Positions 1 through 64,000 of a stretch of DNA of 64,000 bases are shown one piece after another. The notes under the pieces are model-generated. The model saw only the letters and a program-made list of their open reading frames with translations, did no database searches and was not told the DNA's origin. The stretch comes from Candidatus Bathyarchaeia archaeon (GTDB lineage: Archaea; Thermoproteota; Bathyarchaeia; Bathyarchaeales; Bathycorpusculaceae): positions 192,001 to 256,000 of the forward strand of contig JBEKHN010000001.1 in the NCBI GenBank assembly GCA_050012255.1, given 5' to 3'. A program made the position numbers and the translations under genes. Each line of letters starts with the position of its first letter. The stretch's first letter is position 1.

Positions 1-1271
1 GGTTCTGTCCCGCTTGGTCTGATCAGGATGGCTTGTCCGTCTTTGAACCAGATTTTGACGCCGTCGATGGTGTTTATGTTCAATCCTTTCACGTCCGAGA
101 TCAACTTTTCTAGAACCTTTTCCTTGAGCTCCTCTTTGCATTCGACCTTGTCTTTTTCAATGAAGTACTGTGGCAGTTCTCGGATTAGTTTTGAAAGCTT
201 CTCCCCAGTTCTGGCCATTATCTGTAATATCAGAGCGGTGGACATCGCCCCGTCTCGAACTGGCTGATGGGGTCCGTAGAAGATTCCTCCGTTTTCTTCT
301 CCGCCGAGCTTGGCCTTCAACTTCTTCATAGTTTGCGCAACTGTGACGCTTCCCACTTTGGTCCACACGATTTTTCCCTTGTAGGCGTCGGCTATGTCCT
401 TTATCAAGCTTGAAGAACTCACTGGAGTGACAATCTTTTCATTCGGGTTGTCTTTTAGAAAGTATTTTTCTACGAGAGCGAAGCTCTCATCGCCCATGTG
501 GATCTGTCCTTTTTCATCGACGAAAATGGACCGATCAGCGTCACCGTCGTATGCTACGCCCAAATCTGCGCGCATGGCTTTCACGGTCAATGCCAAGTCC
601 CTGAGGTTCTCAGGGCGGGGTTCAGGAGGCCTTCCAGGAAATGTTCCATCAATGTTTGCGTTTATGGTTGTAACCTTGCATTCTAGTTCGCGAAGCAATC
701 GGGGCGCAGCCAACGCGCCCACGCTGTTTGCTGCATCAACCACAACATGGAAGTGTTTCCTAGATATTGCTGCAGTGTCCACGTGCTTTTCTACAGCCTT
801 GACATAGTCGTCGATTACTCCTGGCAGGTCGCGCGTCTCTCCGACATCACTCCATTTCGAAAACCTCATCCTTTCGTTGAAGTATACGTCCTCGACTGCA
901 ATTTCCTGTTCGCGCGAAATCTCCACGCCATCATTCCAAACAACTTTTATCCCGTTGTATTCTGGCGGGTTGTGCGAAGCCGTTATTATTACTCCGCCTC
1001 CGAGCTTGTTGTACTTCACTGCGTACTGCAGCGCTGGAGTAGGTGCCATCCCCGCTAGAAGCACGTTGCATCCTGTTGCGTTCAACCCGGCTACAACAGC
1101 CTTTGCAAGCATCGGCCCGCTTGTCCTAGCATCATAGCCCACCAAAAGAGTTCCATTCTCAAAGAACGTACCTATTGCGCATCCAACTTTCACCGCCATT
1201 TCAGGTGTCAATTCTTCATTGACAAGCCCACGGATGCCGTTCGTGCCGAACAAGCGTCTCGCACTCAACAT
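1..1271 (-). CDS. Phosphoglucosamine mutase / phosphomannomutase (alpha-D-phosphohexomutase), runs off the window at its 3' end
   Basis: The minus strand from the ATG at 1271 reads MLSARRLFGTNGIRG. It also carries the TASHNP active-site Ser motif and the DGDADR metal-binding loop. It is absent from the ORF track because its stop lies outside the window. Confidence 0.9.
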   Translation of the reverse strand, partial: MLSARRLFGTNGIRGLVNEELTPEMAVKVGCAIGTFFENGTLLVGYDARTSGPMLAKAVVAGLNATGCNVLLAGMAPTPALQYAVKYNKLGGGVIITASHNPPEYNGIKVVWNDGVEISREQEIAVEDVYFNERMRFSKWSDVGETRDLPGVIDDYVKAVEKHVDTAAISRKHFHVVVDAANSVGALAAPRLLRELECKVTTINANIDGTFPGRPPEPRPENLRDLALTVKAMRADLGVAYDGDADRSIFVDEKGQIHMGDESFALVEKYFLKDNPNEKIVTPVSSSSLIKDIADAYKGKIVWTKVGSVTVAQTMKKLKAKLGGEENGGIFYGPHQPVRDGAMSTALILQIMARTGEKLSKLIRELPQYFIEKDKVECKEELKEKVLEKLISDVKGLNINTIDGVKIWFKDGQAILIRPSGTE

Positions 1272-1293
1272 GTTCAAACTTCCTCTATAGTCA

Positions 1294-2379
1294 TCAAGCA
1301 GAATTGGAAATCAACACGCTTTCACTGACTTCCGTTGCTGGGCAGATCGAAGTTCCCGGGGCTAGTGAAACGTCGTCTCTTATTTCAGCGTGATCGCCGA
1401 TTATGCAGCCTTTTGGAATGTAGGCACTTTTTCCAACATGAACGCCCTCGCCAATTATGGCGCCGTCTATTGTGGCAAAATCGGATATCACTGTTCCTGA
1501 CAGAACAATGGAGTCTTGAATGCGAACGTTCTTTCCAACTGCAACTTTGGGTCCTAGAACCGCGTATGGACCGATAACCGACTGTTTTCCTATCAAGACG
1601 TTCTTGCCGAAAGCCACAGCATCCTTGATTTCAACGTTGTCTCCGCCTTTCATTTTTCTTTGACCCCTAGTATGATTGAGCATGACCTTGTTCAGCTCCA
1701 GATAATCCTCTGGCTTGCCTATGTCCGCCCAAAAACCATCAAAAACGTAACCATAGAGCATTTTTTCTTGCGCAAGCCTAGGAAAAACCTCTCGTTCGAT
1801 CGACACCGCTCGCCCTTCCGGAATATAGTCGAAGATCTTCGGGCTGAAAACGTAGACTCCAGCATTGATTAAGGCGGGGGAAACGCTTCCTACAGGGGGC
1901 TTTTCAATGAATCTCGAAATGCGGTCGCCCTCTGACAGCTCTGCAACCCCATACCTACTTGGATCCTGCACTTTGTGAAGCGCTATGGTTGCCACACCTT
2001 TCTTCTTCTCGTGCAGACTCAGGATTTCTCTGTAGTTAACGTCGGCAAATATGTCCCCGTTAAGGACTATGAAGGGGGACTCGTGTCCAACCCGCTTTTC
2101 AGCCTTCTTAATTGAACCGCCAGTTCCGAGGGGCTTTCTCAGCGGATCGTGAGAATAGGTGACGTGCACCCCCGATCTTGGAACCCTGTGATGTTTTATG
2201 TAGACTTCGGTTTGATAGAAGACCGCAAGTGTTACATCTTTAACGTTGTTTAACGCGAGTCTTTCGAAAGTCCACTGGAGCAGTGGCTTGTTGAGTATTG
2301 GAAAAAGAATCTTCGGGCGTGTGCAGCTTAAAGGTCTGAGTCTTGTGCCGAAACCGCCAGCGAGGATCACTGCCTTCAA
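1294..2379 (-). CDS. NDP-sugar pyrophosphorylase (mannose-1-phosphate guanylyltransferase-like) with C-terminal left-handed beta-helix
   Basis: KAVILAGGFGTRLRPLS...PK motif, NGD, WADIG and hexapeptide repeats. Likely TTG start at 2379. Confidence 0.9.
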   Translation of the reverse strand: MKAVILAGGFGTRLRPLSCTRPKILFPILNKPLLQWTFERLALNNVKDVTLAVFYQTEVYIKHHRVPRSGVHVTYSHDPLRKPLGTGGSIKKAEKRVGHESPFIVLNGDIFADVNYREILSLHEKKKGVATIALHKVQDPSRYGVAELSEGDRISRFIEKPPVGSVSPALINAGVYVFSPKIFDYIPEGRAVSIEREVFPRLAQEKMLYGYVFDGFWADIGKPEDYLELNKVMLNHTRGQRKMKGGDNVEIKDAVAFGKNVLIGKQSVIGPYAVLGPKVAVGKNVRIQDSIVLSGTVISDFATIDGAIIGEGVHVGKSAYIPKGCIIGDHAEIRDDVSLAPGTSICPATEVSESVLISNSA

Positions 2380-2448
2380 ATCTTTTCCACCGCGTCCAGA
2401 GTGCAGACTTATATTCAGTCGGCTCGTAATAAAACCGTTTCGTGAAAG

Positions 2449-3216
2449 GTGAACGGCTTGAAAGTCTTGCTTCATGAGATGAGTTGGCAGGAAGCCAAGG
2501 AGTATTTTGCTAAGAGCGACATCGCCATCATCCCAGTGGGGTCAAACGAACAGCACGGGCCTCCTAACCCCTTAGGCACGGACCACCTGATTGCCAAAGG
2601 CATTGCTGAGGAAGTGGCCAAACGTACAGGGGTTATGTGCCTCCAAGTCATACCGTTCGGCGTGAGCTCTCATCACAAGCAGTTCTGGGGAACGATTTTT
2701 GTTTCTGCCAGAACCTTCAAGAAGTACGTTAAAGAAACTTGTCTGGCACTCCAATACTACGGAGTACGTAGAATAGTGATCGTCAACGGCCACGGAGGCA
2801 ACCTGGCTGCGCTCACCGAGTTGGCGAGAGAGCTGAGAGAAGACGGAGTCTTCGTGTCTATCTTTCAATGGTGGACGGCCACGGGCAAACTTCTGCCCAG
2901 ACTTTTCGGGAACGACGAGAGAAGGCACGCGGCTGCTGAGGAGACCTCGTTGAACCTTGCCATGCACCCCCATTTGGTCAACGTGAGCAGAGCGGTGGAT
3001 GAAGAACCAGGCAAGCACAAGCTTGAGGCCGCTGGCATAACGCTTCCCCTAGGGACAGTGGATGAAACGAGTTCGGGCGCTTTTGGTAAGACATCAACAG
3101 CCTCTGTCGCGAAGGGGAGAAAGGACTTTGAAGCAGTTGTCAAAGAGCTTGCTAGACACGTTGAACTGTTGAAAGGAACGAAGATGAAAGATTTGCTTGA
3201 GAAACCTAAAGTGTGA
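2449..3216 (+). CDS. Creatininase / creatinine amidohydrolase family protein
   Basis: PVGSNEQHG..PLGTD, NGHGGN and HAAAEETS motifs. Confidence 0.9.
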   Translation: MNGLKVLLHEMSWQEAKEYFAKSDIAIIPVGSNEQHGPPNPLGTDHLIAKGIAEEVAKRTGVMCLQVIPFGVSSHHKQFWGTIFVSARTFKKYVKETCLALQYYGVRRIVIVNGHGGNLAALTELARELREDGVFVSIFQWWTATGKLLPRLFGNDERRHAAAEETSLNLAMHPHLVNVSRAVDEEPGKHKLEAAGITLPLGTVDETSSGAFGKTSTASVAKGRKDFEAVVKELARHVELLKGTKMKDLLEKPKV

Positions 3217-3397
3217 GCATTAACTTGAAGTGATGCCTGGATCGATTAGGCTTAGCACGTGCCATTGGGCCTCCTTGTGAAGCTTATTGAAGAATCGAAG
3301 CCGTCTGTACAAAGATGCGCTTCATTACTGATTTGGGAGGCAAATGTTAAGTGTTTCTTGCAGCAATTGGATAAGTGCACATTGACCGTGATGAAAT

Positions 3398-3841
3398 ATG
3401 CAGTTGGACGAGACAGATGTCAAAATTCTAAGGGCGTTGACCCTGGACTCGAGGCTTTCCTCAAGGCAGATAGCCAAGCAATGTGGCATTTCGGTGGGCA
3501 CAGTGCTGTCAAGAATAAGGAAGATGGAAGACGAAGGCATAATAAAGGGATACGCAGCGCTTCTCGACCAAGAAAAACTCGGCTACGAGCTGACGGTTGT
3601 GACAGAAATAACCGTTTCCAAGGGAAGACTCCTAGAGATGGAAAACGAGATCGCACGCATCCCTAACGTGTGCTGCGTTTACGACCTGACCGGCTTGTCA
3701 GACGCCGCGATAATCGCAAAATTCAAGAACCGCGAAGACCTCAGCAAGTTCACAAAACGTCTCTTGTCACTACCTTACGTGGAACGAACGAACACGCATG
3801 TCGTGTTAACCACGATTAAAGAAGATTTTCGCATAATCTGA
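3398..3841 (+). CDS. Lrp/AsnC family transcriptional regulator
   Basis: LDETDVKILRAL..DSRLS HTH, RIRKMEDEGIIKGY, C-terminal RAM domain. Confidence 0.93.
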   Translation: MQLDETDVKILRALTLDSRLSSRQIAKQCGISVGTVLSRIRKMEDEGIIKGYAALLDQEKLGYELTVVTEITVSKGRLLEMENEIARIPNVCCVYDLTGLSDAAIIAKFKNREDLSKFTKRLLSLPYVERTNTHVVLTTIKEDFRII

Positions 3842-3941
3842 AGAGCTAAACGCTCAACTATCCCTTCTTATTGCCCAACGTACAATGGGCAAGATTTAAT
3901 TTAGACCAAAGGTTACGAGATAGAGCGACTACTTCATCAGG

Positions 3942-4029
3942 GCGGGGGTTGCCAAGCATGGCTAAAGGCGTAGGCCTGAGGCGCCTATCCCGCAGGGGTT
4001 CGTGGGTTCAAATCCCACCCCCCGCACCA
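3942..4029 (+). tRNA. tRNA-Leu(GAG), intronless, CCA encoded
   Basis: GCGGGGG acceptor stem pairs with CCCCCGC-ACCA. Anticodon arm TAGGC-CTGAGGC-GCCTA, long variable arm, GGTTCAAATCC T-loop. Confidence 0.95.
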
Positions 4030-4162
4030 CAATTTCCGCCATTTTGAGCTTATTTCAGCTGAACAAGCTCAATTTATAACGTTGCAGGTGCCCCCGCGGG
4101 GTGTCTTTCGAATCTCTTCATTGACGATTCTTGAAATGACCAACGAATACTAGTTTCTGATG

Positions 4163-5257
4163 CTAGTCTTCTCTCCACTTGAATATTCTCGCTGCAGCTG
4201 CGAAGGCGACGATCGTGATTATCGAGACTACTATCAGGTCTATCGTTGCCTGTGCATAGTTGTTGTATATCATAACCCCGTTGAGTCCGTCGATGATATA
4301 GAAGAGGGGCAGGACATGTGCCAAGTATTGCAGATACGTGGGCATGAGCGAGATTGGGAAAAACGTGCCTGAGAGAAACATCATTGGGAAGGTTACGATG
4401 TTTCCGACGACGCTGGCTGTTTCGGTGCTCTTTGAGATGGTTCCCACCAGCATGCCCAGCGAAGCGAAGAACATCGGTCCAAGTATCAGGAACGGTATGA
4501 GCCACAGTGAGAGCGCAACATGTGCGCCGAAGGCGATGACCCCAACGGCAACCATCAATAGAAATGACGCCACTGACAGGAGAATATAGAAGAGTACTTT
4601 GGAGGCTAGCCACTCGATCTTGGTGAGAGGAGTCAAAGATAACTGTTTGAAAAGCTTTGTTCTCTTGTACTCGGAGGATATGTTCACTAGGGAAAACATC
4701 GGACTGATGAGTATTGAAAAGCCGATCAGGCCCGGAACGAGGAAATCGATGTATTTGGTCACCTGAGAATTGGCTGTAGTCTGAGTTATACCGATGATCG
4801 GTGAACCCCCCGCGCGCGCTAGGTTAAACCCGTTTACCACTCCGTTTACGGTTCCGCTCACGATGGCGCTGGAGCTTTGAGAAGGATTGCCATAGAGTGT
4901 CACGTTGACAGGCTTGCCGGTTGCGTAATTGGCCGAGAAATCTGGTGGAATGATTATCCCGTCGGACGCGGAATGAGCTGAGAGGTATTGAGAGAAGTCT
5001 TCAGAATTATTCACCAATACCAGGCTAACTGTGCCTGTCTTGGTAAGGTTGCCCAGGAAAAAGTTGGAGATTGGACCTGTGTCTTGGTTTTGAACGTAGA
5101 CCGTTATCGTCCCGGAAAAGCCTGACGAGAAAATAGCACCGAAAATAAGTATAAGAATCACTGGGAAAATCAGACCGAAGAACAATCCTGCCGCATTTCT
5201 CAGATATCCCCGGCCGAACAGGCGAAGGTCAGAAACGATTCTTCTTGCACTGGCCAT
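4163..5257 (-). CDS. ABC-2 type exporter permease
   Basis: N-terminal TM, extracellular loop, YIDFLVPGLIG, FLSGTFFP, multiple TMs. Confidence 0.9.
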   Translation of the reverse strand: MASARRIVSDLRLFGRGYLRNAAGLFFGLIFPVILILIFGAIFSSGFSGTITVYVQNQDTGPISNFFLGNLTKTGTVSLVLVNNSEDFSQYLSAHSASDGIIIPPDFSANYATGKPVNVTLYGNPSQSSSAIVSGTVNGVVNGFNLARAGGSPIIGITQTTANSQVTKYIDFLVPGLIGFSILISPMFSLVNISSEYKRTKLFKQLSLTPLTKIEWLASKVLFYILLSVASFLLMVAVGVIAFGAHVALSLWLIPFLILGPMFFASLGMLVGTISKSTETASVVGNIVTFPMMFLSGTFFPISLMPTYLQYLAHVLPLFYIIDGLNGVMIYNNYAQATIDLIVVSIITIVAFAAAARIFKWRED

Positions 5258-5262
5258 TCGTC

Positions 5263-6228
5263 CTAGCGCCTCCCCTGATCACGCGAATTTTCACCGGCAT
5301 TCTCAACTCTGATCTCGCCCTTCTCATCGATCCTTCCGCTTACAAGTTTGACAAACACGTCGTCCAAACTGTCACGGCGCGTGTGAAGGTCGCGCCATTC
5401 GAGTCCTGACCGCTCAACAGCTGTCAAGGCCGCTAGCGCATCATGCTTCTGACTGATCGGTATGCTGACCAAACCCTTGCCGTTGTACTCAGCCTTCAGC
5501 TTCGTGTTCGCCCTGACGTAGGCGGCCAACTCCTCTGTTCCATGGATTTCCAACCTTTCCCCCGAACCATGAGTTTCAATGATATCTTCAGAAGTTCCTA
5601 TAGCCACTATGCGCCCATGATCCATGATGGCAACCCTGTCGGAAAGCTGCTCAGCCTCATCGAGATAATGAGTAGTCAGAATCACCGTTCTGCCCTTACT
5701 CCTCAACCCTCTTATCACGTCCCAAATCGCTCTTCTCGCGTTCGGATCAAGCCCCGTGGTCGGTTCATCAAGGAAAAGAAGCTCAGCAGAATTCACGAGT
5801 GCGAGCGCAAGACCCAGCTTCTGCTTCTGCCCTCCTGAAAGATTTTCAAAAAGGGAATGTGCTGAATCGTCCAGTAAAACTTCTTTCAAAATCACATCTG
5901 GGTCGACGCTGACACCGAAAAGATCCGCGTAGTATTTCACCGCCTCTCTAGGGTTTGCTTTGTCAAAGAACGTAAAGTCTTGCGGTATCACTCCAATTCT
6001 CCTGTGAAGCGCGTAGCTGTTTCCCCACGGATCGAGACCGAGCACCTTCATCGTACCGTCGTCTCGTTTCCGCAGACCCTCCAAAATCTCTATCAGCGTT
6101 GTCTTACCAGCGCCGTTTGGGCCGAGAAGAGCGAAAACTTCGCCTTCGTTAACCGAAAAGGAAACTCCATCAACCGCCTTCACGTTGCCATACGATTTTT
6201 TCAGAGAAGAGATTTCAACCGGAATCAT
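5263..6228 (-). CDS. ABC transporter ATP-binding protein
   Basis: GPNGAGKTT Walker A, LSGGQKQ signature, LFLDEPTTGLD. Confidence 0.95.
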   Translation of the reverse strand: MIPVEISSLKKSYGNVKAVDGVSFSVNEGEVFALLGPNGAGKTTLIEILEGLRKRDDGTMKVLGLDPWGNSYALHRRIGVIPQDFTFFDKANPREAVKYYADLFGVSVDPDVILKEVLLDDSAHSLFENLSGGQKQKLGLALALVNSAELLFLDEPTTGLDPNARRAIWDVIRGLRSKGRTVILTTHYLDEAEQLSDRVAIMDHGRIVAIGTSEDIIETHGSGERLEIHGTEELAAYVRANTKLKAEYNGKGLVSIPISQKHDALAALTAVERSGLEWRDLHTRRDSLDDVFVKLVSGRIDEKGEIRVENAGENSRDQGRR

Positions 6229-6370
6229 TCGAAGTACAACCTCACTCAGCCATCCCCTTCACAGAATCTTTCGGAACTAGCATGGCCCATTGTGCGCAAC
6301 TGTTCTGCGTCAGGTTGTGTATTGTTGGAGATATAGTTTTTGGATGGCGGTTGTCAGTTTGTGACTATGT

Positions 6371-7240
6371 TTAGCTTCGATAGAAGTTTCTTGACGGTTT
6401 TACTGCTCTGCCGGTTTTGATGAAGGTGCCTTGATCAAGCTCTTGGAAGGCTTTTGCCAACTCCTCCTGAGTGTTCATAACGATAGGTCCCCCCCAAGCT
6501 ACAGGTTCTTTTAACGGCTTTCCTGATACAAACAAGAAGCGGATGCCACCTTCTGTTGTTATTCTGACGCTGTCGCCCTCACTGAACAAGGCACATTTTT
6601 GGGATTCGATCAGTTTGTCATCGAAATAGCCTGAACCCTTAATTACGTAGGCAAACACGTTGCTGTCCCTTTCCGTTGAGTGTTCGAACGTTTTGGAAGC
6701 AGCTAATTCCACATCGAAATAATCAACATCAACCACAAGATCTTGAACTGGCCCTTTAGTCCCATCGATTGTCCCCGCTATTACCTTGATCTCAGCTCCC
6801 TCTTTTTCCAGCACTGGAATTTGGTTTCCAGTGATTCCGCGGTATCTCGGGTCAATCATCTTTTTCTTTGCGGGCAGATTCACCCAAAGTTGGAATCCCT
6901 GCATCAAGCCCTCATATCTTCTAGGCATTTCCTGATGGATTATCCCTGACCCGGCAGTCATCCATTGAACGTCACCTGTTCTAATCAACCCACTGTTACC
7001 TATGCTGTCACCATGCTCAACTTGTCCACTCAGCATATAAGTGACAGTTTCAATCCCCCTATGAGGGTGCCATGGAAATCCCCTGATGTAGTCCTCAGGG
7101 TTTTCTGAACCAAAATTGTCCAGAAGCAAGAAGGGGTCAAACAGTGGAACCTCATTATAGCCAAAAACTCGCTTGAGTCTGACACCTGCGCCCTCTATCG
7201 TTGCCTTACTCTTCAGAATCTGCTTTACATTTCTTTTCAC
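6371..7240 (-). CDS. Pirin family protein
   Basis: DPFLLLD, GFPWHPHRGIETVTY, WMTAGSGIIHQE, QLWVNLP, GPIVMNT. Confidence 0.95.
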   Translation of the reverse strand: MKRNVKQILKSKATIEGAGVRLKRVFGYNEVPLFDPFLLLDNFGSENPEDYIRGFPWHPHRGIETVTYMLSGQVEHGDSIGNSGLIRTGDVQWMTAGSGIIHQEMPRRYEGLMQGFQLWVNLPAKKKMIDPRYRGITGNQIPVLEKEGAEIKVIAGTIDGTKGPVQDLVVDVDYFDVELAASKTFEHSTERDSNVFAYVIKGSGYFDDKLIESQKCALFSEGDSVRITTEGGIRFLFVSGKPLKEPVAWGGPIVMNTQEELAKAFQELDQGTFIKTGRAVKPSRNFYRS

Positions 7241-7474
7241 CGTTTCACCACACAGCTATCCACTCTATTTCTCGCCTGACTCTTAGAGTTAATGCTTCGA
7301 TCCAATCCACTTCTCACAACCTAATAGGAAGAGGCGGTTCCTGCAGGAAGTGCAGATATCACAATTGTGCGCCAGTAATCTCCAATGTTGAGCCACCGAT
7401 GGAAATGTCCAATACGCACGATAGTTCAACAGCATAAACTAGACCGCACACACGGGCAGAGTCAGCTTCGGCAG

Positions 7475-7674
7475 CCAGAGAAATCACGAATGCTAAACAG
7501 AGGATTAAGGTGAGTAAGAATGGTTCTTATCTTGTTTCTGGCGGAATTCCCATGGTCGAACAGATAATCCGTACCGACGCCGAAGGAACTCCCATTGAGT
7601 GGCGTGCTGGAAAGAGATACCCATTACAGGAAAAACCATTACAGGAAAAATGGCCTTTGCCGTTGTGGGCGATA
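7475..7674 (+). pseudogene. CDGSH iron-sulfur domain protein remnant
   Basis: Reads AKQRIKVSKNGSYLVSGGIP...YPLQEK and then, in a shifted frame, GLCRCGR. It stops at the (GC)5 run at 7675, before the expected KPFCDG. It contains a 15-bp tandem duplication. Confidence 0.7.
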
Positions 7675-7989
7675 GCGCGCGCGCCAGCGCGTTCCTAAAT
7701 TCTTTCGGGAAGCAGCTTGCGCTACTCATTCTGCTCTTCAACCATATTTGGCTCCAAATATGCATGATACATTGAAACCGAGGAGGGGTACCAAAGGCCG
7801 CCCCACGTTCATGCGCATGAAAAGAAGACTCTGCTGCATCGCGGACAAATACAACGTTGGGTCACATAACATACCCGGGGGGGTGTGAGAGCAAGCAAGC
7901 ACCCAGCCAAACCGTGACGGTAACTATCGAGAAACGTCATGCCTTCCTCTTGAGCGGAATCTAGGAATTCAGGAACAAGCATAGGCGCT
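7675..7989 (+). mobile_element. MITE-like non-autonomous element, copy A (long form)
   Basis: Aligns by eye with the reverse complement of 58245-58450. Imperfect terminal inverted repeats (GCGC..GC..GTTCCTAAATTC / GAATTCAGGAACAAGCATAGGCGC). No coding capacity. Confidence 0.7.
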
Positions 7990-8058
7990 TTCCGAAAATG
8001 CTTTAGCGCCCTGAGAAAGCTATTTTTCGCTGTCTCCGCATTGTTATCGTGTCAGCTT

Positions 8059-8355
8059 ATGTCAGAAGCGATCACTGGATTGGCAGCAAGATTCTATGCG
8101 TTTGCATCGAAGAGAATTTCTTTGATCAAAGACTTTCATGACACTGTGGCAGACGAGATTCTTGGACGAATTTCGTCAGGAACAGTACTGGACATCGGAA
8201 CAGGCCCAGGAGATCTTTTAGAGAAGGTTGCTTCACTTAATCGGAACCTGGGCGTTCGGCAGAAGAAAATAGTCTTCACATGGTTTTTCAAAGAGGAAGA
8301 TACCCCAATAGATAAACGAAAACGCTTAAGGCTCAAATCAGCTATTTTGCCATGA
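8059..8355 (+). pseudogene. Truncated class I SAM-dependent methyltransferase
   Basis: VLDIGTGPG motif I is present, but similarity is lost after about 8250 and the ORF is too short for a full fold. Confidence 0.7.
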
Positions 8356-8364
8356 GCCATTCAC

Positions 8365-9009
8365 ATGAACCGAGCCCGCTTAAGAAATCCTTACGCCTTA
8401 ACAGCAGTCTACCTAGTCTTGGTATTTCTAATAGGCATATTAGTTGTCTTATTGCCACTCAATGGAATGGAATGCAATATTGTCTTTAACGTACAGAATT
8501 TTGTTCAAAAGACCATAGGATTACAAGCCTTCCAAGTCTTGACATACTTAGGTGACTTCTACTTATGGGTCATTTTTGCTTCTGTCTACTTTTTTTACGC
8601 CTACTTCAAGTCAAGAAAGCATTTTGGTTCCGCAAGTGAACTTGCGATCTTCTTAGTCATAACGACCGGGCTCACCTATTTCATAAAGATGGTTTTTGTC
8701 CGTCCGAGACCCAACTGTTCCAGCATCAGCGTCTATGACGAGGACCTTATTTCTTCGTTTTCATACCCTTCTGGCCATGTTTCCAGAGCCGTCGGCGCAT
8801 TCATAATTCTGTCGAGAGGAAGCGGAACCAGACAATCACTGGCAGCGGTAGCTATATTCTTAGTTTCTTTCAGCAGAATCGTTCTCGGGGCACACTATTT
8901 GACAGATGTTGTCGGCGGAATATTTCTCTCACTTGCAGCACAAGGACTTGCCAACCTTAGCCTGTCGTTTCTGGCACGCTCGAGTGCGAATCGGCGCAGC
9001 TCTATTTAG
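8365..9009 (+). CDS. PAP2 family membrane phosphatase
   Basis: K...RPRP, SYPSGH and SRIVLGAHYLTDV motifs. Confidence 0.92.
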   Translation: MNRARLRNPYALTAVYLVLVFLIGILVVLLPLNGMECNIVFNVQNFVQKTIGLQAFQVLTYLGDFYLWVIFASVYFFYAYFKSRKHFGSASELAIFLVITTGLTYFIKMVFVRPRPNCSSISVYDEDLISSFSYPSGHVSRAVGAFIILSRGSGTRQSLAAVAIFLVSFSRIVLGAHYLTDVVGGIFLSLAAQGLANLSLSFLARSSANRRSSI

Positions 9010-9032
9010 ATAAGAGTCGTACAAAAAAGGAA

Positions 9033-11720
9033 TCAGGTGACGCCCTCTTGCCCCGGGGTCAGATCCTGCCCTGAGCTCTCAGGTGGACTCTCGGGACTCT
9101 TGGGTTCTTCTTGTGCACGTGCAGCTGCTCTCCTGCGCCTGACCATCACAACCGACAGCAACGCACCTGCCGCTGCAACCAGCGTTGAAGCTAGGATGGC
9201 GTACTGCGGTATCGTCCAGTTTCCACGCTCAACCTTCAAACTGGAAACGTCACTCTCAACCTGTCCGATTCCTTGAATTATGATGGTCGCCTTCCCATCC
9301 CTGATTGAAGTCACTGTTCCGTTAACAATGCCCAGAACAGTTTCCATGGTTGCTGTCGTCCCGTTTATCGCCGTGACTTTGAACCCTATCGTTTCCAAGT
9401 CAGACTGAATCGTTCCTAAAGAGGAGTTCAGCGTTACAACGTCTCCCTCAATGCGCGCTAAGGTCACGTTAAGCGCGTCAAGGCGCACGTTCACTAAGCC
9501 CAAATCTGTCCGTATCGTTCCAACACTCTCGTTAACGCTGACGAGCAGGGCGTTCCAGCCTGAGAAGGTTGGGCTCACCAAGAATGATTTGAACGCCGTT
9601 CCCACAGATTGAACCACGCTTGATGAGTAGCCCGCGGTGATAACCAACGCGTAAGAGCCTGTCTCAGCATCGGCGGGCAACGTGTAGGAAACTTTGCAAA
9701 GCCCCTCTGCAACGGGTTGAACCGTCAATGTTTGGTTCGAACCGTCAGGCTTGTACAGCAAGGCGCTTGTAACCGTCGCGTTGGCTGCGGACCCATTGAA
9801 AGCCGTATAAACATGAAACGTGACAACCTCGCCCCTGAATTGAAGCGCGCCAACATCTACCTGAACGTTCAACGGAGTAACATCGACTACGGTGAAGTTG
9901 GTTTCAGAAAAAACGTTAGCATCAAAAGCCTTGACGACCCACGTTTCAGCCGTCGAAAATGGCACGTTGAACGTGAACGTGAAATCGCCAAGAGCATCTG
10001 TGGCCGCATAGCCCAGAAACATGTCGTTAAACGTGATTTCCACTACGCTATTGGGAGTAAACTGCACGCCCGTCACCGTTACGCCCGTTCCCACGGGCCC
10101 TCTTGAAGGACTTAAGGTAACTAAGAACTGCACGTTGACCTGGACTGATATTACATTGTCGCTGACAATGGTTTCACCACTGACTGGCCAAACGTACAAG
10201 GTCACATTGTATGACCCACTTTCAAGAGGATTCCACAGAAACGTGACTGGCGTAGCCAACGAATCACCTGCCAAAGCTTGAACGGACGTTGAATCAACAA
10301 CGCTCCCATCCACCATAAGGCTTACATTAACGTTACTTTCGCTGCTTGATCCAAAATTAAGAACGGTCACGTTGATCGGAACCGTATCTCCAGGCTGAAC
10401 AAGCCTCGGCATATCATATCTATACAGGAACAGATCATGCTGCAACGGTTGCTGTTCAACGGCTTTCCGCGCGTTAACTCTCCCAGCACCGTAAACCACG
10501 TCGAAGCCAGAGTCTCCCAAATCGTCAGAGGTGAAGCTTAGTTGGCCCCTGACCCAGTCTCTCGCCGCGTTGGGAAACCTGCTCCAGATCAGGGCGGCCA
10601 CGCCTGCGGCATGAGGACAGGCCATTGAGGTCCCGCTGAGGTAACCGTAATTCATGCCAAGGCTGGCTGGCGGGTCATTCAGGGTGACATGATAGGCGGG
10701 CGTTGTCGAGAGAATATCGACTCCTGGCGCTGAAACCCCAATCCAGCTTCCCCCGTTTGAGAACGCCGCCTTCGCATCTGACTTGTCTGTGGCAGCAACT
10801 GCCACAACCTCATCGTAGGCCGCGGGGTAAAACTTCGCATCAGTGTTATCGTTGCCGGCGGCAGCGAGGACCAGGACGCCTTGCTGGGACGCGTTCAGGA
10901 TTGCATCATGGATGAGCAGACTGTCGAAGTCACCGCCCCAGCTGTTACTCAATATGCGCGCACCCTGATTCACAGCGTGCATGATGGCCTGGGCCAGATC
11001 AGCCTCAAGACCAAAGCCTGTGGCGTTGAGGGCTTTCTCAACCATGATGCTTACTTGGGCAATCCCTGCGATGCCAACCGCATTGTTTAGCACTGCAGCT
11101 ATTATTCCGGCAACATGCGTCCCATGCCCGTTATCGTCAAGAGTAACATTGTTGTTGTTGACCCAGTTGTAGCCGAGAGGAACATAGTTGCTCTTGAGGT
11201 CAGGATGGTTATAATCAATGCCAGTATCGATGACAGCCACGATTACAGACGAGTTTCCTTTGGTCGTGTTCCAAGCCCAGTCAGCCTGAATCTTCCGGAG
11301 AGCCCACTGATTACCGCATAATGGGTCGTTTGGAACAAACTGTGCCTTAAACACCATGTCGGGTTCCACGTATCTGGCCAGCCCCGTCCCTTGAGCCTCA
11401 TTGATGAGAAGTGACAAGTTGCTGGAGGGCACGTCAACAACCATCGCGATAGCCTGACCTTTAATAGGAACCTTGCTGACACTTTTTCCTCCCGATCTCA
11501 GAACAAGATTTGTCAAATCGTCATAAGCCCGTGGGCTGGTCTGGTTCACACCGATAACCAATCGACATGGATCACCATTGAACGAGGTAAGGAAACTCTC
11601 TCCCTTAGATACAGCTGAGCTTGAATTCTGAACAATGGCAGCGCCAACGCCCAAGACGACACCGTTAACGCTTACCACAACCATCAGCGTTAGGACAAAT
11701 GCCGCAAAACGTTTCAACAT
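9033..11720 (-). CDS. Membrane-anchored S8 (subtilisin-like) serine protease with CARDB/Ig-like domains
   Basis: Signal peptide, VAVIDTGID, HGTHVAG, GTSMACPHAAG, and a C-terminal TM followed by RRRR. Confidence 0.93.
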   Translation of the reverse strand: MLKRFAAFVLTLMVVVSVNGVVLGVGAAIVQNSSSAVSKGESFLTSFNGDPCRLVIGVNQTSPRAYDDLTNLVLRSGGKSVSKVPIKGQAIAMVVDVPSSNLSLLINEAQGTGLARYVEPDMVFKAQFVPNDPLCGNQWALRKIQADWAWNTTKGNSSVIVAVIDTGIDYNHPDLKSNYVPLGYNWVNNNNVTLDDNGHGTHVAGIIAAVLNNAVGIAGIAQVSIMVEKALNATGFGLEADLAQAIMHAVNQGARILSNSWGGDFDSLLIHDAILNASQQGVLVLAAAGNDNTDAKFYPAAYDEVVAVAATDKSDAKAAFSNGGSWIGVSAPGVDILSTTPAYHVTLNDPPASLGMNYGYLSGTSMACPHAAGVAALIWSRFPNAARDWVRGQLSFTSDDLGDSGFDVVYGAGRVNARKAVEQQPLQHDLFLYRYDMPRLVQPGDTVPINVTVLNFGSSSESNVNVSLMVDGSVVDSTSVQALAGDSLATPVTFLWNPLESGSYNVTLYVWPVSGETIVSDNVISVQVNVQFLVTLSPSRGPVGTGVTVTGVQFTPNSVVEITFNDMFLGYAATDALGDFTFTFNVPFSTAETWVVKAFDANVFSETNFTVVDVTPLNVQVDVGALQFRGEVVTFHVYTAFNGSAANATVTSALLYKPDGSNQTLTVQPVAEGLCKVSYTLPADAETGSYALVITAGYSSSVVQSVGTAFKSFLVSPTFSGWNALLVSVNESVGTIRTDLGLVNVRLDALNVTLARIEGDVVTLNSSLGTIQSDLETIGFKVTAINGTTATMETVLGIVNGTVTSIRDGKATIIIQGIGQVESDVSSLKVERGNWTIPQYAILASTLVAAAGALLSVVMVRRRRAAARAQEEPKSPESPPESSGQDLTPGQEGVT

Positions 11721-12086
11721 AGCCTTTCACAATTCCGTCACTAGACACTTCTTCGAAAATACTGTGAGTTATGGGATATAAGACTTAAGACCTTGTTGAC
11801 AGATGTTTGACCCGCAGCACTCGAGCAACGAGAACAGCTTTCCATCCTTTCATTGTACCTTCACAAAGGGGATGCCGCACGCTCACGTTAACATTGCCAG
11901 GTTGTCCACACGTGGCGCGACTGTTTTCTGAGTTTTGTTCCGAGAAAATGGATTTTAAGGCGCGCGCAGGCAGCGAGTCAAGGATTAAAGGTCAAACCGC
12001 ATTCTCTCAAGCGCGCAGTTGCGCCTCCAGTTGCGACTAATTTAAATAGCACCTACTCCTAAACGCCTAGGCAAGAGGTTAAGAAA

Positions 12087-12314
12087 TTGAACAGCAAAAC
12101 TATAGGTCTAGGCCTCGGTGCTCTACTGATCATCATTGCTCTAATACTCGGCGCGGTCCGCTATTCTGGTGCTTACGACTTCGGGGTAGCCTACGGTTCA
12201 GGCATGGGTTGGTACTTCTACGGTTTAGCCGGGGTCATCGGCTTGGTTGGCATCATAATAGCCGCATGGGTCCTGATGAAAAAGGAAACACCAAAGGCAA
12301 CAACAACCAAGTAG
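12087..12314 (+). CDS. Small two-TM membrane protein
   Basis: Two hydrophobic helices, basic tail, upstream TTTAAATA box and GAGG. Confidence 0.65.
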   Translation: MNSKTIGLGLGALLIIIALILGAVRYSGAYDFGVAYGSGMGWYFYGLAGVIGLVGIIIAAWVLMKKETPKATTTK

Positions 12315-12545
12315 CTCCTAATAGGTTGACACACATCCTGTCGAAGTAGAAATGTGAATATGAGAACTAGATGAGACCCTCACACTAGTACTAGCGCATC
12401 CTTGAGAAGAATGAGCGCCTGTATGTTGCATCTTTACGTGCTTGGGCGTTTCAAATTCTACGAGCACTTCCACGATCCTGGGCTGACAACTTAGAACGGT
12501 TCTGATTTTGGTCTGCTGACCAAATCAAGTAAGCATCTTTTCTGA

Positions 12546-13562
12546 CTATTTCATAGCGGATGATATGTATTTTAGAACAACTGCAACAGCTCCGTAAACA
12601 CCGACATTTTCGCCCAGAGGGGTAACCATTATCTTCGGAACCCTGTTTATCGCGTAGTCTTTAACGTATTTTTTGATTGGAGAGAGGATCATTTTCTTGT
12701 TCCTCAATGTAACAGTGCCGCCTACCGTGATCAGAGACGGGTCGTAGGCGTTTATCACGCTCGCGAAGCCCATTGCGTTCAGAACTCCGATTTCGTTGAC
12801 GAGTTTGACAGACAGGCTGTCGCCTTTTTTTGCACAGGTGAACAGGTCAGCTGCAACCAACCTCGACAGGTCGCCTTCTACTGTCTTGAACAGCAAACTT
12901 TCCTTCACCGTTTTTGCATGCATTTCTTTGAGTCTCATTCTGACATAGTTCGGAATGTTTCTCCCAGAGCAGTAAGCTTCCCAGTGGCCACGTCTTCCGC
13001 AGCCGCATGTCAGCCTGCCCTGATAGTCTATGACGAAATGACCGACTTCATGGGCGTTCCCATCTTTTCCCAACAGCAAAGTGTCGTTAACAATCGCTCC
13101 GCAGCCTAAGCCGGTGCTTATGGTTATGTAGGCGCAGTTGTCCAGCCCTTTTGCGGCGCCGAACATTTTTTCGCCGAGAACCGCCCCGACGCAATCGTTG
13201 ATCAAACATGCTGGTATGCCCAGCTTTTCTGTAATGGGCTTCGTGATGGGTACACGGTCAAACGGCAGGTTCGGGGGTTTGAAGAGCACGCCCTCTTCTT
13301 GGATCAGAGGGCCCGCTGACACGATCCCTACCCCCTGTAAGGATTTGACGTCAAAGCCATGTTTAGCGCATAAGAAACGGGTAAGCTTGACTATCTGGTC
13401 GGTGATCGCCTCGGCGTTTCTCGTGTCAACCTCTTCGCTTCTCTTCTCAATGAAGTTGCCCTTTTCGTCTGAGAGCACAACTCTTACGCGGGTACCTCCT
13501 AAGTCTACCCCTATCAGGCGTGCACCCACAGTCAAGCCTTTCACTGGCGATACACTCTCCAA
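12546..13562 (-). CDS. ROK family sugar kinase (glucokinase-like)
   Basis: GVDLGGT, ND, STGLGCG, EVGH, CGCGRRGHWEAY. Confidence 0.93.
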   Translation of the reverse strand: MESVSPVKGLTVGARLIGVDLGGTRVRVVLSDEKGNFIEKRSEEVDTRNAEAITDQIVKLTRFLCAKHGFDVKSLQGVGIVSAGPLIQEEGVLFKPPNLPFDRVPITKPITEKLGIPACLINDCVGAVLGEKMFGAAKGLDNCAYITISTGLGCGAIVNDTLLLGKDGNAHEVGHFVIDYQGRLTCGCGRRGHWEAYCSGRNIPNYVRMRLKEMHAKTVKESLLFKTVEGDLSRLVAADLFTCAKKGDSLSVKLVNEIGVLNAMGFASVINAYDPSLITVGGTVTLRNKKMILSPIKKYVKDYAINRVPKIMVTPLGENVGVYGAVAVVLKYISSAMK

Positions 13563-13704
13563 GTCGCAACGTTCAATATTCTCATTCCCACAAGTAACTC
13601 TGCAGAATCGAGATATTGCTTTTTTGGAGTAGCTACGGATTAAGTTCCGCTGCTCGTCTCTTGAGGTCCTTCAGCTTGTCCTTTTTCTGAGAACACAAAT
13701 GTCG

Positions 13705-14220
13705 TTAAGTGGCTCTGTGAATGCTTCTGTTTCCCGGTCTTTTCGGGCAGTTGACGTTTACGGCCTTCGCGAGCCGCCTGAAGTCGTCGTCAGACATCCA
13801 CTCGGTCTTCAAGTACGCACAGATTCTCTTGTCACTCAGCCCCAGTCTTCTTGCCTCCTCAACTGCACATCGGTAGGCCTCAACCTCTGTCGGCCTTTCT
13901 GTGTAGGAGTAGTTGTGGTCGAAAAGCTCCTTCCCTTCCGCAAACTGCTTGACGTGAACTAACTCATGGATTATGTCGAGGTATATTTCGACCCTGTTGC
14001 CTCTGCATAAATAGTCTGCGCTGGCTATGAGGTGCCCATCGACCTCGCTGACGCCCATGTAGCCTCTTCGCCCAATGAACTCAACCCTCAGATTTGACAG
14101 AACCTCACCCGTCTTTTTGCCAAAGATCCTTTTCACGGCCTCAACCTTCTCGAAACCGCTGAAGTAATCTTTGAACGGGTAGGTTGATACTGGAGCCTTG
14201 CGGACAATTCTCACGTGCAA
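13705..14220 (-). CDS. Hypothetical protein with HExxH zincin-like motif
   Basis: IIHELVHVKQ...PTEVEAY. Confidence 0.7.
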   Translation of the reverse strand: MHVRIVRKAPVSTYPFKDYFSGFEKVEAVKRIFGKKTGEVLSNLRVEFIGRRGYMGVSEVDGHLIASADYLCRGNRVEIYLDIIHELVHVKQFAEGKELFDHNYSYTERPTEVEAYRCAVEEARRLGLSDKRICAYLKTEWMSDDDFRRLAKAVNVNCPKRPGNRSIHRAT

Positions 14221-14324
14221 GCATGGCGTTACCGTTGCGTGTCCTTCCTGTGGTCTTCATCATGAACAGAGTGTGTTAGTAAACTTTATCCTCTCGTATA
14301 AGTCTTGAGAATCGTCAATCCATC

Positions 14325-15185
14325 GTGAAGAGGGCTGAGCGTATGGTGTTTCACATAAGGAACATGTCAAGGGCAGATTTCGAGTTCGCCGTCCGCATCA
14401 CCGGCGTGATGGGCTGGGGGTTGGTGGAGCAAGACTTTGAATTCATGATGGAGTTGGAACCAGAGGGGTGTTTTGTGCTTCTTGACGGCTCGGACAGGGT
14501 GGGAATCGCGACTACCGTGAGCTTTGGCAAGGTCGGCTGGTTCGGAAACCTCATCGTTGATGAGCGCAAAAGGCATAGGGGTGCAGGAACACTGCTGGTC
14601 AAGCACGCTCTTAGGTACTTGACAGAAAAAACCGTTGAGACCGTCGGCTTGTACGCGTACATCGAGAAAATCCCGTTCTACAGGAGGCTCAGGTTTGAAT
14701 GCGACTCTGAGTTCATAGTCTTGAAGGGGAAGGGCTTTTCTTCGCCAGTCAGGGCTAATGTGAGGAAAGGTGGAAAACAAGAACTGGCGGAAGTCATCGC
14801 CTTTGACCAGTCTTGTTTCGGCGCATCCCGCAGAAAGATGCTTGAACCGATTCTCATGGACCGTGACAATCTAAGCTTCGTCTCTATCGAAGATGGGCAG
14901 ATCTTGGGGTTCGCGGCTGCAAAAGTGTACAGGGGATTAGCTGAATTGGGGCCCCTGGTGTGTAAGAGGGGACAGGCCAAAACGGCAGTCGATCTGTTGA
15001 GAGCCATTTTAAGCGCGCTTGAGGGTCTCGAAGCCTCTGTGTTTGTTCCGAAAAGGGAAAAGCGGATTGTTTCCATGTTGCTGGAATCTGGCTTTCATGA
15101 AAGCTTCCGCGTTGAAAGGATGTTCCATGGTCCATCGGTCACTGGAGATTGCGTCTACATGGCCGAATCTTTGGAGAGAGGGTGA
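14325..15185 (+). CDS. Tandem GNAT family acetyltransferase
   Basis: V...RHRGAGTLL acetyl-CoA motif, FYRRL, second GNAT-like half with LGPL. Confidence 0.88.
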   Translation: MKRAERMVFHIRNMSRADFEFAVRITGVMGWGLVEQDFEFMMELEPEGCFVLLDGSDRVGIATTVSFGKVGWFGNLIVDERKRHRGAGTLLVKHALRYLTEKTVETVGLYAYIEKIPFYRRLRFECDSEFIVLKGKGFSSPVRANVRKGGKQELAEVIAFDQSCFGASRRKMLEPILMDRDNLSFVSIEDGQILGFAAAKVYRGLAELGPLVCKRGQAKTAVDLLRAILSALEGLEASVFVPKREKRIVSMLLESGFHESFRVERMFHGPSVTGDCVYMAESLERG

Positions 15186-15192
15186 TTATGAG

Positions 15193-16569
15193 TTGTCGTC
15201 CAACCTGTGCAGAATAATCGTTGAAGACTTTCTGAAGAGTTCATGGCCTTGTGTCGAAGCCCTGGTGCGAGAACTCGGCACGTTCAAAGATGATAGAAGA
15301 AAACCCGTCACCCTGTATTACCTCAAGAACGGGCAGAGAAACGACGTCACGCTTGACAGCTCACACTTCTTCCTAAGATGCTCAGTTGAGTACTCAAACC
15401 CGCAGCTCACGGTTGAAGAGGTTCAGGGAATCATAGCCACACGTCTGCTTGAGGTCTGCGGCAACTACTTTCACCAGCGTGGGTTGCATGAGCCGACCAT
15501 GCAGGACACGGAAGAAATATGCGCATTATTGAAAAAGCCTCCTGACGGAGTTGTCGTCTCTTTCCTGCTGAACACCGACGATATCGAGGCGGACAGGTAC
15601 TCGATGAACCCGCTCAAAGAGTCGATAGTAAACAGCGGGCAAAGCGCCTTTCCGGCCGCTGCTGTGAAGACGGAGAAGCTTGAGATAGACCAGCAGTTCG
15701 CACATAAGTATGAAGGGTCACTTTTCTGCAAGGGCGAAGTTGAAAGGATAGACCGCCACCTCAAGTCTTGCAACAACAGCTACGTGAACATGATAGACGC
15801 TGTAAAATATGAACACTTAGAAAAGCTGTCAGAGGCTTTCGGCATCGACCTACTTCTTTACTCGATGCGGTTGCCATTAAGTGTTCTGGAAAAAGAGTCA
15901 TCAGACGGCTTGCTGCACTACATCATAAGAGAGGCTCACAAGGACTATCCGTCGGTTGAGCTAGTTTACAGATGCATGGGCAGAAGCATGAAGAACCTGA
16001 CTACACTTTTGACGGTTCCACATTCGCCGAAGGGCTATGGGTCAAAACGTGCCGTGAGAGGGAGGATCTACTTCGACGGGACTAAGCTTAAAAGCGTCAA
16101 AGTTGATTATCGAACGACACTGCTTTACCCGAATGCGATCGACCCTTCTGACATCAGCCTAGCAAAAGCTGATGACAGTTTCACGGTGGAAGGTGAAAAG
16201 TTGGTGAATTACAACTTCAAGGAAACGCCGTCTTCACCCCAGTTCTTCCTGTACTCTCTGACGTCACCGGAAAACGCTGTTCTGTGGCACGGCATCGGAG
16301 CCTTCGGCGCTTCAGAGTTGTTGAAGAGCTATACTACGACGCGACTGGCATGCTCAACGGGCTCCTTGTTCAAGGATCTGAACGGAAAATACGGCGTTAC
16401 AGTCAGGATTCCCCTACAGTTCAACCTCGTGCCAAAGAACATGTGGTTCCATCCTTTACACCGCAACATTGACGCAAGCGTCGGATGCGTTGGAAACTTG
16501 AAAGACCTGGCTGACCTAGGAATGAAGATGGAGCATCTTCCAACAGAACAATATATTCGGAAAGAATAA
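15193..16569 (+). CDS. Hypothetical protein (~458 aa)
   Basis: Long ORF between the GNAT and MBL genes. Likely TTG start at 15193, just after the GNAT stop. No family recognised. Confidence 0.75.
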   Translation: MSSNLCRIIVEDFLKSSWPCVEALVRELGTFKDDRRKPVTLYYLKNGQRNDVTLDSSHFFLRCSVEYSNPQLTVEEVQGIIATRLLEVCGNYFHQRGLHEPTMQDTEEICALLKKPPDGVVVSFLLNTDDIEADRYSMNPLKESIVNSGQSAFPAAAVKTEKLEIDQQFAHKYEGSLFCKGEVERIDRHLKSCNNSYVNMIDAVKYEHLEKLSEAFGIDLLLYSMRLPLSVLEKESSDGLLHYIIREAHKDYPSVELVYRCMGRSMKNLTTLLTVPHSPKGYGSKRAVRGRIYFDGTKLKSVKVDYRTTLLYPNAIDPSDISLAKADDSFTVEGEKLVNYNFKETPSSPQFFLYSLTSPENAVLWHGIGAFGASELLKSYTTTRLACSTGSLFKDLNGKYGVTVRIPLQFNLVPKNMWFHPLHRNIDASVGCVGNLKDLADLGMKMEHLPTEQYIRKE

Positions 16570-16575
16570 TATAGC

Positions 16576-17202
16576 ATGATGGTGTATACCATGTTTTTCA
16601 AACAGATCAAATACCGAGGCGACAACTTCTCCTACGTCATCGCAGATGAGAACAGCAGAGAAGCCGCGGTCGTTGACCCCAGTTACAACGTCGACGCAAT
16701 AAGCCTTTTGTTGCACGGCCAAAACCTGACGGCTAAGTATGTCATAAACACGCACAGTCACGGGGACCACACTGCGGGCAATGAAGACATCAGGTCAGCC
16801 TTCGGCGCAAAAATCGTCGCCCACAAGCTCTCAAAAGCCAGGAAGGACACAGCAGTGGTTGAAGGCGACATTTTGAAGCTTGGCAAAGTCTTAATCAAGG
16901 TCGTTCACACTCCAGGACACAGCTCAGATAGCATATGCTTACTGGTCGATGGCAAAGTACTCACCGGTGACACTCTCTTCGTAGGCGAGTGCGGAAGGAC
17001 AGATTTGGTCGATGGAAGTTCTGAGGACATGTACCACAGCCTCTTTGACAAGCTGATGAAACTTGACGACAACGTCGAAGTCTATCCGGGCCACGACTAC
17101 GGACCGAAGCCCAACTCAACAATCTGTGAAGAAAGGCGGTCGAACTACACACTTCAAAAGCGTACCCTCGAAGAATTTGTCGCTTTCATGGGACAGCCAT
17201 AG
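16576..17202 (+). CDS. MBL-fold metallo-hydrolase (glyoxalase II/ETHE1-like)
   Basis: THSHGDH, TPGH, TGDTLF, YPGHDY. Confidence 0.93.
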   Translation: MMVYTMFFKQIKYRGDNFSYVIADENSREAAVVDPSYNVDAISLLLHGQNLTAKYVINTHSHGDHTAGNEDIRSAFGAKIVAHKLSKARKDTAVVEGDILKLGKVLIKVVHTPGHSSDSICLLVDGKVLTGDTLFVGECGRTDLVDGSSEDMYHSLFDKLMKLDDNVEVYPGHDYGPKPNSTICEERRSNYTLQKRTLEEFVAFMGQP

Positions 17203-17301
17203 ATTCCCGACCGCTCCGGCTGTGCCTGTCTAACGGTCAACTTTATTATGAACATGTTGGTAAGAGACTGAAACGTGTACGCGGCTGAAAGAGGAACAGG
17301 A

Positions 17302-18735
17302 ATGTCCAACAAAGCTGTTTCCTTCTCGATTGACATGGAAATTCCCGAAAGCTACATGGGAAACTTGTTGGACTTCATTTATCAAAAATACCTCATGCCC
17401 CATGAACAAAGGTTTGCCAACATCTCAAGAGTCACGGTCGGCGGCCGTTCTTCCCTCACCTTCACAACTCTGGATCAGTCTGGAACACGTGTTCTAGAAG
17501 TGGCGGTCAAGGGTGGGAAGCCGATTGACGTAAACATGACGCCGTTAAGTGAAAACGTCCCGGAAGAAACGATAACCCAAGTTAGGCAGGACCTCGTGAT
17601 CGCAGTTCAATCATTTGAAGAAAAGGTTAGAGAGGGCACACTCTTCTTTGCGTGGCGAGAAGGTGAGAGGATTGTGCCAGAAAAGATTTCTGGCAAAGAA
17701 AAGAAACCGTTGAACCGCATTTTTCTCGAGACGCAAGTTTTCCTCGTCGTCATATTCATCACGCTAGGCTTGTTCCTGTTCTTCCTTATCGGCCCGTACA
17801 CGCCGATTGTCCTGCTGACGTTTCAGTTCATCTTCGTCGTGTATTCACCAAAGATTATTGAAAGAATATCAGACTGGCGAATCACCGAAGAGAACCCGAC
17901 CATACATATTCTTGAATACAGCCTGCCGATTGAAGGACAGGACGATTTCAGGCAGAAGTACCCTCCTGAAAAAGTTGCCGAAATGAAGAAAGAGATCTAT
18001 CAAGAGACAATCGCCAAGAACGGGGAAATCAACTGCGAGACGACTGGGCAGATTTTTAGAAAGTATGGGCTTGAGTGCAGCCCAGAGAATCTGTCTTCAA
18101 CAAAGGTGAACGTTTACGAACTAGTGAAAAAGGTAGCAGACAAATTCCATTTTAAAGTGCCCAAGATCGTGGTGTCCAACACTTTGGCTCCTAACGCAGC
18201 TGCCTCTGGCCCAAGCCCAAGCCGAGGAGTAGTTTTGATTACTACGGGGGCTCTCGTGCAACTTGAGGAAGACGAGCTTCTCAGCATCTTGGGACACGAG
18301 TTTGGACACCTAAAGGGACGTGATCCCTTCTGGCTCTACGGACTATCTGCTGTCCAATACCTTCTATGGTTCTACGTGATCTTCGGATTCTTTCCCACAA
18401 GCTCCTTTGTTCTTCTCCTCATATATTTCTGGGTGCTGTCAACGATCACGTATTTCATCGCCAAATTCTTCGAAGCAAGGGCAGACTTAACGTCAGCGAT
18501 CGTGATGGGACAACCCAACATTCTGGCCAACGCCCTAGAAGAAATAGGGTTCAAAAGACTTCTCTATGAGCGGATCCCCTCGTATCGCGTTCAAGAATGG
18601 GTAAGCTTTGATCCACATCCGCCTATCTACTTCAGAGTCGAAAGACTGAGAAAGTTTGGAGCTCTAACAGAAGTAAAACACCCACTTCTTCAATCCGCGA
18701 GGGACGTTACCAGAGGCTTCCTGAACAGCTTATAG
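17302..18735 (+). CDS. M48 (HtpX-like) membrane metalloprotease with long N-terminal extension
   Basis: PNAAASG, LGHEFGH, EARAD, HPP..R. Confidence 0.88.
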   Translation: MSNKAVSFSIDMEIPESYMGNLLDFIYQKYLMPHEQRFANISRVTVGGRSSLTFTTLDQSGTRVLEVAVKGGKPIDVNMTPLSENVPEETITQVRQDLVIAVQSFEEKVREGTLFFAWREGERIVPEKISGKEKKPLNRIFLETQVFLVVIFITLGLFLFFLIGPYTPIVLLTFQFIFVVYSPKIIERISDWRITEENPTIHILEYSLPIEGQDDFRQKYPPEKVAEMKKEIYQETIAKNGEINCETTGQIFRKYGLECSPENLSSTKVNVYELVKKVADKFHFKVPKIVVSNTLAPNAAASGPSPSRGVVLITTGALVQLEEDELLSILGHEFGHLKGRDPFWLYGLSAVQYLLWFYVIFGFFPTSSFVLLLIYFWVLSTITYFIAKFFEARADLTSAIVMGQPNILANALEEIGFKRLLYERIPSYRVQEWVSFDPHPPIYFRVERLRKFGALTEVKHPLLQSARDVTRGFLNSL

Positions 18736-18775
18736 ACTCACTGGGTGTGCTTGCTTAAACGGCGCAGCTGCCCAT

Positions 18776-19093
18776 TCAAACGTCGATTAAGACTTGGTCT
18801 TCTTCTATCCTTACTCTATATGCAGGTTCAGATTTTTGTGCAGGTCCTTTCACCACGGCTCCCGTTAGAACGTTGAAAGCTGAACCGTGACACGGACACG
18901 TTACGTTCTCTCCCCTCAGCGTGCCGTCTGAAAGCAAGCAGCCCATGTGTGTGCAACGATTGCCAATCGCGTAGTACTTGCCTCCTATGTTGGCAACGCA
19001 GATCTCTTTTCCTGCCGCGCCGGCATCGATCATTTCACCTGGTTTCAGGTCCTTTGTCGAAGCTACTTTCACAAACCCCATCCGTGAATTCAC
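18776..19093 (-). CDS. Rieske [2Fe-2S] ferredoxin
   Basis: CTH...CPCHGSAF. Confidence 0.92.
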   Translation of the reverse strand: MNSRMGFVKVASTKDLKPGEMIDAGAAGKEICVANIGGKYYAIGNRCTHMGCLLSDGTLRGENVTCPCHGSAFNVLTGAVVKGPAQKSEPAYRVRIEEDQVLIDV

Positions 19094-19407
19094 CTCTCTC
19101 AGTCAGCTATTATCAGTCGAGTTAGAACATAAGAGATTTGTCATTGTGTTGTGTCCACGAATTTCACAGGAAAAACTAAATTCAGATTATAAACGAGTAA
19201 ATGTGTGGTTACACGGATGGTGGAGCAACCAATTTTGATCATTGACAGCCCTTGAGCAGATTTTGTCTAGAGGAATCGAATAGAAGTTTGTTTTCATCGC
19301 GTTTATAAAGGAGAGTTGCCAATTATTAGGGCGCGGTAGCGTTCTGTTGAGAACATGAGACAGAGACACAACGCAACACACAATTAAAAACAAAAGGAGT
19401 GAAAAAA

Positions 19408-19695
19408 ATGTCGGAGAGTTCGAAGATTGTTTTCATTGGCAGGAAACCAGCAATGAGCTACGTCCTGGCGATCATTACCAGCCTATCGGCATCCAACGGC
19501 AAAGAGATAACACTGAAGGCAAGAGGACAAGCAATCACGACAGCGGTTGACGTTGCTGAGATAACGAGAAGCCGCTTCCTCAAGGACCTGAAGGTTTCAA
19601 AGATCGCCATAGGTACAGAGCAGATGCCCGCCAGGGAAGGCGAAAGCGGTGCAAGAGCGGTTTCTACAATGGAAATAACGCTGGCAAAGGATTAG
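19408..19695 (+). CDS. albA: DNA/RNA-binding protein Alba
   Basis: VFIGRKPAMSYVLA, LKARGQAITTAVDVAE, VSTMEITL. Confidence 0.92.
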   Translation: MSESSKIVFIGRKPAMSYVLAIITSLSASNGKEITLKARGQAITTAVDVAEITRSRFLKDLKVSKIAIGTEQMPAREGESGARAVSTMEITLAKD

Positions 19696-20037
19696 AAACA
19701 GAAATCCTAAAAAAACCAAGTACCCATTTGGCGAGTACCTCGCCTTTTCTTTCTTTGTATGACTTCTGTTGCACGTGAATTGGCACACGTTGTGGTCTGC
19801 GCATCATACGGGGCGATAAACCTCAGAACTTCTGTAAGACTAATTATCACTTCAACGTCAAACTGCGCTGGCTAGGCAGCCATGACACAAGTCGGCTTTT
19901 GAGCCTATGTAATTTTCAACCCGAACATGACGCCTTGATCGCCTTCTTCTTTTTTTGCAACGTTGGCTTTGTCCTCGTCAAAGACGGAAAGACAGATATT
20001 CCAGTCTTGAGATTCGAATGGTAGGGGAGAAGGGCGG

Positions 20038-20655
20038 TTGCATAACAAAGTACCCTACTTGCTCTTGGTACTAATGCTGATGCTAACCGTTGGCACATTT
20101 GAATTCCTGCACCTGAGGAACTCTGTTCCCAGCGTTTCTGCAGTCGAGGCTACAGGAAGCATCGGCATCTACTGGGATGCAGGTTGCACCAAGACAGTGT
20201 CTTCAATAGACTGGGGTGTTCTGTCGCCAGGGCAGACAAAGGAAGTTGTAGTTTACGCTCGGAACGAAGGTAATCAATCAATTCTCCTGACAGTCACACC
20301 GATGAATTACAGCCCAGCGAATGCTTCAAAGTATCTGAATTTCACTTGGACCTGTGTGAACACAGGGATTGCGGTAAGCAAAACTGTTCAGGTTACACAA
20401 AGCCTTTATGTTTCTCCGAACGTTGGAGGAATTTCTGATTTTAGTTTCGACATAATTTTCAGTGGGAAAGGGTATATTTTAGGGGACATAAATGGGGATG
20501 GCTTCGTCGACATATATGATGCTTTAGTGCTCGGATCAGCATTCGGATCGACGTCACGAGATAGCAACTGGAATCCGAACGCTGACCTGAATAACGATGG
20601 TGTTGTAGACATTTTTGATTCTATTATATTGGCTCATGCAATGTATCCAGTGTAA
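20038..20655 (+). CDS. Secreted protein with C-terminal type I dockerin
   Basis: Signal peptide, plus the duplicated Ca-binding motifs GDINGDGFVDIYD and ADLNNDGVVDIFD. Confidence 0.85.
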   Translation: MHNKVPYLLLVLMLMLTVGTFEFLHLRNSVPSVSAVEATGSIGIYWDAGCTKTVSSIDWGVLSPGQTKEVVVYARNEGNQSILLTVTPMNYSPANASKYLNFTWTCVNTGIAVSKTVQVTQSLYVSPNVGGISDFSFDIIFSGKGYILGDINGDGFVDIYDALVLGSAFGSTSRDSNWNPNADLNNDGVVDIFDSIILAHAMYPV

Positions 20656-20915
20656 CATGCTTAGGTCAGCGCGCACGTCTTCGTGTTAGAAAAAGAAATT
20701 CGACAATGTAGTTCGTTCAAAACCGCAAAGACCAGGCCGTTCCTTTTCTTTGAAATTGTAAAAGGCATGGTAGTGATTTTCTTCAACGCGCCAAGGAAAC
20801 ATCATTCCATAAGATTTCTGATATCTGCGGACCTCTCTTCTCTCTATGATCTCTTGAGATCGACAAAGTCTCCATAAATTATCTTCAGTTCTTTCTCGTT
20901 CGATGATTTTTGCTG

Positions 20916-21584
20916 CTATTCCCTGTTGGAAAGTATAACGATGTAGTCAGCAGTGTCTGCGCACATGTCAGCGGCCTGTTCAATGAACTCGATCAAATCG
21001 TCAAAGATTACCATTGTCCCCGCGTTCATTTGCCCTCCGTATTTGATGAACAATTTCTTTGTCTTAAGATAATCGTCGTCAATTCGATGCTCGATCTCTT
21101 CAACTTTTTTAGAACCTTCTGTCGCTTCTGCCGGGGCCACCGAGATCTTCTCGATGCTGTTATGTAGGGCACGGGCACAATCCACCAGGTCCGATGTCAT
21201 ACACACCGTGTTTTCGCATAGCTCCTTCGGAATCTGAGTGTCTCCGAGCATTTCCATGCACCTTGCAGCGTCTTTCACATCATCAGCCAGAGTGTCGAGC
21301 CTTTTCACAAGATGAAGCAGGTCCTCACGATAGTCAGCAACCAAAGCCGCACCCTTTGACAGCTCCTTGAAAACGTCCATTCGCAGACGGTCCACCTCTT
21401 CCTCAGTCTTGAAGAGAATCTCAATCCGCTGCATCGCTTCCTTTGTCCTCCCTTCTGCAATGCCCTTCGTTGCCTGATGTAACAGCGTTACAGTATCGAT
21501 TGCTTTCGCTATCTGCTCTTGAGCCAAGTCCAAAGCTTTTGTCCTGCGACGCTTTTCAAACCATGCATAGCTTCTTTTTTCCAA
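20916..21584 (-). CDS. DUF47 / PhoU-like phosphate transport regulator
   Basis: EEEVDRLR, REDLLHLVKRLD.LAD, IEQAADMCADTAD. Confidence 0.85.
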   Translation of the reverse strand: MEKRSYAWFEKRRRTKALDLAQEQIAKAIDTVTLLHQATKGIAEGRTKEAMQRIEILFKTEEEVDRLRMDVFKELSKGAALVADYREDLLHLVKRLDTLADDVKDAARCMEMLGDTQIPKELCENTVCMTSDLVDCARALHNSIEKISVAPAEATEGSKKVEEIEHRIDDDYLKTKKLFIKYGGQMNAGTMVIFDDLIEFIEQAADMCADTADYIVILSNRE

Positions 21585-21658
21585 ATTCTACATCTCCACT
21601 AAAACTACCTTTCCACATGTGCTTATAACCTTTCTCAGGACCAAAACTTCAGCAAGCT

Positions 21659-22306
21659 CTACCTCAGAATTATTTTATCGCCACTTGCGATGTAATAAAT
21701 CGCCTCACCAACATAAGTTGCGTGATCCGCTATTCTCTCAAGGTATCTAACCACCAAAAGGTTGCAGACTATGCATTTTGTGACAGGAGGAGCCTTTGAC
21801 AACTTGTCCAGATAGTTGGAGTATATCTCGTCAACCTCGCTCTCAGTGCTTGCAAGAGACTTGGCCAATTCTCCATCATTAGTTCTTAGGGCTTCTATGC
21901 TCGTCCGAACCATACGCAACGTCATCTCGGTCATCCTTTCCATGGTATCCCATGAGTACGCGCATTTCTCTGAGGCAGCAAATTTTCGGTGGGTAAAAGA
22001 GGTGTCCCAAGCATACCGGCCGTACCTTTCAAAATCGTACGCAATTTTCATGTAGGAATTAATTATCCTCAAGTCCGACGCAACAGGCTGATACTTCACT
22101 ATCAGCTCGAATGCCTTGTCTTCAACACTGACGGTCATCGTAACCAGCATTTCCGACAGTTCTCTGACTTGTTCACTTACGTCCCTGCCATCCATGAACC
22201 CTGCGATAGATGCCCTAACTGCTTTTTCAGCGGCCTCACCCATCTTTAAGACGACAGCCGTTAGTTGTTCTAAACCGATATCTAACAGTCTGCTCAAGGT
22301 TTTCAC
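21659..22306 (-). CDS. phoU: Phosphate signalling protein PhoU
   Basis: YQPVASDLR, DFERYGRYA, RYLERIADHATYVGE. Confidence 0.9.
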   Translation of the reverse strand: MKTLSRLLDIGLEQLTAVVLKMGEAAEKAVRASIAGFMDGRDVSEQVRELSEMLVTMTVSVEDKAFELIVKYQPVASDLRIINSYMKIAYDFERYGRYAWDTSFTHRKFAASEKCAYSWDTMERMTEMTLRMVRTSIEALRTNDGELAKSLASTESEVDEIYSNYLDKLSKAPPVTKCIVCNLLVVRYLERIADHATYVGEAIYYIASGDKIILR

Positions 22307-22342
22307 CTAACCGAATTTTCCCGTGATGTATTTTTCCGTAAG
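22307..22342 (-). pseudogene. pstB: Last 11 codons of phosphate ABC ATPase pstB
   Basis: Reads LTEKYITGKFG-stop, the typical PstB C-terminus. It abuts the phoU start and is cut by the (GC)5 run at 22342. Confidence 0.8.
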
Positions 22343-22349
22343 CGCGCGC

Positions 22350-22714
22350 GCAAACAAGCGGAATGAAGAAACGAGAAGACTTCAGCTGACAGGCGGCTCA
22401 ACGTACGTAATCTCTCTACCCAAGAAATGGATAATTCAGAATCAACTGAAGAAGAGCAGTACGATTCTCGTACGTTCAGAAGACGACGGATCATTGTCAA
22501 TAATGCCGTCAGACTTGGCAAAACAAGAACCACTGCAAGAGGCCTACATCATGGTTTCTCCAAAGGACATGCCTGACCCGATAATACGGAAAACAGTTTC
22601 TGCCTACCTAGTCGGTTACAACACAGTGCACATCAAAGCCAAGGACGGACAGCAACTTTCTTCAAAGCAACGGAGTTCATTGAAGAGCTTTACGCGCGAC
22701 CTGCTCATGGGAAC
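22350..22714 (+). pseudogene. Archaeal AbrB-PhoU phosphate uptake regulator, truncated at both ends
   Basis: ETRRLQLTGGSTYVISLPKKW AbrB domain, SAYLVGY. Ends at LLMGT. (GC)n runs on both sides. Confidence 0.85.
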
Positions 22715-22848
22715 CGCGCGCGCTAAATTCGCGAAAACCTTGTTCACTTTTGCACTCATTGAGGACACTTGCGCTCTACTAACAAAGCCTCTTTCTGCCT
22801 TCAGGCGCATTTACGTTCCAGATCCACTCAACAGCATCAGCGCGCTCT

Positions 22849-23171
22849 CTAGTTGACGATCTTCTCAAGTTCTATGAGAAAATGTTCGTATTGCTTAATT
22901 CTGAGTCTCCAAAAGTCTACGTCGGCGATGTCAAGACCGACGATCTTGCCGATCTTCTGTGGAGAGATACTGCTGCCAACTGAAAGAATCCTCTTGAGTT
23001 TGGGAACAAACTCTCTGCCTTCTTCCAGGTATTTCTGATAGAGAGCATAGACGAACAGTTGGGCATAAACGTATGGATAATTGTAGAATCTTCGCGCGCT
23101 GAGGAGTCTGTGGTGCTCGGAAAAATCTCAGACAGGTCCCAGGCAATGTCCCCTTTTGTCACATGAATCAT
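22849..23171 (-). pseudogene. pepF: Oligoendopeptidase F (M3B) with its interior deleted
   Basis: N-terminus WDLSEIFPS is joined at CGCGCGC (23093-23099), out of frame, to C-terminus RFYNYPYVYAQLFVYALYQKY...GSSISP...GLDI...FW. Confidence 0.85.
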
Positions 23172-23239
23172 CTTATCTTCAACAGTTAGGCACTGGATGA
23201 TTAAATGTTTTTTTAGGCAGCTAATGTTACATGACAATT

Positions 23240-23713
23240 TTACCGATGGCTCTGTCGTTCTTCCAACCAGTAAGCCCTCTTCTCGCCCTTCACAGTCGTG
23301 ACTAATTCTTTCTTGAAGATAGGTGCATCTTTCTTGTACCTTTCAACTGCCTCTTCCAGAACAGGGAAAACCTCTTCACGATGAGAACCTGCAACCAGAA
23401 CGTAGACAATGTCCTCACCAACGTGAAATTCACCGAGTAGATGGTGGATTTGAACGTCAACTATGCCGGGCTTTCTTTTCAGGTCGTCGCAGATTTTCGT
23501 GAGCACCTCGTCTGCCTTTTCTTGGTATGCCTGCAGCTCCAGCCTCTGGACTTTTTCACCCTCCAAGGTTTCTCCTCGCACGACACCGACAAACACTGCA
23601 ATCGCTCCGGCCTTTCGAAAACCCCGTTTGCCCTTGGTTCTGTTTATTATGTCATCTAGAGAGAACGTTCCCTTTTCATGAACCCCCGCTGTCTTCGTCA
23701 CGCTTGCCACCAC
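23240..23713 (-). CDS. moaE: Molybdopterin synthase catalytic subunit
   Basis: GAIAVFVGVVR, HLLG, HREE, K..APIFKKE. Confidence 0.9.
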   Translation of the reverse strand: MVASVTKTAGVHEKGTFSLDDIINRTKGKRGFRKAGAIAVFVGVVRGETLEGEKVQRLELQAYQEKADEVLTKICDDLKRKPGIVDVQIHHLLGEFHVGEDIVYVLVAGSHREEVFPVLEEAVERYKKDAPIFKKELVTTVKGEKRAYWLEERQSHR

Positions 23714-23763
23714 GATGAAGAACAGTTACCAGCGAGCTTGTTAAATACTGTAGCTCTGCCGAG

Positions 23764-24798
23764 TCAAACTGTTTTCACGTATTTTCGCATATCTTCGAGT
23801 GCAGCCGACGGAACGGGCAGGTCCTTCATCGTAACCAAGCCGGCAGGCGCGTTGATTACTTTCGGAATCGAGTTGACGATCATCGCAACTGTTCCGAGGT
23901 CGCCATGTACGCATGGACTTATTCTTTGTCTAATTTCTGGCACGCCCTTGATTGTTACTTCGTCGTACTCTTCTTCAGCCCCTATGTAAGCCCTGAAGTC
24001 TAAGACTATGACTTCTTTGTCTTTGGCAATGCCTTTTGCTTTTTGTCTCAGACCCGCCACTTTTCCTGCGCTGACCCTTATGTCTTTGCTCTCGACAGGT
24101 TTCTTTGCGATCACGGCCTCTGCGGGCTGAACGACCACTTTGTCGAGTCTCCATGCTAAAGAGTCAGCGATCATGGCGATGGATTGCGCGAGACCAACAT
24201 GGCCCGTGATCTGTTTCTTCTCGATCCTTCGCGTGAACTCTTGAACTGACAGACCGGCGCCTATCTTCTTCTGGAATGGTAACCGCCTCGTAGCCGCGTT
24301 CATGACTCTGATTGCCTCAATCTTCTCTATCTTCTGACAGGGTGCGGTGAGCGTTATCACGAGAGCATCCATGAGAAAGCCTGGGTTTATACCAGTTCCC
24401 AAGACCGTTACGTCGTGCTTCTTGGCCAGGGCGTCAAGCTTTTTCGCAAGCTTTGGTTCAGAAACGTATGGATACGACAGTTCTTCGCAGGTTGATATGA
24501 CGTTGACTCCGTGTTCTATGATTGAGGCTATCTGTGCAAAGGTGTCCTCCAGGTAGGAAGATGTAGTGTGGACCGCAATGTCAGCTTTGACCGTCGAAAG
24601 GGCTGAATCGATGTTGCCAGAGACTGTTACTCCAACTTTCTTTTTCAGCCCCAGAACTTCGCCCAGGTCCTTGCCGACCTTGTCTTTGGCGACGTCGACT
24701 GCACCGACGACTTGTACTCCTTCTTTTTCAAGCAAGTATTTCGCGATGTAACCGCCGACCACGCCAACGCCGTAGGCTAGGACCTTCACTTTTTCCAC
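23764..24798 (-). CDS. 2,4-diaminopentanoate dehydrogenase-like / DapB-like NAD(P) oxidoreductase
   Basis: YGVGVVG, NVISTCEELSYP, VLGTGINPGFLMD, GHVGL, HGD.GT. Confidence 0.8.
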   Translation of the reverse strand: MEKVKVLAYGVGVVGGYIAKYLLEKEGVQVVGAVDVAKDKVGKDLGEVLGLKKKVGVTVSGNIDSALSTVKADIAVHTTSSYLEDTFAQIASIIEHGVNVISTCEELSYPYVSEPKLAKKLDALAKKHDVTVLGTGINPGFLMDALVITLTAPCQKIEKIEAIRVMNAATRRLPFQKKIGAGLSVQEFTRRIEKKQITGHVGLAQSIAMIADSLAWRLDKVVVQPAEAVIAKKPVESKDIRVSAGKVAGLRQKAKGIAKDKEVIVLDFRAYIGAEEEYDEVTIKGVPEIRQRISPCVHGDLGTVAMIVNSIPKVINAPAGLVTMKDLPVPSAALEDMRKYVKTV

Positions 24799-24930
24799 CG
24801 AAACCTCTCCTTTGGGTCATGCTCTACTATGTCTCATCATATAAATGTGCACTCGAGACAACTCGCGGCTTGTATGTTCATTTAAAACCTTTACGTTTGT
24901 AAACTTTTATATCTCTGGGAACCCCAGTAT

Positions 24931-26385
24931 TTGAGAGGGCCCACGGCCTTGGAAAGCTCAACCTGCATCGCCAAAGAAGTCATAGAAAAAATACTGAATG
25001 CCAAGAAGCTGAAAAACTGCTTTGAATGCGGCATCTGTACAGCCAGCTGTTCTATGGCTGAGATGCTGGGAAACGAGTACAGCCCCAGACGACTTCTCGA
25101 AGACATCTACTCGAACCCTGAAAAAGTCTTGGCCTCTGAGGCAATATGGGTCTGCGCATGGTGTTATCGATGTCACAACCGTTGCCCCCAAGGATTAAAC
25201 CTGCCTGAAATATTCTTGTTCATGCGGTCAACTGCAGCAGCCCAAGGACACACGCAAGCCTTTGACAAGGCGCTACAGAAGATCGTAAGGAATGTTCCTC
25301 TTCCACTTGTGACGACCTTGGTTTGTTTTCATCCAGAACGTGCTGGACTGAAAAAGGAGACTGTCTTGGAGAAAATCGAGCAAATGCGGGAAGAATTGTT
25401 CAAGACGAAGAAAAGAGAGAAAGCAACGAAGTCCTCGAAGGAGAAAGTGGCGGTCATCGGTTCTGGCCCTGCCGGGCTTACGGTTGCCTACGAGTTGGGA
25501 AGAAAAGGATACGCGGTCACAGTTTTTGAAGCTCTTTCAGAACCAGGCGGGATGCTGAGGAAAGGCATACCGCAGCGTCGCTTGCCAAAACAGGTCATTG
25601 CCAAAGAGATTCAGTTCATAAAGAACCTGGGCGTGGAATTCAAAACGGGCATGAAAATTGGCAAGGACGTGGGCTTTGCGGATTTGAAGGAAGAAGGCTA
25701 CAAGACGGTTTTCATAGGCGCAGGAGCCCATAGAAGCCAAAAACTGAAGGCTGAAGGGTCGAACTTGAAAGGGGTAACCAACGCTCTTGATTTTCTGTGG
25801 GACTCGAATCTCGGTAAGAAGGTCGACGTTGGAAAGAACGTCGTTGTGGTAGGCGGGGGAAACGTTGCTGTGGACGCGGCTAGAACAGCGCGCTGCCTTG
25901 GGGCAAACGAAGTAGCTATTCTTTACCGCAGGTCGAAGGATGAGATGCCTGCAAACCCGCGCGAAGTTGAAGAGGCTGAACATGAAGGGGTGAAAATCGA
26001 ATTTCTGGTTTCGCCCAAGAAGATTCTGGGTGAAAACGGCAAAGTCTGTGCAATTGAGTGCGTCCGCATGCAGCTTGGTGAGCCAGATGAAACTGGCCGG
26101 AGAAAGGCGATTCCGGTGGAAGGGTCGGAGTTCAAGCGGGAAACGGACATGGTTATTCTTGCGATAGGCGAATCTCCTGATCTGGAGTTTTTGCCGAAAG
26201 ATGTTGAATTGAACGAAGATGGAACGCTCTGGGTGGACCCGATAACGATGGAAACCAGCCTGCCGGATGTTTTCGGAGGCGGAGACGCTGTTAGCGGACC
26301 GGCTTCCGTGATAGAGGCGATCCGTGATGGAAAACGCGCGGCGGAATCGATTGAGAATCACATGAAATCTTTGCGGGAAGGATAA
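24931..26385 (+). CDS. HdrC-like 2x[4Fe-4S] domain fused to GltD/NfnB-type FAD/NAD(P)H oxidoreductase
   Basis: CFECGICTASC, WVCAWCYRCHNRCP, then KVAVIGSGPAG, GGGNVAVDAAR, YRRS, GGDAVSGP. Confidence 0.85.
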   Translation: MRGPTALESSTCIAKEVIEKILNAKKLKNCFECGICTASCSMAEMLGNEYSPRRLLEDIYSNPEKVLASEAIWVCAWCYRCHNRCPQGLNLPEIFLFMRSTAAAQGHTQAFDKALQKIVRNVPLPLVTTLVCFHPERAGLKKETVLEKIEQMREELFKTKKREKATKSSKEKVAVIGSGPAGLTVAYELGRKGYAVTVFEALSEPGGMLRKGIPQRRLPKQVIAKEIQFIKNLGVEFKTGMKIGKDVGFADLKEEGYKTVFIGAGAHRSQKLKAEGSNLKGVTNALDFLWDSNLGKKVDVGKNVVVVGGGNVAVDAARTARCLGANEVAILYRRSKDEMPANPREVEEAEHEGVKIEFLVSPKKILGENGKVCAIECVRMQLGEPDETGRRKAIPVEGSEFKRETDMVILAIGESPDLEFLPKDVELNEDGTLWVDPITMETSLPDVFGGGDAVSGPASVIEAIRDGKRAAESIENHMKSLREG

Positions 26386-26389
26386 ATTG

Positions 26390-28825
26390 ATGCCAGAAGA
26401 CAAGGAACCACAGTCAAAACAGGAAGAGGAACCTCGCATAGGAGTGTACGTTTGCCACTGTGGCTTGAACATCGCTGGCTCCGTGGACTGCGCTGAAGTT
26501 GCAAAGTTTGCGGGCACGTTGCCGCACGTTGTCCTGGCGCAGGATAACCGTTACACGTGTTCAGATCAGGGCCAAGCAGGCATAAAGAAGGACATCAAAG
26601 AGCACAGGCTCAATCGAGTTGTGGTTGCGTCGTGCTCCCCCAGGCTTCACGAACCGACCTTCAGGAAAGCGTGTGAAGAAGCCGGACTGAACAAGTACCT
26701 TTTCGAAATGGCCAACATCCGTGAACACTGCAGTTGGGTTCACCTCCACGACCGCGAGGCAGCTACAGAAAAGGCCAAAGACTTGGTTAAGATGGCCGTG
26801 GCTAAGGCTGCTCTGCTTCAGCCTGCAGAAGAGGCTGAAGTGCCGATCACCCGAAAGGCTTTGGTCATAGGCGGTGGAGTTGCCGGTATCCAAGCTGCTC
26901 TGGACCTTGCAGACACTGGTTACAAAGTGTACGTGGTTGAGAAAGAGCCCAGCATAGGCGGGATGATGGCGCGTATAGACAAGACTTTCCCAACGATGGA
27001 CTGCTCGATCTGCATACTGGCGCCAAAAATGTCCGATGTGGGGCATCACCCAAACATTGAGTTGTTGACCAACAGCGAAGTTACCGAGGTGAAGGGGTAC
27101 ATCGGCAACTTCCACATTAAAGTGCTCAAGAAACCACGCTACGTCACTAAGGACTGCTCAGCCTGCGGAGAATGCGTAAAAGTCTGCCCGATAGTTGCTC
27201 CAAACGAGTTTGACGTAGGATTAGCCACAAGACACGGGATTTACACACCGTTCGCGCAGGCAGTTCCGTCCACGTACATTGTTGACATGAACCTCTGCCT
27301 CAACAAGGAAGGCGTGGTCGTCTGCGACAAGTGCATAAAAGCATGCGAAAGGCAAGCGATAAACTTTGAGATGAAGCCTGAAACCGAAGAGATCGAAGTG
27401 GGCACGATAATAGTCGCAACGGGCGCAGACGTCTTTGACCCTTCAGTGTTGCCTAACTATGGTTACGGCAAGTTTCCAAACGTCATCACCTCACTCGAGT
27501 TCGAGAGGTTAATCAACGCAGGCGGCCCGTCAGGCGGACACCTGATAAGGCTCAGTGACAAACAGATTCCGAAACGCGTAGCGTTCGTCCAGTGCGTGGG
27601 CTCCCGTTCGGACAAGGCTGGAAAGCTTTACTGCAGCAATGTCTGCTGCATGAACACAATCAAGGACAGCTTGCTCATCAAGGAGCACTGGCCGGACACC
27701 GAGATCTACGTGTTCTACGTTGACATAAGAGCCTACGGAAAAGGTTTCGAAGACCTTTACAAACGGGCCAGAGGAGAGGGCGTCGTGTTCATTCGCGGGT
27801 TGCCAGCAGAGATAAAGGAGGACAAGAAAACCCACAATCTTTGGCTCATCGGAGAAAACACGCTGAAAAACGAAGTTTACAAGATAAGAGCTGACATGGC
27901 CATTCTCTCAATAGGCTTAGAAGCCAGAAAGGACAGCGAAATGATCCAGCGTCTGCTGACGCTGTCAAGAAACCAGGATGGCTTCTTCTTGGAAGCACAC
28001 CCCAAGCTGAGACCGGTGGACGCTGCAACAGGGGGCATCTTCTTCGCCGGCTGCGCCGAGTCTCCCAAGGACATAAAGGACAGTGTGACCCAGGCAAGCG
28101 CGGCGGCAGCGCGTGCAGGCATACTGATGGCGAAAGGAAAAGTGACTGTTGAAGCCATCACGCCTATAGTTTTTCCAGAAAAATGCACGGCGTGTGGACT
28201 ATGCGTGAAAGTCTGTCCGTACAACGCAATAATTCTCAACAAGGAAAAGAAACGCATCGAAATAATCGAGGCAGCCTGCGGCGGATGCGGCACATGCGCA
28301 GCAGAATGTGCCTTCGGCGCTCTCACGCAGAGCCACTTCACCGATGACCAGATAATCGGACAGATAGACGCCGTCACGGAGCACGACGCAGACAAGAAGA
28401 TCGTGGCGTTCAACTGCAACTGGTGCTCTTACGCGGGCGCAGACTTCGCAGGAGTCAGCAGAATGCAGTACCCGCCGAACGTGCGCATAATCAGAACCAT
28501 GTGTTCCGGCCGCGTGGCACCCAAGTTTATTGAAAGAGCGTTTGCAAGAGGAGCCGCAACGGTCTTGGTGAGCGGCTGTCACATCGGAGACTGCCACTAC
28601 ATTAACGCCAACTACCAAACGCAAAAGCGGGTGGAACGATTCTGGAAGAAGATGGAGCAGAGTGGACTGAACAAGGAAAGACTACAGCTTTTATGGTGTT
28701 CAGCCGCTGAGGGCGAGAAGTTCGCTTCAAAAATCCGCGAGATGAAGTCGACTGTAGACAACGTTAAGCCAGAGGAAATTGAAAAGGCCAAAGAAGTCTT
28801 TGAGAAAGCTTTGGAAGGAAGTTAG
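26390..28825 (+). CDS. hdrA: Heterodisulfide reductase subunit A fused to MvhD
   Basis: IGVYVCHCG, ASCSPRLHE, DKTFPTMDCSICI, QCVGSR, HPKLRPV, plus C-terminal MvhD (FNCNWCSYAGAD, MCSGRV, GCHIGDCHY). Confidence 0.93.
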   Translation: MPEDKEPQSKQEEEPRIGVYVCHCGLNIAGSVDCAEVAKFAGTLPHVVLAQDNRYTCSDQGQAGIKKDIKEHRLNRVVVASCSPRLHEPTFRKACEEAGLNKYLFEMANIREHCSWVHLHDREAATEKAKDLVKMAVAKAALLQPAEEAEVPITRKALVIGGGVAGIQAALDLADTGYKVYVVEKEPSIGGMMARIDKTFPTMDCSICILAPKMSDVGHHPNIELLTNSEVTEVKGYIGNFHIKVLKKPRYVTKDCSACGECVKVCPIVAPNEFDVGLATRHGIYTPFAQAVPSTYIVDMNLCLNKEGVVVCDKCIKACERQAINFEMKPETEEIEVGTIIVATGADVFDPSVLPNYGYGKFPNVITSLEFERLINAGGPSGGHLIRLSDKQIPKRVAFVQCVGSRSDKAGKLYCSNVCCMNTIKDSLLIKEHWPDTEIYVFYVDIRAYGKGFEDLYKRARGEGVVFIRGLPAEIKEDKKTHNLWLIGENTLKNEVYKIRADMAILSIGLEARKDSEMIQRLLTLSRNQDGFFLEAHPKLRPVDAATGGIFFAGCAESPKDIKDSVTQASAAAARAGILMAKGKVTVEAITPIVFPEKCTACGLCVKVCPYNAIILNKEKKRIEIIEAACGGCGTCAAECAFGALTQSHFTDDQIIGQIDAVTEHDADKKIVAFNCNWCSYAGADFAGVSRMQYPPNVRIIRTMCSGRVAPKFIERAFARGAATVLVSGCHIGDCHYINANYQTQKRVERFWKKMEQSGLNKERLQLLWCSAAEGEKFASKIREMKSTVDNVKPEEIEKAKEVFEKALEGS

Positions 28826-28828
28826 CAC

Positions 28829-29122
28829 ATGCCTGAAAGAATTCGACATGCCGCGCTCGACAAAGAAACGATAAAACAGGTGAAGACAGAAATCCATCTG
28901 ATCAAGGATGAGTGTAAAGGATGCGGCTACTGCATCGAGTATTGCCCACGGAAAGTCTTGGAAGAATCTGATGAAATAAACGCGAGGGGGGTTCACCCTC
29001 CGAAAGTCGTGGACGAAAGCAAGTGCATGAACTGCGGCTTCTGCACCGCAGTCTGCCCAGACTTCGCGATTTTTGTCGTTGAAAAACCAAACGAGAAGGA
29101 TGTGAAGCATGCTAAAAGCTAA
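28829..29122 (+). CDS. korD: 2-oxoacid:ferredoxin oxidoreductase delta (2x[4Fe-4S])
   Basis: CKGCGYCIEYCP, CMNCGFCTAVCPDFAI. Operon context. Confidence 0.85.
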   Translation: MPERIRHAALDKETIKQVKTEIHLIKDECKGCGYCIEYCPRKVLEESDEINARGVHPPKVVDESKCMNCGFCTAVCPDFAIFVVEKPNEKDVKHAKS

Positions 29123-30260
29123 GAACATACTCACAGGCGCACATTTCCTGAACGGCGACGTAGCATGCGCCGAGGCCGCGCTTGTTGCGGGCTGCCGGTT
29201 TTTCGCGGGCTACCCGATCACCCCTGCAACGGAGATCGCGGAAACCCTGTCTATGAGGATGCCTGAGCTTGGCGGAATCTACGTACAGATGGAAGACGAG
29301 ATCGCTTCAATTGCGGCGGTTATCGGCGCATCATACTCTGGTTTGAAAGCGATGACGGCCACTTCTGGACCGGGCTTCAGCCTGATGCAGGAAAACATCG
29401 GACTCGCCGTTATGACAGAAGCGCCCTGCGTCATCGTGGACGTTATGCGGGCTGGACCGAGCACTGGACAGCCAACGATACCTGGGCAGCAGGATGTTAT
29501 GCAGGCAAAATGGGGCTCGCATGGAGACTATGGTATAATTGCGTTGACGCCTTCTTCCGTTCAGGAGATGTTCGACCTTACGGTTGAGGCTTTCAACCTT
29601 TCTGAAACGTACAGAGTGCCAACGCTCCTGATGGCCGACGAGATCGTTGGCCACATGTGGGAAAAAGTGGTCATCCCGCCGATGGACAAGGTGAGGATAG
29701 TTAACCGCAAGAAGCCGAGTGTGTCACCTGAAGAGTATAAGCCGTTCTTGCCTGATGACGATTTGGTTCCGCCTATGGCCTGCTTCGGAGAGGGATACCA
29801 TTTCCATGCTACGGGCTTAACGCACAACGAGAGCGGTTATCCTAGAACTTCGAGCGCTGAGGACCAGACAAGGCTGGTCAACAGGCTGTGCGATAAGATA
29901 CAGAAGAACGCTGACAAGATAGTAAGAGTTGAAGAAGTTATGCTCGACGACGCGGATGTCGCAGTTGTAGCGTACGGCATAGTTGCGCGGGCCGCGTTGA
30001 GCGCCATAAAGAAGGCAAGAGAAAAAGGAATCAAGGCAGGATTGCTACGCCTGATCACGCTGTGGCCGTTTCCAGAAGAACACGTGGCAAAAGTCGCACA
30101 GCACGTTCGAGCAATCGCCGTTCCTGAGATGAACTGCGGACAGCTGGTGCGAGAAGTCGAAAGGGCAGCAAAAGAAACGCCTGTGACTTTTCTCTCAAAG
30201 CTGGGGGAAGAACCGCACACTCCGACGGAGATTCTTGACGCAATAAGGAGGGCTGCTTGA
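29109..30260 (+). CDS. korA: 2-oxoacid:ferredoxin oxidoreductase alpha
   Basis: FFAGYPITPATE, QMEDEIAS, TATSGPGFSLMQE. Confidence 0.92.
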   Translation: MLKAKNILTGAHFLNGDVACAEAALVAGCRFFAGYPITPATEIAETLSMRMPELGGIYVQMEDEIASIAAVIGASYSGLKAMTATSGPGFSLMQENIGLAVMTEAPCVIVDVMRAGPSTGQPTIPGQQDVMQAKWGSHGDYGIIALTPSSVQEMFDLTVEAFNLSETYRVPTLLMADEIVGHMWEKVVIPPMDKVRIVNRKKPSVSPEEYKPFLPDDDLVPPMACFGEGYHFHATGLTHNESGYPRTSSAEDQTRLVNRLCDKIQKNADKIVRVEEVMLDDADVAVVAYGIVARAALSAIKKAREKGIKAGLLRLITLWPFPEEHVAKVAQHVRAIAVPEMNCGQLVREVERAAKETPVTFLSKLGEEPHTPTEILDAIRRAA

Positions 30261-31105
30261 TGGTTCAGGAAATGGCGCATCCGTTTTCAAAGTACCTCCG
30301 AGCCGAGATGATGCCACACATATGGTGCACAGGCTGCGGTAACGGCGTTGTCCTCAACTGCTTCGCTCACGCACTGGACGAGTTGCAGTTCGATCTAGAC
30401 AAGCTCGTAGTGGTATCAGGCATCGGCTGCATCGGCCGAACGGCCGGCTACATAAACGCGGACTCATTTCACACGACACACGGACGCGCTTTGGCCTTTG
30501 GGACAGGAGTAAAACTCGCAAACCCCGAATTAGAGGTCATGGTGATAAGCGGAGACGGTGACCTCTTCGCTATAGGCGGAAACCACTTCATACACGCCGC
30601 CCGAAGAAACATAGGAATAAAGGTCCTCTGCGCCAACAACTTGAACTACGGAATGACAGGCGGGCAGCAGGGTCCGACAACCCCGCTTGAGTCGATAACG
30701 ACCACGAGCCCGTATGGAAACATCGAGCACCCGTTCAACCTCGTGCACTTGGCAGCAGCGTCTGGAGCTACGTACGTCGCCAGATGGACGACCCTGCACG
30801 TGCGCAGGCTGACACAGTCGATTAAGAGGATGCTGCAGAAGAAGGGCTTCTGCTTCATCGAAGTGCTTTCACCCTGTCCTGAGATATACGGCCGCTACAA
30901 CAAGATGCGGTCAGGTCTTGAGATGATGGGATGGTTCAGGAAGGCCTCAGTCATCGACAGCTTCTCAGACCCCTCAAAGGCGGAAATCACGCCTGAAAGA
31001 ATAGCAGTCGGCGAGTTTGTGGACGTTGAGAAGCTCAGTTACGAAAGAATGCTCCACGAGAAAATATCGAAAATAAACGAAGAAGCGATGGAGAAAGTGA
31101 GCTGA
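30257..31105 (+). CDS. korB: 2-oxoacid:ferredoxin oxidoreductase beta
   Basis: WCTGCG, SGIGC, HTTHGRA, GDGD, YGMTGGQ. Confidence 0.92.
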   Translation: MMVQEMAHPFSKYLRAEMMPHIWCTGCGNGVVLNCFAHALDELQFDLDKLVVVSGIGCIGRTAGYINADSFHTTHGRALAFGTGVKLANPELEVMVISGDGDLFAIGGNHFIHAARRNIGIKVLCANNLNYGMTGGQQGPTTPLESITTTSPYGNIEHPFNLVHLAAASGATYVARWTTLHVRRLTQSIKRMLQKKGFCFIEVLSPCPEIYGRYNKMRSGLEMMGWFRKASVIDSFSDPSKAEITPERIAVGEFVDVEKLSYERMLHEKISKINEEAMEKVS

Positions 31106-31106
31106 C

Positions 31107-31649
31107 GTGCGGGTTGAAGTTAGGTTTGCGGGCTTCGGCGGTCAAGGAATAATCAAGTCAGGCATAATCGTGGCCGCAGCAGCCTGTATACACGCCGGAA
31201 AGAACTCTGTTCAAACTCAGTCTTACGGTCCAGAATCAAGAGGCGGGGCATGCAAGTCTGAAGTCGTGATATCGGAAGAAGAGATAGACTTTCCGAAGGT
31301 GGTTCAGCCCGACGTCTTGATCCTTATGTCGCAACACGCGTATAATGAGTATGCAGCAGACGTCAAGCCTGGCGGCACGGTGATCATAGATCCGGACATG
31401 ATTCCCACGGAGAAGAACCTGGAAAATGCTAGGGTCTTCCGGGTTCCGGTCACCAAAATCGCAGAAGAACTTGGCAGAAGAATAGTCGCAAACATCGTCA
31501 TGCTAGGCGCGCTCGTCGCAATCACAAGACTGCTGGACGAAAACGCTGTCAGAGAATCGATCAAAGAGAACATACCTAAGGGCACCGAAGAACTAAACCT
31601 GACGGCTTTCGAAAAAGGCTACGAATACGGAAAAACACTCGCCGCGTAG
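31107..31649 (+). CDS. korC: 2-oxoacid:ferredoxin oxidoreductase gamma
   Basis: GFGGQG, SYGPESRGG, ANIVMLGA. Confidence 0.92.
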   Translation: MRVEVRFAGFGGQGIIKSGIIVAAAACIHAGKNSVQTQSYGPESRGGACKSEVVISEEEIDFPKVVQPDVLILMSQHAYNEYAADVKPGGTVIIDPDMIPTEKNLENARVFRVPVTKIAEELGRRIVANIVMLGALVAITRLLDENAVRESIKENIPKGTEELNLTAFEKGYEYGKTLAA

Positions 31650-31652
31650 GGT

Positions 31653-32276
31653 CTACTTAGCCTCTGTCGTCTGCGGCTTGGCTAATTGCGTCACAACTTT
31701 TGAACCCCTGATGCCCACGTGGCGCAACGGAGCAATCTTCTTGGCTTCGTTGTAAATGTCCGAAGCTATCTTTCCCAACACCATCTCCTGCGCAACCTGG
31801 TCCATCGTGAGCGCTGCGGCCTTTTCCTTTATGATCCTGTGCATGATTGCGCGAACGACTTTCTCTTGAGATGTCTTGATTCTTGAAAGCGTAAAAGCGC
31901 TAACAGCCACTCGCAGCGTGTACCCGTCTTTCGTCGTAACACCGAACAAGCCGTCAACTTTGGTCGTCCGTCTTCTCACAAGACTGCGCAAGTAATCTCG
32001 GGAGTATTCATGTCCCTTGAATATTGTCTTGGCAGTTTTGCCGTCAACTTCGGCTATTTGGAAGCGCATCTTCAGGTACTGATGAGCAAAGTCGTTCGTA
32101 ATGTCGTAGAGCGTTGAGTCAACGACTCTTCCGATCAGTTTCTCCGGCTCGTCCGCTGGCACTCCTCCCAGCTCAACGTTTCCAAAGTATGGTGGAGACA
32201 TCACCATGTACCATGCCTTGCCTCGCCACTTATCGCGCACACGCCTTGTCTTTGAGGACACGCTCTTTGAGGACAC
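31653..32276 (-). CDS. rps3ae: 30S ribosomal protein S3Ae (eS1)
   Basis: RDKWRGKAWY, TLYDITND, DYLRSLVRRRTTKVD, KKIAPLR. GTG start at 32276 after a GGAGG SD. Confidence 0.95.
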   Translation of the reverse strand: MSSKSVSSKTRRVRDKWRGKAWYMVMSPPYFGNVELGGVPADEPEKLIGRVVDSTLYDITNDFAHQYLKMRFQIAEVDGKTAKTIFKGHEYSRDYLRSLVRRRTTKVDGLFGVTTKDGYTLRVAVSAFTLSRIKTSQEKVVRAIMHRIIKEKAAALTMDQVAQEMVLGKIASDIYNEAKKIAPLRHVGIRGSKVVTQLAKPQTTEAK

Positions 32277-32324
32277 GCTTACCCTCCGAATGCAGCTTAA
32301 GTTCACAGCATAGTATTAAAAGTT

Positions 32325-33614
32325 TTACCGCTTTGGAGCTATTTTCTTGATGCCGCCCATGTATTTTCTCAACGCTTCTGGAACAACTACAGACCCGTCC
32401 TTCTGTTGATAATTTTCGATTATCGCAACGATAGTTCTGCCGGTGGCCAAGGCTGTTGAATTCAAAGTGTGCACCAACCCTTTTGGCGCTGCGCCTTCCT
32501 TTTCCCTGTACCTTATGTTTAGCCCTCGGGCCTGATAGTCTGTGTCGTTGCTGCATGAGATTATTTCCCTGTACGCGTTTTGCGCGGGCATCCAAGCTTC
32601 AACGTCGTATCTCTTCGCCGCAACCGTACCCATGTCAGCTGTACAAACATTGACAACTCGGTAGGCCAAACCGAGTTTTTGCACAAGCTCCTCAGCATTG
32701 CGTATTAGTTCCTCATGAATTGCCCATGAGTCTTCGGGCCTGCTGAAAACAAACTGTTCAACCTTGTTGAACTGGTGCGTTCGGAATATGCCGCGGGTGT
32801 CTTTGCCGTGTGCGCCTGCCTCTTTTCTGAAGTTTGTGCTTACACCGATAAGCTTCAGCGGCAAGTCCTCAGCTTTCAGCACCTCGTCCATGAACATCGC
32901 TGCCATCGGATGCTCCGAAGTTGCGATTAGATACAGGTCTTCATCTTCAACCTTGTAGAGCACGTCTTCGAAATCGCTTAGGGCCACGACGCCTTCGTAC
33001 GGTTTTCGTCTCATGAGGAAGGGCGGTTCTATCGGCGTGTAGCCTTTTTCGGCTATCTCTTCTAGAGCAAAGTTGATCAAAGCCATGTCGAGGAGAACCC
33101 CGTCACTTCTTAGGTAGAAGAAGCGTGCTCCAGCAATCTTTCCAGCTCTTTCAACGTCAACTATGTTGAGGTTTAGGCCCAGGTCCATGTGGTCCCTCAC
33201 TGGAAAACCGAATTTGGGTATGTCACCCCACTTTCTTATTTCGACATTGCCATTCTCGTCCTTGCCAAGCGGAACAGTGTCGTGCAGAAGGTTTGGAAGG
33301 CGCAACAGGTAATCGTGAACCTTCTCTTCGCACTCTGTTACTTGCTTTTCCAGTTTCGTGATTTTGGCATCAACATGTTTTGCTTTCAACATTTCGCTGC
33401 TTGAATCCGTTCCTCTCTTTTTGGCCTCAGCAATCTTGGCTGTTACCTGTCTCCTTTCATGTCGCAGATTATTCAACTGTGTCAGGTACTGTCGCCATTT
33501 TCTGTCGTAGTCGATCAGTCCATCGAGCATCTTTAGGTTGTCAGGGTCTCCCCTCTTCTTCAGGTTGTTCCTCACAAGCTCAGGGCTTTCGCGGATCAGT
33601 TTGATGTCCAGCAT
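32325..33614 (-). CDS. serS: Serine--tRNA ligase
   Basis: MLDIKLIR, LIATSEHP, FRKEAG...GIFRTHQFNKVEQF, HTLNST. Confidence 0.97.
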   Translation of the reverse strand: MLDIKLIRESPELVRNNLKKRGDPDNLKMLDGLIDYDRKWRQYLTQLNNLRHERRQVTAKIAEAKKRGTDSSSEMLKAKHVDAKITKLEKQVTECEEKVHDYLLRLPNLLHDTVPLGKDENGNVEIRKWGDIPKFGFPVRDHMDLGLNLNIVDVERAGKIAGARFFYLRSDGVLLDMALINFALEEIAEKGYTPIEPPFLMRRKPYEGVVALSDFEDVLYKVEDEDLYLIATSEHPMAAMFMDEVLKAEDLPLKLIGVSTNFRKEAGAHGKDTRGIFRTHQFNKVEQFVFSRPEDSWAIHEELIRNAEELVQKLGLAYRVVNVCTADMGTVAAKRYDVEAWMPAQNAYREIISCSNDTDYQARGLNIRYREKEGAAPKGLVHTLNSTALATGRTIVAIIENYQQKDGSVVVPEALRKYMGGIKKIAPKR

Positions 33615-33714
33615 GCTTTCACTCGCAACCTCTAGGTCTAGCCTTGAATTAGCTATTTAACCTTACGATAAAGCACATTCAATATGCTGGAGACGACTCT
33701 GGCTACGAAGTCTC

Positions 33715-33963
33715 TCACTCAAGCTTTCTTGCTGCTTGAAGAACTCGCTCAGCTGTTGATGCACAAAAGAGAAGGTCGTCGATTGTGGCAATGAATGTTG
33801 CGAGTTTTCCACGGTAGTTTACGTAAGTGATGACTCTCGTTGACTGCCATGATGTTTTAATAGACAGACCACTCGGCGTTTTTAGGTTGTCAGGCGAAAC
33901 TGCTTTGGCAACAGCCTCAGCAAGTCTCACATCGTCGTATTCCAGTGCTATTTCAGCTTCCAA
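33715..33963 (-). CDS. pcc1: KEOPS complex subunit Pcc1
   Basis: Size, A.AV..AVSPDN, ATIDDLL. Conserved position after the DHH gene. Confidence 0.75.
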   Translation of the reverse strand: MEAEIALEYDDVRLAEAVAKAVSPDNLKTPSGLSIKTSWQSTRVITYVNYRGKLATFIATIDDLLFCASTAERVLQAARKLE

Positions 33964-35416
33964 TCTTCTCGCCCTTGAGCTGTTTGCCGACGAGTTCGTT
34001 TACAGTTTTTATGAAGTCATCGATGTTTCCAATCGAGACTTGCGCGCCTGCGGCTATGTTGTGTCCGCCGCCGTTTCCATGGAATTTTTCGGCGGCAACC
34101 TGCATCACTTCGCCTAGGTTGACGCCTCTGTTTATGACGGTGTCCATGGTTCTCGCTGAGATTTTTGCGATTCCTTCGTCTTGCAAGTTTGCGTATGCGA
34201 TCAAGGGTTTCTCCGGGTTTGGAAGACTTGAAGTAAGTATGGACGAGATCGCTCCGACCATTTTGTCGTCGATGAAGTCTTCGCCGTAAACGACGTATAT
34301 GTTTTCGAACTCTTTCATTCTTTCGGGCTTCTCCATCACCCAGCCGAGGTACTTGTGTATGGTTCTTCTGTAATCCTCAAGCACTTTGTTGGCTCCCTCA
34401 AGCGCCGAACCCCTGTCGCCCATGCAGACAGCCACGCCGAGACCAGCCTTGCCCATACGACCAGTTGCGTTCAACAAGACGGCAAATTCACGGGCATCCC
34501 TGAGCGGGGTCCAAGGCTCCTCACTACAAAGAACGTAAACATGCCCGATGAGGCTCGACACCTCGTAATGTAGACCTTTAGAAACCAAGTGCTCAGCCAA
34601 CTTTGAGCACAACCGTTTCTTTTCGTCTTCAGAGAGGTCCCTCAAGGCGCGCCACTTGTCCCCAACCCTTGGCTCGATACCCAGGCTTTTCAAGAAAGCC
34701 AAGCTCTTGTTCTCGTCCCCGCTTATGTCTGGGATGAATGGGCTTGTCGTCGAAGCCAGCGCTCTAATGATTGGCCGAGTTTCCCTGCCGAAGAAAACTA
34801 GGTCTTTGTCAACGGTCAGGAGACCTGAGTTTGTTGCATCCTCAACGATCTTTTCATTCAGCCCCTTCAGCATGCGCTGGTCATATTTGTCCTGCATGTC
34901 TCCGAGGGCGCCGACAACGGCGACGGGCGATAGGTCAACGTTCACCTTGTCCAGAGCCTTAGCCACAAAGTACGCAACGCCGGAACCGCTGATGTCTCGA
35001 GCCCCATCGACCCCGTGCAGATGGGGGTTCACGTGGACAATGTTGTCTGACTCTTTGCCGACGATTTGATGATGGTCCAAGATTACAATTTTGAAGTCTG
35101 GAAGTTTCTGGCTGAGCAGGTCAACGTAACCGCTTCCCAGGTCAGTGAAGATTATGAGCTGAGGCTTGTCTGAAAGAACTTCGCCGACGATCTTGTCCTC
35201 AATCCACTGGGTTATGCGGATTCGAAACCTCGCGTCCAGCCTCAACAGCGCTTTTCCTATGATTCCGGCTGCGGCAACCCCGTCAGCGTCCAAATGCGAG
35301 AAAACGTGTATCAACCCGTCTTGCCTGACAGTTTCTGAGATTGTTTTGGCTGCCCTTTCAGCCAGACCTAAAAAACCAGCGGCCTGATCTTCGAAAGCTG
35401 AGGCCATGACAATCAC
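33953..35416 (-). CDS. DHH family phosphoesterase (RecJ/Cdc45-like)
   Basis: HLDADG, DLGS, LDHH, GGGHNIAAGA. Confidence 0.92.
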   Translation of the reverse strand: MIVMASAFEDQAAGFLGLAERAAKTISETVRQDGLIHVFSHLDADGVAAAGIIGKALLRLDARFRIRITQWIEDKIVGEVLSDKPQLIIFTDLGSGYVDLLSQKLPDFKIVILDHHQIVGKESDNIVHVNPHLHGVDGARDISGSGVAYFVAKALDKVNVDLSPVAVVGALGDMQDKYDQRMLKGLNEKIVEDATNSGLLTVDKDLVFFGRETRPIIRALASTTSPFIPDISGDENKSLAFLKSLGIEPRVGDKWRALRDLSEDEKKRLCSKLAEHLVSKGLHYEVSSLIGHVYVLCSEEPWTPLRDAREFAVLLNATGRMGKAGLGVAVCMGDRGSALEGANKVLEDYRRTIHKYLGWVMEKPERMKEFENIYVVYGEDFIDDKMVGAISSILTSSLPNPEKPLIAYANLQDEGIAKISARTMDTVINRGVNLGEVMQVAAEKFHGNGGGHNIAAGAQVSIGNIDDFIKTVNELVGKQLKGEKIGS

Positions 35417-35501
35417 TTTAGCCTAGGAACCCAGTTATTTAAAGCTAGCCAACTTTTCTGGTTGGTCTGTGTTTCTGGATTAAACGTAAAAAAAGAGGAG
35501 T

Positions 35502-35570
35502 TTAAGCCTTCCGCACCGCTATGCTGCCGTCGCTGTTCTTCTCCATTCGTAGAGACGTTCCGCACGTCCC
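35502..35570 (-). pseudogene. C-terminal remnant of a small (possibly Zn-ribbon) gene
   Basis: GTCGTSLRMEKNSDGSIAVRKA-stop followed by a T-rich terminator. The 5' part is replaced at CGCGCGCG 35570. Confidence 0.45.
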
Positions 35571-35689
35571 GCGCGCGAATCTTCGTGCGTTGCTGCGCAC
35601 ACTGTAAAACAACTACCAAACGAATAGAAGATTTCTCCACAAACCTTATCATTCCGTTAAACCAAACGTGATTAGGAGAAGGGGGAGGA

Positions 35690-37751
35690 GTGAGTACTAG
35701 CAAGATTCGCTGTAGTGCTCTTTTGCTTGTCTTTGTAATTCTGGTTTCAACCGTTTGTTTGCCTGTAACTGCTGCAAGCGCTACGGTGCAAAATATCGCT
35801 GTTACGAAGCTTATCGACGAACCCTACTATAAGAAGACATTGTTTGTAATAACAACTGACCAGACGACTTATCACATAATGGTTGAGGCCAACATCACAA
35901 CAGCGGGTAACGAGACTCTAATACAGCTCAGTGCAACCCTTTACAACCCGCAGAATGAGACAATCACAGCTTCTGCCCAAATACCTGACACTCTGACGGA
36001 TGCTCCTTATTACAGTGGACCGGTAGAAGCTTTTCACCTACACCTCGAAAAGTGGGTAGTTGATTTACTAAAATTCTGGCTTCCCATCGTCATAGTGGTG
36101 GCGCTCGTTGCTCAGGTTATTCTCATAGTTGAAGGCTATATCACGCAACCAGTTCTGGAACCTTTGAAAACGGTCCTTTTTGGCGGGCCTTTCATATACG
36201 CTTCCTTGCCGCAGGTTCTGTTGACACTGTTGCAAGACACAAACATATCAGACGGTTCATATGTATGTTCCTTATTGGCCACCTAGCCCTCATATCAATT
36301 TGATTCTGCAAAAATGTTACTTCATAGCCACAAGCTTGAACTGGTGGAGAATAAAGGAACAGGAAGTATATACTGACATACCTATTCCTTTCGACGGTGT
36401 CTGGCACATCGTATGGTTTACCTACTTTGTTGCTAAGTGGTGGAGTTCACGTCAACAATCTATTCCGCTACCGCCGACTGCTGAATTCGTGTGGAGACCA
36501 AACCAACCTGTCGTGAACGAAAATGTAAGTTTCACATCGACTAGTTTCGCTCCAAATGGAACGATTACAACTTATCAATGGTGGCTCGGAGATGGAAATC
36601 AAAAAACAGATATGAACTTCACGTATGTTTACAACAGTGCTGGCAACTACAACGTAACGCTAAAAGTGACAGATAACAATGGCCTTACTGGCAACGTTAC
36701 TCACACGGTAAGCGTGCAACCTTCAGTCGCAGCAACCTTGAGAGTTATTCCAGACCACTTACAGGTAAGCGTGCAAATAGGACAAAATGCAACTGCACAG
36801 TTTCTAGTAGGAGAAACTCTTAACCGATCGGACTTACTCGGTGTGAATTTCAAGGCATTTGATTTATCGAAAACTTTCGAGAATCAGATAATCTCTTCTG
36901 GGAACGTGACCTTCAATAGGAATGGGATTAATGTGACGAAAGGAACCTATACGAATGTGACTGCAACGTTCCAAGCACCGTCAGATTCATCATTAGGGTG
37001 GTATTCTGGAAACATTACAGCCACAAGCACAAACGGAGGAAACAGCACAATCTTTGCTGACTTATTCGTTTATGGTCCACCTGTTGCAAACTTCACTTGG
37101 AATCCACTAACACCAAAAGTCGGAGAAGTGGCAACATTTGACGCGGCATCATCAATACCTAGCGGTGGTTCCATCGTGGATTACGAATGGAACTTTGGAG
37201 ACGGTCACACGGCATCTGGACAAACAACAGTGCACACTTATACAACTGCAACAATCTACACGGTAACACTAAACGTTACAGATAGCAATGGTCTGTGGAA
37301 CACTACGCAAGAGCAAGTGCAAGTAGTCCAGCCACACGGTCCAAAAGCAGAATTTACTGTAGTTCCTGAAACCGCAAGTATCGGCCAACTCGTGAAGTTT
37401 GATGCTACAAGTTCTCAGCCAGGATGGAATGGCACGAACCAAATGCCAATTACCAAATACAGTTGGGACTTCGGAGACGGAAACAATACTAACACAACCG
37501 CTCCGATAATATCTCACTCCTTCAGTAGTTCAGGGATATATTACCCAACTCTGACCGTCTACGCAAGCGGAGCTACACCAGAAACCGACACGATAACACA
37601 GAGAGTGCTCATCATTTCAACACCGGTTGGAGGCTACTCAGTTTCTATAAAAGGATACAACACGGCGTTGCCATCGTCTTTCTATCTCGCAACATTAATA
37701 CTGCTATCAGCCGTTTTCACAGGAATCAGACGCAAGAGACGAAGGAAATAA
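35690..37751 (+). pseudogene. Secreted PKD-domain surface protein, frameshifted near 36260
   Basis: Signal-peptide ORF 35690-36286 overlaps ORF 36261-37751, which has three PKD repeats (WxFGDG) and a C-terminal PVGG-TM-RRKRR anchor. Confidence 0.75.
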
Positions 37752-38135
37752 TACAAGCTCAAACGGTCAAGATGCTTCTTGACCACTTGTTCCGTCGCGC
37801 CCGCGCTTTTGCCACAAGAGGCGCACATTGAGTTCGCGCGCGCGATGCCTACGTCAAAGAGATAATGGCCGCGGGGTTGGATAAGCTTACGAACCTGATA
37901 AGGATCTGCGGTTTCTTGATGCAGAAAGGTGTACCTTTTCTGGAGAAAAGAGAATCGACTCTTCTTTCCAAGATTCTCGTGAGCTTTCCATAACTGGTTT
38001 TCAATTTTCATGTTAAAACTGCCTGGCCTGCGTGGACTTCGCTTATTTACGACGTTTTTTCTCTCTTAGTCGAAAGCTTTCGAAGCTGGCAAACGTACAT
38101 AGGTTTGAAGAATCAAGATTCATCCGCGTGATAGT

Positions 38136-38504
38136 ATGAGCAAGTCAGTTGGAAAAAACTCAACGGGCCCCGAGGCGGGTTATGAGAACCGCTTCATGGC
38201 TTTGGAAGAGATTGAATTGCTTCTTAGATCCAGACACGTAAAGCTGGAAGATTTGTTTGATGTTCTAGGGAATTCAGATGATGGCTGCCTGGATTTCAAC
38301 ATTGGAGACATTGCAATCCAGTTTGTGCGCGGTTTTGGTGTTTGGTCTGATAGAAGAGACGTGATTCAAGTAACAGCTGAGCTGCTAGCCACAGCCAAGA
38401 AAGGCAATGTAAGTGAAATGGTGGGCTATGAATATACATTTGATGAGCTCAGAAGATTGCGTTCGGAGAAACTCGCAAAGATTGAATGTTCAGGAGAAGA
38501 GTGA
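38136..38504 (+). CDS. Hypothetical protein
   Basis: ATG-start 122-aa ORF whose stop abuts the next ATG. Confidence 0.6.
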   Translation: MSKSVGKNSTGPEAGYENRFMALEEIELLLRSRHVKLEDLFDVLGNSDDGCLDFNIGDIAIQFVRGFGVWSDRRDVIQVTAELLATAKKGNVSEMVGYEYTFDELRRLRSEKLAKIECSGEE

Positions 38505-38690
38505 ATGAGAGAAAACTACATGGTTGAAAAAGACAAGATTGTCCGTACCAACCCTTTCTGTCCAAGATGCGGCGAAGGAGTCTTCATGGCAGACAAAGGT
38601 GAATGGTGGTCATGTGGAAAATGCGGAGACAGATATAGCAAAAAAACCATTAAAGTTCATAAATACAAAGTGAATACCTGCGGCCAGTGA
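38505..38690 (+). CDS. Ribosomal protein S27ae (eS31)-like Zn-ribbon paralogue
   Basis: Y.VE.DKIVR.NPFCPRCGEGVFMA....WSCGKCG matches the eS31 pattern. Confidence 0.75.
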   Translation: MRENYMVEKDKIVRTNPFCPRCGEGVFMADKGEWWSCGKCGDRYSKKTIKVHKYKVNTCGQ

Positions 38691-39622
38691 GCTTTCAGAA
38701 GGAATATGACTGTATGAAGAACGAATGTAGAAAAGCATTATTGATTACGATAGCAGTTGATACAAGTTCAGCCAAGGGCAAAGGAAAATACGTACCTAAT
38801 TTCAACGGTGGATTTAGAGGACCGTTCTGGGGAAAGGGAGAGGAATTCGAATATATACCCATCCCTGAGACGATGATGGGGCAGCGGTCGGACAAGAAGT
38901 GGGAGTGGAAAGGCAAATATGTCGAAGGCGGGAAAGCCACCTACAAAACTGCACTAGGCAACAGATCAAAGACAAATATCCTCACTTACGTCCCTGCGGA
39001 ACTCCGAGCAAATCTTGAGCACGCAGCAATACATTATGATCCAGATTTCAAGAATCTAACCTACGGGGATGGCAAAAAGGAAACTCCTAGAGGGAAGCAA
39101 TTGGCCAAACTCAACCCAGGTGATCTCTTAGTCTTCTGCCCATCTTTGGAAAACCCTGAGACAAGAGAACCTGACCGTGGTCGTTTCATAATCGGCTCCT
39201 TTACCGTGGAATGTGCCTACGACTTTACAAATGCTGAATTCGAAAAGCGATTCAAATGCACCCGCTCTGATGTTGTTGAGAAATACAAGAATAAGAACGC
39301 GCATTTTTCAGAAGAATTCGCGCGCGCGTGGGATTGTAGTCGGAAAGAGCTTCTCGAGAGCTATGACGACAAAGAAGAAGCAGACCTTGTGCTTGTGGCC
39401 GGCATAGAAAAGGAGAGTGGTCTGTTTGAAAATGCCATCAGGATAACGCGACCGCATGACGGCAAGTATTTTGTCATGCCGAAGGATCTTGTTGGAGATC
39501 TTGGCCTGAAAAAGCCGCCCGGACCGCTAAAATATGAAAGAGGATGGAAGTGGGTGAAAGGCGATCAATATCTTAGAAATCTTCACAATCTGTTGAAGAA
39601 AGGTGGAGACTTCGTCAAATGA
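38687..39622 (+). CDS. Nmad3-like (nucleotide modification associated domain) protein
   Basis: FEYIPIPE, HYDPDF..LTYGD, L.PGDLLVF, KNAH motifs recalled for this family. Confidence 0.65.
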   Translation: MSFQKEYDCMKNECRKALLITIAVDTSSAKGKGKYVPNFNGGFRGPFWGKGEEFEYIPIPETMMGQRSDKKWEWKGKYVEGGKATYKTALGNRSKTNILTYVPAELRANLEHAAIHYDPDFKNLTYGDGKKETPRGKQLAKLNPGDLLVFCPSLENPETREPDRGRFIIGSFTVECAYDFTNAEFEKRFKCTRSDVVEKYKNKNAHFSEEFARAWDCSRKELLESYDDKEEADLVLVAGIEKESGLFENAIRITRPHDGKYFVMPKDLVGDLGLKKPPGPLKYERGWKWVKGDQYLRNLHNLLKKGGDFVK

Positions 39623-39838
39623 TATGTTTAGTCAAACCATTGCGAGGAAGCGCACCTAGGCCCGCAGTCCTGAGTGGAAAAAAGGGATTTGCAGGAGACA
39701 TCACCACCGGCCATGGGGTGCAAACCCTTTGCTGACCATTTTCAGTCCACAGCTGAAGCAGATACAAATCTTGCACGTTGGGCAGTAGTTGGCGCCTTGA
39801 ATACGATTGCCGCACACACCTCTGAGCTTGAGGGAAAT

Positions 39839-40291
39839 TTATCTTCTATGTCCCGCACAATATGGACAACGGTCTATTGATTCATTGTACAAATTACCAC
39901 AGAATTGGCATCTTATTTTCACAATCTCTCTAACGATTTCCGTTTCTCTAACTATTGAACGTTTTTCTTCCAAATCTGCTCTTCCTTCAAAAGCAAGTTT
40001 AGACCAAAACTCTGGCTCATGCTCTATCCCAAGATGTTCTCTACCTTTGCCACCATGACTCTCTTTCTCAAGTTTCGCCCATCTCAAGCCACCAGTGAAG
40101 CCAAAGTAAACGTGCCATGAGGCACCACATCTGGAACAAATTGCATAGTCTTTCCCACCGACACTGTGAACTTTGCATCTGACGGCATTTCCCATGTAGC
40201 ACAATGGGCAGTATCTAAAAAACGTCGAAATAGCTCGTCTCTTCTCCCTTTTTGCTCTTTCCAATGCATAATAACCGTAACTATAACCCAT
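39839..40291 (-). CDS. Double Zn-ribbon hypothetical protein
   Basis: CPLC/CSRC and C-terminal EIVKIRCQFCG...CPYCAG. Confidence 0.7.
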   Translation of the reverse strand: MGYSYGYYALERAKREKRRAISTFFRYCPLCYMGNAVRCKVHSVGGKDYAICSRCGASWHVYFGFTGGLRWAKLEKESHGGKGREHLGIEHEPEFWSKLAFEGRADLEEKRSIVRETEIVREIVKIRCQFCGNLYNESIDRCPYCAGHRR

Positions 40292-40492
40292 CTTTCTCCT
40301 CCTCAAAAGGAATAGAGTCAAACCAAATTATAAGTTTTGACTATTCAAAGAGCGCGCGCTAAATAGCGCGGTACGTCCCACTTTTTTCCCTGTCTTCGGT
40401 ACTAGATCGCGCGCGCATAAAGATTTAAACTGCACATTCCACAGGCCGTTAGCGGATATGTCTGTTAGAAAACGCCCAGAATACGGGAATAT

Positions 40493-40933
40493 TCAGGTTA
40501 TTGAAGCTATCTTGGGTTCGTACTTCCACGTCGGCGGCAAGAGACCTTCACGCTTGTAATACCTCGAGAGCTTGTGGACCTTCGCTTCAATCAGCTGAAG
40601 CGCCCTTCTGTTGTAAAGGTCGGTCCTGTACTTCTCCAAGTGAAGCCCTAGACTATGAGCCTTCTTAAGCAGACTCGCCAAGTCCTCAGGTAAGGATGGA
40701 GCCAGCTCGTTCTCCCTGAGCACCTTTAACACTCTCTTGCCGGTTATCGGCTTCGACAAGGGAATCGCATGCTGGTCCCTCAGGATCGTCCCTATCCCGC
40801 TCGGTGAATGCCCCTCCTTGCCCAACTTGACGATGAGGGCCTCCACTTCCTCAGGCTGATACTTGCACCAGCTCGGAGCCCGCTTGCCGACAGGCCTCGT
40901 CCCGTGCGACTTTCCCTTTTCCTGCTTGGGCAT
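40493..40933 (-). CDS. rps15: 30S ribosomal protein S15 (uS15/S13e)
   Basis: KGKSHGTRP, IGTILRDQH, LPEDL, LIEAKVHKLSRYYK. Confidence 0.96.
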   Translation of the reverse strand: MPKQEKGKSHGTRPVGKRAPSWCKYQPEEVEALIVKLGKEGHSPSGIGTILRDQHAIPLSKPITGKRVLKVLRENELAPSLPEDLASLLKKAHSLGLHLEKYRTDLYNRRALQLIEAKVHKLSRYYKREGLLPPTWKYEPKIASIT

Positions 40934-41198
40934 CACTAATCCCTTGAACCTGTATCAGCGAGGGCGCACGCATATTTAAAAATAGCTGTCACTCTTGGAA
41001 AATAGCCGTCTCCTTCATCTTTTTTCCCCTTCCTAAAGGGGCTTCTTGGACGAGTGCGATACTGTTAAGTCATTTGACATGGCTTAAACCGATAATATGG
41101 TTACTACGTGACCATTTACATTTTTATGATTTTGACTCAGAAAAAGACCTTATACAAGGAATAAACAAAGTTGATCGATTACATATAGGTGACTTTGT

Positions 41199-41956
41199 TT
41201 GAAAGATTATTCGATTACGTCTCCTGAGCTTCTATTAAATTGTTTTAAGCGACTTGTACCTGTCCCTGAGATAATTGTGATAGCCTCTAAAGGGGAAACA
41301 CAGAAGCTCGCGAATTAACCAATGCTTCCGAGGTTGTTTGGGGCTTTGACCCCCTATACGTAGGAAAGGTCGAAACCAAGAAAATAGGTCTAGTACGCCA
41401 AGAATCTGGAGCATCGGCCACAGCCTTCTTAGTCGAGCATCTTATAGCTTGCGGTGCCAAAGTGATCCTGTTCTCTACTGCTTTAGGCGCCTTTCAGCCG
41501 TATATGAAACCTGGAGACTTCGTTATTCCTTCAAAGATAGTAATAGGTGAAGGAACTTCAAGATACTATTATCCGAGAATAAAGGTGATAAGACCTGATC
41601 TGGAGATCGTGAAGATTCTCAAAGAAGCCTGCAGCAAAATCGGCGTCAAACCCTTTATTGGATCCGTTTGGGATACAGACGCTATCTACAGGGAAATGCG
41701 AGGTCGAATAGAAAAGCTGCAAGCCCAAGGAGTGCTAGGAGTGGAGATGGAATCATCCGCCACATTCACCGTGGCAAAATTTAGGGGAATCAAGGCTGCG
41801 TCCTTGCTTGTGGTTTCTGACAGTCTGGCAAATTTCAAATGGGAATTATACTTCTTAAACGATGGGTACCTAAAAAGCCACTTGGAGACCTCAAGTAAGA
41901 TCATTCTGGAAGCATTGAAAGTCTTAGCACGGGACGACGATGTGACGAATGATTGA
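41199..41956 (+). pseudogene. Nucleoside phosphorylase (PNP/UDP family), frameshifted near 41310
   Basis: GA...A..VEHLIACGAK, GEGTSRYY, TDAIYRE, VEMES, VVSD. The N-terminal part is in another frame and ends in TAA near 41318. Confidence 0.75.
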
Positions 41957-42038
41957 TGAGAAATAAGTATACAGTATCGTGTCTGCGGTAATCTTTCCAA
42001 ACCAAAGAAGTGCTACGCAGCCCGCAACATATGCTTTC

Positions 42039-43334
42039 TCAATGTCGGTCTGAGATTGACTTTTTGCGTTGTCTTGTGTAGACAGCGAGCAGCGTGAGCA
42101 TAACTAAACCTGAAAACACTGCGAGAGCAAAAAATCCGATTAGCAGCAGGAGTGGGGTTGGTGACAAGCTAACTTCAGACGTTACGGAGAATGAAGCGAA
42201 ACTTATGATTCTCGCTCCCGTGTCTACAGCTCTTATCGTGTAGTTTCCGAGTGAAACGCTGGGCACCTGAAAAGAGGTGCTCCAGTCTCCTGAGCTTGGC
42301 TTGGCGACTGAGGCTACCTGCGTGTTGTTGAGGTAAACTTGAATTTCGCCGCCCGAAGCATAATGTCCTGAGACGGTTACGAATATGCCCGGTGGTCCAG
42401 ATGCGGGCGTAGCGGTGAAGGGGACGAAGAACAGTATGGGCAGTGTTGTGTTGACCAACATAGGCAGTGTTATGTTCGTCGCGGAAATGTACGGCCAAGT
42501 CATGTTCGTTACTTCTTCATACGTGAAGATGGTCGCGGGTACGATGGTTATGTTCATCAAAAGAGCGCGCACTGTTGTCCAATTAACAAGTTGTGTCAAA
42601 TTAACAGGGTTTGGAAACACTTCAATAGGCGGTGTCACAATAATAGGTACTGTCCAATTAGCAGGCAGTGTCCAATTAATAGGTAGTGTCGAATTAGGTT
42701 CTCCTCCTGTCTGATTGTTGTTTGGAACATTGGGTTCGTCAGGAGTCTGTGGCGGTTCTGTTTCTCCAGAATGAAGCAAAACCTTCACAGAACCACCCAA
42801 AGCAGTGTGCTTTATCGGCAATGCTAGGCTGTTGCCAAGTTTTGTGCCTCCAAGCGTTAATGCTGTTGTTCCCGAATGTATCGCCTCGAACGTTAGGGTC
42901 ACAAGACTCATTGAACCATTGAACGAGGGTTCTGGATAAACTCCTGTTTGCGCTTTAGAGTAACATCCGTGCGTAGCATTGTAGTTCGCTTGCAAACCGT
43001 GACCATACAGTAGATTGAAATCTCCCCACTCAGGTGGTGCATTGATTGTCGCGTTTATGCAGCTGAGTACAGTTCTGTTCCAATAAAGGTCGAACTGCCA
43101 GCCGCAGAGGTCAGAGACATTGGTCAGTGTAACATTTACAATGAAAGTGTCGTTCCTAAACACGGTCAGTTGATCTGGCTCCACGAAAATAGTGGTGGTA
43201 CCAGAAGCGGCAAGTGACCAACTACCTGAGCTATCTTGCGTCCCTGAACCGACTGCTGGACCAATGTGTATTACAGATACGATAGTTAACAACAAGGCTG
43301 CTACTAGTACACTTACCAGTTTCATTTTGCTCAT
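42039..43334 (-). CDS. Secreted membrane-anchored cohesin-domain protein
   Basis: Signal peptide, F.VNVTLTNVSDLCGWQFDLYWN..VL cohesin-like segment, Pro/Thr linker, C-terminal TM. Confidence 0.75.
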   Translation of the reverse strand: MSKMKLVSVLVAALLLTIVSVIHIGPAVGSGTQDSSGSWSLAASGTTTIFVEPDQLTVFRNDTFIVNVTLTNVSDLCGWQFDLYWNRTVLSCINATINAPPEWGDFNLLYGHGLQANYNATHGCYSKAQTGVYPEPSFNGSMSLVTLTFEAIHSGTTALTLGGTKLGNSLALPIKHTALGGSVKVLLHSGETEPPQTPDEPNVPNNNQTGGEPNSTLPINWTLPANWTVPIIVTPPIEVFPNPVNLTQLVNWTTVRALLMNITIVPATIFTYEEVTNMTWPYISATNITLPMLVNTTLPILFFVPFTATPASGPPGIFVTVSGHYASGGEIQVYLNNTQVASVAKPSSGDWSTSFQVPSVSLGNYTIRAVDTGARIISFASFSVTSEVSLSPTPLLLLIGFFALAVFSGLVMLTLLAVYTRQRKKSISDRH

Positions 43335-44039
43335 TCTAGAATTCTCTCCGTGTCACTTAAACTTTCGCATCATAGGAGGGGCTGTTTTTTTGGGTTTGGG
43401 GGTAAAGGTTTGTTTCTTTCTGCATATGATTTTTACCGATACAGTCTATCGTTAGCGTTGAATTTTATACTAAGCCCTAGGACGCGGTGTTCCAGAAGTT
43501 AGAACGGTCGCATTAACCATACGCGGGCGGCTTCGTACTAGAAGATTGTCGTGACGATGGCTCCTCAATTCTGGCAATGGAGAGTCCAGAATGTTCCGTT
43601 ACGGTTCTATCTGTGGCTTGTACCAATCGCTGTATTCTGGATTGGACGACTGGAAGAAGGACCAAAGCATCTGAAAGATAGGTGAAAGCGCGCGCTGAGA
43701 AACGACACACATCGTTGCAGCAATGCTCAGAATCATTTCTGCGAAGGCATCGCATAAGAGTCTAAAAAAGGATTGACCCACGAAGTCTGGATGATCGGAT
43801 AAAGTTTTAACCCCAAACCCAAAACCCTTGCTTGTATATTATAATGTAATATGGCGCGCGTGGCAATTCTGGGAATTGTTTGCCATTAACTTGTAACAGT
43901 TCACAAGCAATCCAAGAGGTAAAGAACAACATGGAAGAGAAAAGAACTTGGTAAAAAGACCATTCATTTTGCAGTATTGGACTATTATAAAATGAGAGAA
44001 AGGAAGACTGGGGCAATTGGATAGGCCAAAGCCACGCCT

Positions 44040-44765
44040 TTAGCGCGCACGTGTTGCTAAGGTATGCTTTCTTCTGTAAATTATGATTGCTAGTAGGGTC
44101 GCTATCATGAATAATGGGAGAATAATGATTGACGTAAATTCTGGTATCCAATCTTGAGTAGAAATTAGGTTTCCCCAACTTGAGGGGTTAATGGGCAGAT
44201 AACTTGCTTCTGGCGGCCAGTAGTGTAAGTTCGGATAGTCCACTGATTCAAGAGCTATTCCAATAGTTTTCAGGACACCAGCAGTTACGTTTAACCTTGA
44301 ATATGTAATGTTGAACTCAGCTTGCCAACCCGTGTTCGTTGAAGACACCAGGGCATTCCATCCGCCAGTCGGAGGAGTAACACCATCCGGAAAATGGATT
44401 TCATTCAGTCCGCCGTTGCGATATGTAGCGAACATGTAGTCATCAGACTTCACAGATGGGCCACCATTATTTTCTAAGTCAAGGTAAATGGCCGCTCCAT
44501 CATAACCCAGACTCACTGAGGCATCTGAAATATTGAAAGCTACGTAGAGACTAGTGCCATCCTGTTTAACAAAAACCGTTGTCTGATTTGAGATGGATGT
44601 CACAGAAGCATCACTCCACTCGCCAACATTAATGATACCGTCAATAGTAGGGGCTGAACCATGGACAGCATCGATTTGATAGGCGGGATTGTAGGCCTCA
44701 ACTCTGATTGTTGCGAAAGCTAAAAAAAGTACTAAAGCAATTGCTGATAGCAGCTTCTTGGTCAT
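44040..44765 (-). CDS. Secreted DOMON/CBM9-like protein with PEF-CTERM-type sorting signal
   Basis: Signal peptide, PTIDGII..GEW.DA, LYVAF, GWQAEF.I, IPEF-TM-RRK tail. Confidence 0.75.
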   Translation of the reverse strand: MTKKLLSAIALVLFLAFATIRVEAYNPAYQIDAVHGSAPTIDGIINVGEWSDASVTSISNQTTVFVKQDGTSLYVAFNISDASVSLGYDGAAIYLDLENNGGPSVKSDDYMFATYRNGGLNEIHFPDGVTPPTGGWNALVSSTNTGWQAEFNITYSRLNVTAGVLKTIGIALESVDYPNLHYWPPEASYLPINPSSWGNLISTQDWIPEFTSIIILPLFMIATLLAIIIYRRKHTLATRAR

Positions 44766-44834
44766 TTGACATCGCTCTCCATGTTTTCTGTCTCTCCCTT
44801 TTTATAATTTGTGCCCACGTCTAAGCGCGCGCGC

Positions 44835-45528
44835 TTGTTTTGAGCAAAATTGAAGGGCAAAACCAAGTCTTAAAAAAATACGGTTTGAAGCGTCACGACT
44901 TCTCAGTTATGCAAAAAGTGAAAAGTCTTGAAGATGAGGATTCAGCCAAGCTCAGAGTCAGGTTGATGAGTATTGAAGGTCATGCTTCTGACAGATACTT
45001 CAATCAGATATTCGGTTTGATTCCTGAATTGATTAGACCTGAATACAGGAAGACTTTCAAGGCTTATGATGGTTTGAATAACATTTTCAACTTGGCCTAT
45101 GAAATGCTGTCGTGGAAAGTGCATCATGCTTTGATTAAGGCTAAGCTTGAACCCTACCTTGGTTTTCTGCATAGCATTGCTGAGGGTAAGCCTAGTCTAA
45201 TCTGTGACTTCATGGAGCTTTACCGTTATCTTGTTGATGACTTTGTTATTGAGTATTGTCAAAGACTTCAGAAGCGAGACTTCATAATGAAGAATGAGGA
45301 CTTTTCAACGAGCCGAAAGGGAAAGAGGGAATACCTCAACGATTCTCTGACGCACAGTCTAATCAGAGGCTTGAACGAATACTTCCAGACCAAAGTCGGG
45401 ATTCCAGAATTAGAATGGGAAAGGAACAGGAAATTGAGACGTTAATCAATGAAGAGGCTTTGCTGTTGGCTATGTATTTGAGGAATGCAAAGCAAACTTG
45501 GATTCCCAGAATTGCAAACCTTTGCTAG
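44835..45528 (+). pseudogene. cas1: Solo Cas1 (casposase-like), 5'-truncated and frameshifted
   Basis: LMSIEG..S.RYF, NNIFNLAYEML, LEPYLGFLH, SLICDFMELYR. A 1-nt frameshift near 45405 is followed by IRMGKEQEIETLINEEALLLAMYLR...WIPRI. The N-terminal domain is missing from the (GC)5 run at 44825. Confidence 0.88.
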
Positions 45529-45563
45529 AGCTTGGATGTAGGTGTAGTTTAGCGTAGGATAAA

Positions 45564-45824
45564 CTATGTGTGCTGAAGACATTTCACGAATGACTTGCCG
45601 AAATTATCACCAGTCTTGCAGTGCAGCTTTCTCTCTATGCTTCCATCGACAGCATATTGCAGAATATCAACATGCTGGCCGTGTCTATCTGAATAGTGCT
45701 CATCTGTTATGACAACATCGTCGTTTTTGCCCAGAAATATCCTGAACTCTTTTTTGCTTCCGAAACCCTCAGGGAGTTTCCACTTTCCTTTCCAAATGTA
45801 CATGTCAGCGTAATCTTCAGGCAT
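45564..45824 (-). CDS. Hypothetical protein
   Basis: ATG-start 86-aa ORF with protein-like composition. Confidence 0.45.
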   Translation of the reverse strand: MPEDYADMYIWKGKWKLPEGFGSKKEFRIFLGKNDDVVITDEHYSDRHGQHVDILQYAVDGSIERKLHCKTGDNFGKSFVKCLQHT

Positions 45825-46151
45825 TTCAACACGACGTAGGTAGTAAGTCTAAGTTCAGACATAAGTTTTTGGGCGGTCCCCCTGTCTTTTAAGCCACTCC
45901 ATATCGACACGCTCACACAGTGTGAGAGTGCGGTCACTATGTATAGGTAGGTAGGGTGAGTGAGAGTAAGAGTGATAAGAGGAGTAAGAGTGGCGTTGGT
46001 TGGTTGGGGTAAAGTTTTATCTCACGCACAAATCTCAGCTGAGAAGCGCGCCAGAATTACTTTAAAACAACGTCAAGCAGCTTTCTCTGAAGAGCAAACG
46101 AGTAAAAAGAAGCTGAGCAAGGAAGCATATTAGACCGAATATCTGTGTGCG

Positions 46152-46319
46152 CTAAGTGGATTTCTCGCGGCACTCTTTACAGATGGTGCTGTCAAGCTCT
46201 TGTCCACGTGCCTTAATCTTATATGGTTTGAACATTTTGCCGCACATCCGACAGCGCTCAAGCTCTTCTTCAGATACGAGAAAAGTCTCCGGTTCGACCC
46301 TTGCTTCCAACAGAATCAC
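46152..46319 (-). CDS. Small Zn-ribbon protein (55 aa)
   Basis: GTG start. MILLEARVEPETFLVSEEELERCRMCGKMFKPYKIKARGQELDSTICKECREKST has two CxxC pairs and falls below the ORF-track size cut-off. Confidence 0.6.
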   Translation of the reverse strand: MILLEARVEPETFLVSEEELERCRMCGKMFKPYKIKARGQELDSTICKECREKST

Positions 46320-47088
46320 TGCTTAAACATCAATGCTACTGAACAATAAACGTTGTGAAGCCTCAATCAGGACGTTTAATCCTCAAAGCGCGCGTGAAGG
46401 ACCATAGAGGGCAGTTTTTCTCAGCCCAGTCCAGTGTCGGCGTCCAACAGCGAGGAACTTCGATTCCGAAACTGAAACCTCACGATCTCTTCCAGCTGGA
46501 GTGGGACCCAACACTCATGAGCCTTTCCGATGCGGTAACAATGGTCTATGCAGATCAGATAATGAGAGAATACGAAAAATGTGCAAAGCCCGCCCCTTGT
46601 CTGCTCAGTGCTAGGCCACCAACTTTGAATAAGCGCTGTCAAATTACCAATCAAAAAAGCTCTTGCGTGCAACCCCCTGATCAATGAGCGTGTGGAAGAG
46701 GTGGTGACGGTCGAGCGCATTGAAAAGTTACGACCCTTCCCCAGACCCTCTGCCGAGCACTCAGCACGCACTCAGCTTCAAGCCCATACAAATCCACTAG
46801 GACCTTCAAAAAAGTCCACGTGCAGTACTAGCACCCTAGGGGGGAGGGGGAGGGTGGAATAGACGGGGCCAAAACGCGAACACAGGGATGTAGCGTTCAG
46901 GTTCGGCATGGCTCAATGAGCAGGAAAGCAAGAACCGCAGCCATTATTATGGTTGAAAGGATTTCTGGGGCTTCCCCAAGCATCTGTCTTCTGTGAACAT
47001 TAGACTCTTCAGCAGGGTCATACGAAAGTTTTAATATGCCATGCTCTTAGCTTCGTTTCTCCATCAGAATTGTCACGGGTGAAATTGC

Positions 47089-47877
47089 TTGAAACGCATA
47101 CTCGTTTGCCTCAAACAGGCAGTTGACGTTTCACAGTTGAAGGTTGACCCCGCAACGAGGAGGCTGGTTACGGCTGGCGCCCCTAAGAAAATAAGCGATT
47201 TCGACAAGAACGCATTGGAGGAAGCCATCAGAATCAAAGAGAAGCTCGGCGGCGTCGAAGTGTTCACGCTGACTGTAAGCCCTGAAGACGCAAGGCCCGT
47301 GTTGAGGGAAGCGCTCGCGATCGGCGCTGACAGAGCCTACATCGTCAATGACCCAAGCGTTCAGGGAACAGACACTATGGGCACGGCTTACATCCTCGCT
47401 GAAATGATAAAGAAGATCGCCGACTTCGACCTGATTCTCTGTGGCGAAACATCCCTGGACAGCTTCAGCGGACTCGTCGGCTCCAGACTGTCAGAACTGT
47501 TAAACCTGCCCCAGATAACCTCTGTCAGAAAAGTTGCGGTGGAAGGCGACACGGTCGTCGCCGAAAGGTCGCTTGAGGACGCAAGCGAGACCGTGAAGGC
47601 GAAAATGCCTGCCTTAATCTCGGTAACGCGGGAAATAAACCAGCCGAGAATCCCGTCGCTCATGATGATAATGAAAGCCTCGAAGAAAGAAATCGTCACT
47701 TGGACGCTGAAAGGCCTCAACGTTTCCACCGAAAAAATCGCCGCAAAAACCGAAGTCATAGACGCCCTGGCACCGAAGATGGAGAGAAAGAAGATCAAAA
47801 TCACAGGCGAATCCGTGCAGGAGATCGCGGAGAAGCTGGCCAAAGCACTGATTCAAGAGGGCGTCGTCGGAAGGTGA
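47089..47877 (+). CDS. etfB: Electron transfer flavoprotein beta subunit
   Basis: ILVCLKQ, D.NALEEA, ALAIGAD, DLILCG, INQPRIPS. Confidence 0.93.
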   Translation: MKRILVCLKQAVDVSQLKVDPATRRLVTAGAPKKISDFDKNALEEAIRIKEKLGGVEVFTLTVSPEDARPVLREALAIGADRAYIVNDPSVQGTDTMGTAYILAEMIKKIADFDLILCGETSLDSFSGLVGSRLSELLNLPQITSVRKVAVEGDTVVAERSLEDASETVKAKMPALISVTREINQPRIPSLMMIMKASKKEIVTWTLKGLNVSTEKIAAKTEVIDALAPKMERKKIKITGESVQEIAEKLAKALIQEGVVGR

Positions 47878-47882
47878 ACCAG

Positions 47883-48848
47883 ATGAGCGAAAACAGAGGA
47901 GTCTGGGTCTACTCAGAAGCACACGACCTGACCATCGAAATGCTCGGGAAAGCAAGAGAACTAGCAGACAAGCTGCAAACGGAACTCACAGCCATCCTCA
48001 TAGGAAACAACGTACAAGACAAAGCAAACGAAATGATAAGCTACGGAGCAGACAAAGTCCTCTTGGTCGACAACCCGGCTCTGGAGCGTTTTCAGGCTGA
48101 AGCCTACTTGGGCATCCTGCACAACTTGGCCATGACCTACCGGCCAGAAATCCTGCTGATCGGGTCGACGAGAAACGGAAAACCCCTCGCAGCCAGACTC
48201 GCAACCCGGCTAGACACCGGATGCGTACCAGACTGCGCAAGACTGAGTGTTGACGAGAACAAAAGACTCATCGGCGAAAGGATAACCTACGGCGGAAACG
48301 CCGTGGCCAAGGTGACCTTCAAGTCCAAGCCACAGGTAGCAACCGTGCCCGCAAGAGCGTTCGAGAAGCCCACGCCTCAAACCCGAAACGGACAGGTAAT
48401 CAAACTGGACGTGAAGATTGAGGAACCGAAGACCCAAGTGGTTGAAAGAAAACCCTTGGAAACGTCAAGCGTGAACGTCGAGGAAGCCCAGTACCTGGTC
48501 TGCTGCGGAAGAGGCCTAGAGAAAAAAGACGACAAGGTCCTGCTCGAAGAACTCGCAAACGTTCTAGGCGGCCAAGTCGGCTGCTCACGCCCACTGGTCG
48601 AGGATAGAAAGTGGTTCACAGAATGGATAGGACTCTCAGGACACAAGGTCAAACCTAAGCTCTACATGGCATGCGGCATCTCCGGCGTGATCCAACACGT
48701 CGCCGGCATACGCGACTCCAAAATAATCGTGGCGATAAACAAGGACCCAGAAGCACCTATATTTGAAATCGCAGACTACGGAGTCGTAGGCAACCTGTAC
48801 GAAGTGTTGCCAGCCCTTAGAGATGCATTAAAAAGGCAGCTTCAATGA
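47883..48848 (+). CDS. etfA: Electron transfer flavoprotein alpha subunit
   Basis: ATG at 47883, GRG, VGCSRP, IGLSG..VKPKLY.ACGISG.IQH.AG, AINKDPEAPIF. Confidence 0.93.
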   Translation: MSENRGVWVYSEAHDLTIEMLGKARELADKLQTELTAILIGNNVQDKANEMISYGADKVLLVDNPALERFQAEAYLGILHNLAMTYRPEILLIGSTRNGKPLAARLATRLDTGCVPDCARLSVDENKRLIGERITYGGNAVAKVTFKSKPQVATVPARAFEKPTPQTRNGQVIKLDVKIEEPKTQVVERKPLETSSVNVEEAQYLVCCGRGLEKKDDKVLLEELANVLGGQVGCSRPLVEDRKWFTEWIGLSGHKVKPKLYMACGISGVIQHVAGIRDSKIIVAINKDPEAPIFEIADYGVVGNLYEVLPALRDALKRQLQ

Positions 48849-48888
48849 TTGTTCGCTTTCCAAAGGGAAAAAACGAGAAGGGCTTTGT

Positions 48889-50115
48889 CTACTTGTACGC
48901 GATGAAGTCCTTTCCCAGCAGTTCTCTTGCAATCACCGTTCTCTGTATGTTCGTGGCTCCTTCAGCTCCAACGCAATAGGACATTATGCCGCGCAGACCC
49001 ATCTCCAACGGGCATTCTCTGGTGTAGCCCCATGCTCCCAGCCAAATCATGGCATGCTTGTAAACGTCAAAGGCCAGATGCGGCGCTAGGAGCTTGCAGG
49101 CCGCGATCATTTTGGTCACCTCAAGCGGCGTAAACTTGCTTTCCTTGTAGCGCATGTCCAACATCCACGCAGTTCTGTACGTCAAAGACCGCAGAGCCTC
49201 AAGGTGCGCCCAATCGTCAGCTACTTCAAACTGGATGCCCTGGAACTTGCCGATCGCTCTGCCGAAGGCTTTTCGCTCCTTTATGTAATCAATGCCGACG
49301 TCGAGTGCGCGTCTGGCAGCCCCGACACACACACTGGAGATCAGGACGCGTGCGGCGTCGAAGCCTTCCATCGTCAGGTAGAAACCCCTGTCCACATCGC
49401 CTAAACGATAAGCATCAGGTATCTTGACGTTATTCATGACAAAGCCACCTGTTGAAATCGCCATCCTTCCCATGTCCTCGTAGCGCTTGTTAATCTCAAC
49501 CCCAGCCGCGTTCATGGGCACGTAGAAACCAGTCATTCCACGATGGGCAGCTTCCGGCGATATTGGTGATGTTCGTGCAAGGACGAAGTAGCCGCCGCCG
49601 AGCTTCTTTGCCTCCTCAGTGCCGCTTATGTACGTTTTTTCACCGTTCAGGACCCAGTCATTACCCACTTTCTTTGCCGAAGACTTTAAGGCCGCAACGT
49701 CTGACCCTCCGCCGGCTTCTGTGGAACCGATGCCTATGAACGCGTCGCCTCTGATTGCCGGGCGTATGACGTCGTTGCGGACGCTTTCGCTCGCGTGCCT
49801 GTCGACCACGTATCCCCAGGATGATTCTACCAGCCAAAGCACCGGCAGAGCAATGCTCACGTCTGCGTAGCCAAGCTCTTCTCCTGCAATGCACGCCGTG
49901 ACCCAGTCTGCGCCTGTTCCGCCGTGCTCCTCCGGAGCCGTCATTATGTTCAGTCCCATTTCGCCCATGCTCTTGAGCATCGACTGAGGGATCCAACCCT
50001 GAGTGTCCATTTCCCTAATCTTTTCTATCGGCAGGTTCTTCTCGCACCATTCACGCACAGCCTTGCGAAAGAGTTCCTGTTCCTCTGTGAACCCAAATTC
50101 AACCATCTTCTCCAC
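48889..50115 (-). CDS. Acyl-CoA dehydrogenase
   Basis: TEAGGGSD, LNGEKTYIS, RKAFGRAIGKFQGIQF, GAWGY, EGATNIQR. Confidence 0.93.
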   Translation of the reverse strand: MEKMVEFGFTEEQELFRKAVREWCEKNLPIEKIREMDTQGWIPQSMLKSMGEMGLNIMTAPEEHGGTGADWVTACIAGEELGYADVSIALPVLWLVESSWGYVVDRHASESVRNDVIRPAIRGDAFIGIGSTEAGGGSDVAALKSSAKKVGNDWVLNGEKTYISGTEEAKKLGGGYFVLARTSPISPEAAHRGMTGFYVPMNAAGVEINKRYEDMGRMAISTGGFVMNNVKIPDAYRLGDVDRGFYLTMEGFDAARVLISSVCVGAARRALDVGIDYIKERKAFGRAIGKFQGIQFEVADDWAHLEALRSLTYRTAWMLDMRYKESKFTPLEVTKMIAACKLLAPHLAFDVYKHAMIWLGAWGYTRECPLEMGLRGIMSYCVGAEGATNIQRTVIARELLGKDFIAYK

Positions 50116-50164
50116 CTTTTGAAGGAAAGCTTTACGAAAGCCAATATAAAAGTTGTTTGCAGCT

Positions 50165-51040
50165 CTAACTCGAAACCTTTGCCAGAAGCACTTCTGCCGG
50201 GCTTTGATTCAAATGCAAGCCCAGCTTCCTGTCGTCTATGCCGAGCGCAAGGCCGAGCAGCTGCGTGTAGTAAACTACAGGAACGTCGAGTTTCACTCCC
50301 ACAGTCGTCCCCGCGTCCTTCTGCTTCGCGTCAAACATCAGCTGACACTCAGGGCACGATACGACTAGGCCTGCCACGTTCAAGCCTTGCACGGCTTTCA
50401 GCTTGGAACCCGCAAGTGAAAGGGCAGAATCGGGATGACTGCGCATCAACGCCGCGCCACAGCAATCAAGCTTTTCAGCATAGTCCACGGCTTCAGCACC
50501 CATTGCTTCTATCAACTCGTCGAGCTTTCTCGGGTTTTCTGCGTCGTCAACCCTTCCTAAGTCACTGTACCGTATTACCTGGCAGCCCACGTGGGTTGCG
50601 ACCTTCAAACCCCTGAGGGGTTTCTTCACAGCTTTCCTGATTTTCTCCAACCCCACGAGGTCGTGTAGAAGGTCGATCGTGTGCCAGATCTTGATGTTCG
50701 GGCCGTAGTCTAACCCCTCCTCTTTCAGCAAACTGATGATCTTCTGAGCGGTCTGAGGGTTCTTCTTCATAGTGTCTTGAGCCTCAGTGAGTGTGAAGTG
50801 GCAGCGGTTGCACGGGACAAGCAAATTGTCCAGGCCGGTTGAATTTGCTAGGGCTAGAATCCTAGCCGCTAGGAAGTTGGCCGCAAACTCGTTGACACTC
50901 TTCACTGGGTCGCCGCAGCAGACGGATTCGCTGAGGTCGACCAGCTCGACGCCAAACTTGGGAAGAGTTGCGCGAAGCGACATCTCGTAGGCGAACTGGT
51001 TAGCCTGTATGCAACAGCCCCAGTAAACGGCGATTTTCAC
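50165..51040 (-). CDS. hdrB: Heterodisulfide reductase subunit B
   Basis: YWGC, CCG, PCNRC, HVGC, CCG, CPEC (two CCG domains). Confidence 0.92.
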   Translation of the reverse strand: MKIAVYWGCCIQANQFAYEMSLRATLPKFGVELVDLSESVCCGDPVKSVNEFAANFLAARILALANSTGLDNLLVPCNRCHFTLTEAQDTMKKNPQTAQKIISLLKEEGLDYGPNIKIWHTIDLLHDLVGLEKIRKAVKKPLRGLKVATHVGCQVIRYSDLGRVDDAENPRKLDELIEAMGAEAVDYAEKLDCCGAALMRSHPDSALSLAGSKLKAVQGLNVAGLVVSCPECQLMFDAKQKDAGTTVGVKLDVPVVYYTQLLGLALGIDDRKLGLHLNQSPAEVLLAKVSS

Positions 51041-51041
51041 C

Positions 51042-51551
51042 CTACTTCTCCTCCATAGCCTTCATGAAGGTGGCTTGAAAAGTCTGCTTCGGAGGCTTGA
51101 TCTTCGGCAGTTTCGCGGATTCGCGGTCAACGGTTTCCATCTTTCTGGTCACGATCTTCTGAGGAGGCTCTGCCAATCCGGTTTCCAGTATCTGTGAAAC
51201 GATTTTCAAGTATCCCTCGGGCACTTTTGCCCCTCTTTCAACGGCAAGGTTTCTGAGGGCTATTATGACGTGGTAGGGCGAAGCCTTCTGCGGGCACCTT
51301 TGGACGCATTTCAGGCACGTGACGCAGGTCCAAATGATGTCTGAAGATGGCAACTCCTCCACGAGACCCAGGTTGACGAGCTTCACTATTTCGTGCGGCT
51401 TCAGCTCCAGCAGCTTCAGGGCCGTGCAACCGCTCGTGCATCTTATACACTGATAACAGTTTACGAGCTCCCTTCCGCCGAGCTTCAACAGAATTCTGTC
51501 TCGCAATTCGAAGTTGGGCTTGGCCGTAGACATCAAGTCAACCAGACTCAA
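51042..51551 (-). CDS. hdrC: Heterodisulfide reductase subunit C
   Basis: CYQCIRCTSGC, IWTCVTCLKCVQRCPQ. Confidence 0.92.
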   Translation of the reverse strand: MSLVDLMSTAKPNFELRDRILLKLGGRELVNCYQCIRCTSGCTALKLLELKPHEIVKLVNLGLVEELPSSDIIWTCVTCLKCVQRCPQKASPYHVIIALRNLAVERGAKVPEGYLKIVSQILETGLAEPPQKIVTRKMETVDRESAKLPKIKPPKQTFQATFMKAMEEK

Positions 51552-51552
51552 G

Positions 51553-53532
51553 TCACCCTTCTCCTTCAGCGCATGTCTCTGCTAGTGCTGCTTGAACTTG
51601 AGTCACGACCTGCTTGTTGTCATATTGCTGGATTTTGACGGCGCCCGTCGGACAAGCAGAGCTGCACAGACCGCAACCCTGGCACACGGCCTCAACGACT
51701 TCAGCCGTTAGCTTTTCTTCACCCTTCACGAGCTCGGACTTCATCTCTATAGCAACAAAAGGACAGATCGACTCGCAGATCCTGCATCCACTGCACAGGT
51801 CCTTGTCAACCACAGCTTTCAACGGTTCAATATCGATCTCTCCGCTTAAAAGCAAGTCTATCACCTTTGCCGCGGCTCCACTTGCCTGCGCTACCGTATC
51901 AGGAATGTCCTTGGGTCCTTGACACACGCCCGCGAGAAACACGCCTGCCATCGCACTCTCGAGCGGTCGCAGCTTCGGGTGTGCTTCCAAGAGGAAACCG
52001 TCTGCACTTCTAGGCGCATGCAATAACGCACTGATTTTCCCGAGGTCGCCACTAGGTACGAGTCCCGTTCCAAGCACGACCAGGTCTGCGTGAACTTCTA
52101 GGAGCTTGTTTGTTCCCCTGTCATAAACGTCGAAGTAGAGTGAACCGTCCGCTGCGCAATGGATTTCAGAGGGTAAGCCAGCCACAAAATCTATGTCCAT
52201 GTCCCTTGCACGCCCATAGAATTCCTCGTAGCCCTTTCCGAACGCTCGAAGGTCAATGAAGCATGTGTATATCTTCAAGTCGCCCGGGATCTTCTCGCGG
52301 GCCAAGATTGCCTGCTTAAGCGTTACCATGCATCCCACGCGGCAGCAGTACTCGTGGAAGCGCTTGTCGCGGGAGCCCACGCACTGTATGAAAGCTATGC
52401 TTCTGGGTATCTTCCCGTCCGAAAGTCTTGTCAGATGTCCTCCTGTCGGGCCAGATGCGCATACAAGGCGTTCAAGTTCCATGGCTGTTATGACATTCTT
52501 AAATCGCTTGTATCCATACTGCGGAATCGCCGAAGGGTCGAAAACGTCGAAGCCGGTTGAAACAACGATTGCTCCAACGTTGAGCTCGATCTCTTCTGGT
52601 TTCTGCGCCCTGTTGACTGCATCGGTCGGACAGACCTTCTCGCAGAGACCGCATTCAACGCAGCTTTCCTTGTCTATTACTGGCACTCTGGGAACCGCTT
52701 GCATGAAGGGTGTGTAGATCGCTTTTCTCACTCCTATGCACTCATCAAACTCGCTCTGCGCTTCTGCGGGGCAGTTCTCCGAGCAGATTAGGCATCCGGT
52801 GCACTTTTTCTCGTCGACGTATCTCGGCTTTTTAAGAACCGTCACCTTGAAATTGCCGACCGAGCCCTTCACTCCTTTGACTTCCGAGTAGGTGAGTAGT
52901 TGAACGTTCGGGTGGTGCGCACAATCTATCATTTTCGGCGCAAGAATGCACATTGAACAGTCCATCGTGGGAAAAGTCTTGTCCAGCTGGGCCATCTTTC
53001 CGCCTATGCTGGGGGATTTCTCGACTAGGTAAACTTTGAAGCCTGCATTGGCCAGGTCAAGCGAGGCTTGTATGCCCGCTATGCCGCCTCCCAGGACCAA
53101 GACGCCCTTTTCAACGCGTATCTTGTGTTTCTCTAATGGCTCCAGAAGCCTCGCGCGAGCCACACCCATCCTAACGAGCGCTTCAGCTTTTTCTGTTGCC
53201 TTCTCAGGTTCATGAGTGTGCGCCCAGGAGACTTGTTCTCGCAAGTTGACTATCTCAGTCAGGTATGGGTTGAGCCCCGCCTCTGCAACTGCTCTGCGGA
53301 ACGTTTCTTCGTGCATGCGAGGCGAGCATGTTGCAATTACTATTCTGTCAAGTTTGTGGTCTTCAATATCATCCTGAATAAGCTGTTGGCCAGGTTCAGA
53401 ACACATGTAAGCGTAATGCTTAGCTGTCACAACATCTGGCAGAGTTTTGGCGTATTCTACCACTTTTTCCACATCAACAACACCAGCGATGTTTGAGCCG
53501 CAGTGGCAGACGTACACGCCTATCCTTGCCAT
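51553..53532 (-). CDS. hdrA: Heterodisulfide reductase subunit A
   Basis: IGVYVCHCG, CSPRMHE, QLDKTFPTMDC, QCVGSRD, HPKLRP, ferredoxin motifs. Confidence 0.95.
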   Translation of the reverse strand: MARIGVYVCHCGSNIAGVVDVEKVVEYAKTLPDVVTAKHYAYMCSEPGQQLIQDDIEDHKLDRIVIATCSPRMHEETFRRAVAEAGLNPYLTEIVNLREQVSWAHTHEPEKATEKAEALVRMGVARARLLEPLEKHKIRVEKGVLVLGGGIAGIQASLDLANAGFKVYLVEKSPSIGGKMAQLDKTFPTMDCSMCILAPKMIDCAHHPNVQLLTYSEVKGVKGSVGNFKVTVLKKPRYVDEKKCTGCLICSENCPAEAQSEFDECIGVRKAIYTPFMQAVPRVPVIDKESCVECGLCEKVCPTDAVNRAQKPEEIELNVGAIVVSTGFDVFDPSAIPQYGYKRFKNVITAMELERLVCASGPTGGHLTRLSDGKIPRSIAFIQCVGSRDKRFHEYCCRVGCMVTLKQAILAREKIPGDLKIYTCFIDLRAFGKGYEEFYGRARDMDIDFVAGLPSEIHCAADGSLYFDVYDRGTNKLLEVHADLVVLGTGLVPSGDLGKISALLHAPRSADGFLLEAHPKLRPLESAMAGVFLAGVCQGPKDIPDTVAQASGAAAKVIDLLLSGEIDIEPLKAVVDKDLCSGCRICESICPFVAIEMKSELVKGEEKLTAEVVEAVCQGCGLCSSACPTGAVKIQQYDNKQVVTQVQAALAETCAEGEG

Positions 53533-53694
53533 CAGTCAGCCATCCATAAAGTTGCTCCTGTTTAATTGCCCTTGCCGCTCTCTATTATCTTTTCTGCCGA
53601 AAGCATGGTGATTTCAATGTTGCAAAAAAGGCGACGTGAAATGGGCTGTTCAAAACGCAGTTTTACTTAGAACACGATAATCGCTTTTGGCCGC

Positions 53695-54198
53695 TTAGTA
53701 TACTGAGACCTTGGCCACTCCTTTCACATTCAGTAACTCAGGAATGAGTTCCCCTGGAATTTTCTTTTCAACGATCAGTGACAGTTTGGGTTCGGGTGAA
53801 AGCTCGGGGTCATCCACGATTGCCTGTCTAATGCTCAAACCATTCTTCGCCAAAATCATTGCGGAGCTAGCTAATATTCCCGGGATCTTCGCGTCGACAG
53901 GTGTTATTTCTACAACTCCCAGGTTCAAGTGCTTGGCGATCTCCTTGAGTGAAAGTCCAGAAGATCTTATGCCCTCAAATATCAACCTAAGTTCACGGTC
54001 AGACTTGATTGCGTTCAATGTCTCCTTGACAGTTCTCCTGTCCACCCCTGCAGCCCGGGCCACACGCACTGGCGGAATCTCGATCTCGTTAAGGTAAATC
54101 TTCCCATCCCTTGCACTGAGTCCATTTTCTATGAGAACACGGGCTACCCTGAGCCTCTCAGGATGTCCCTCGAAATATTTCTTCACGTTATTCCACAT
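53695..54198 (-). CDS. ACT-domain regulator of amino acid metabolism (COG2150-like)
   Basis: ARAAGVDRRTV HTH, PGILA..A..LAK.GLSIRQ..DDP. Confidence 0.82.
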   Translation of the reverse strand: MWNNVKKYFEGHPERLRVARVLIENGLSARDGKIYLNEIEIPPVRVARAAGVDRRTVKETLNAIKSDRELRLIFEGIRSSGLSLKEIAKHLNLGVVEITPVDAKIPGILASSAMILAKNGLSIRQAIVDDPELSPEPKLSLIVEKKIPGELIPELLNVKGVAKVSVY

Positions 54199-54308
54199 GA
54201 CGGCTGGCCCCGTGTACATTTTTGTGCAACAAAGTATAAATATGTTCTTGCCATATTGAGTCTGTTAAAGAGCATCAATGCATAGAAATGTTCATTGGAG
54301 AACCTAAA

Positions 54309-55673
54309 ATGACACAACAATCGCACAAAAACCAAGAATACGTGACAAACTTAAACCCAGACGACATACCTACATCTTGGTACAACATACAAGCCGACCT
54401 CCCAGAACCTCTGGCACCTCCGTTGGATCCAACAACGCTGAAGCCAATAGGTCCAGAAATGCTTGAAAGGATATTTGCAAAAGAACTTGTCAGACAAGAG
54501 GTTTCAGCGGAACGCTTCATCACAATACCGAATGACGTGCTTGACGCTTATCTAGGGCTTCCGCGTCCAACCCCGCTTTATCGTGCACGCAGGCTTGAGA
54601 AGTTCTTGAAGACGCCTGCGCAGATATACTTTAAGTGTGAAAACTTCAGTCCCACGGGGAGCCACAAGACCAACACAGCCATCGCACAAGCCTACTACAA
54701 CAAGAAACAAGGAGTCGAAAGACTTGCCACTGAGACAGGCGCGGGGCAGTGGGGAACAGCCTTGGCCTTGGCAACCAGGCTTTTTGGTTTGAAATGTCGA
54801 ATATACATGGTCCGAGTGAGCTATGAACAGAAGCCCGGCAGGAGAACGATAGCGCAACTGTACGGAGCTGAGATGTTCCCATCGCCAAGCGACCAGACAA
54901 GCTTCGGCAGGAAACTGCTTAAAGAGAATCCGAACCTTCCTGGGACACTCGGCATAGCTATCACTGAAGCCATAGAAGACACTCTCGCTCACGACGATAC
55001 CAGATATTCGCTTGGCTCAGTGCTGAACCATGTTTTGATGCACCAAACCATCGTAGGATTGGAGGCCAAAAAACAGTTTGAACTCTTAGACATAAGCCCC
55101 AACGTGGTCTGCGGTTGCATAGGCGGCGGTTCCAACTATGGCGGTTTCTGCTTCCCGTTCATGAAGGACAAGCTCAGAGGAAAAACAAGCACGGAGTTTG
55201 TTGCATGCGAATCGAAGGCGATTCCGCACACAACGAGAGGCGTTTACACTTATGACCACGGCGACACTGGCAAGATGACTCCACTTATCAAAATGCTGAC
55301 AATTGGACACGATTATGCGTGCCCCCCAGTCCATGCGGGTGGTTTAAGATATCATGGGATGGCGCCGTTGATATCGTACCTGATCTACAAAGGCTATGCG
55401 AGATCAGTTGCATACGGTCAAGGCGAGGTTTTCGAGGCCGCGAAGCTGCTGGCTCAAACAGAAGGATTGATAACGGCTCCTGAAACGGCTCACAGCCTGA
55501 AATTTGTCGTAGACGAGGCTTTGAGATGCAAGAGGACTGGTGAAAAAAGAATAATCGCGATGAATTACAGTGGACACGGCTTGCTTGATCTATCAGCGTA
55601 TGAGCAGTTTCTTGCCGGAAAGCTCGTCGAGTACGAACCTGAGAAAATCGAAGTTCCAACCTTCAGCCATTAG
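54309..55673 (+). CDS. trpB2: Tryptophan synthase beta chain type 2 (TrpB2)
   Basis: IPTSWYNI.AD, RPTPLYRA, GSHKTNTA, TETGAGQWG, SLGSVLNHV, HAGGLRYHG, SGHG. Confidence 0.95.
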   Translation: MTQQSHKNQEYVTNLNPDDIPTSWYNIQADLPEPLAPPLDPTTLKPIGPEMLERIFAKELVRQEVSAERFITIPNDVLDAYLGLPRPTPLYRARRLEKFLKTPAQIYFKCENFSPTGSHKTNTAIAQAYYNKKQGVERLATETGAGQWGTALALATRLFGLKCRIYMVRVSYEQKPGRRTIAQLYGAEMFPSPSDQTSFGRKLLKENPNLPGTLGIAITEAIEDTLAHDDTRYSLGSVLNHVLMHQTIVGLEAKKQFELLDISPNVVCGCIGGGSNYGGFCFPFMKDKLRGKTSTEFVACESKAIPHTTRGVYTYDHGDTGKMTPLIKMLTIGHDYACPPVHAGGLRYHGMAPLISYLIYKGYARSVAYGQGEVFEAAKLLAQTEGLITAPETAHSLKFVVDEALRCKRTGEKRIIAMNYSGHGLLDLSAYEQFLAGKLVEYEPEKIEVPTFSH

Positions 55674-55687
55674 GGGATCGGAAACCA

Positions 55688-56332
55688 TTGACGTCAACTA
55701 CCTTGAGAACCGAAAATTCAAGATTCAATAGAGTGGTTTTGTTGCAAATTGACCAGCTCAGACCACATGAAAAGGGTTCTCCAGTCTACTTGGAACTTCT
55801 CAGACGCGAAATACTCAGGGATGGCATGCTCAGGTATCCGATAGTAGCTGACGAAAAGACACGCGTCATCCTAGACGGAATGCATCGTTGGCTGGCGCTG
55901 AAGAGCATTGGCTACAAGGCAATACCAGTCTTGCTAGTTGACGTTTTCCAAAAACCAGCGATTCGCGTTGGAAGAAAAAGGATTCATCAATACATAAGTG
56001 ATTCGATTGAAGAGATGACTGTTGAGAGGGTTATCTCGGTGGGACTTGATGGGCAACTCATGGAACCTCGTACGACTAGGCATTTCTTTCCGTTCTCAAA
56101 ATATCAGCTCATCAATTATCCATTGAGCCTGTTGAAGAGGGGAGCACCTTGCGACGTTTCTTCATACTTGTCCAAGGAGAGTGATGAAGAATGCAGCTTA
56201 GCTATTAAACAGTGGCTAGAAGAGATATCCGAGGAATTGGATTTTCTGACAAAAAAGAAGGCAGAAGTGGAGAAGGAAAAGGAAGAGTTTCTGAATAGAG
56301 TCAAGAACCTAGGCAGTTTTTCAACCTTTTAG
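55688..56332 (+). CDS. ParB/Srx-fold protein, probable free serine kinase (SerK/SbnI-like)
   Basis: LRPHE, DG.L.YPI, ILDGMHRW.AL..IG...IP, TTRHF. Confidence 0.7.
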   Translation: MTSTTLRTENSRFNRVVLLQIDQLRPHEKGSPVYLELLRREILRDGMLRYPIVADEKTRVILDGMHRWLALKSIGYKAIPVLLVDVFQKPAIRVGRKRIHQYISDSIEEMTVERVISVGLDGQLMEPRTTRHFFPFSKYQLINYPLSLLKRGAPCDVSSYLSKESDEECSLAIKQWLEEISEELDFLTKKKAEVEKEKEEFLNRVKNLGSFSTF

Positions 56333-56504
56333 GTTTCATGAAATTCTGGCTGCACAGAAAAAGTCATGCACATAGGTTATTAGCCAATAAATAAGGAGAG
56401 ACGATGCAAAGGCTGTTGCTGCAGGTTTGTCCACGCTAGGTTTAAATAGAATCAGCGGCTAGTATTGAACCCCCATCTGATCTGGGTTTTGAGAGGAATC
56501 GTTT

Positions 56505-57839
56505 ATGCAGAAGACGAGAGTTATTATAATGGGCGCGGCTGGTAGGGACTTCCATAACTTTAACGTCTACTTCAGAAACAACGATGCTTATGAGGTTGTA
56601 GCTTTCACGGCAACGCAGATTCCTGGGATAGGAGGGAGAAACTATCCGCCGGAGCTTGCAGGTTCAAGATATCCAGACGGTATACCAATATACCAAGAGG
56701 AAGAATTGCCTAAGCTGATAAGAGACTACGATGTTGACCAGGTTGTTTTTGCGTATAGTGACGTTTCGCATGAATACGTTATGCACAAGGCTTCCATTGC
56801 GCTTGCAAACGGCGCAGACTTTCGGTTGATGGGCCCGAAGACGACAATGCTAAAAGCAAAAGTGCCAGTGATTGCCGTCTGCGCGGTCAGGACTGGATCA
56901 GGAAAGAGTCAAACTTCACGGCAAGTTGCCAAGATTCTGAAGAGTAAGGGTTTGAATGTTGTAGCAATCAGGCATCCGATGCCTTATGGAGACCTGACGA
57001 AGCAAATCTGTGAACGCTTTGCCTCTTATGAGGATCTGGACAGGTATGACTGCACGATTGAGGAGAGAGAGGAGTATGAGCCACACATCGACAACGGCAT
57101 AATTGTCTACGCTGGAGTTGACTACGAAAAAATACTGCGCGAGGCAGAGGAAGAAGCAGACGTGATAGTTTGGGATGGCGGCAACAATGACTTGTCCTTC
57201 TACAAGCCAGATCTGTGCATTGTTGTGGCTGACCCTCATAGAGCTGGTCATGAACTGGCTTACCATCCTGGTGAGGCAAATCTGCGGATGGCCAACGTGA
57301 TAATAATTAACAAGGTTGACACCGCTGACCCGCAGAAAGTGAAGCTAGTCAAAGAAAACATCAAGCTAGTCAATCCAAACGCAACAGTCTTGGAAGCTGC
57401 TTCACCGATAACCGCTGACAACCCAGAGGCTGTCAGGGGCAAACGTGCGTTGGTGATTGAGGATGGACCTACGATCACTCATGGGAACATGCCCTACGGA
57501 GCTGGAGTGATATTTGCGCAGAAGTTCGGAGCAGGTGCAATCGTCGATCCGAGGCCCTACGCTGTGGGCTCAATTAAGGAAGCATATGAAAAGTACAGGC
57601 ATCTGGGCGCGGTGCTTCCCGCGCTGGGCTACGGTGGAAAACAGATAGCTGAACTCAAAGAAACCATTGACCGCACTCCATGTGATGTTGTGGTGATCGG
57701 CACACCCATAGATTTGAGAAGGGTGATAACTATCAAGCAGCCAACGGTGAGAGTCAAGTATGAACTCAAAGTTTTAGGGCCCGTTTCGCTTGAGCACGTC
57801 TTGGAAGAGTTCATTGAAAGAAGTGTGAAAAGGCAATGA
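56505..57839 (+). CDS. COG2403 P-loop NTPase (often annotated cDPG synthetase; arginine synthetase ArcE-like)
   Basis: GAAGRDFHNFN, RTGSGKSQT, RHPMPYG, EEREEYEPH, WDGGNND, EDGPT.THG. Confidence 0.75.
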   Translation: MQKTRVIIMGAAGRDFHNFNVYFRNNDAYEVVAFTATQIPGIGGRNYPPELAGSRYPDGIPIYQEEELPKLIRDYDVDQVVFAYSDVSHEYVMHKASIALANGADFRLMGPKTTMLKAKVPVIAVCAVRTGSGKSQTSRQVAKILKSKGLNVVAIRHPMPYGDLTKQICERFASYEDLDRYDCTIEEREEYEPHIDNGIIVYAGVDYEKILREAEEEADVIVWDGGNNDLSFYKPDLCIVVADPHRAGHELAYHPGEANLRMANVIIINKVDTADPQKVKLVKENIKLVNPNATVLEAASPITADNPEAVRGKRALVIEDGPTITHGNMPYGAGVIFAQKFGAGAIVDPRPYAVGSIKEAYEKYRHLGAVLPALGYGGKQIAELKETIDRTPCDVVVIGTPIDLRRVITIKQPTVRVKYELKVLGPVSLEHVLEEFIERSVKRQ

Positions 57840-58243
57840 GTGAAGAGAAAAGTCAAGAGAAAAGTGAAGAGAAAGGAGAAGTCTCTCGTGTAAAAGTGAA
57901 GTTCACGGTTGAAGGGATGGGCGAAACCGAAGGAGAGCTTGTGCGTTTCTTGGCTCCGAGAACGATAGATATGATAGTTCGGAGACTACCGATAGAAGGA
58001 AGAGCTGCCCTGTGGAAGGAAGAGGTGTACTTTGAAACTCCTGTCAAGATGGGCGAAGAAAAGGCTAAGGCCACTGTCGAAACTGGGACGATCGCGTTCT
58101 GGCCCATGGGAAGCGCAATATGCATCTTCCACGGAAAATCGCAGCCCTACAGCCCGGTGAACATCATTGGAAAGGTAACCGGCGATCTTGAGCTGTTCAG
58201 GCAGGTCAAGAGTGGGACAAAAATAAGAGTTGAAAGTCTCTAG
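57836..58243 (+). CDS. Cyclophilin-like fold protein (DUF369/TM1367 type)
   Basis: LPIEGRAALW.EEVYF, G.IAFWP.G.AICIF, SPVNIIG. Confidence 0.85.
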   Translation: MSEEKSQEKSEEKGEVSRVKVKFTVEGMGETEGELVRFLAPRTIDMIVRRLPIEGRAALWKEEVYFETPVKMGEEKAKATVETGTIAFWPMGSAICIFHGKSQPYSPVNIIGKVTGDLELFRQVKSGTKIRVESL

Positions 58244-58244
58244 T

Positions 58245-58450
58245 AGCGCGCATGCTTGTTCCGAAATTCCTAGATTCCGCTCAAGAGGAAAGGCATGATG
58301 TTTCTCTATGGTTACTGTCACGGTTCAGCTGGGTGCTTGCGTGCTCACACCCTCCCCCCGGTATCCTATATGAGCCAAATATGATTGAAGAGCAGAATAA
58401 GCAGCACAAGCCACTTCCCAAAAGAATTCAGGAACATGCTAGCGCGCGCG
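58245..58450 (-). mobile_element. MITE-like element, copy B (short form)
   Basis: Reverse complement matches 7675-7989 minus a ~100-bp interior. TIRs GCGCGCATGCTTGTTCCGAAATTC / GAATTCAGGAACATGCTAGCGCGC. Confidence 0.7.
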
Positions 58451-58747
58451 AGCAAGCTCGCCTTAATGTCAATCCGAGATAAATTGATAGTGTCAGGAAA
58501 GGCACTGTGAGAAAGAGAATGTAGTGCGCACGGAGGAGCATATACGTTCTGCATATACGGGTTCTGTTGACTCTTAGGAGCTAAGTGTTGAAAAGGGCTC
58601 TGGTAACAACTTGATCACATTATCTACTCTTGGTATTCGTATTCAATGAAAACAGTCAAAAAATGGGTGAAACTGCCGTTGTCCTATGATTTTAAATACA
58701 AGTTATGCCAAACATCCCAAAATACAACTATAAGGGAGGTGGCTTGA

Positions 58748-59071
58748 GTGGCTAGATTTTTCAACTTGTGGCGCGTGAATCCGTCGGCACCATGGCCTAC
58801 AGACCCTTCTAAGCTCTTAGAACTCCACGAAATGATATGGGCAACCATGGATGGACTGATAAAGAAGGGCGAGATTGAAGAGTGGGGGATTTTCCCAGAT
58901 GCGCACGTTGGATACGCAATCGGCAAAGGGGAAACTGTAGATGTCTATAGAAACGTGAGCATGTTCTATCCTTACTTTGTCTCTGAGGTACATGAGATCA
59001 TATCATACGAGAAAAACAAAGAAATTATAAGAACAGTTCTAAAAGCTCGAATCGCAGCAATGAAGAAGTAA
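58748..59071 (+). CDS. Hypothetical protein (ferredoxin-like/DUF3303-type small protein)
   Basis: GGAGG SD, GTG start, upstream TTTAAATA box, T-rich terminator. Confidence 0.7.
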   Translation: MARFFNLWRVNPSAPWPTDPSKLLELHEMIWATMDGLIKKGEIEEWGIFPDAHVGYAIGKGETVDVYRNVSMFYPYFVSEVHEIISYEKNKEIIRTVLKARIAAMKK

Positions 59072-59164
59072 GCCTTCATCCCCTTAGATCATATTCTTCT
59101 TTTTTCATAGCAAGTCTTTATTCTTCCATTTTGAGATGTGCTAGTAATTCAGGAAAATCTTCCA

Positions 59165-59389
59165 TCATTCAAGCCCCGAAGAGTTAACAGAACCCTTGGC
59201 TATATGCATGCACATCAATACATGAATGAAGGTAAGGCCAAAAAAGAAGAATCCTGTGGGAGCGTAAAATGCGCTCAAGTAACTGAGAGAAAGTTCAAGG
59301 AAAAAAGCCAGTACGGCACTAATTATCAACAAACCTTCAATTGCCCATACATGTTTACCGTAGACTATCAAGAATTTACTGATTCTCAA
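59165..59389 (-). CDS. Small two-TM membrane protein
   Basis: Two hydrophobic segments. Confidence 0.4.
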   Translation of the reverse strand: MRISKFLIVYGKHVWAIEGLLIISAVLAFFLELSLSYLSAFYAPTGFFFFGLTFIHVLMCMHIAKGSVNSSGLE

Positions 59390-59529
59390 TTTCGCTTTCC
59401 CAATATGTTCATATCAAAGCGCTTGAAGCTAAAGTTTTTATCCAATAGGTTTTTCGCGTTCTCCGTTTAGAAAATATCTTATGAGCATGGAATTTAATAG
59501 GCGATATATGAAAAGCTGATCCTAGCGCG

Positions 59530-60027
59530 CTAGTAAACCAGGGAGCTTTCTTTCCACATTTTTAGAAGCTTCTGGCATTCTTCTGCTACTTCTTTTTCGC
59601 GCGTCTTGCTCTTCAAAGCTTCGAGGAACTCTATTCGTTTCTCATTTGAACGCTTTTCCGCTGCTCCTCCATAGTAGAGTTCTCCCTCAAGATACTCCTT
59701 CATGCTGTTGGCTTTCTGCACGAAGACGCTGGCCGCGTCAACCGAATTTTCAACAGCATATTCATTTGCCCACACAGCCACTTCTGCCTGTCGGAGCTGC
59801 GTCAGACCGTCAATCTGTTTTATGCTGCGTACGTACGTTCTGAGAAAATCGTAATAGCCGGCGGTCTTGACGAGAGCCAATGCTTTTCTGACTTTCTGCC
59901 TGAAGGCTGCACTTCCTCTGATCCCTATGCGGTGCTTGTATCCCCTGTCGATTAGCGCTCTGGCCTGTCTGACTTCTTCTTCCGTGTAGACTCGTGTGGG
60001 GAAATCCAAGGAAATCTTGACCCTCAA
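59530..60027 (-). CDS. Hypothetical protein
   Basis: 165-aa ORF downstream of rps25e on the same strand. Confidence 0.75.
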   Translation of the reverse strand: MRVKISLDFPTRVYTEEEVRQARALIDRGYKHRIGIRGSAAFRQKVRKALALVKTAGYYDFLRTYVRSIKQIDGLTQLRQAEVAVWANEYAVENSVDAASVFVQKANSMKEYLEGELYYGGAAEKRSNEKRIEFLEALKSKTREKEVAEECQKLLKMWKESSLVY

Positions 60028-60078
60028 GTCAGTAAAAGCAAGTTCTGTAACTGAAGGGGGAGCAAGCCCTTGAACAGC

Positions 60079-60402
60079 TCAGTCTACCCTGTATATTTTG
60101 ATGTTGTGATTTCCTGAAACCAGTTGGATCGCGCCGTTTTCTTTCAGTTGAACTAGCAAGTCTTTCGCTGCGCTTATGCGCACGTTGAAATGCGTCGCCA
60201 CAGAATACGGTGTCAACACGTGCATCTTCTTCAGCTCGCCAATGACCTTATCACTCTTCGCATCTGGCGGGATCACTGCAGCCAGTTTCTTTTCTTTTGA
60301 AGGTCCCGCCTTTTCCTTTTTCTTCTTGTCTTTATCCTCAGTGTCCTTTTTGTCCTGCATGCGTTCAATTTGTTTCAGGCTGAGTTTCTTTTTTCCACCC
60401 AT
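60079..60402 (-). CDS. rps25e: 30S ribosomal protein S25e
   Basis: MGGKKK, Lys-rich N-terminus, VLTPYSVA..FNVRISAAK.LL..L...G, IY. Confidence 0.9.
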   Translation of the reverse strand: MGGKKKLSLKQIERMQDKKDTEDKDKKKKEKAGPSKEKKLAAVIPPDAKSDKVIGELKKMHVLTPYSVATHFNVRISAAKDLLVQLKENGAIQLVSGNHNIKIYRVD

Positions 60403-60570
60403 CTTTATCGGCTTCCAGTATTGAAATTTGCAGGGTGGTTCTTAAGCGTTTTCCGTGTCGGAAGTCGTTTTCGCGGGCATTGAAGATGGTTGGAGACGAC
60501 TAAGATCACGGAGTAGGCAGGAAGAAGCTTCTAATTTGACAAAAAAGAAAGAGAGAATTGGCGAAAATGG

Positions 60571-60792
60571 CTATTTGCCCATCACTTTTTTCGCTGCGAT
60601 TTCTATGTCCTCAGACTTTATGGTTTTTCTCCCAGCGTGCATTGCGAAGTCCAGAGCTTCTCTTGCGATTTTCACACCGATTTCCTCTAACGCTTTGGCC
60701 AATTCTTTTGCTGCCGCTTCGCTTACTCTATCCGCCCCAGCTTTCTTGCACAATCTATGCATTGGGGCTACGGCTAATTCTAATTCGACCAC
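60571..60792 (-). CDS. Archaeal histone (HMf-like)
   Basis: [30 protein letters not shown]. Confidence 0.95.
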
Positions 60793-60847
60793 AAATAGTC
60801 CTCCGTAGCCTCTTTTTCTCTTTAAAGCCGTATTTAACGTTTATTGT

Positions 60848-61768
60848 TCACAATTCTTCTCGGTTGATCGTGCTCGTTTCATCTGCAGCCTTTTCGGAGA
60901 TGGATTTAAGATACTCTAAGCAACTGCTGTTCACCTTCTTGGGTTCTAAGAGTGCTATTTCTCTTAAATCGCATGTCTTTTCCAATCTGCGGATGAAAAC
61001 ATAACCTAGAAAATATCCTGTTTGCTTTTTTCCTTGGATGCTGAACCAGGAACCAAAAAAGTCTTTTACTGAAGCGTGTCTTTCCAGTCTTCTAAGAAAC
61101 TCGCTTGCCAGCCAGCCTTTATGCTGTTCGCACCATTGGAGCCATTGTTTGCCTGATTTCATGTGCCACGTCTCTTTTCCAAGAATCACATGCTCGCATC
61201 TCTGGGCGAATCCTTCACTGTACAGTTGGAACAAAGGGTCCTCCTCGGCTTTCTCGAAGGTTTTCCATTCTTCGCGCCATTTCATATGGGTGAGATGCCC
61301 CATTTCGTGGCACATCAGACCTTGAAGCTTGTTCTTTCTATGCCATTTCTCTTCTGCAATGTTTTCCAATCCCAAGAGGACAGAAGGCTGTTTGTCATAC
61401 GTGGTTGCCCATCCCGCACCGCATCCGATACCGACGTAGACGACGAAGGTTACATTGAAGTCTATTCCCAGCCTCTCTGTGGCCTTCAAGTACGTAGATT
61501 TACAGATTTGGACAATGTTGTCTCTTGCTTCCTGCATCAACGGGAGACGCTGTGGTACTAGTTGCAAGGTTTTCTTAGCATTCTCTTGCCAGTTGACGTT
61601 CGCTTCCTTACAGTTTTCAACCTGTTTTCTTAACAGTTCAGGATACTTCTTCAAGTAAGAGGTCTGCCACAGAGTCACCTGTTCATCGACTTTTTTGAAA
61701 CTTGAATCTGCCCAGTAAGCCAAGAAATCCGGGTACGTGTCTATCAGGTTGCAGCGTCGTTTGTTCAT
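60848..61768 (-). CDS. Putative Zn-dependent protease (DUF2268-like)
   Basis: CHEMGH, YSEGFA, GYFLGY. Confidence 0.75.
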   Translation of the reverse strand: MNKRRCNLIDTYPDFLAYWADSSFKKVDEQVTLWQTSYLKKYPELLRKQVENCKEANVNWQENAKKTLQLVPQRLPLMQEARDNIVQICKSTYLKATERLGIDFNVTFVVYVGIGCGAGWATTYDKQPSVLLGLENIAEEKWHRKNKLQGLMCHEMGHLTHMKWREEWKTFEKAEEDPLFQLYSEGFAQRCEHVILGKETWHMKSGKQWLQWCEQHKGWLASEFLRRLERHASVKDFFGSWFSIQGKKQTGYFLGYVFIRRLEKTCDLREIALLEPKKVNSSCLEYLKSISEKAADETSTINREEL

Positions 61769-62250
61769 GTCTCATCAATATTTTCCTCTTCAAGATAAAA
61801 GCCTGATATTGTCCCCTTGGGAAGCTATGAAAAGCGACAGATGATGAGTTCTGTGCTGTGCTCAAGGCTGTGCAGTGATGAAGATACTCTGACCACGAAT
61901 ACCATTTTCAACCATTGCAGCAATGCTCATGCGCGCCGAAAAGTTTCTCCCAACAAACTGCTCAGACCTGCCATTCAAGATCGCACACCGAACCCAACAG
62001 ATCATATTTGGCTGCAGATGGAGGGGCCTACCACTGTTGCAAGACCCAAAACTCCACGAGACAGGACCGATGTTCAGGCTCATTGCATTTAACAACACAT
62101 TCAGCACTAAACATGCAGGCTGTTTCAGTTTATTCGACAGTCGGAATAGGTAAAGTTAAATTAGCCTTGTCATGTTTATGAGAGGTTGCTTCAGCAAATC
62201 CTTAATCATGGAGCACAGAACAACAGATCGATGCTTGGAGGAACAGTTGC

Positions 62251-62475
62251 GTGGGGAGTGTTCGAACCGAACAGATAAAGCGCACGGCCAAAGAACTGAT
62301 CAGGCGTTTCCCTGGCAAGTTTTCCCATGATTTCGAAAACAACAAGCATATGGTTGCGACTCTAGTGCAGGGAGGGACGCCGAAAGTGAGAAATCAGATC
62401 GCTGGGTACATAACGCGCTATTTCGCGTCTGAAGAAGCTGAGCTGCCCAGCGAAGTTGTAGAAGAAGCTGAGTAG
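62251..62475 (+). CDS. rps17e: 30S ribosomal protein S17e
   Basis: MGSVRTEQIKR.AKEL, F..DFE.NK, VRNQIAGYITR. Confidence 0.95.
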   Translation: MGSVRTEQIKRTAKELIRRFPGKFSHDFENNKHMVATLVQGGTPKVRNQIAGYITRYFASEEAELPSEVVEEAE

Positions 62476-62527
62476 CTCTGTTAGGGGCGAGTTAACCTCA
62501 AAACTCGTGCAGAGACGAAGGAAATTG

Positions 62528-62905
62528 ATGGACCAGTACAGAAAGGGTTGGGCGCTTCGATATCTGCGCGAAGCAAAGGCAGAGCTTGAAGCTGCGAGGA
62601 AAATGCCCTATATGGCTCCGAGCCTGGTTTTGGAGGCTGTTAGAAAAGCTCGAAACGCCATTTACTACAGCTTGGGGGAGCCTGCGTTCGTCGAAATCGT
62701 CGTGCGAGAGACTGCAGAAAAAGCGCTGCCTCAGATGATTAGCGATCCCGTCCTGAAGTGTCTAGTTGAAATCGAAGGAATCGTGTACCAGCTGTCGCAG
62801 CTTGAGGAAGTGGACGGCGAGAGAGCGATGAAGCAGGCAGACACTCTGATACAGTTAGCCTCAGACATCGTTGAAACTCTAACGGAAGAAAAAATAGAGG
62901 ATTGA
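62528..62905 (+). CDS. Hypothetical helical (HEPN-like fold?) protein
   Basis: ORF following rps17e. WALRYLREAKAEL. Confidence 0.65.
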   Translation: MDQYRKGWALRYLREAKAELEAARKMPYMAPSLVLEAVRKARNAIYYSLGEPAFVEIVVRETAEKALPQMISDPVLKCLVEIEGIVYQLSQLEEVDGERAMKQADTLIQLASDIVETLTEEKIED

Positions 62906-62911
62906 GGAAGC

Positions 62912-64000
62912 CTATTGCTTCTTCAGAGACTTCTCTATGCGGTCTAAGGCTTTCTTGATGTTTTCAATCGAGTTTGCAAAGGATATGCGCAGATAGCCCT
63001 CGCCGAACTTGCCGAAGGACGTTCCAGGCAACACTGCCACGCCTGCGTTGTAGAGCAGGTGATCCCCGAGCTTGCGACTGTCCATCCCGGTTCCCCTTAT
63101 GTTTGGAAACACGTAGAAAGCCCCGTGAGGCTTCTTGCAGGTCATGCCTTTTATGTCGTTCAGGCCCTTGACTATGACTTCTCTTCTCTTCTTGAACTCC
63201 TCGACCATTCTCTCCGGTTCTTTCTGAGATCCCGTTAAGGCTTCAACTCCCGCAAGCTGAGTGAACGTGGCAGTACATGAGTTTGAGTTAGTCATCAGCT
63301 GCGCGACTTTTTCAGCTAGGTCTTTTCTCATGACACCGTAGCCGAGTCTCCATCCCGTCATGGCATAAGTTTTTGAGAAACCGTCCAGCAAGATCGTCTT
63401 GTCCTTCATCCCTGAGAATTGGGTTATACTTTCATGTTTGCCCTCGTAGACTATCCTGCTGTAGATCTCATCTGAAAGCACAAAAACATCGTCTCTGTCT
63501 TTTATGCAGTCGGCAATGACCTTCAACTGCTCCTTCGTGACGACCCCACCGGTTGGGTTTTCTGGAGAGTTGAGGATTATCATTTTCGTCTTCTTCGTTA
63601 CCTGTTTCTTCACATATTCCGGGTCAAGGCCGAACTCGTTTTCCTCTTTGAGGGGTATGGGCACGGCTTTCGCGCCAACAAAGTTTATCATAGACTCGTA
63701 GATTGGGAAGCCCGGATTCGGGAACAGTACCTCGTCGCCGGGGTTTACCAGCGCCAGGATGCTGAAGAACATTATCGGCTTGCCGCCAGGCGTGACGACC
63801 ACTTCTTCTGGCTTGACTTCCAGTTTTCTGGTTTTGGAAATGTAGTCGGCAATGGCCTGTCTCAGTTCTGGGATACCTGCAGACGGTGTGTAGTGAGTGT
63901 AGCCTGCGCTGAGGGCTTTCGTCGCGGCGTCCTTGATGTTTTTCGGCGTGTCAAAGTCTGGTTCACCTATCTCCAAGTGCACGATGTCCTTTCCCTGCTT
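62912..64000 (-). CDS. PLP-dependent aminotransferase class I (aspartate aminotransferase-like), 5' end outside the window
   Basis: HLEIGEPDF, NSPENPTG, SDEIY, GFSKTYAMTGWRLG, GAFY, RISFA. Confidence 0.95.
   Translation of the reverse strand, partial: KQGKDIVHLEIGEPDFDTPKNIKDAATKALSAGYTHYTPSAGIPELRQAIADYISKTRKLEVKPEEVVVTPGGKPIMFFSILALVNPGDEVLFPNPGFPIYESMINFVGAKAVPIPLKEENEFGLDPEYVKKQVTKKTKMIILNSPENPTGGVVTKEQLKVIADCIKDRDDVFVLSDEIYSRIVYEGKHESITQFSGMKDKTILLDGFSKTYAMTGWRLGYGVMRKDLAEKVAQLMTNSNSCTATFTQLAGVEALTGSQKEPERMVEEFKKRREVIVKGLNDIKGMTCKKPHGAFYVFPNIRGTGMDSRKLGDHLLYNAGVAVLPGTSFGKFGEGYLRISFANSIENIKKALDRIEKSLKKQ

Follow-up and report, generated by a model that had tools for sequence, protein, structure and literature searches.

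An alternating-GC palindrome at deletion and rearrangement junctions in Bathyarchaeia genomes: a candidate scar of DNA end joining

The palindrome HIP1 is the closest described system to the element treated here. According to PMC5861425, HIP1 is conserved between genomes and present in every reading frame of genes, and it is also reported there as the insertion site of a small repeat; for high-frequency HIPs, PMC4390886 describes an accompanying cognate methyltransferase. In contrast, the eight-letter alternating-GC site analysed here (GC8, core palindrome GCGCGCGC) is mostly non-coding and not conserved. The initial annotation of this DNA had likewise set HIP1, as a fixed octamer, against a junction filler of variable length, which was right in spirit, but the GC element is itself a fixed unit.

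The window is a stretch of 64,000 nt of Candidatus Bathyarchaeia archaeon (GCA_050012255.1, JBEKHN010000001.1, 192,001-256,000, forward strand). It was analysed together with its whole genome (G000, ~2.35 Mb in the Markov counts) and further genomes, most of them metagenome-assembled, including a complete single-contig congener of ~93% identity (G001). All 13 runs of at least 8 nt and all ten runs of 6-7 nt that had been listed for the window were found, and it holds 42 runs of at least 6 nt. Using Markov backgrounds of orders 0-3, GCGCGCGC is expected ~1-1.5 times per 64 kb, in line with the earlier estimate of about one, and 25-31 times in the whole of G000, where it is in strong excess (434 observed) and is the most abundant 8-mer. 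Runs of at least 8 nt number 393 genome-wide, or 10.7 per 64 kb, and the window is typical of the whole genome as to GC runs. Outside a crude ORF-based gene model covering 79% of the genome (hereafter non-coding), 371 copies of GCGCGCGC were counted versus 5.3 expected at order 1 and 60.7 at order 3; by the same model, 322 of 368 sites (~87%) lie outside genes. Site density is anticorrelated with GC content (rho -0.34) and coding density (rho -0.49), and sites cluster in variable islands: over intervals of 5 kb the variance-to-mean ratio is 2.3 and the maximum is 9 sites. Nearly all runs are in variable, non-coding DNA of low GC content. The two core blocks described as free of runs indeed have none of at least 8 nt (22724-35569 and 44835-58441), but seven 6-nt runs lie there.

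Run lengths in G000 stop sharply at 10 nt (7 nt, 171; 8 nt, 201; 9 nt, 123; 10 nt, 63; 11 nt, 2; 12 nt, 2), and the G001 histogram has the same shape. By our own arithmetic, random flanks would give 12.6 11-mers in G000 against the 2 found (P = 3e-4). GCGCGCGC makes up 176 of the 201 octamers, as against the CGCGCGCG form in the remainder, and (GC)5 makes up 55 of the 63 decamers; an A...T flank is present at only about half of the GC8 sites, the flanks being otherwise not conserved. We take the motif for a fixed unit of (GC)4 or (GC)5, often flanked by A...T, and not for a run that varies freely.

When G000 was compared with G001, 100 of 382 GC8 sites lay exactly at a homology break, as did 134 of the 455 G001 sites. 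Breaks coincided with 30 of 1000 random non-coding positions (Fisher P = 5e-35 vs GC8 sites), 30 of 600 GC-rich non-coding 8-mers, 27 of 600 non-coding GCGC tetramers and 76 of 242 non-coding 6-nt runs (GC6). Only 19 of the 382 sites are kept between the two genomes, and 87 of 101 block ends between genomes are without a GC run. At about three quarters of one-sided breaks the opposite genome has no GC run (63/82 and 73/99), while at about a quarter it also has one of at least 6 nt (19/82 and 26/99).

In 32 two-sided collinear events, a GC run stands in place of a block of 63-3289 bp kept by the other genome (X block); in small replacements, ~8-20 nt are exchanged for the run. Filler of 2-39 nt was present in 28 of the 32 events and an overlap instead of filler in 4; these overlaps, together with the quarter of one-sided breaks with a run in both genomes, fit a reuse of existing sites. 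Where the flanks end in GC, CGC or GCGC, just 2-8 nt are added, yet the run is still 8-10 nt, so that the constrained quantity is the total run length and not the inserted part. X-block boundaries usually lack GCGC, which for most events contradicts the earlier proposal of GCGC cleavage followed by fill-in. Since X boundaries lie within long ORFs in only 8 of 32 events, versus 69% of random positions, polarity (deletion or insertion of X) is not proven for most of them. A third genome placed 11 events, ~4 of these ambiguously: it also has the X blocks of C2:65894 and G001:1768846, and at G001:1550262 an overlapping deletion arose independently in G007. Moreover, a 400-aa ORF is broken off in G001 within its C-terminal dockerin-like repeats (read by eye, not Pfam). 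Given the gene truncations and the third-genome comparisons, several runs are deletion scars. The run lies at the exact end of collinearity, is usually absent where no rearrangement occurred, truncates genes and is not conserved. These comparisons support, for the whole genome, the view already put forward in the initial annotation that runs mark deletion and rearrangement junctions and are largely new sequence rather than earlier microhomology, the GC run being usually missing at the intact breakpoint.

The features of the window are collected in Table 1. The ORF with scars at 22342 and 22715 is a remnant, the longer gene running beyond the break in G001 and G007. The flanks of the 22342 run are ~4.1 kb apart in G001 (127420/123330) and ~4.0 kb in G007 (134200/130164), as HSPs in the compared stretches; at 22715 the left flank matches at 95% identity as far as the run, and the right flank lies 1034 bp further on in G007. 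Of the recognisable genes said to be cut by runs, this ORF and cas1 were confirmed, whereas the supposed pstB cut at 4811 falls in an intact permease, cuts in pepF and CDGSH found no Pfam support, and the Zn-ribbon ORF (39839-40321) ends 31 nt short of the run at 40352. No Pfam family was above threshold in 15 frames adjoining other runs. The span around 4811 is conserved, with the run kept in G001 and an in-frame replacement relative to G007, which has 19 other nt there; the run at 11960 is among the few sites conserved in congeners.

Table 1. Alternating-GC runs and associated features in the 64-kb window (window coordinates)
Feature	Position	Strand	Context	Remarks
CGCGCGCGC	4811..4819		in intact ABC-2 permease ORF 4166-5278 (minus strand)	PF12698 profile 3-346 of 347
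(GC)5	7675..7684		adjoins IS/MITE-type terminus, TIR match 7679-7701 (G000:C1:199679-199701)	one-sided homology break
GCGCGCGC	11960..11967		span conserved	GCGCGCGC in G001, GCGCGCAC in G007
AbrB/MazE-domain ORF	22311..22853	+	scars at 22342 and 22715	PF04014, residues 25-67
(GC)5 deletion scar	22342..22351		homology block end exactly C1:214342	
CGCGCGCGC deletion scar, then TAA	22715..22723			~1.03 kb of G007 missing in G000
G000-only block, ~4.98 kb	35443..40417		between DHH-family gene and rpS15	TAAAG (5 nt) at both edges
CGCGCGCG	35570..35577		within 4.98-kb block	one-sided break
(CG)5	37835..37844		within 4.98-kb block	multicopy repeat of ~100 nt (37845-37955) directly after
(CG)5	39319..39328		in Nmad3-domain ORF 38663-39619	
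GCGCGCGC	40352..40359			end point of homology with other strains' contigs
CGCGCGCGC	40408..40416			right junction of 4.98-kb block
GCGCGCGC	43688..43695			surrounding DNA without homologue at same place in G001 or G007
(GC)5	44825..44834			exact truncation point of cas1 remnant
cas1 remnant	44825..45442	+		PF01867 profile 101-279 of 283; ~first 100 profile positions lost
MITE, ~205 bp	58246..58450		GCGCGC-ATGCTTGTTCC...GGAACATGCTA-GCGCGCGCG	right-hand run is the 58442 run

The 4.98-kb block, whose right edge bears a GC run, carries a PKD-domain protein, the Nmad3 protein and the Zn-ribbon ORF. Three independent samples (X2, X3 and X4) have contigs without it, in which 35439 is joined to 40418, and the DHH-family gene and rpS15 are adjacent in G007, G003, G009 and G008. 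A second X1 contig departs at 35540 into AGCGCGCG..., an X2 contig follows 39786-40357 before it diverges, and an X3 contig links 40360 to 43382 via 28 other letters. The repeat at 37845-37955 has matches at several places in G003, G007 and G009; a homologue of the 39319 run was not found in G001 or G007. The MITE has 26 HSPs elsewhere in G000, and its empty site in G007 reads ...CTAGTA GCGTGCGTGC AAGC....

The best reading of these data is that GC8 is a de novo junction filler of an end-joining process for which no enzyme was found. We give even odds to the view that it is a scar, written at a break when two ends that share no homology are joined. The fuller scar unit would be A-(GC)4-T, less often with (GC)5, and it would be left by deletions, insertions of foreign DNA and rearrangements alike. 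Each 3' end may be extended with alternating G and C, often after one A (this account of the A...T flank is a guess), and such an extension, being self-complementary, would allow any two ends to pair. Short GC duplexes would slip and be re-extended by 2-nt steps until stable at ~8-10 bp, whereupon the nick could be sealed. Slippage and re-extension to a stable duplex would bring the total to 8-10 nt whether the old ends gave 0, 2, 3 or 4 letters, and 2-nt steps would yield (GC)4 and (GC)5 products with runs of at least 11 nt almost absent. The constraint on total rather than insert length makes self-complementary GC tailing, one of the mechanisms first proposed, the best fit among them. The scars would then drift, roughly neutrally, and in some species an IS5-like IS and its MITEs insert specifically into them. 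A palindrome at points of deletion, insertion and rearrangement suggests that broken DNA is sealed in a way not yet described; we know of no polymerase that adds alternating GC at DNA ends.

GC8 is in excess in 10 of 10 congeners and, patchily, in several further families within the class; several lineages of this one archaeal class have genomes with hundreds of copies. In four distant genomes AGCGCGCGCT occurs 83-131 times versus 0-2 for the control, some sites being near contig ends. A complete LigD-polymerase/Ku/ligase-phosphoesterase operon is present in the genus, where it could carry out the joining. Across the class, however, Ku (matched in 73 of 301 genomes) does not track GC8: no match was found in ten GC8-rich genomes (G107, G115, G113, G314, G235, G142, G104, G262, G318 and G173), and 25 Ku-positive f35 genomes have merely 4-26 GC8 sites, so that Ku/LigD was rejected as class-wide determinant. 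Nor do C5 methylase, RT, PolX, PrimPol or RAYT track the motif. Among 31 genomes, RT was detected in none and C5 methyltransferase in only 3, the latter not in the complete G001 with its 464 GC8 sites; searches of G000 gave neither PolX nor PrimPol, and a Y1/RAYT transposase was found in none of the six GC8-rich genomes searched.

It is unlikely that the runs are instead remains of GC-ended IS5-like IS or MITE copies, left by excision or internal deletion, and that the deletions are adjacent deletions made by a transposase before its element was lost. A family with GCGCGC ends, as had been supposed, does exist. It comprises an IS5-like IS of ~1.1 kb, which encodes a DDE_Tnp_1 transposase, and MITEs (~45 copies in G000, ~29 in G001). 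An occupied site has the form GC6-element-GC6, and the other genome shows GC8, or a sequence close to it, at that place. The MITEs are tied to breakpoints as strongly as GC8 is (the two genomes share just 7 of 74), GC6 runs also stand at breaks, several G000 contigs end within IS copies, and a patchy distribution over the class would be in keeping with a mobile agent. However, TIR ends do not track GC8 sites (2 vs 359 in G009, 0 vs 254 in G008, 0 vs 128 in G004), a relaxed terminus matched 0-3 times in each of ten GC8-rich genomes, five from other genera or families, and G023 has a close transposase homologue with 3 GC8 sites. Only 22 of 786 run flanks belong to any repeat family, an abundant IS was looked for and not found, and the clean 8-10 nt insertions expected from insert-excise cycles are rare (~2-4 of 52 spanned sites). 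For six MITEs the orthologous region has only a short gap (4-6 of these cases are interpretable); the site there is 8 nt and GC8-like and never GCGC alone, which is what GC8 as the target would predict. The family was therefore set aside as source of GC8: it uses the sites and does not make them, its insertion duplicating the central GCGC (4 bp) of an empty GC8.

Alternatively, a pre-existing GC8 might be fragile or recombinogenic (Z-DNA, cruciform, site-specific nuclease or recombinase) and survive at the new junction, which we consider quite improbable. The one-sided breaks with a run in both genomes are consistent with this, as are G001:1138516 (right boundary near-identical in G001 and G007, left boundaries 61 nt apart, run in both), C5:77181 (CACGCGC at both X ends) and cas1, whose remnant in the X2 contig starts at 45306 after ...GTCGCGCGCG, 481 bp further in than in G000 and again with a run at the junction. 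Against it, the unrearranged genome lacks the run in about three quarters of cases, which contradicts the pre-existing Z-DNA hotspot first suggested, 25 of 32 X blocks have no GC8, and ~400 sites at 14-70 times expectation and the 8-10 nt length cap are left unexplained.

A HIP1-like palindrome, arising from point substitutions under a methylation-linked repair bias and maintained by selection for a chromosome-level function, is very improbable. GC8 is a GC-rich octameric palindrome in lineage-specific, 14-17-fold genome-wide excess, 12 of the 33 spanned sites scored as 'changed' show a single substitution, and its use by MITEs recalls the repeat insertion reported for HIP1; its location and poor conservation largely refute this explanation, and the scarcity of C5 methyltransferase also speaks against it.

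Scarcely credible is a cassette/integrase system with GC8 as integron-like crossover core, or a REP/RAYT-type repeat: palindromy and clustering in variable islands would suit either, but under conservative site-specific recombination a site on both insert sides and at the empty locus is predicted, and the junction anatomy contradicts this, with at least two GC8 in only ~4 of 32 X blocks and none at the empty DHH-rpS15 site. Moreover, attC and REP are far longer than an 8-mer, GC8 has no conserved flanks, and RAYT was not found in the six genomes noted above. An assembly, binning or library artefact, conceivable with metagenome assemblies and sites near contig ends, has a negligible probability, since the complete G001 and all ten congeners have the same pattern, assembly k-mer sizes far exceed 8 nt, and an independent Logan contig of 12.7 kb shows 0 differences over 11.5 kb, while three other samples show the same pattern, with GC runs at other break points.

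The alternating-GC runs are best read as scars written de novo at the joining of non-homologous ends. The core idea of the initial annotation, that they mark junctions, is supported, and several of its details had to be corrected. All 13 runs of at least 8 nt and all ten runs of 6–7 nt that it had read from the window were found in place, and neither of the two blocks that it called 'core' holds a run of at least 8 nt. Across the source genome (G000; 2.35 Mb in 38 contigs, the window being C1:192001-256000), 393 runs of at least 8 nt occur, or 10.7 per 64 kb, and the window is not exceptional in run density. The run lengths are not geometrically distributed (4 nt, 7854; 5 nt, 1735; 6 nt, 517; 7 nt, 171; 8 nt, 201; 9 nt, 123; 10 nt, 63; 11 nt, 2; 12 nt, 2; 14 nt, 1; 16 nt, 1), and no other alternating dinucleotide of G000 shows such a pattern. 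The octamers read GCGCGCGC rather than CGCGCGCG in 176 of 201 cases and the decamers read (GC)5 in 55 of 63; the unit is therefore the palindrome (GC)4 and, less often, (GC)5.

The word GCGCGCGC, hereafter GC8, is the commonest 8-mer of G000, with 434 occurrences against 25–31 expected under Markov orders 0–3, so that the enrichment over background suspected from the window holds genome-wide. GC8 is preceded by A (position -1) in 49% of cases and followed by T (position +1) in 43%, and AGCGCGCGCT occurs 74 times in G000, against once for its reversed control. By our own calculation, 12.6 runs of 11 nt would be expected if random flanks extended a fixed octamer, and only 2 were seen (P=3e-4). 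A different palindrome, CCCTAGGG, is about twofold over-represented in G000 under an order-6 model (68 versus 34 counted on both strands, hence ~34 sites versus 17).

Using a crude ORF-based gene model that covers 79% of G000, we found 322 of 368 sites (87%) to be non-coding; 46 lie inside the model, and 25 of these fall in the outermost tenth of an ORF at either end. Non-coding DNA alone holds 371 copies of GCGCGCGC versus 5.3 expected at order 1, higher Markov orders absorbing the motif itself. The sites cluster (variance-to-mean ratio 2.3 per 5 kb) and grow sparser as GC content (rho -0.34) or coding density (rho -0.49) rises. They show no preferred distance to gene starts or stops and every gene orientation is represented, which rules out a promoter or terminator element at a fixed gene position. 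Moreover, only 22 of 786 flanks anchored at a run belong to any repeat family; the runs are thus solitary, and the termini of a multicopy element are ruled out as their general source.

The runs coincide with breaks of homology between related genomes. For this comparison we used a complete congener of ~93% identity (G001; 464 sites, with the same truncated length histogram) and 600 kb of a third genome (G007), each G000 or G001 run being classified against the other of these two genomes with 300-nt flanks and a break being scored when it fell within 8 nt of the run. Among 382 G000 runs, 100 lie at a break (82 one-sided, 18 two-sided), 19 are spanned and conserved, 33 are spanned and changed, 115 have no homology and 115 are of other kinds; the 455 G001 runs gave 134, 20, 23, 138 and 140 in the same classes, without division of the breaks. 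Random non-coding positions (n=1000) gave 30 breaks, 506 spanned positions of all kinds, 243 without homology and 221 others. The excess of breaks at runs over these positions is highly significant (Fisher P=5e-35), and matched controls behave like random positions, with breaks at 30 of 600 GC-rich non-coding 8-mers and at 27 of 600 non-coding GCGC tetramers. Sorted by length, non-coding runs lie at breaks in 76/242 (GC6), 19/110 (GC7), 50/195 (GC8), 33/119 (GC9) and 17/68 (GC10 or longer) cases; given the first two figures, the remark that runs of 6–7 nt also stand at segment borders holds too.

Only 52 of the 382 G000 runs are spanned in G001, against 506/1000 controls, and only ~5% of sites (19/382 in G000, 20/455 in G001) are conserved at ~93% identity; at least ~330 of 382 evaluable G000 sites are not kept in G001. 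At 63/82 and 73/99 one-sided breaks the corresponding place in the other genome is free of GC runs, so the runs are mostly new, as had been proposed, rather than pre-existing microhomology. The 33 changed sites comprise, by our own count, 12 with one substitution, 7 with two and 14 with at least three substitutions or indels; the last look like very small replacements (GCGCGCGCG versus GTTCAGGCG) or clean indels. Clean indels number ~2–4 among the 52 spanned sites, e.g., C5:7002 (8 nt) and C3:19943 (15 nt) on G000 contigs. Conversely, when the ends of long homology blocks were taken as the starting point, a run in either genome was found within 10 bp of 14 of the 101, compared with ~2% of random non-coding positions per genome; the majority of block ends have no run.

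The anatomy of the junctions was resolved at 53 two-sided breaks. In 21 of these the flanks lie far apart or on other contigs, and in 32 they are collinear, the other genome holding a block of 63–3289 bp where the run stands. Such blocks lack any GC8 in 25 of 32 events, and ~4 of 32 have IS/MITE-type ends. Exact decomposition revealed added letters in 28 of 32 events (2–39 nt, median ~10) and overlaps of 1–7 nt in the other 4, three of which are of the type with terminal inverted repeats (TIRs). Typical fillers are AGCGCGCGCT, AGCGCGCGCGG, GCGCGCGC, AGCGCGCGCA and CGCGCGCTAG. Where the old ends already finish in GC, CGC or GCGC, only 2–8 nt are added and the run still measures 8–10 nt (e.g., tgcatcgc+GC+gcgctgag; aacgtaag+CGC+gcgcgatt; gaaagcgc+GCGCGCTA+aaac), indicating that the total run length is constrained rather than the insert. 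It should be noted that the decomposition sampled only runs of at least 8 nt; the genome-wide histogram independently shows a preference for 8–10 nt. The edges of the replaced blocks (first and last 8 nt) mostly lack GCGC, e.g., CCATGCTT...TCACGACA and GATGGTGA...CTGTTTGT, and a minority carry GC, CGC or GCGC at one edge. Breakpoints are thus mostly not at recognition sites, contrary to the suggestion that cleavage at GCGC or GCGCGC followed by fill-in made the runs.

Gene integrity shows, in several cases, that the scar-bearing genome suffered a deletion. The cas1 remnant matches its profile only from position 101 (of 283) onward, with the cut exactly at window 44825, as first read; an ORF with an AbrB/MazE domain is cut at 22715, where G001 and G007 read on; and the flanks of run 22342 are separated by 4.1 kb in G001 and by 4.0 kb in G007. 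A 400-aa G000 ORF with C-terminal dockerin-like repeats (our own reading of the sequence) is cut within the repeats in G001, and a 300-aa membrane ORF is interrupted after 100 residues. Cuts had also been claimed in pepF and CDGSH, and Pfam found neither in 15 frames beside runs. ORF continuity was dropped as a general polarity test: only 8 of 32 block boundaries lie within long ORFs, compared with 69% of random positions, and few events were settled; most events thus start and end between genes, and these may be either deletions or insertions of the block.

Eleven events could be placed on G007. The block is common to two genomes at C2:65894 and G001:1768846, and these are therefore deletions with a scar. 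At G001:1550262 a deletion in G007 overlaps and has different bounds; at C2:86879 and G001:1435565 a TIR-ended element is inserted into a pre-existing run; ~4 of the 11 are ambiguous. At G001:1138516 both G001 and G007 carry runs, with nearly the same right edge and left edges 61 nt apart. Perhaps about a quarter of events arose where a run already stood, which persisted while deletions progressed from it.

Runs mark insertion junctions too. A 4.98-kb block between the DHH gene and rpS15 is missing from G007 and from the further congeners G003, G009 and G008, and contigs of three independent samples join 35439 to 40418 without it. Its right end reads ...GATCGCGCGCGCA|TAAAG. Where the block is missing, the DHH-rpS15 site is free of runs, and the block itself carries a run at only one edge; with the 25 of 32 replaced blocks that lack GC8, this argues against an integron-like cassette site.

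How such scars might be written is suggested by the constant self-complementary sequence, the 2-nt steps of the products and the limit on total length: both 3' ends would be extended with alternating G and C. Slippage would then continue until a stable duplex of 8–10 bp forms, after which the joint would be sealed; the A...T flank might, at a guess, stem from a first untemplated A on each 3' end. We tentatively suggest, while leaning slightly against the proposal taken as a whole, that several lineages of the class have an undescribed break-sealing pathway that writes a constant A-(GC)4-T at every junction that it makes, that its enzyme is something other than Ku/LigD, PolX, PrimPol or a reverse transcriptase, that it drives accessory gene loss and that an IS5-like family evolved to home on its scars. 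The enzyme may be a core protein with a new activity (e.g., the replicative primase) or a protein of unknown family.

Excision of transposons offers another source of short palindromes, and transposon footprints account for a minority of events. A Tc1/mariner-type excision footprint consists of the duplicated target plus a few terminal nucleotides; like GC8, it is short and palindromic, has a fixed size and is flanked by A/T-containing sequence. Unlike such footprints, the runs replace unique host DNA (32 events), clean footprint insertions are rare (~2–4/52) and GC8 abounds in genomes with 0–3 such termini; neither a footprint nor a solo terminus is likely to explain the runs in general.

One transposon family appears to insert specifically into GC8 sites. 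Miniature elements (MITEs) of 150–350 bp number ~45 in G000 and ~29 in G001, with inverted ends GCGCGC-WWGC-NTGTTCCTAAATT that also occur at window 7679-7701. The parent element, which shares these ends and was found via PF01609, is an IS5-like IS of ~1.1 kb with a two-ORF DDE_Tnp_1 transposase; its copy number is underestimated, since several G000 contigs end inside copies. Filled sites read GC6-element-GC6 (e.g., C3:43050, G001:430607, G001:256990 and the MITE of the window). The empty site of the latter in G007 reads ...TAGTA GCGTGCGTGC AAGC..., and wherever a MITE had an orthologous site that could be interpreted, as only a few did, that site in the other genome was GC8 or an 8-nt near match, never bare GCGC. 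This fits insertion of the element into GC8 with a putative duplication of the central GCGC (4 bp); a 4-bp duplication is usual for IS5-group elements. Filled and empty alleles are also expected of a footprint, and targeting fits them equally well. The runs cannot stem from this family, because G000 has 106 TIR ends and G001 has 75, but there are 2, 0 and 0 in the congeners G009, G008 and G004, whose GC8 counts are 359, 254 and 128; because a relaxed terminus pattern gave 0–3 matches in each of ten GC8-rich genomes; and because the transposase shows no association, being present in 6/12 GC8-rich and 5/19 GC8-poor relatives, which also dismisses a specific transposase as the determinant of GC8. 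TIR pairs 1.5–1.65 kb apart bracket ordinary host genes and are ruled out as autonomous elements, and self-BLAST for abundant IS elements gave only 2–3-copy repeats. A second small repeat family adjoins GC runs at G000 C12:11219, C1:159576, C2:95436, C3:116594, C34:2791 and other places, with tandem TTTTGCATATACG on one side and, on the other, a MITE-type end (...AATTTAGGGACAAGCCAGCGCGC), then TGATA, then the run.

Features located in the window and in the genomes compared
Feature	Location	Content or remark
tRNA gene	window 3942-4026	sole Rfam match in the window
4.98-kb block	window 35443-40417	PKD protein, Nmad3, Zn-ribbon ORF
MITE, ~205 bp	window 58246-58450	GCGCGC-ATGCTTGTTCC...GGAACATGCTA-GCGCGCGCG
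IS copy	G001:389080-390159	
IS copy	G001:1671432-1672550 (intact)	
IS copy, degenerate	G000 C24:15248-16332	
IS copy	G003 L161:1056-2180	
IS copy	G009 L162	left end
NHEJ locus	G001 L078:17178-19999	
LigD_Prim-Pol	G001 L078:17178-17921	NHEJ operon
Ku	G001 L078:17997-18842	NHEJ operon
Ligase + LigD_N	G001 L078, from 18839	NHEJ operon
NHEJ locus	G001 L079:1 onward	
Ku	G000 C10:12429-12968	

Ku/LigD end joining in bacteria and polymerase-theta joining in eukaryotes likewise leave extra nucleotides at non-homologous junctions with deletions of any size, use short microhomology and require no repeat, and the junctions fit Ku/LigD-type joining in anatomy (28 of 32 with fillers of 2–39 nt, 4 with overlaps of 1–7 nt). 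Known end-joining fillers are one to a few nucleotides or are copied from nearby sequence, and so vary between junctions, whereas here the same self-complementary word, fixed in total length, turns up at hundreds of places. Ku is present in 8/11 genomes of the genus (the three misses being 65–89% complete) versus 1/20 others; this match looked decisive but amounts to one evolutionary event. Overall, 73 of 301 genomes of the class have Ku, more than we expected for archaea. Ten GC8-rich genomes have no Ku, and the Ku-positive groups f35 (25 genomes, 4–26 sites) and g23 (9 genomes) show no excess, which excludes Ku/LigD as the class-wide determinant. G001, an archaeon, thus has a complete NHEJ operon: it encodes a LigD primase-polymerase, Ku and a ligase of the ATP-dependent kind to which the 3'-phosphoesterase of LigD is fused.

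All 10 congeners carry 29–464 sites, and eight other genera of the family 0–14. The GC8 excess recurs across the class in Ku-negative genomes, at ~2:1 over the reversed word: 601/339 (G107), 373/122 (G115), 346/169 (G314), 325/133 (G113), 300/158 (G142), 262/160 (G235), 180/95 (G318), 165/86 (G104), 158/85 (G262) and 120/32 (G173). In four distant genomes AGCGCGCGCT occurs 83–131 times versus 0–2 for the control, so an A-(GC)4-T-type unit is made in several families. The feature is real and strong, genome-wide and class-wide, and its patchy distribution makes the genetic basis testable by association. The initial annotation had looked to candidate genes that might follow the excess; the excess proved patchy over the class, and Ku, PolX, PrimPol, reverse transcriptase, C5 methylase and transposase do not track it. 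G000 gave no match to PolX or PrimPol, which are set aside, and reverse transcriptase (RVT_1) and DDE_3 were found in 0/31 genomes. C5 methylase (PF00145; C5 class only) occurs in only 3/31 genomes and is absent from G001. G000 itself has two intact C5 cytosine methyltransferase genes (C7:4931-5887 and C6:37304-38281) with no counterpart in the complete G001, probably strain-specific restriction-modification systems.

The cyanobacterial palindrome HIP1 (GCGATCGC), whose origin is said to have been open for 30 years and which reportedly bounds a deletion at the Synechococcus smt locus, had been named as the nearest analogy. The likeness stands for abundance: HIP1, the alternate cyanobacterial palindromes and GC8 are all GC-rich octameric palindromes in many-fold excess, lineage specific and the top word (here 434 versus 25–31). 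It fails for conservation (19/382) and presence within genes (46/368): GC8 is 87% non-coding, ~5% conserved and found at homology breaks. No C5 methylase co-occurs with it. One account describes HIP1 as conserved from genome to genome, as present in coding sequence in all three frames and as presumably under selection, and reports that it serves as an insertion site for a small dispersed repeat (PMC5861425). Highly iterated palindromes are accompanied by cognate methyltransferases, according to another (PMC4390886). GC8 would be a second hyper-abundant palindrome beside HIP1, mechanistically different from it.

REP palindromes are 20–40 nt long. IS1397 and other IS elements target these short, abundant intergenic palindromes as a safe haven, according to one report (PMC1525189), and the family described here resembles them in its specificity for such a target. 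It differs in that the target is an 8-mer scar, the transposase is of the DDE_Tnp_1 (IS4/IS5) type and the apparent duplication is 4 bp; a transposon family specialised on a hyper-abundant palindrome comes to light. A REP/REPIN system with its RAYT is dismissed, as no Y1_Tnp/RAYT gene (PF01797) was found in any of six GC8-rich genomes searched (G000, G001, G007, G009, G008, G107). In the open-access literature we found no description of a GCGCGCGC excess in archaea or of constant fillers at prokaryotic junctions. Should the runs prove to be repair scars, sequence alone would let one count and date deletions and captures of DNA in uncultured archaea and measure genome reduction directly, each genome recording hundreds of past deletions, foreign-DNA captures and rearrangements. 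A self-complementary filler that never varies would make any two ends compatible; this would be a principle new to end joining and of interest as a tool.

An assembly artefact is ruled out by three observations. A 12.7-kb Logan contig from the probable source sample spans 34000-45472 with 0 differences; contigs of other samples break or diverge at runs (40357/40360; 35540 into AGCGCGCG...; ...GTCGCGCGCG|45306 inside cas1); and G001 is complete in a single contig. The sample comparison used contigs only, the uncovered parts being uninformative.

Other features of the variable region were noted. Contigs of two samples (X3 and X4) join 43796 to 46007, omitting 2210 bp that include the cas1 remnant and run 44825, and a high-depth contig of sample X1 joins 43824 to 46004; these boundaries have no run of at least 8 nt. 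A 26–37-nt element at window 45995-46033 recurs with 88–100% identity at several places in G007, G008, G009 and G003, and the X3 contig depth reaches ~970 in the surrounding bin 45726-46176. No CRISPR array or direct repeats were found in 43.5–47.2 kb; the element may be what is left of a CRISPR repeat next to the remnant of cas1. Window 46667-46900 holds a repeat of ~190–230 nt with dozens of copies in G001 and G007 (71–93% identity), with raised contig depth in all four samples and no flanking run of at least 8 nt. The ORF at 41462-41956 matches the PNP_UDP_1 phosphorylase profile at positions 73–202 of 233 only, has no run of at least 8 nt at its ends and is possibly another truncated gene of this region. 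Short multicopy repeats with matches in several congeners lie at 39727-39817 (~90 nt) and at 37845-37955 (~100 nt), the latter beginning directly after run 37835-37844.
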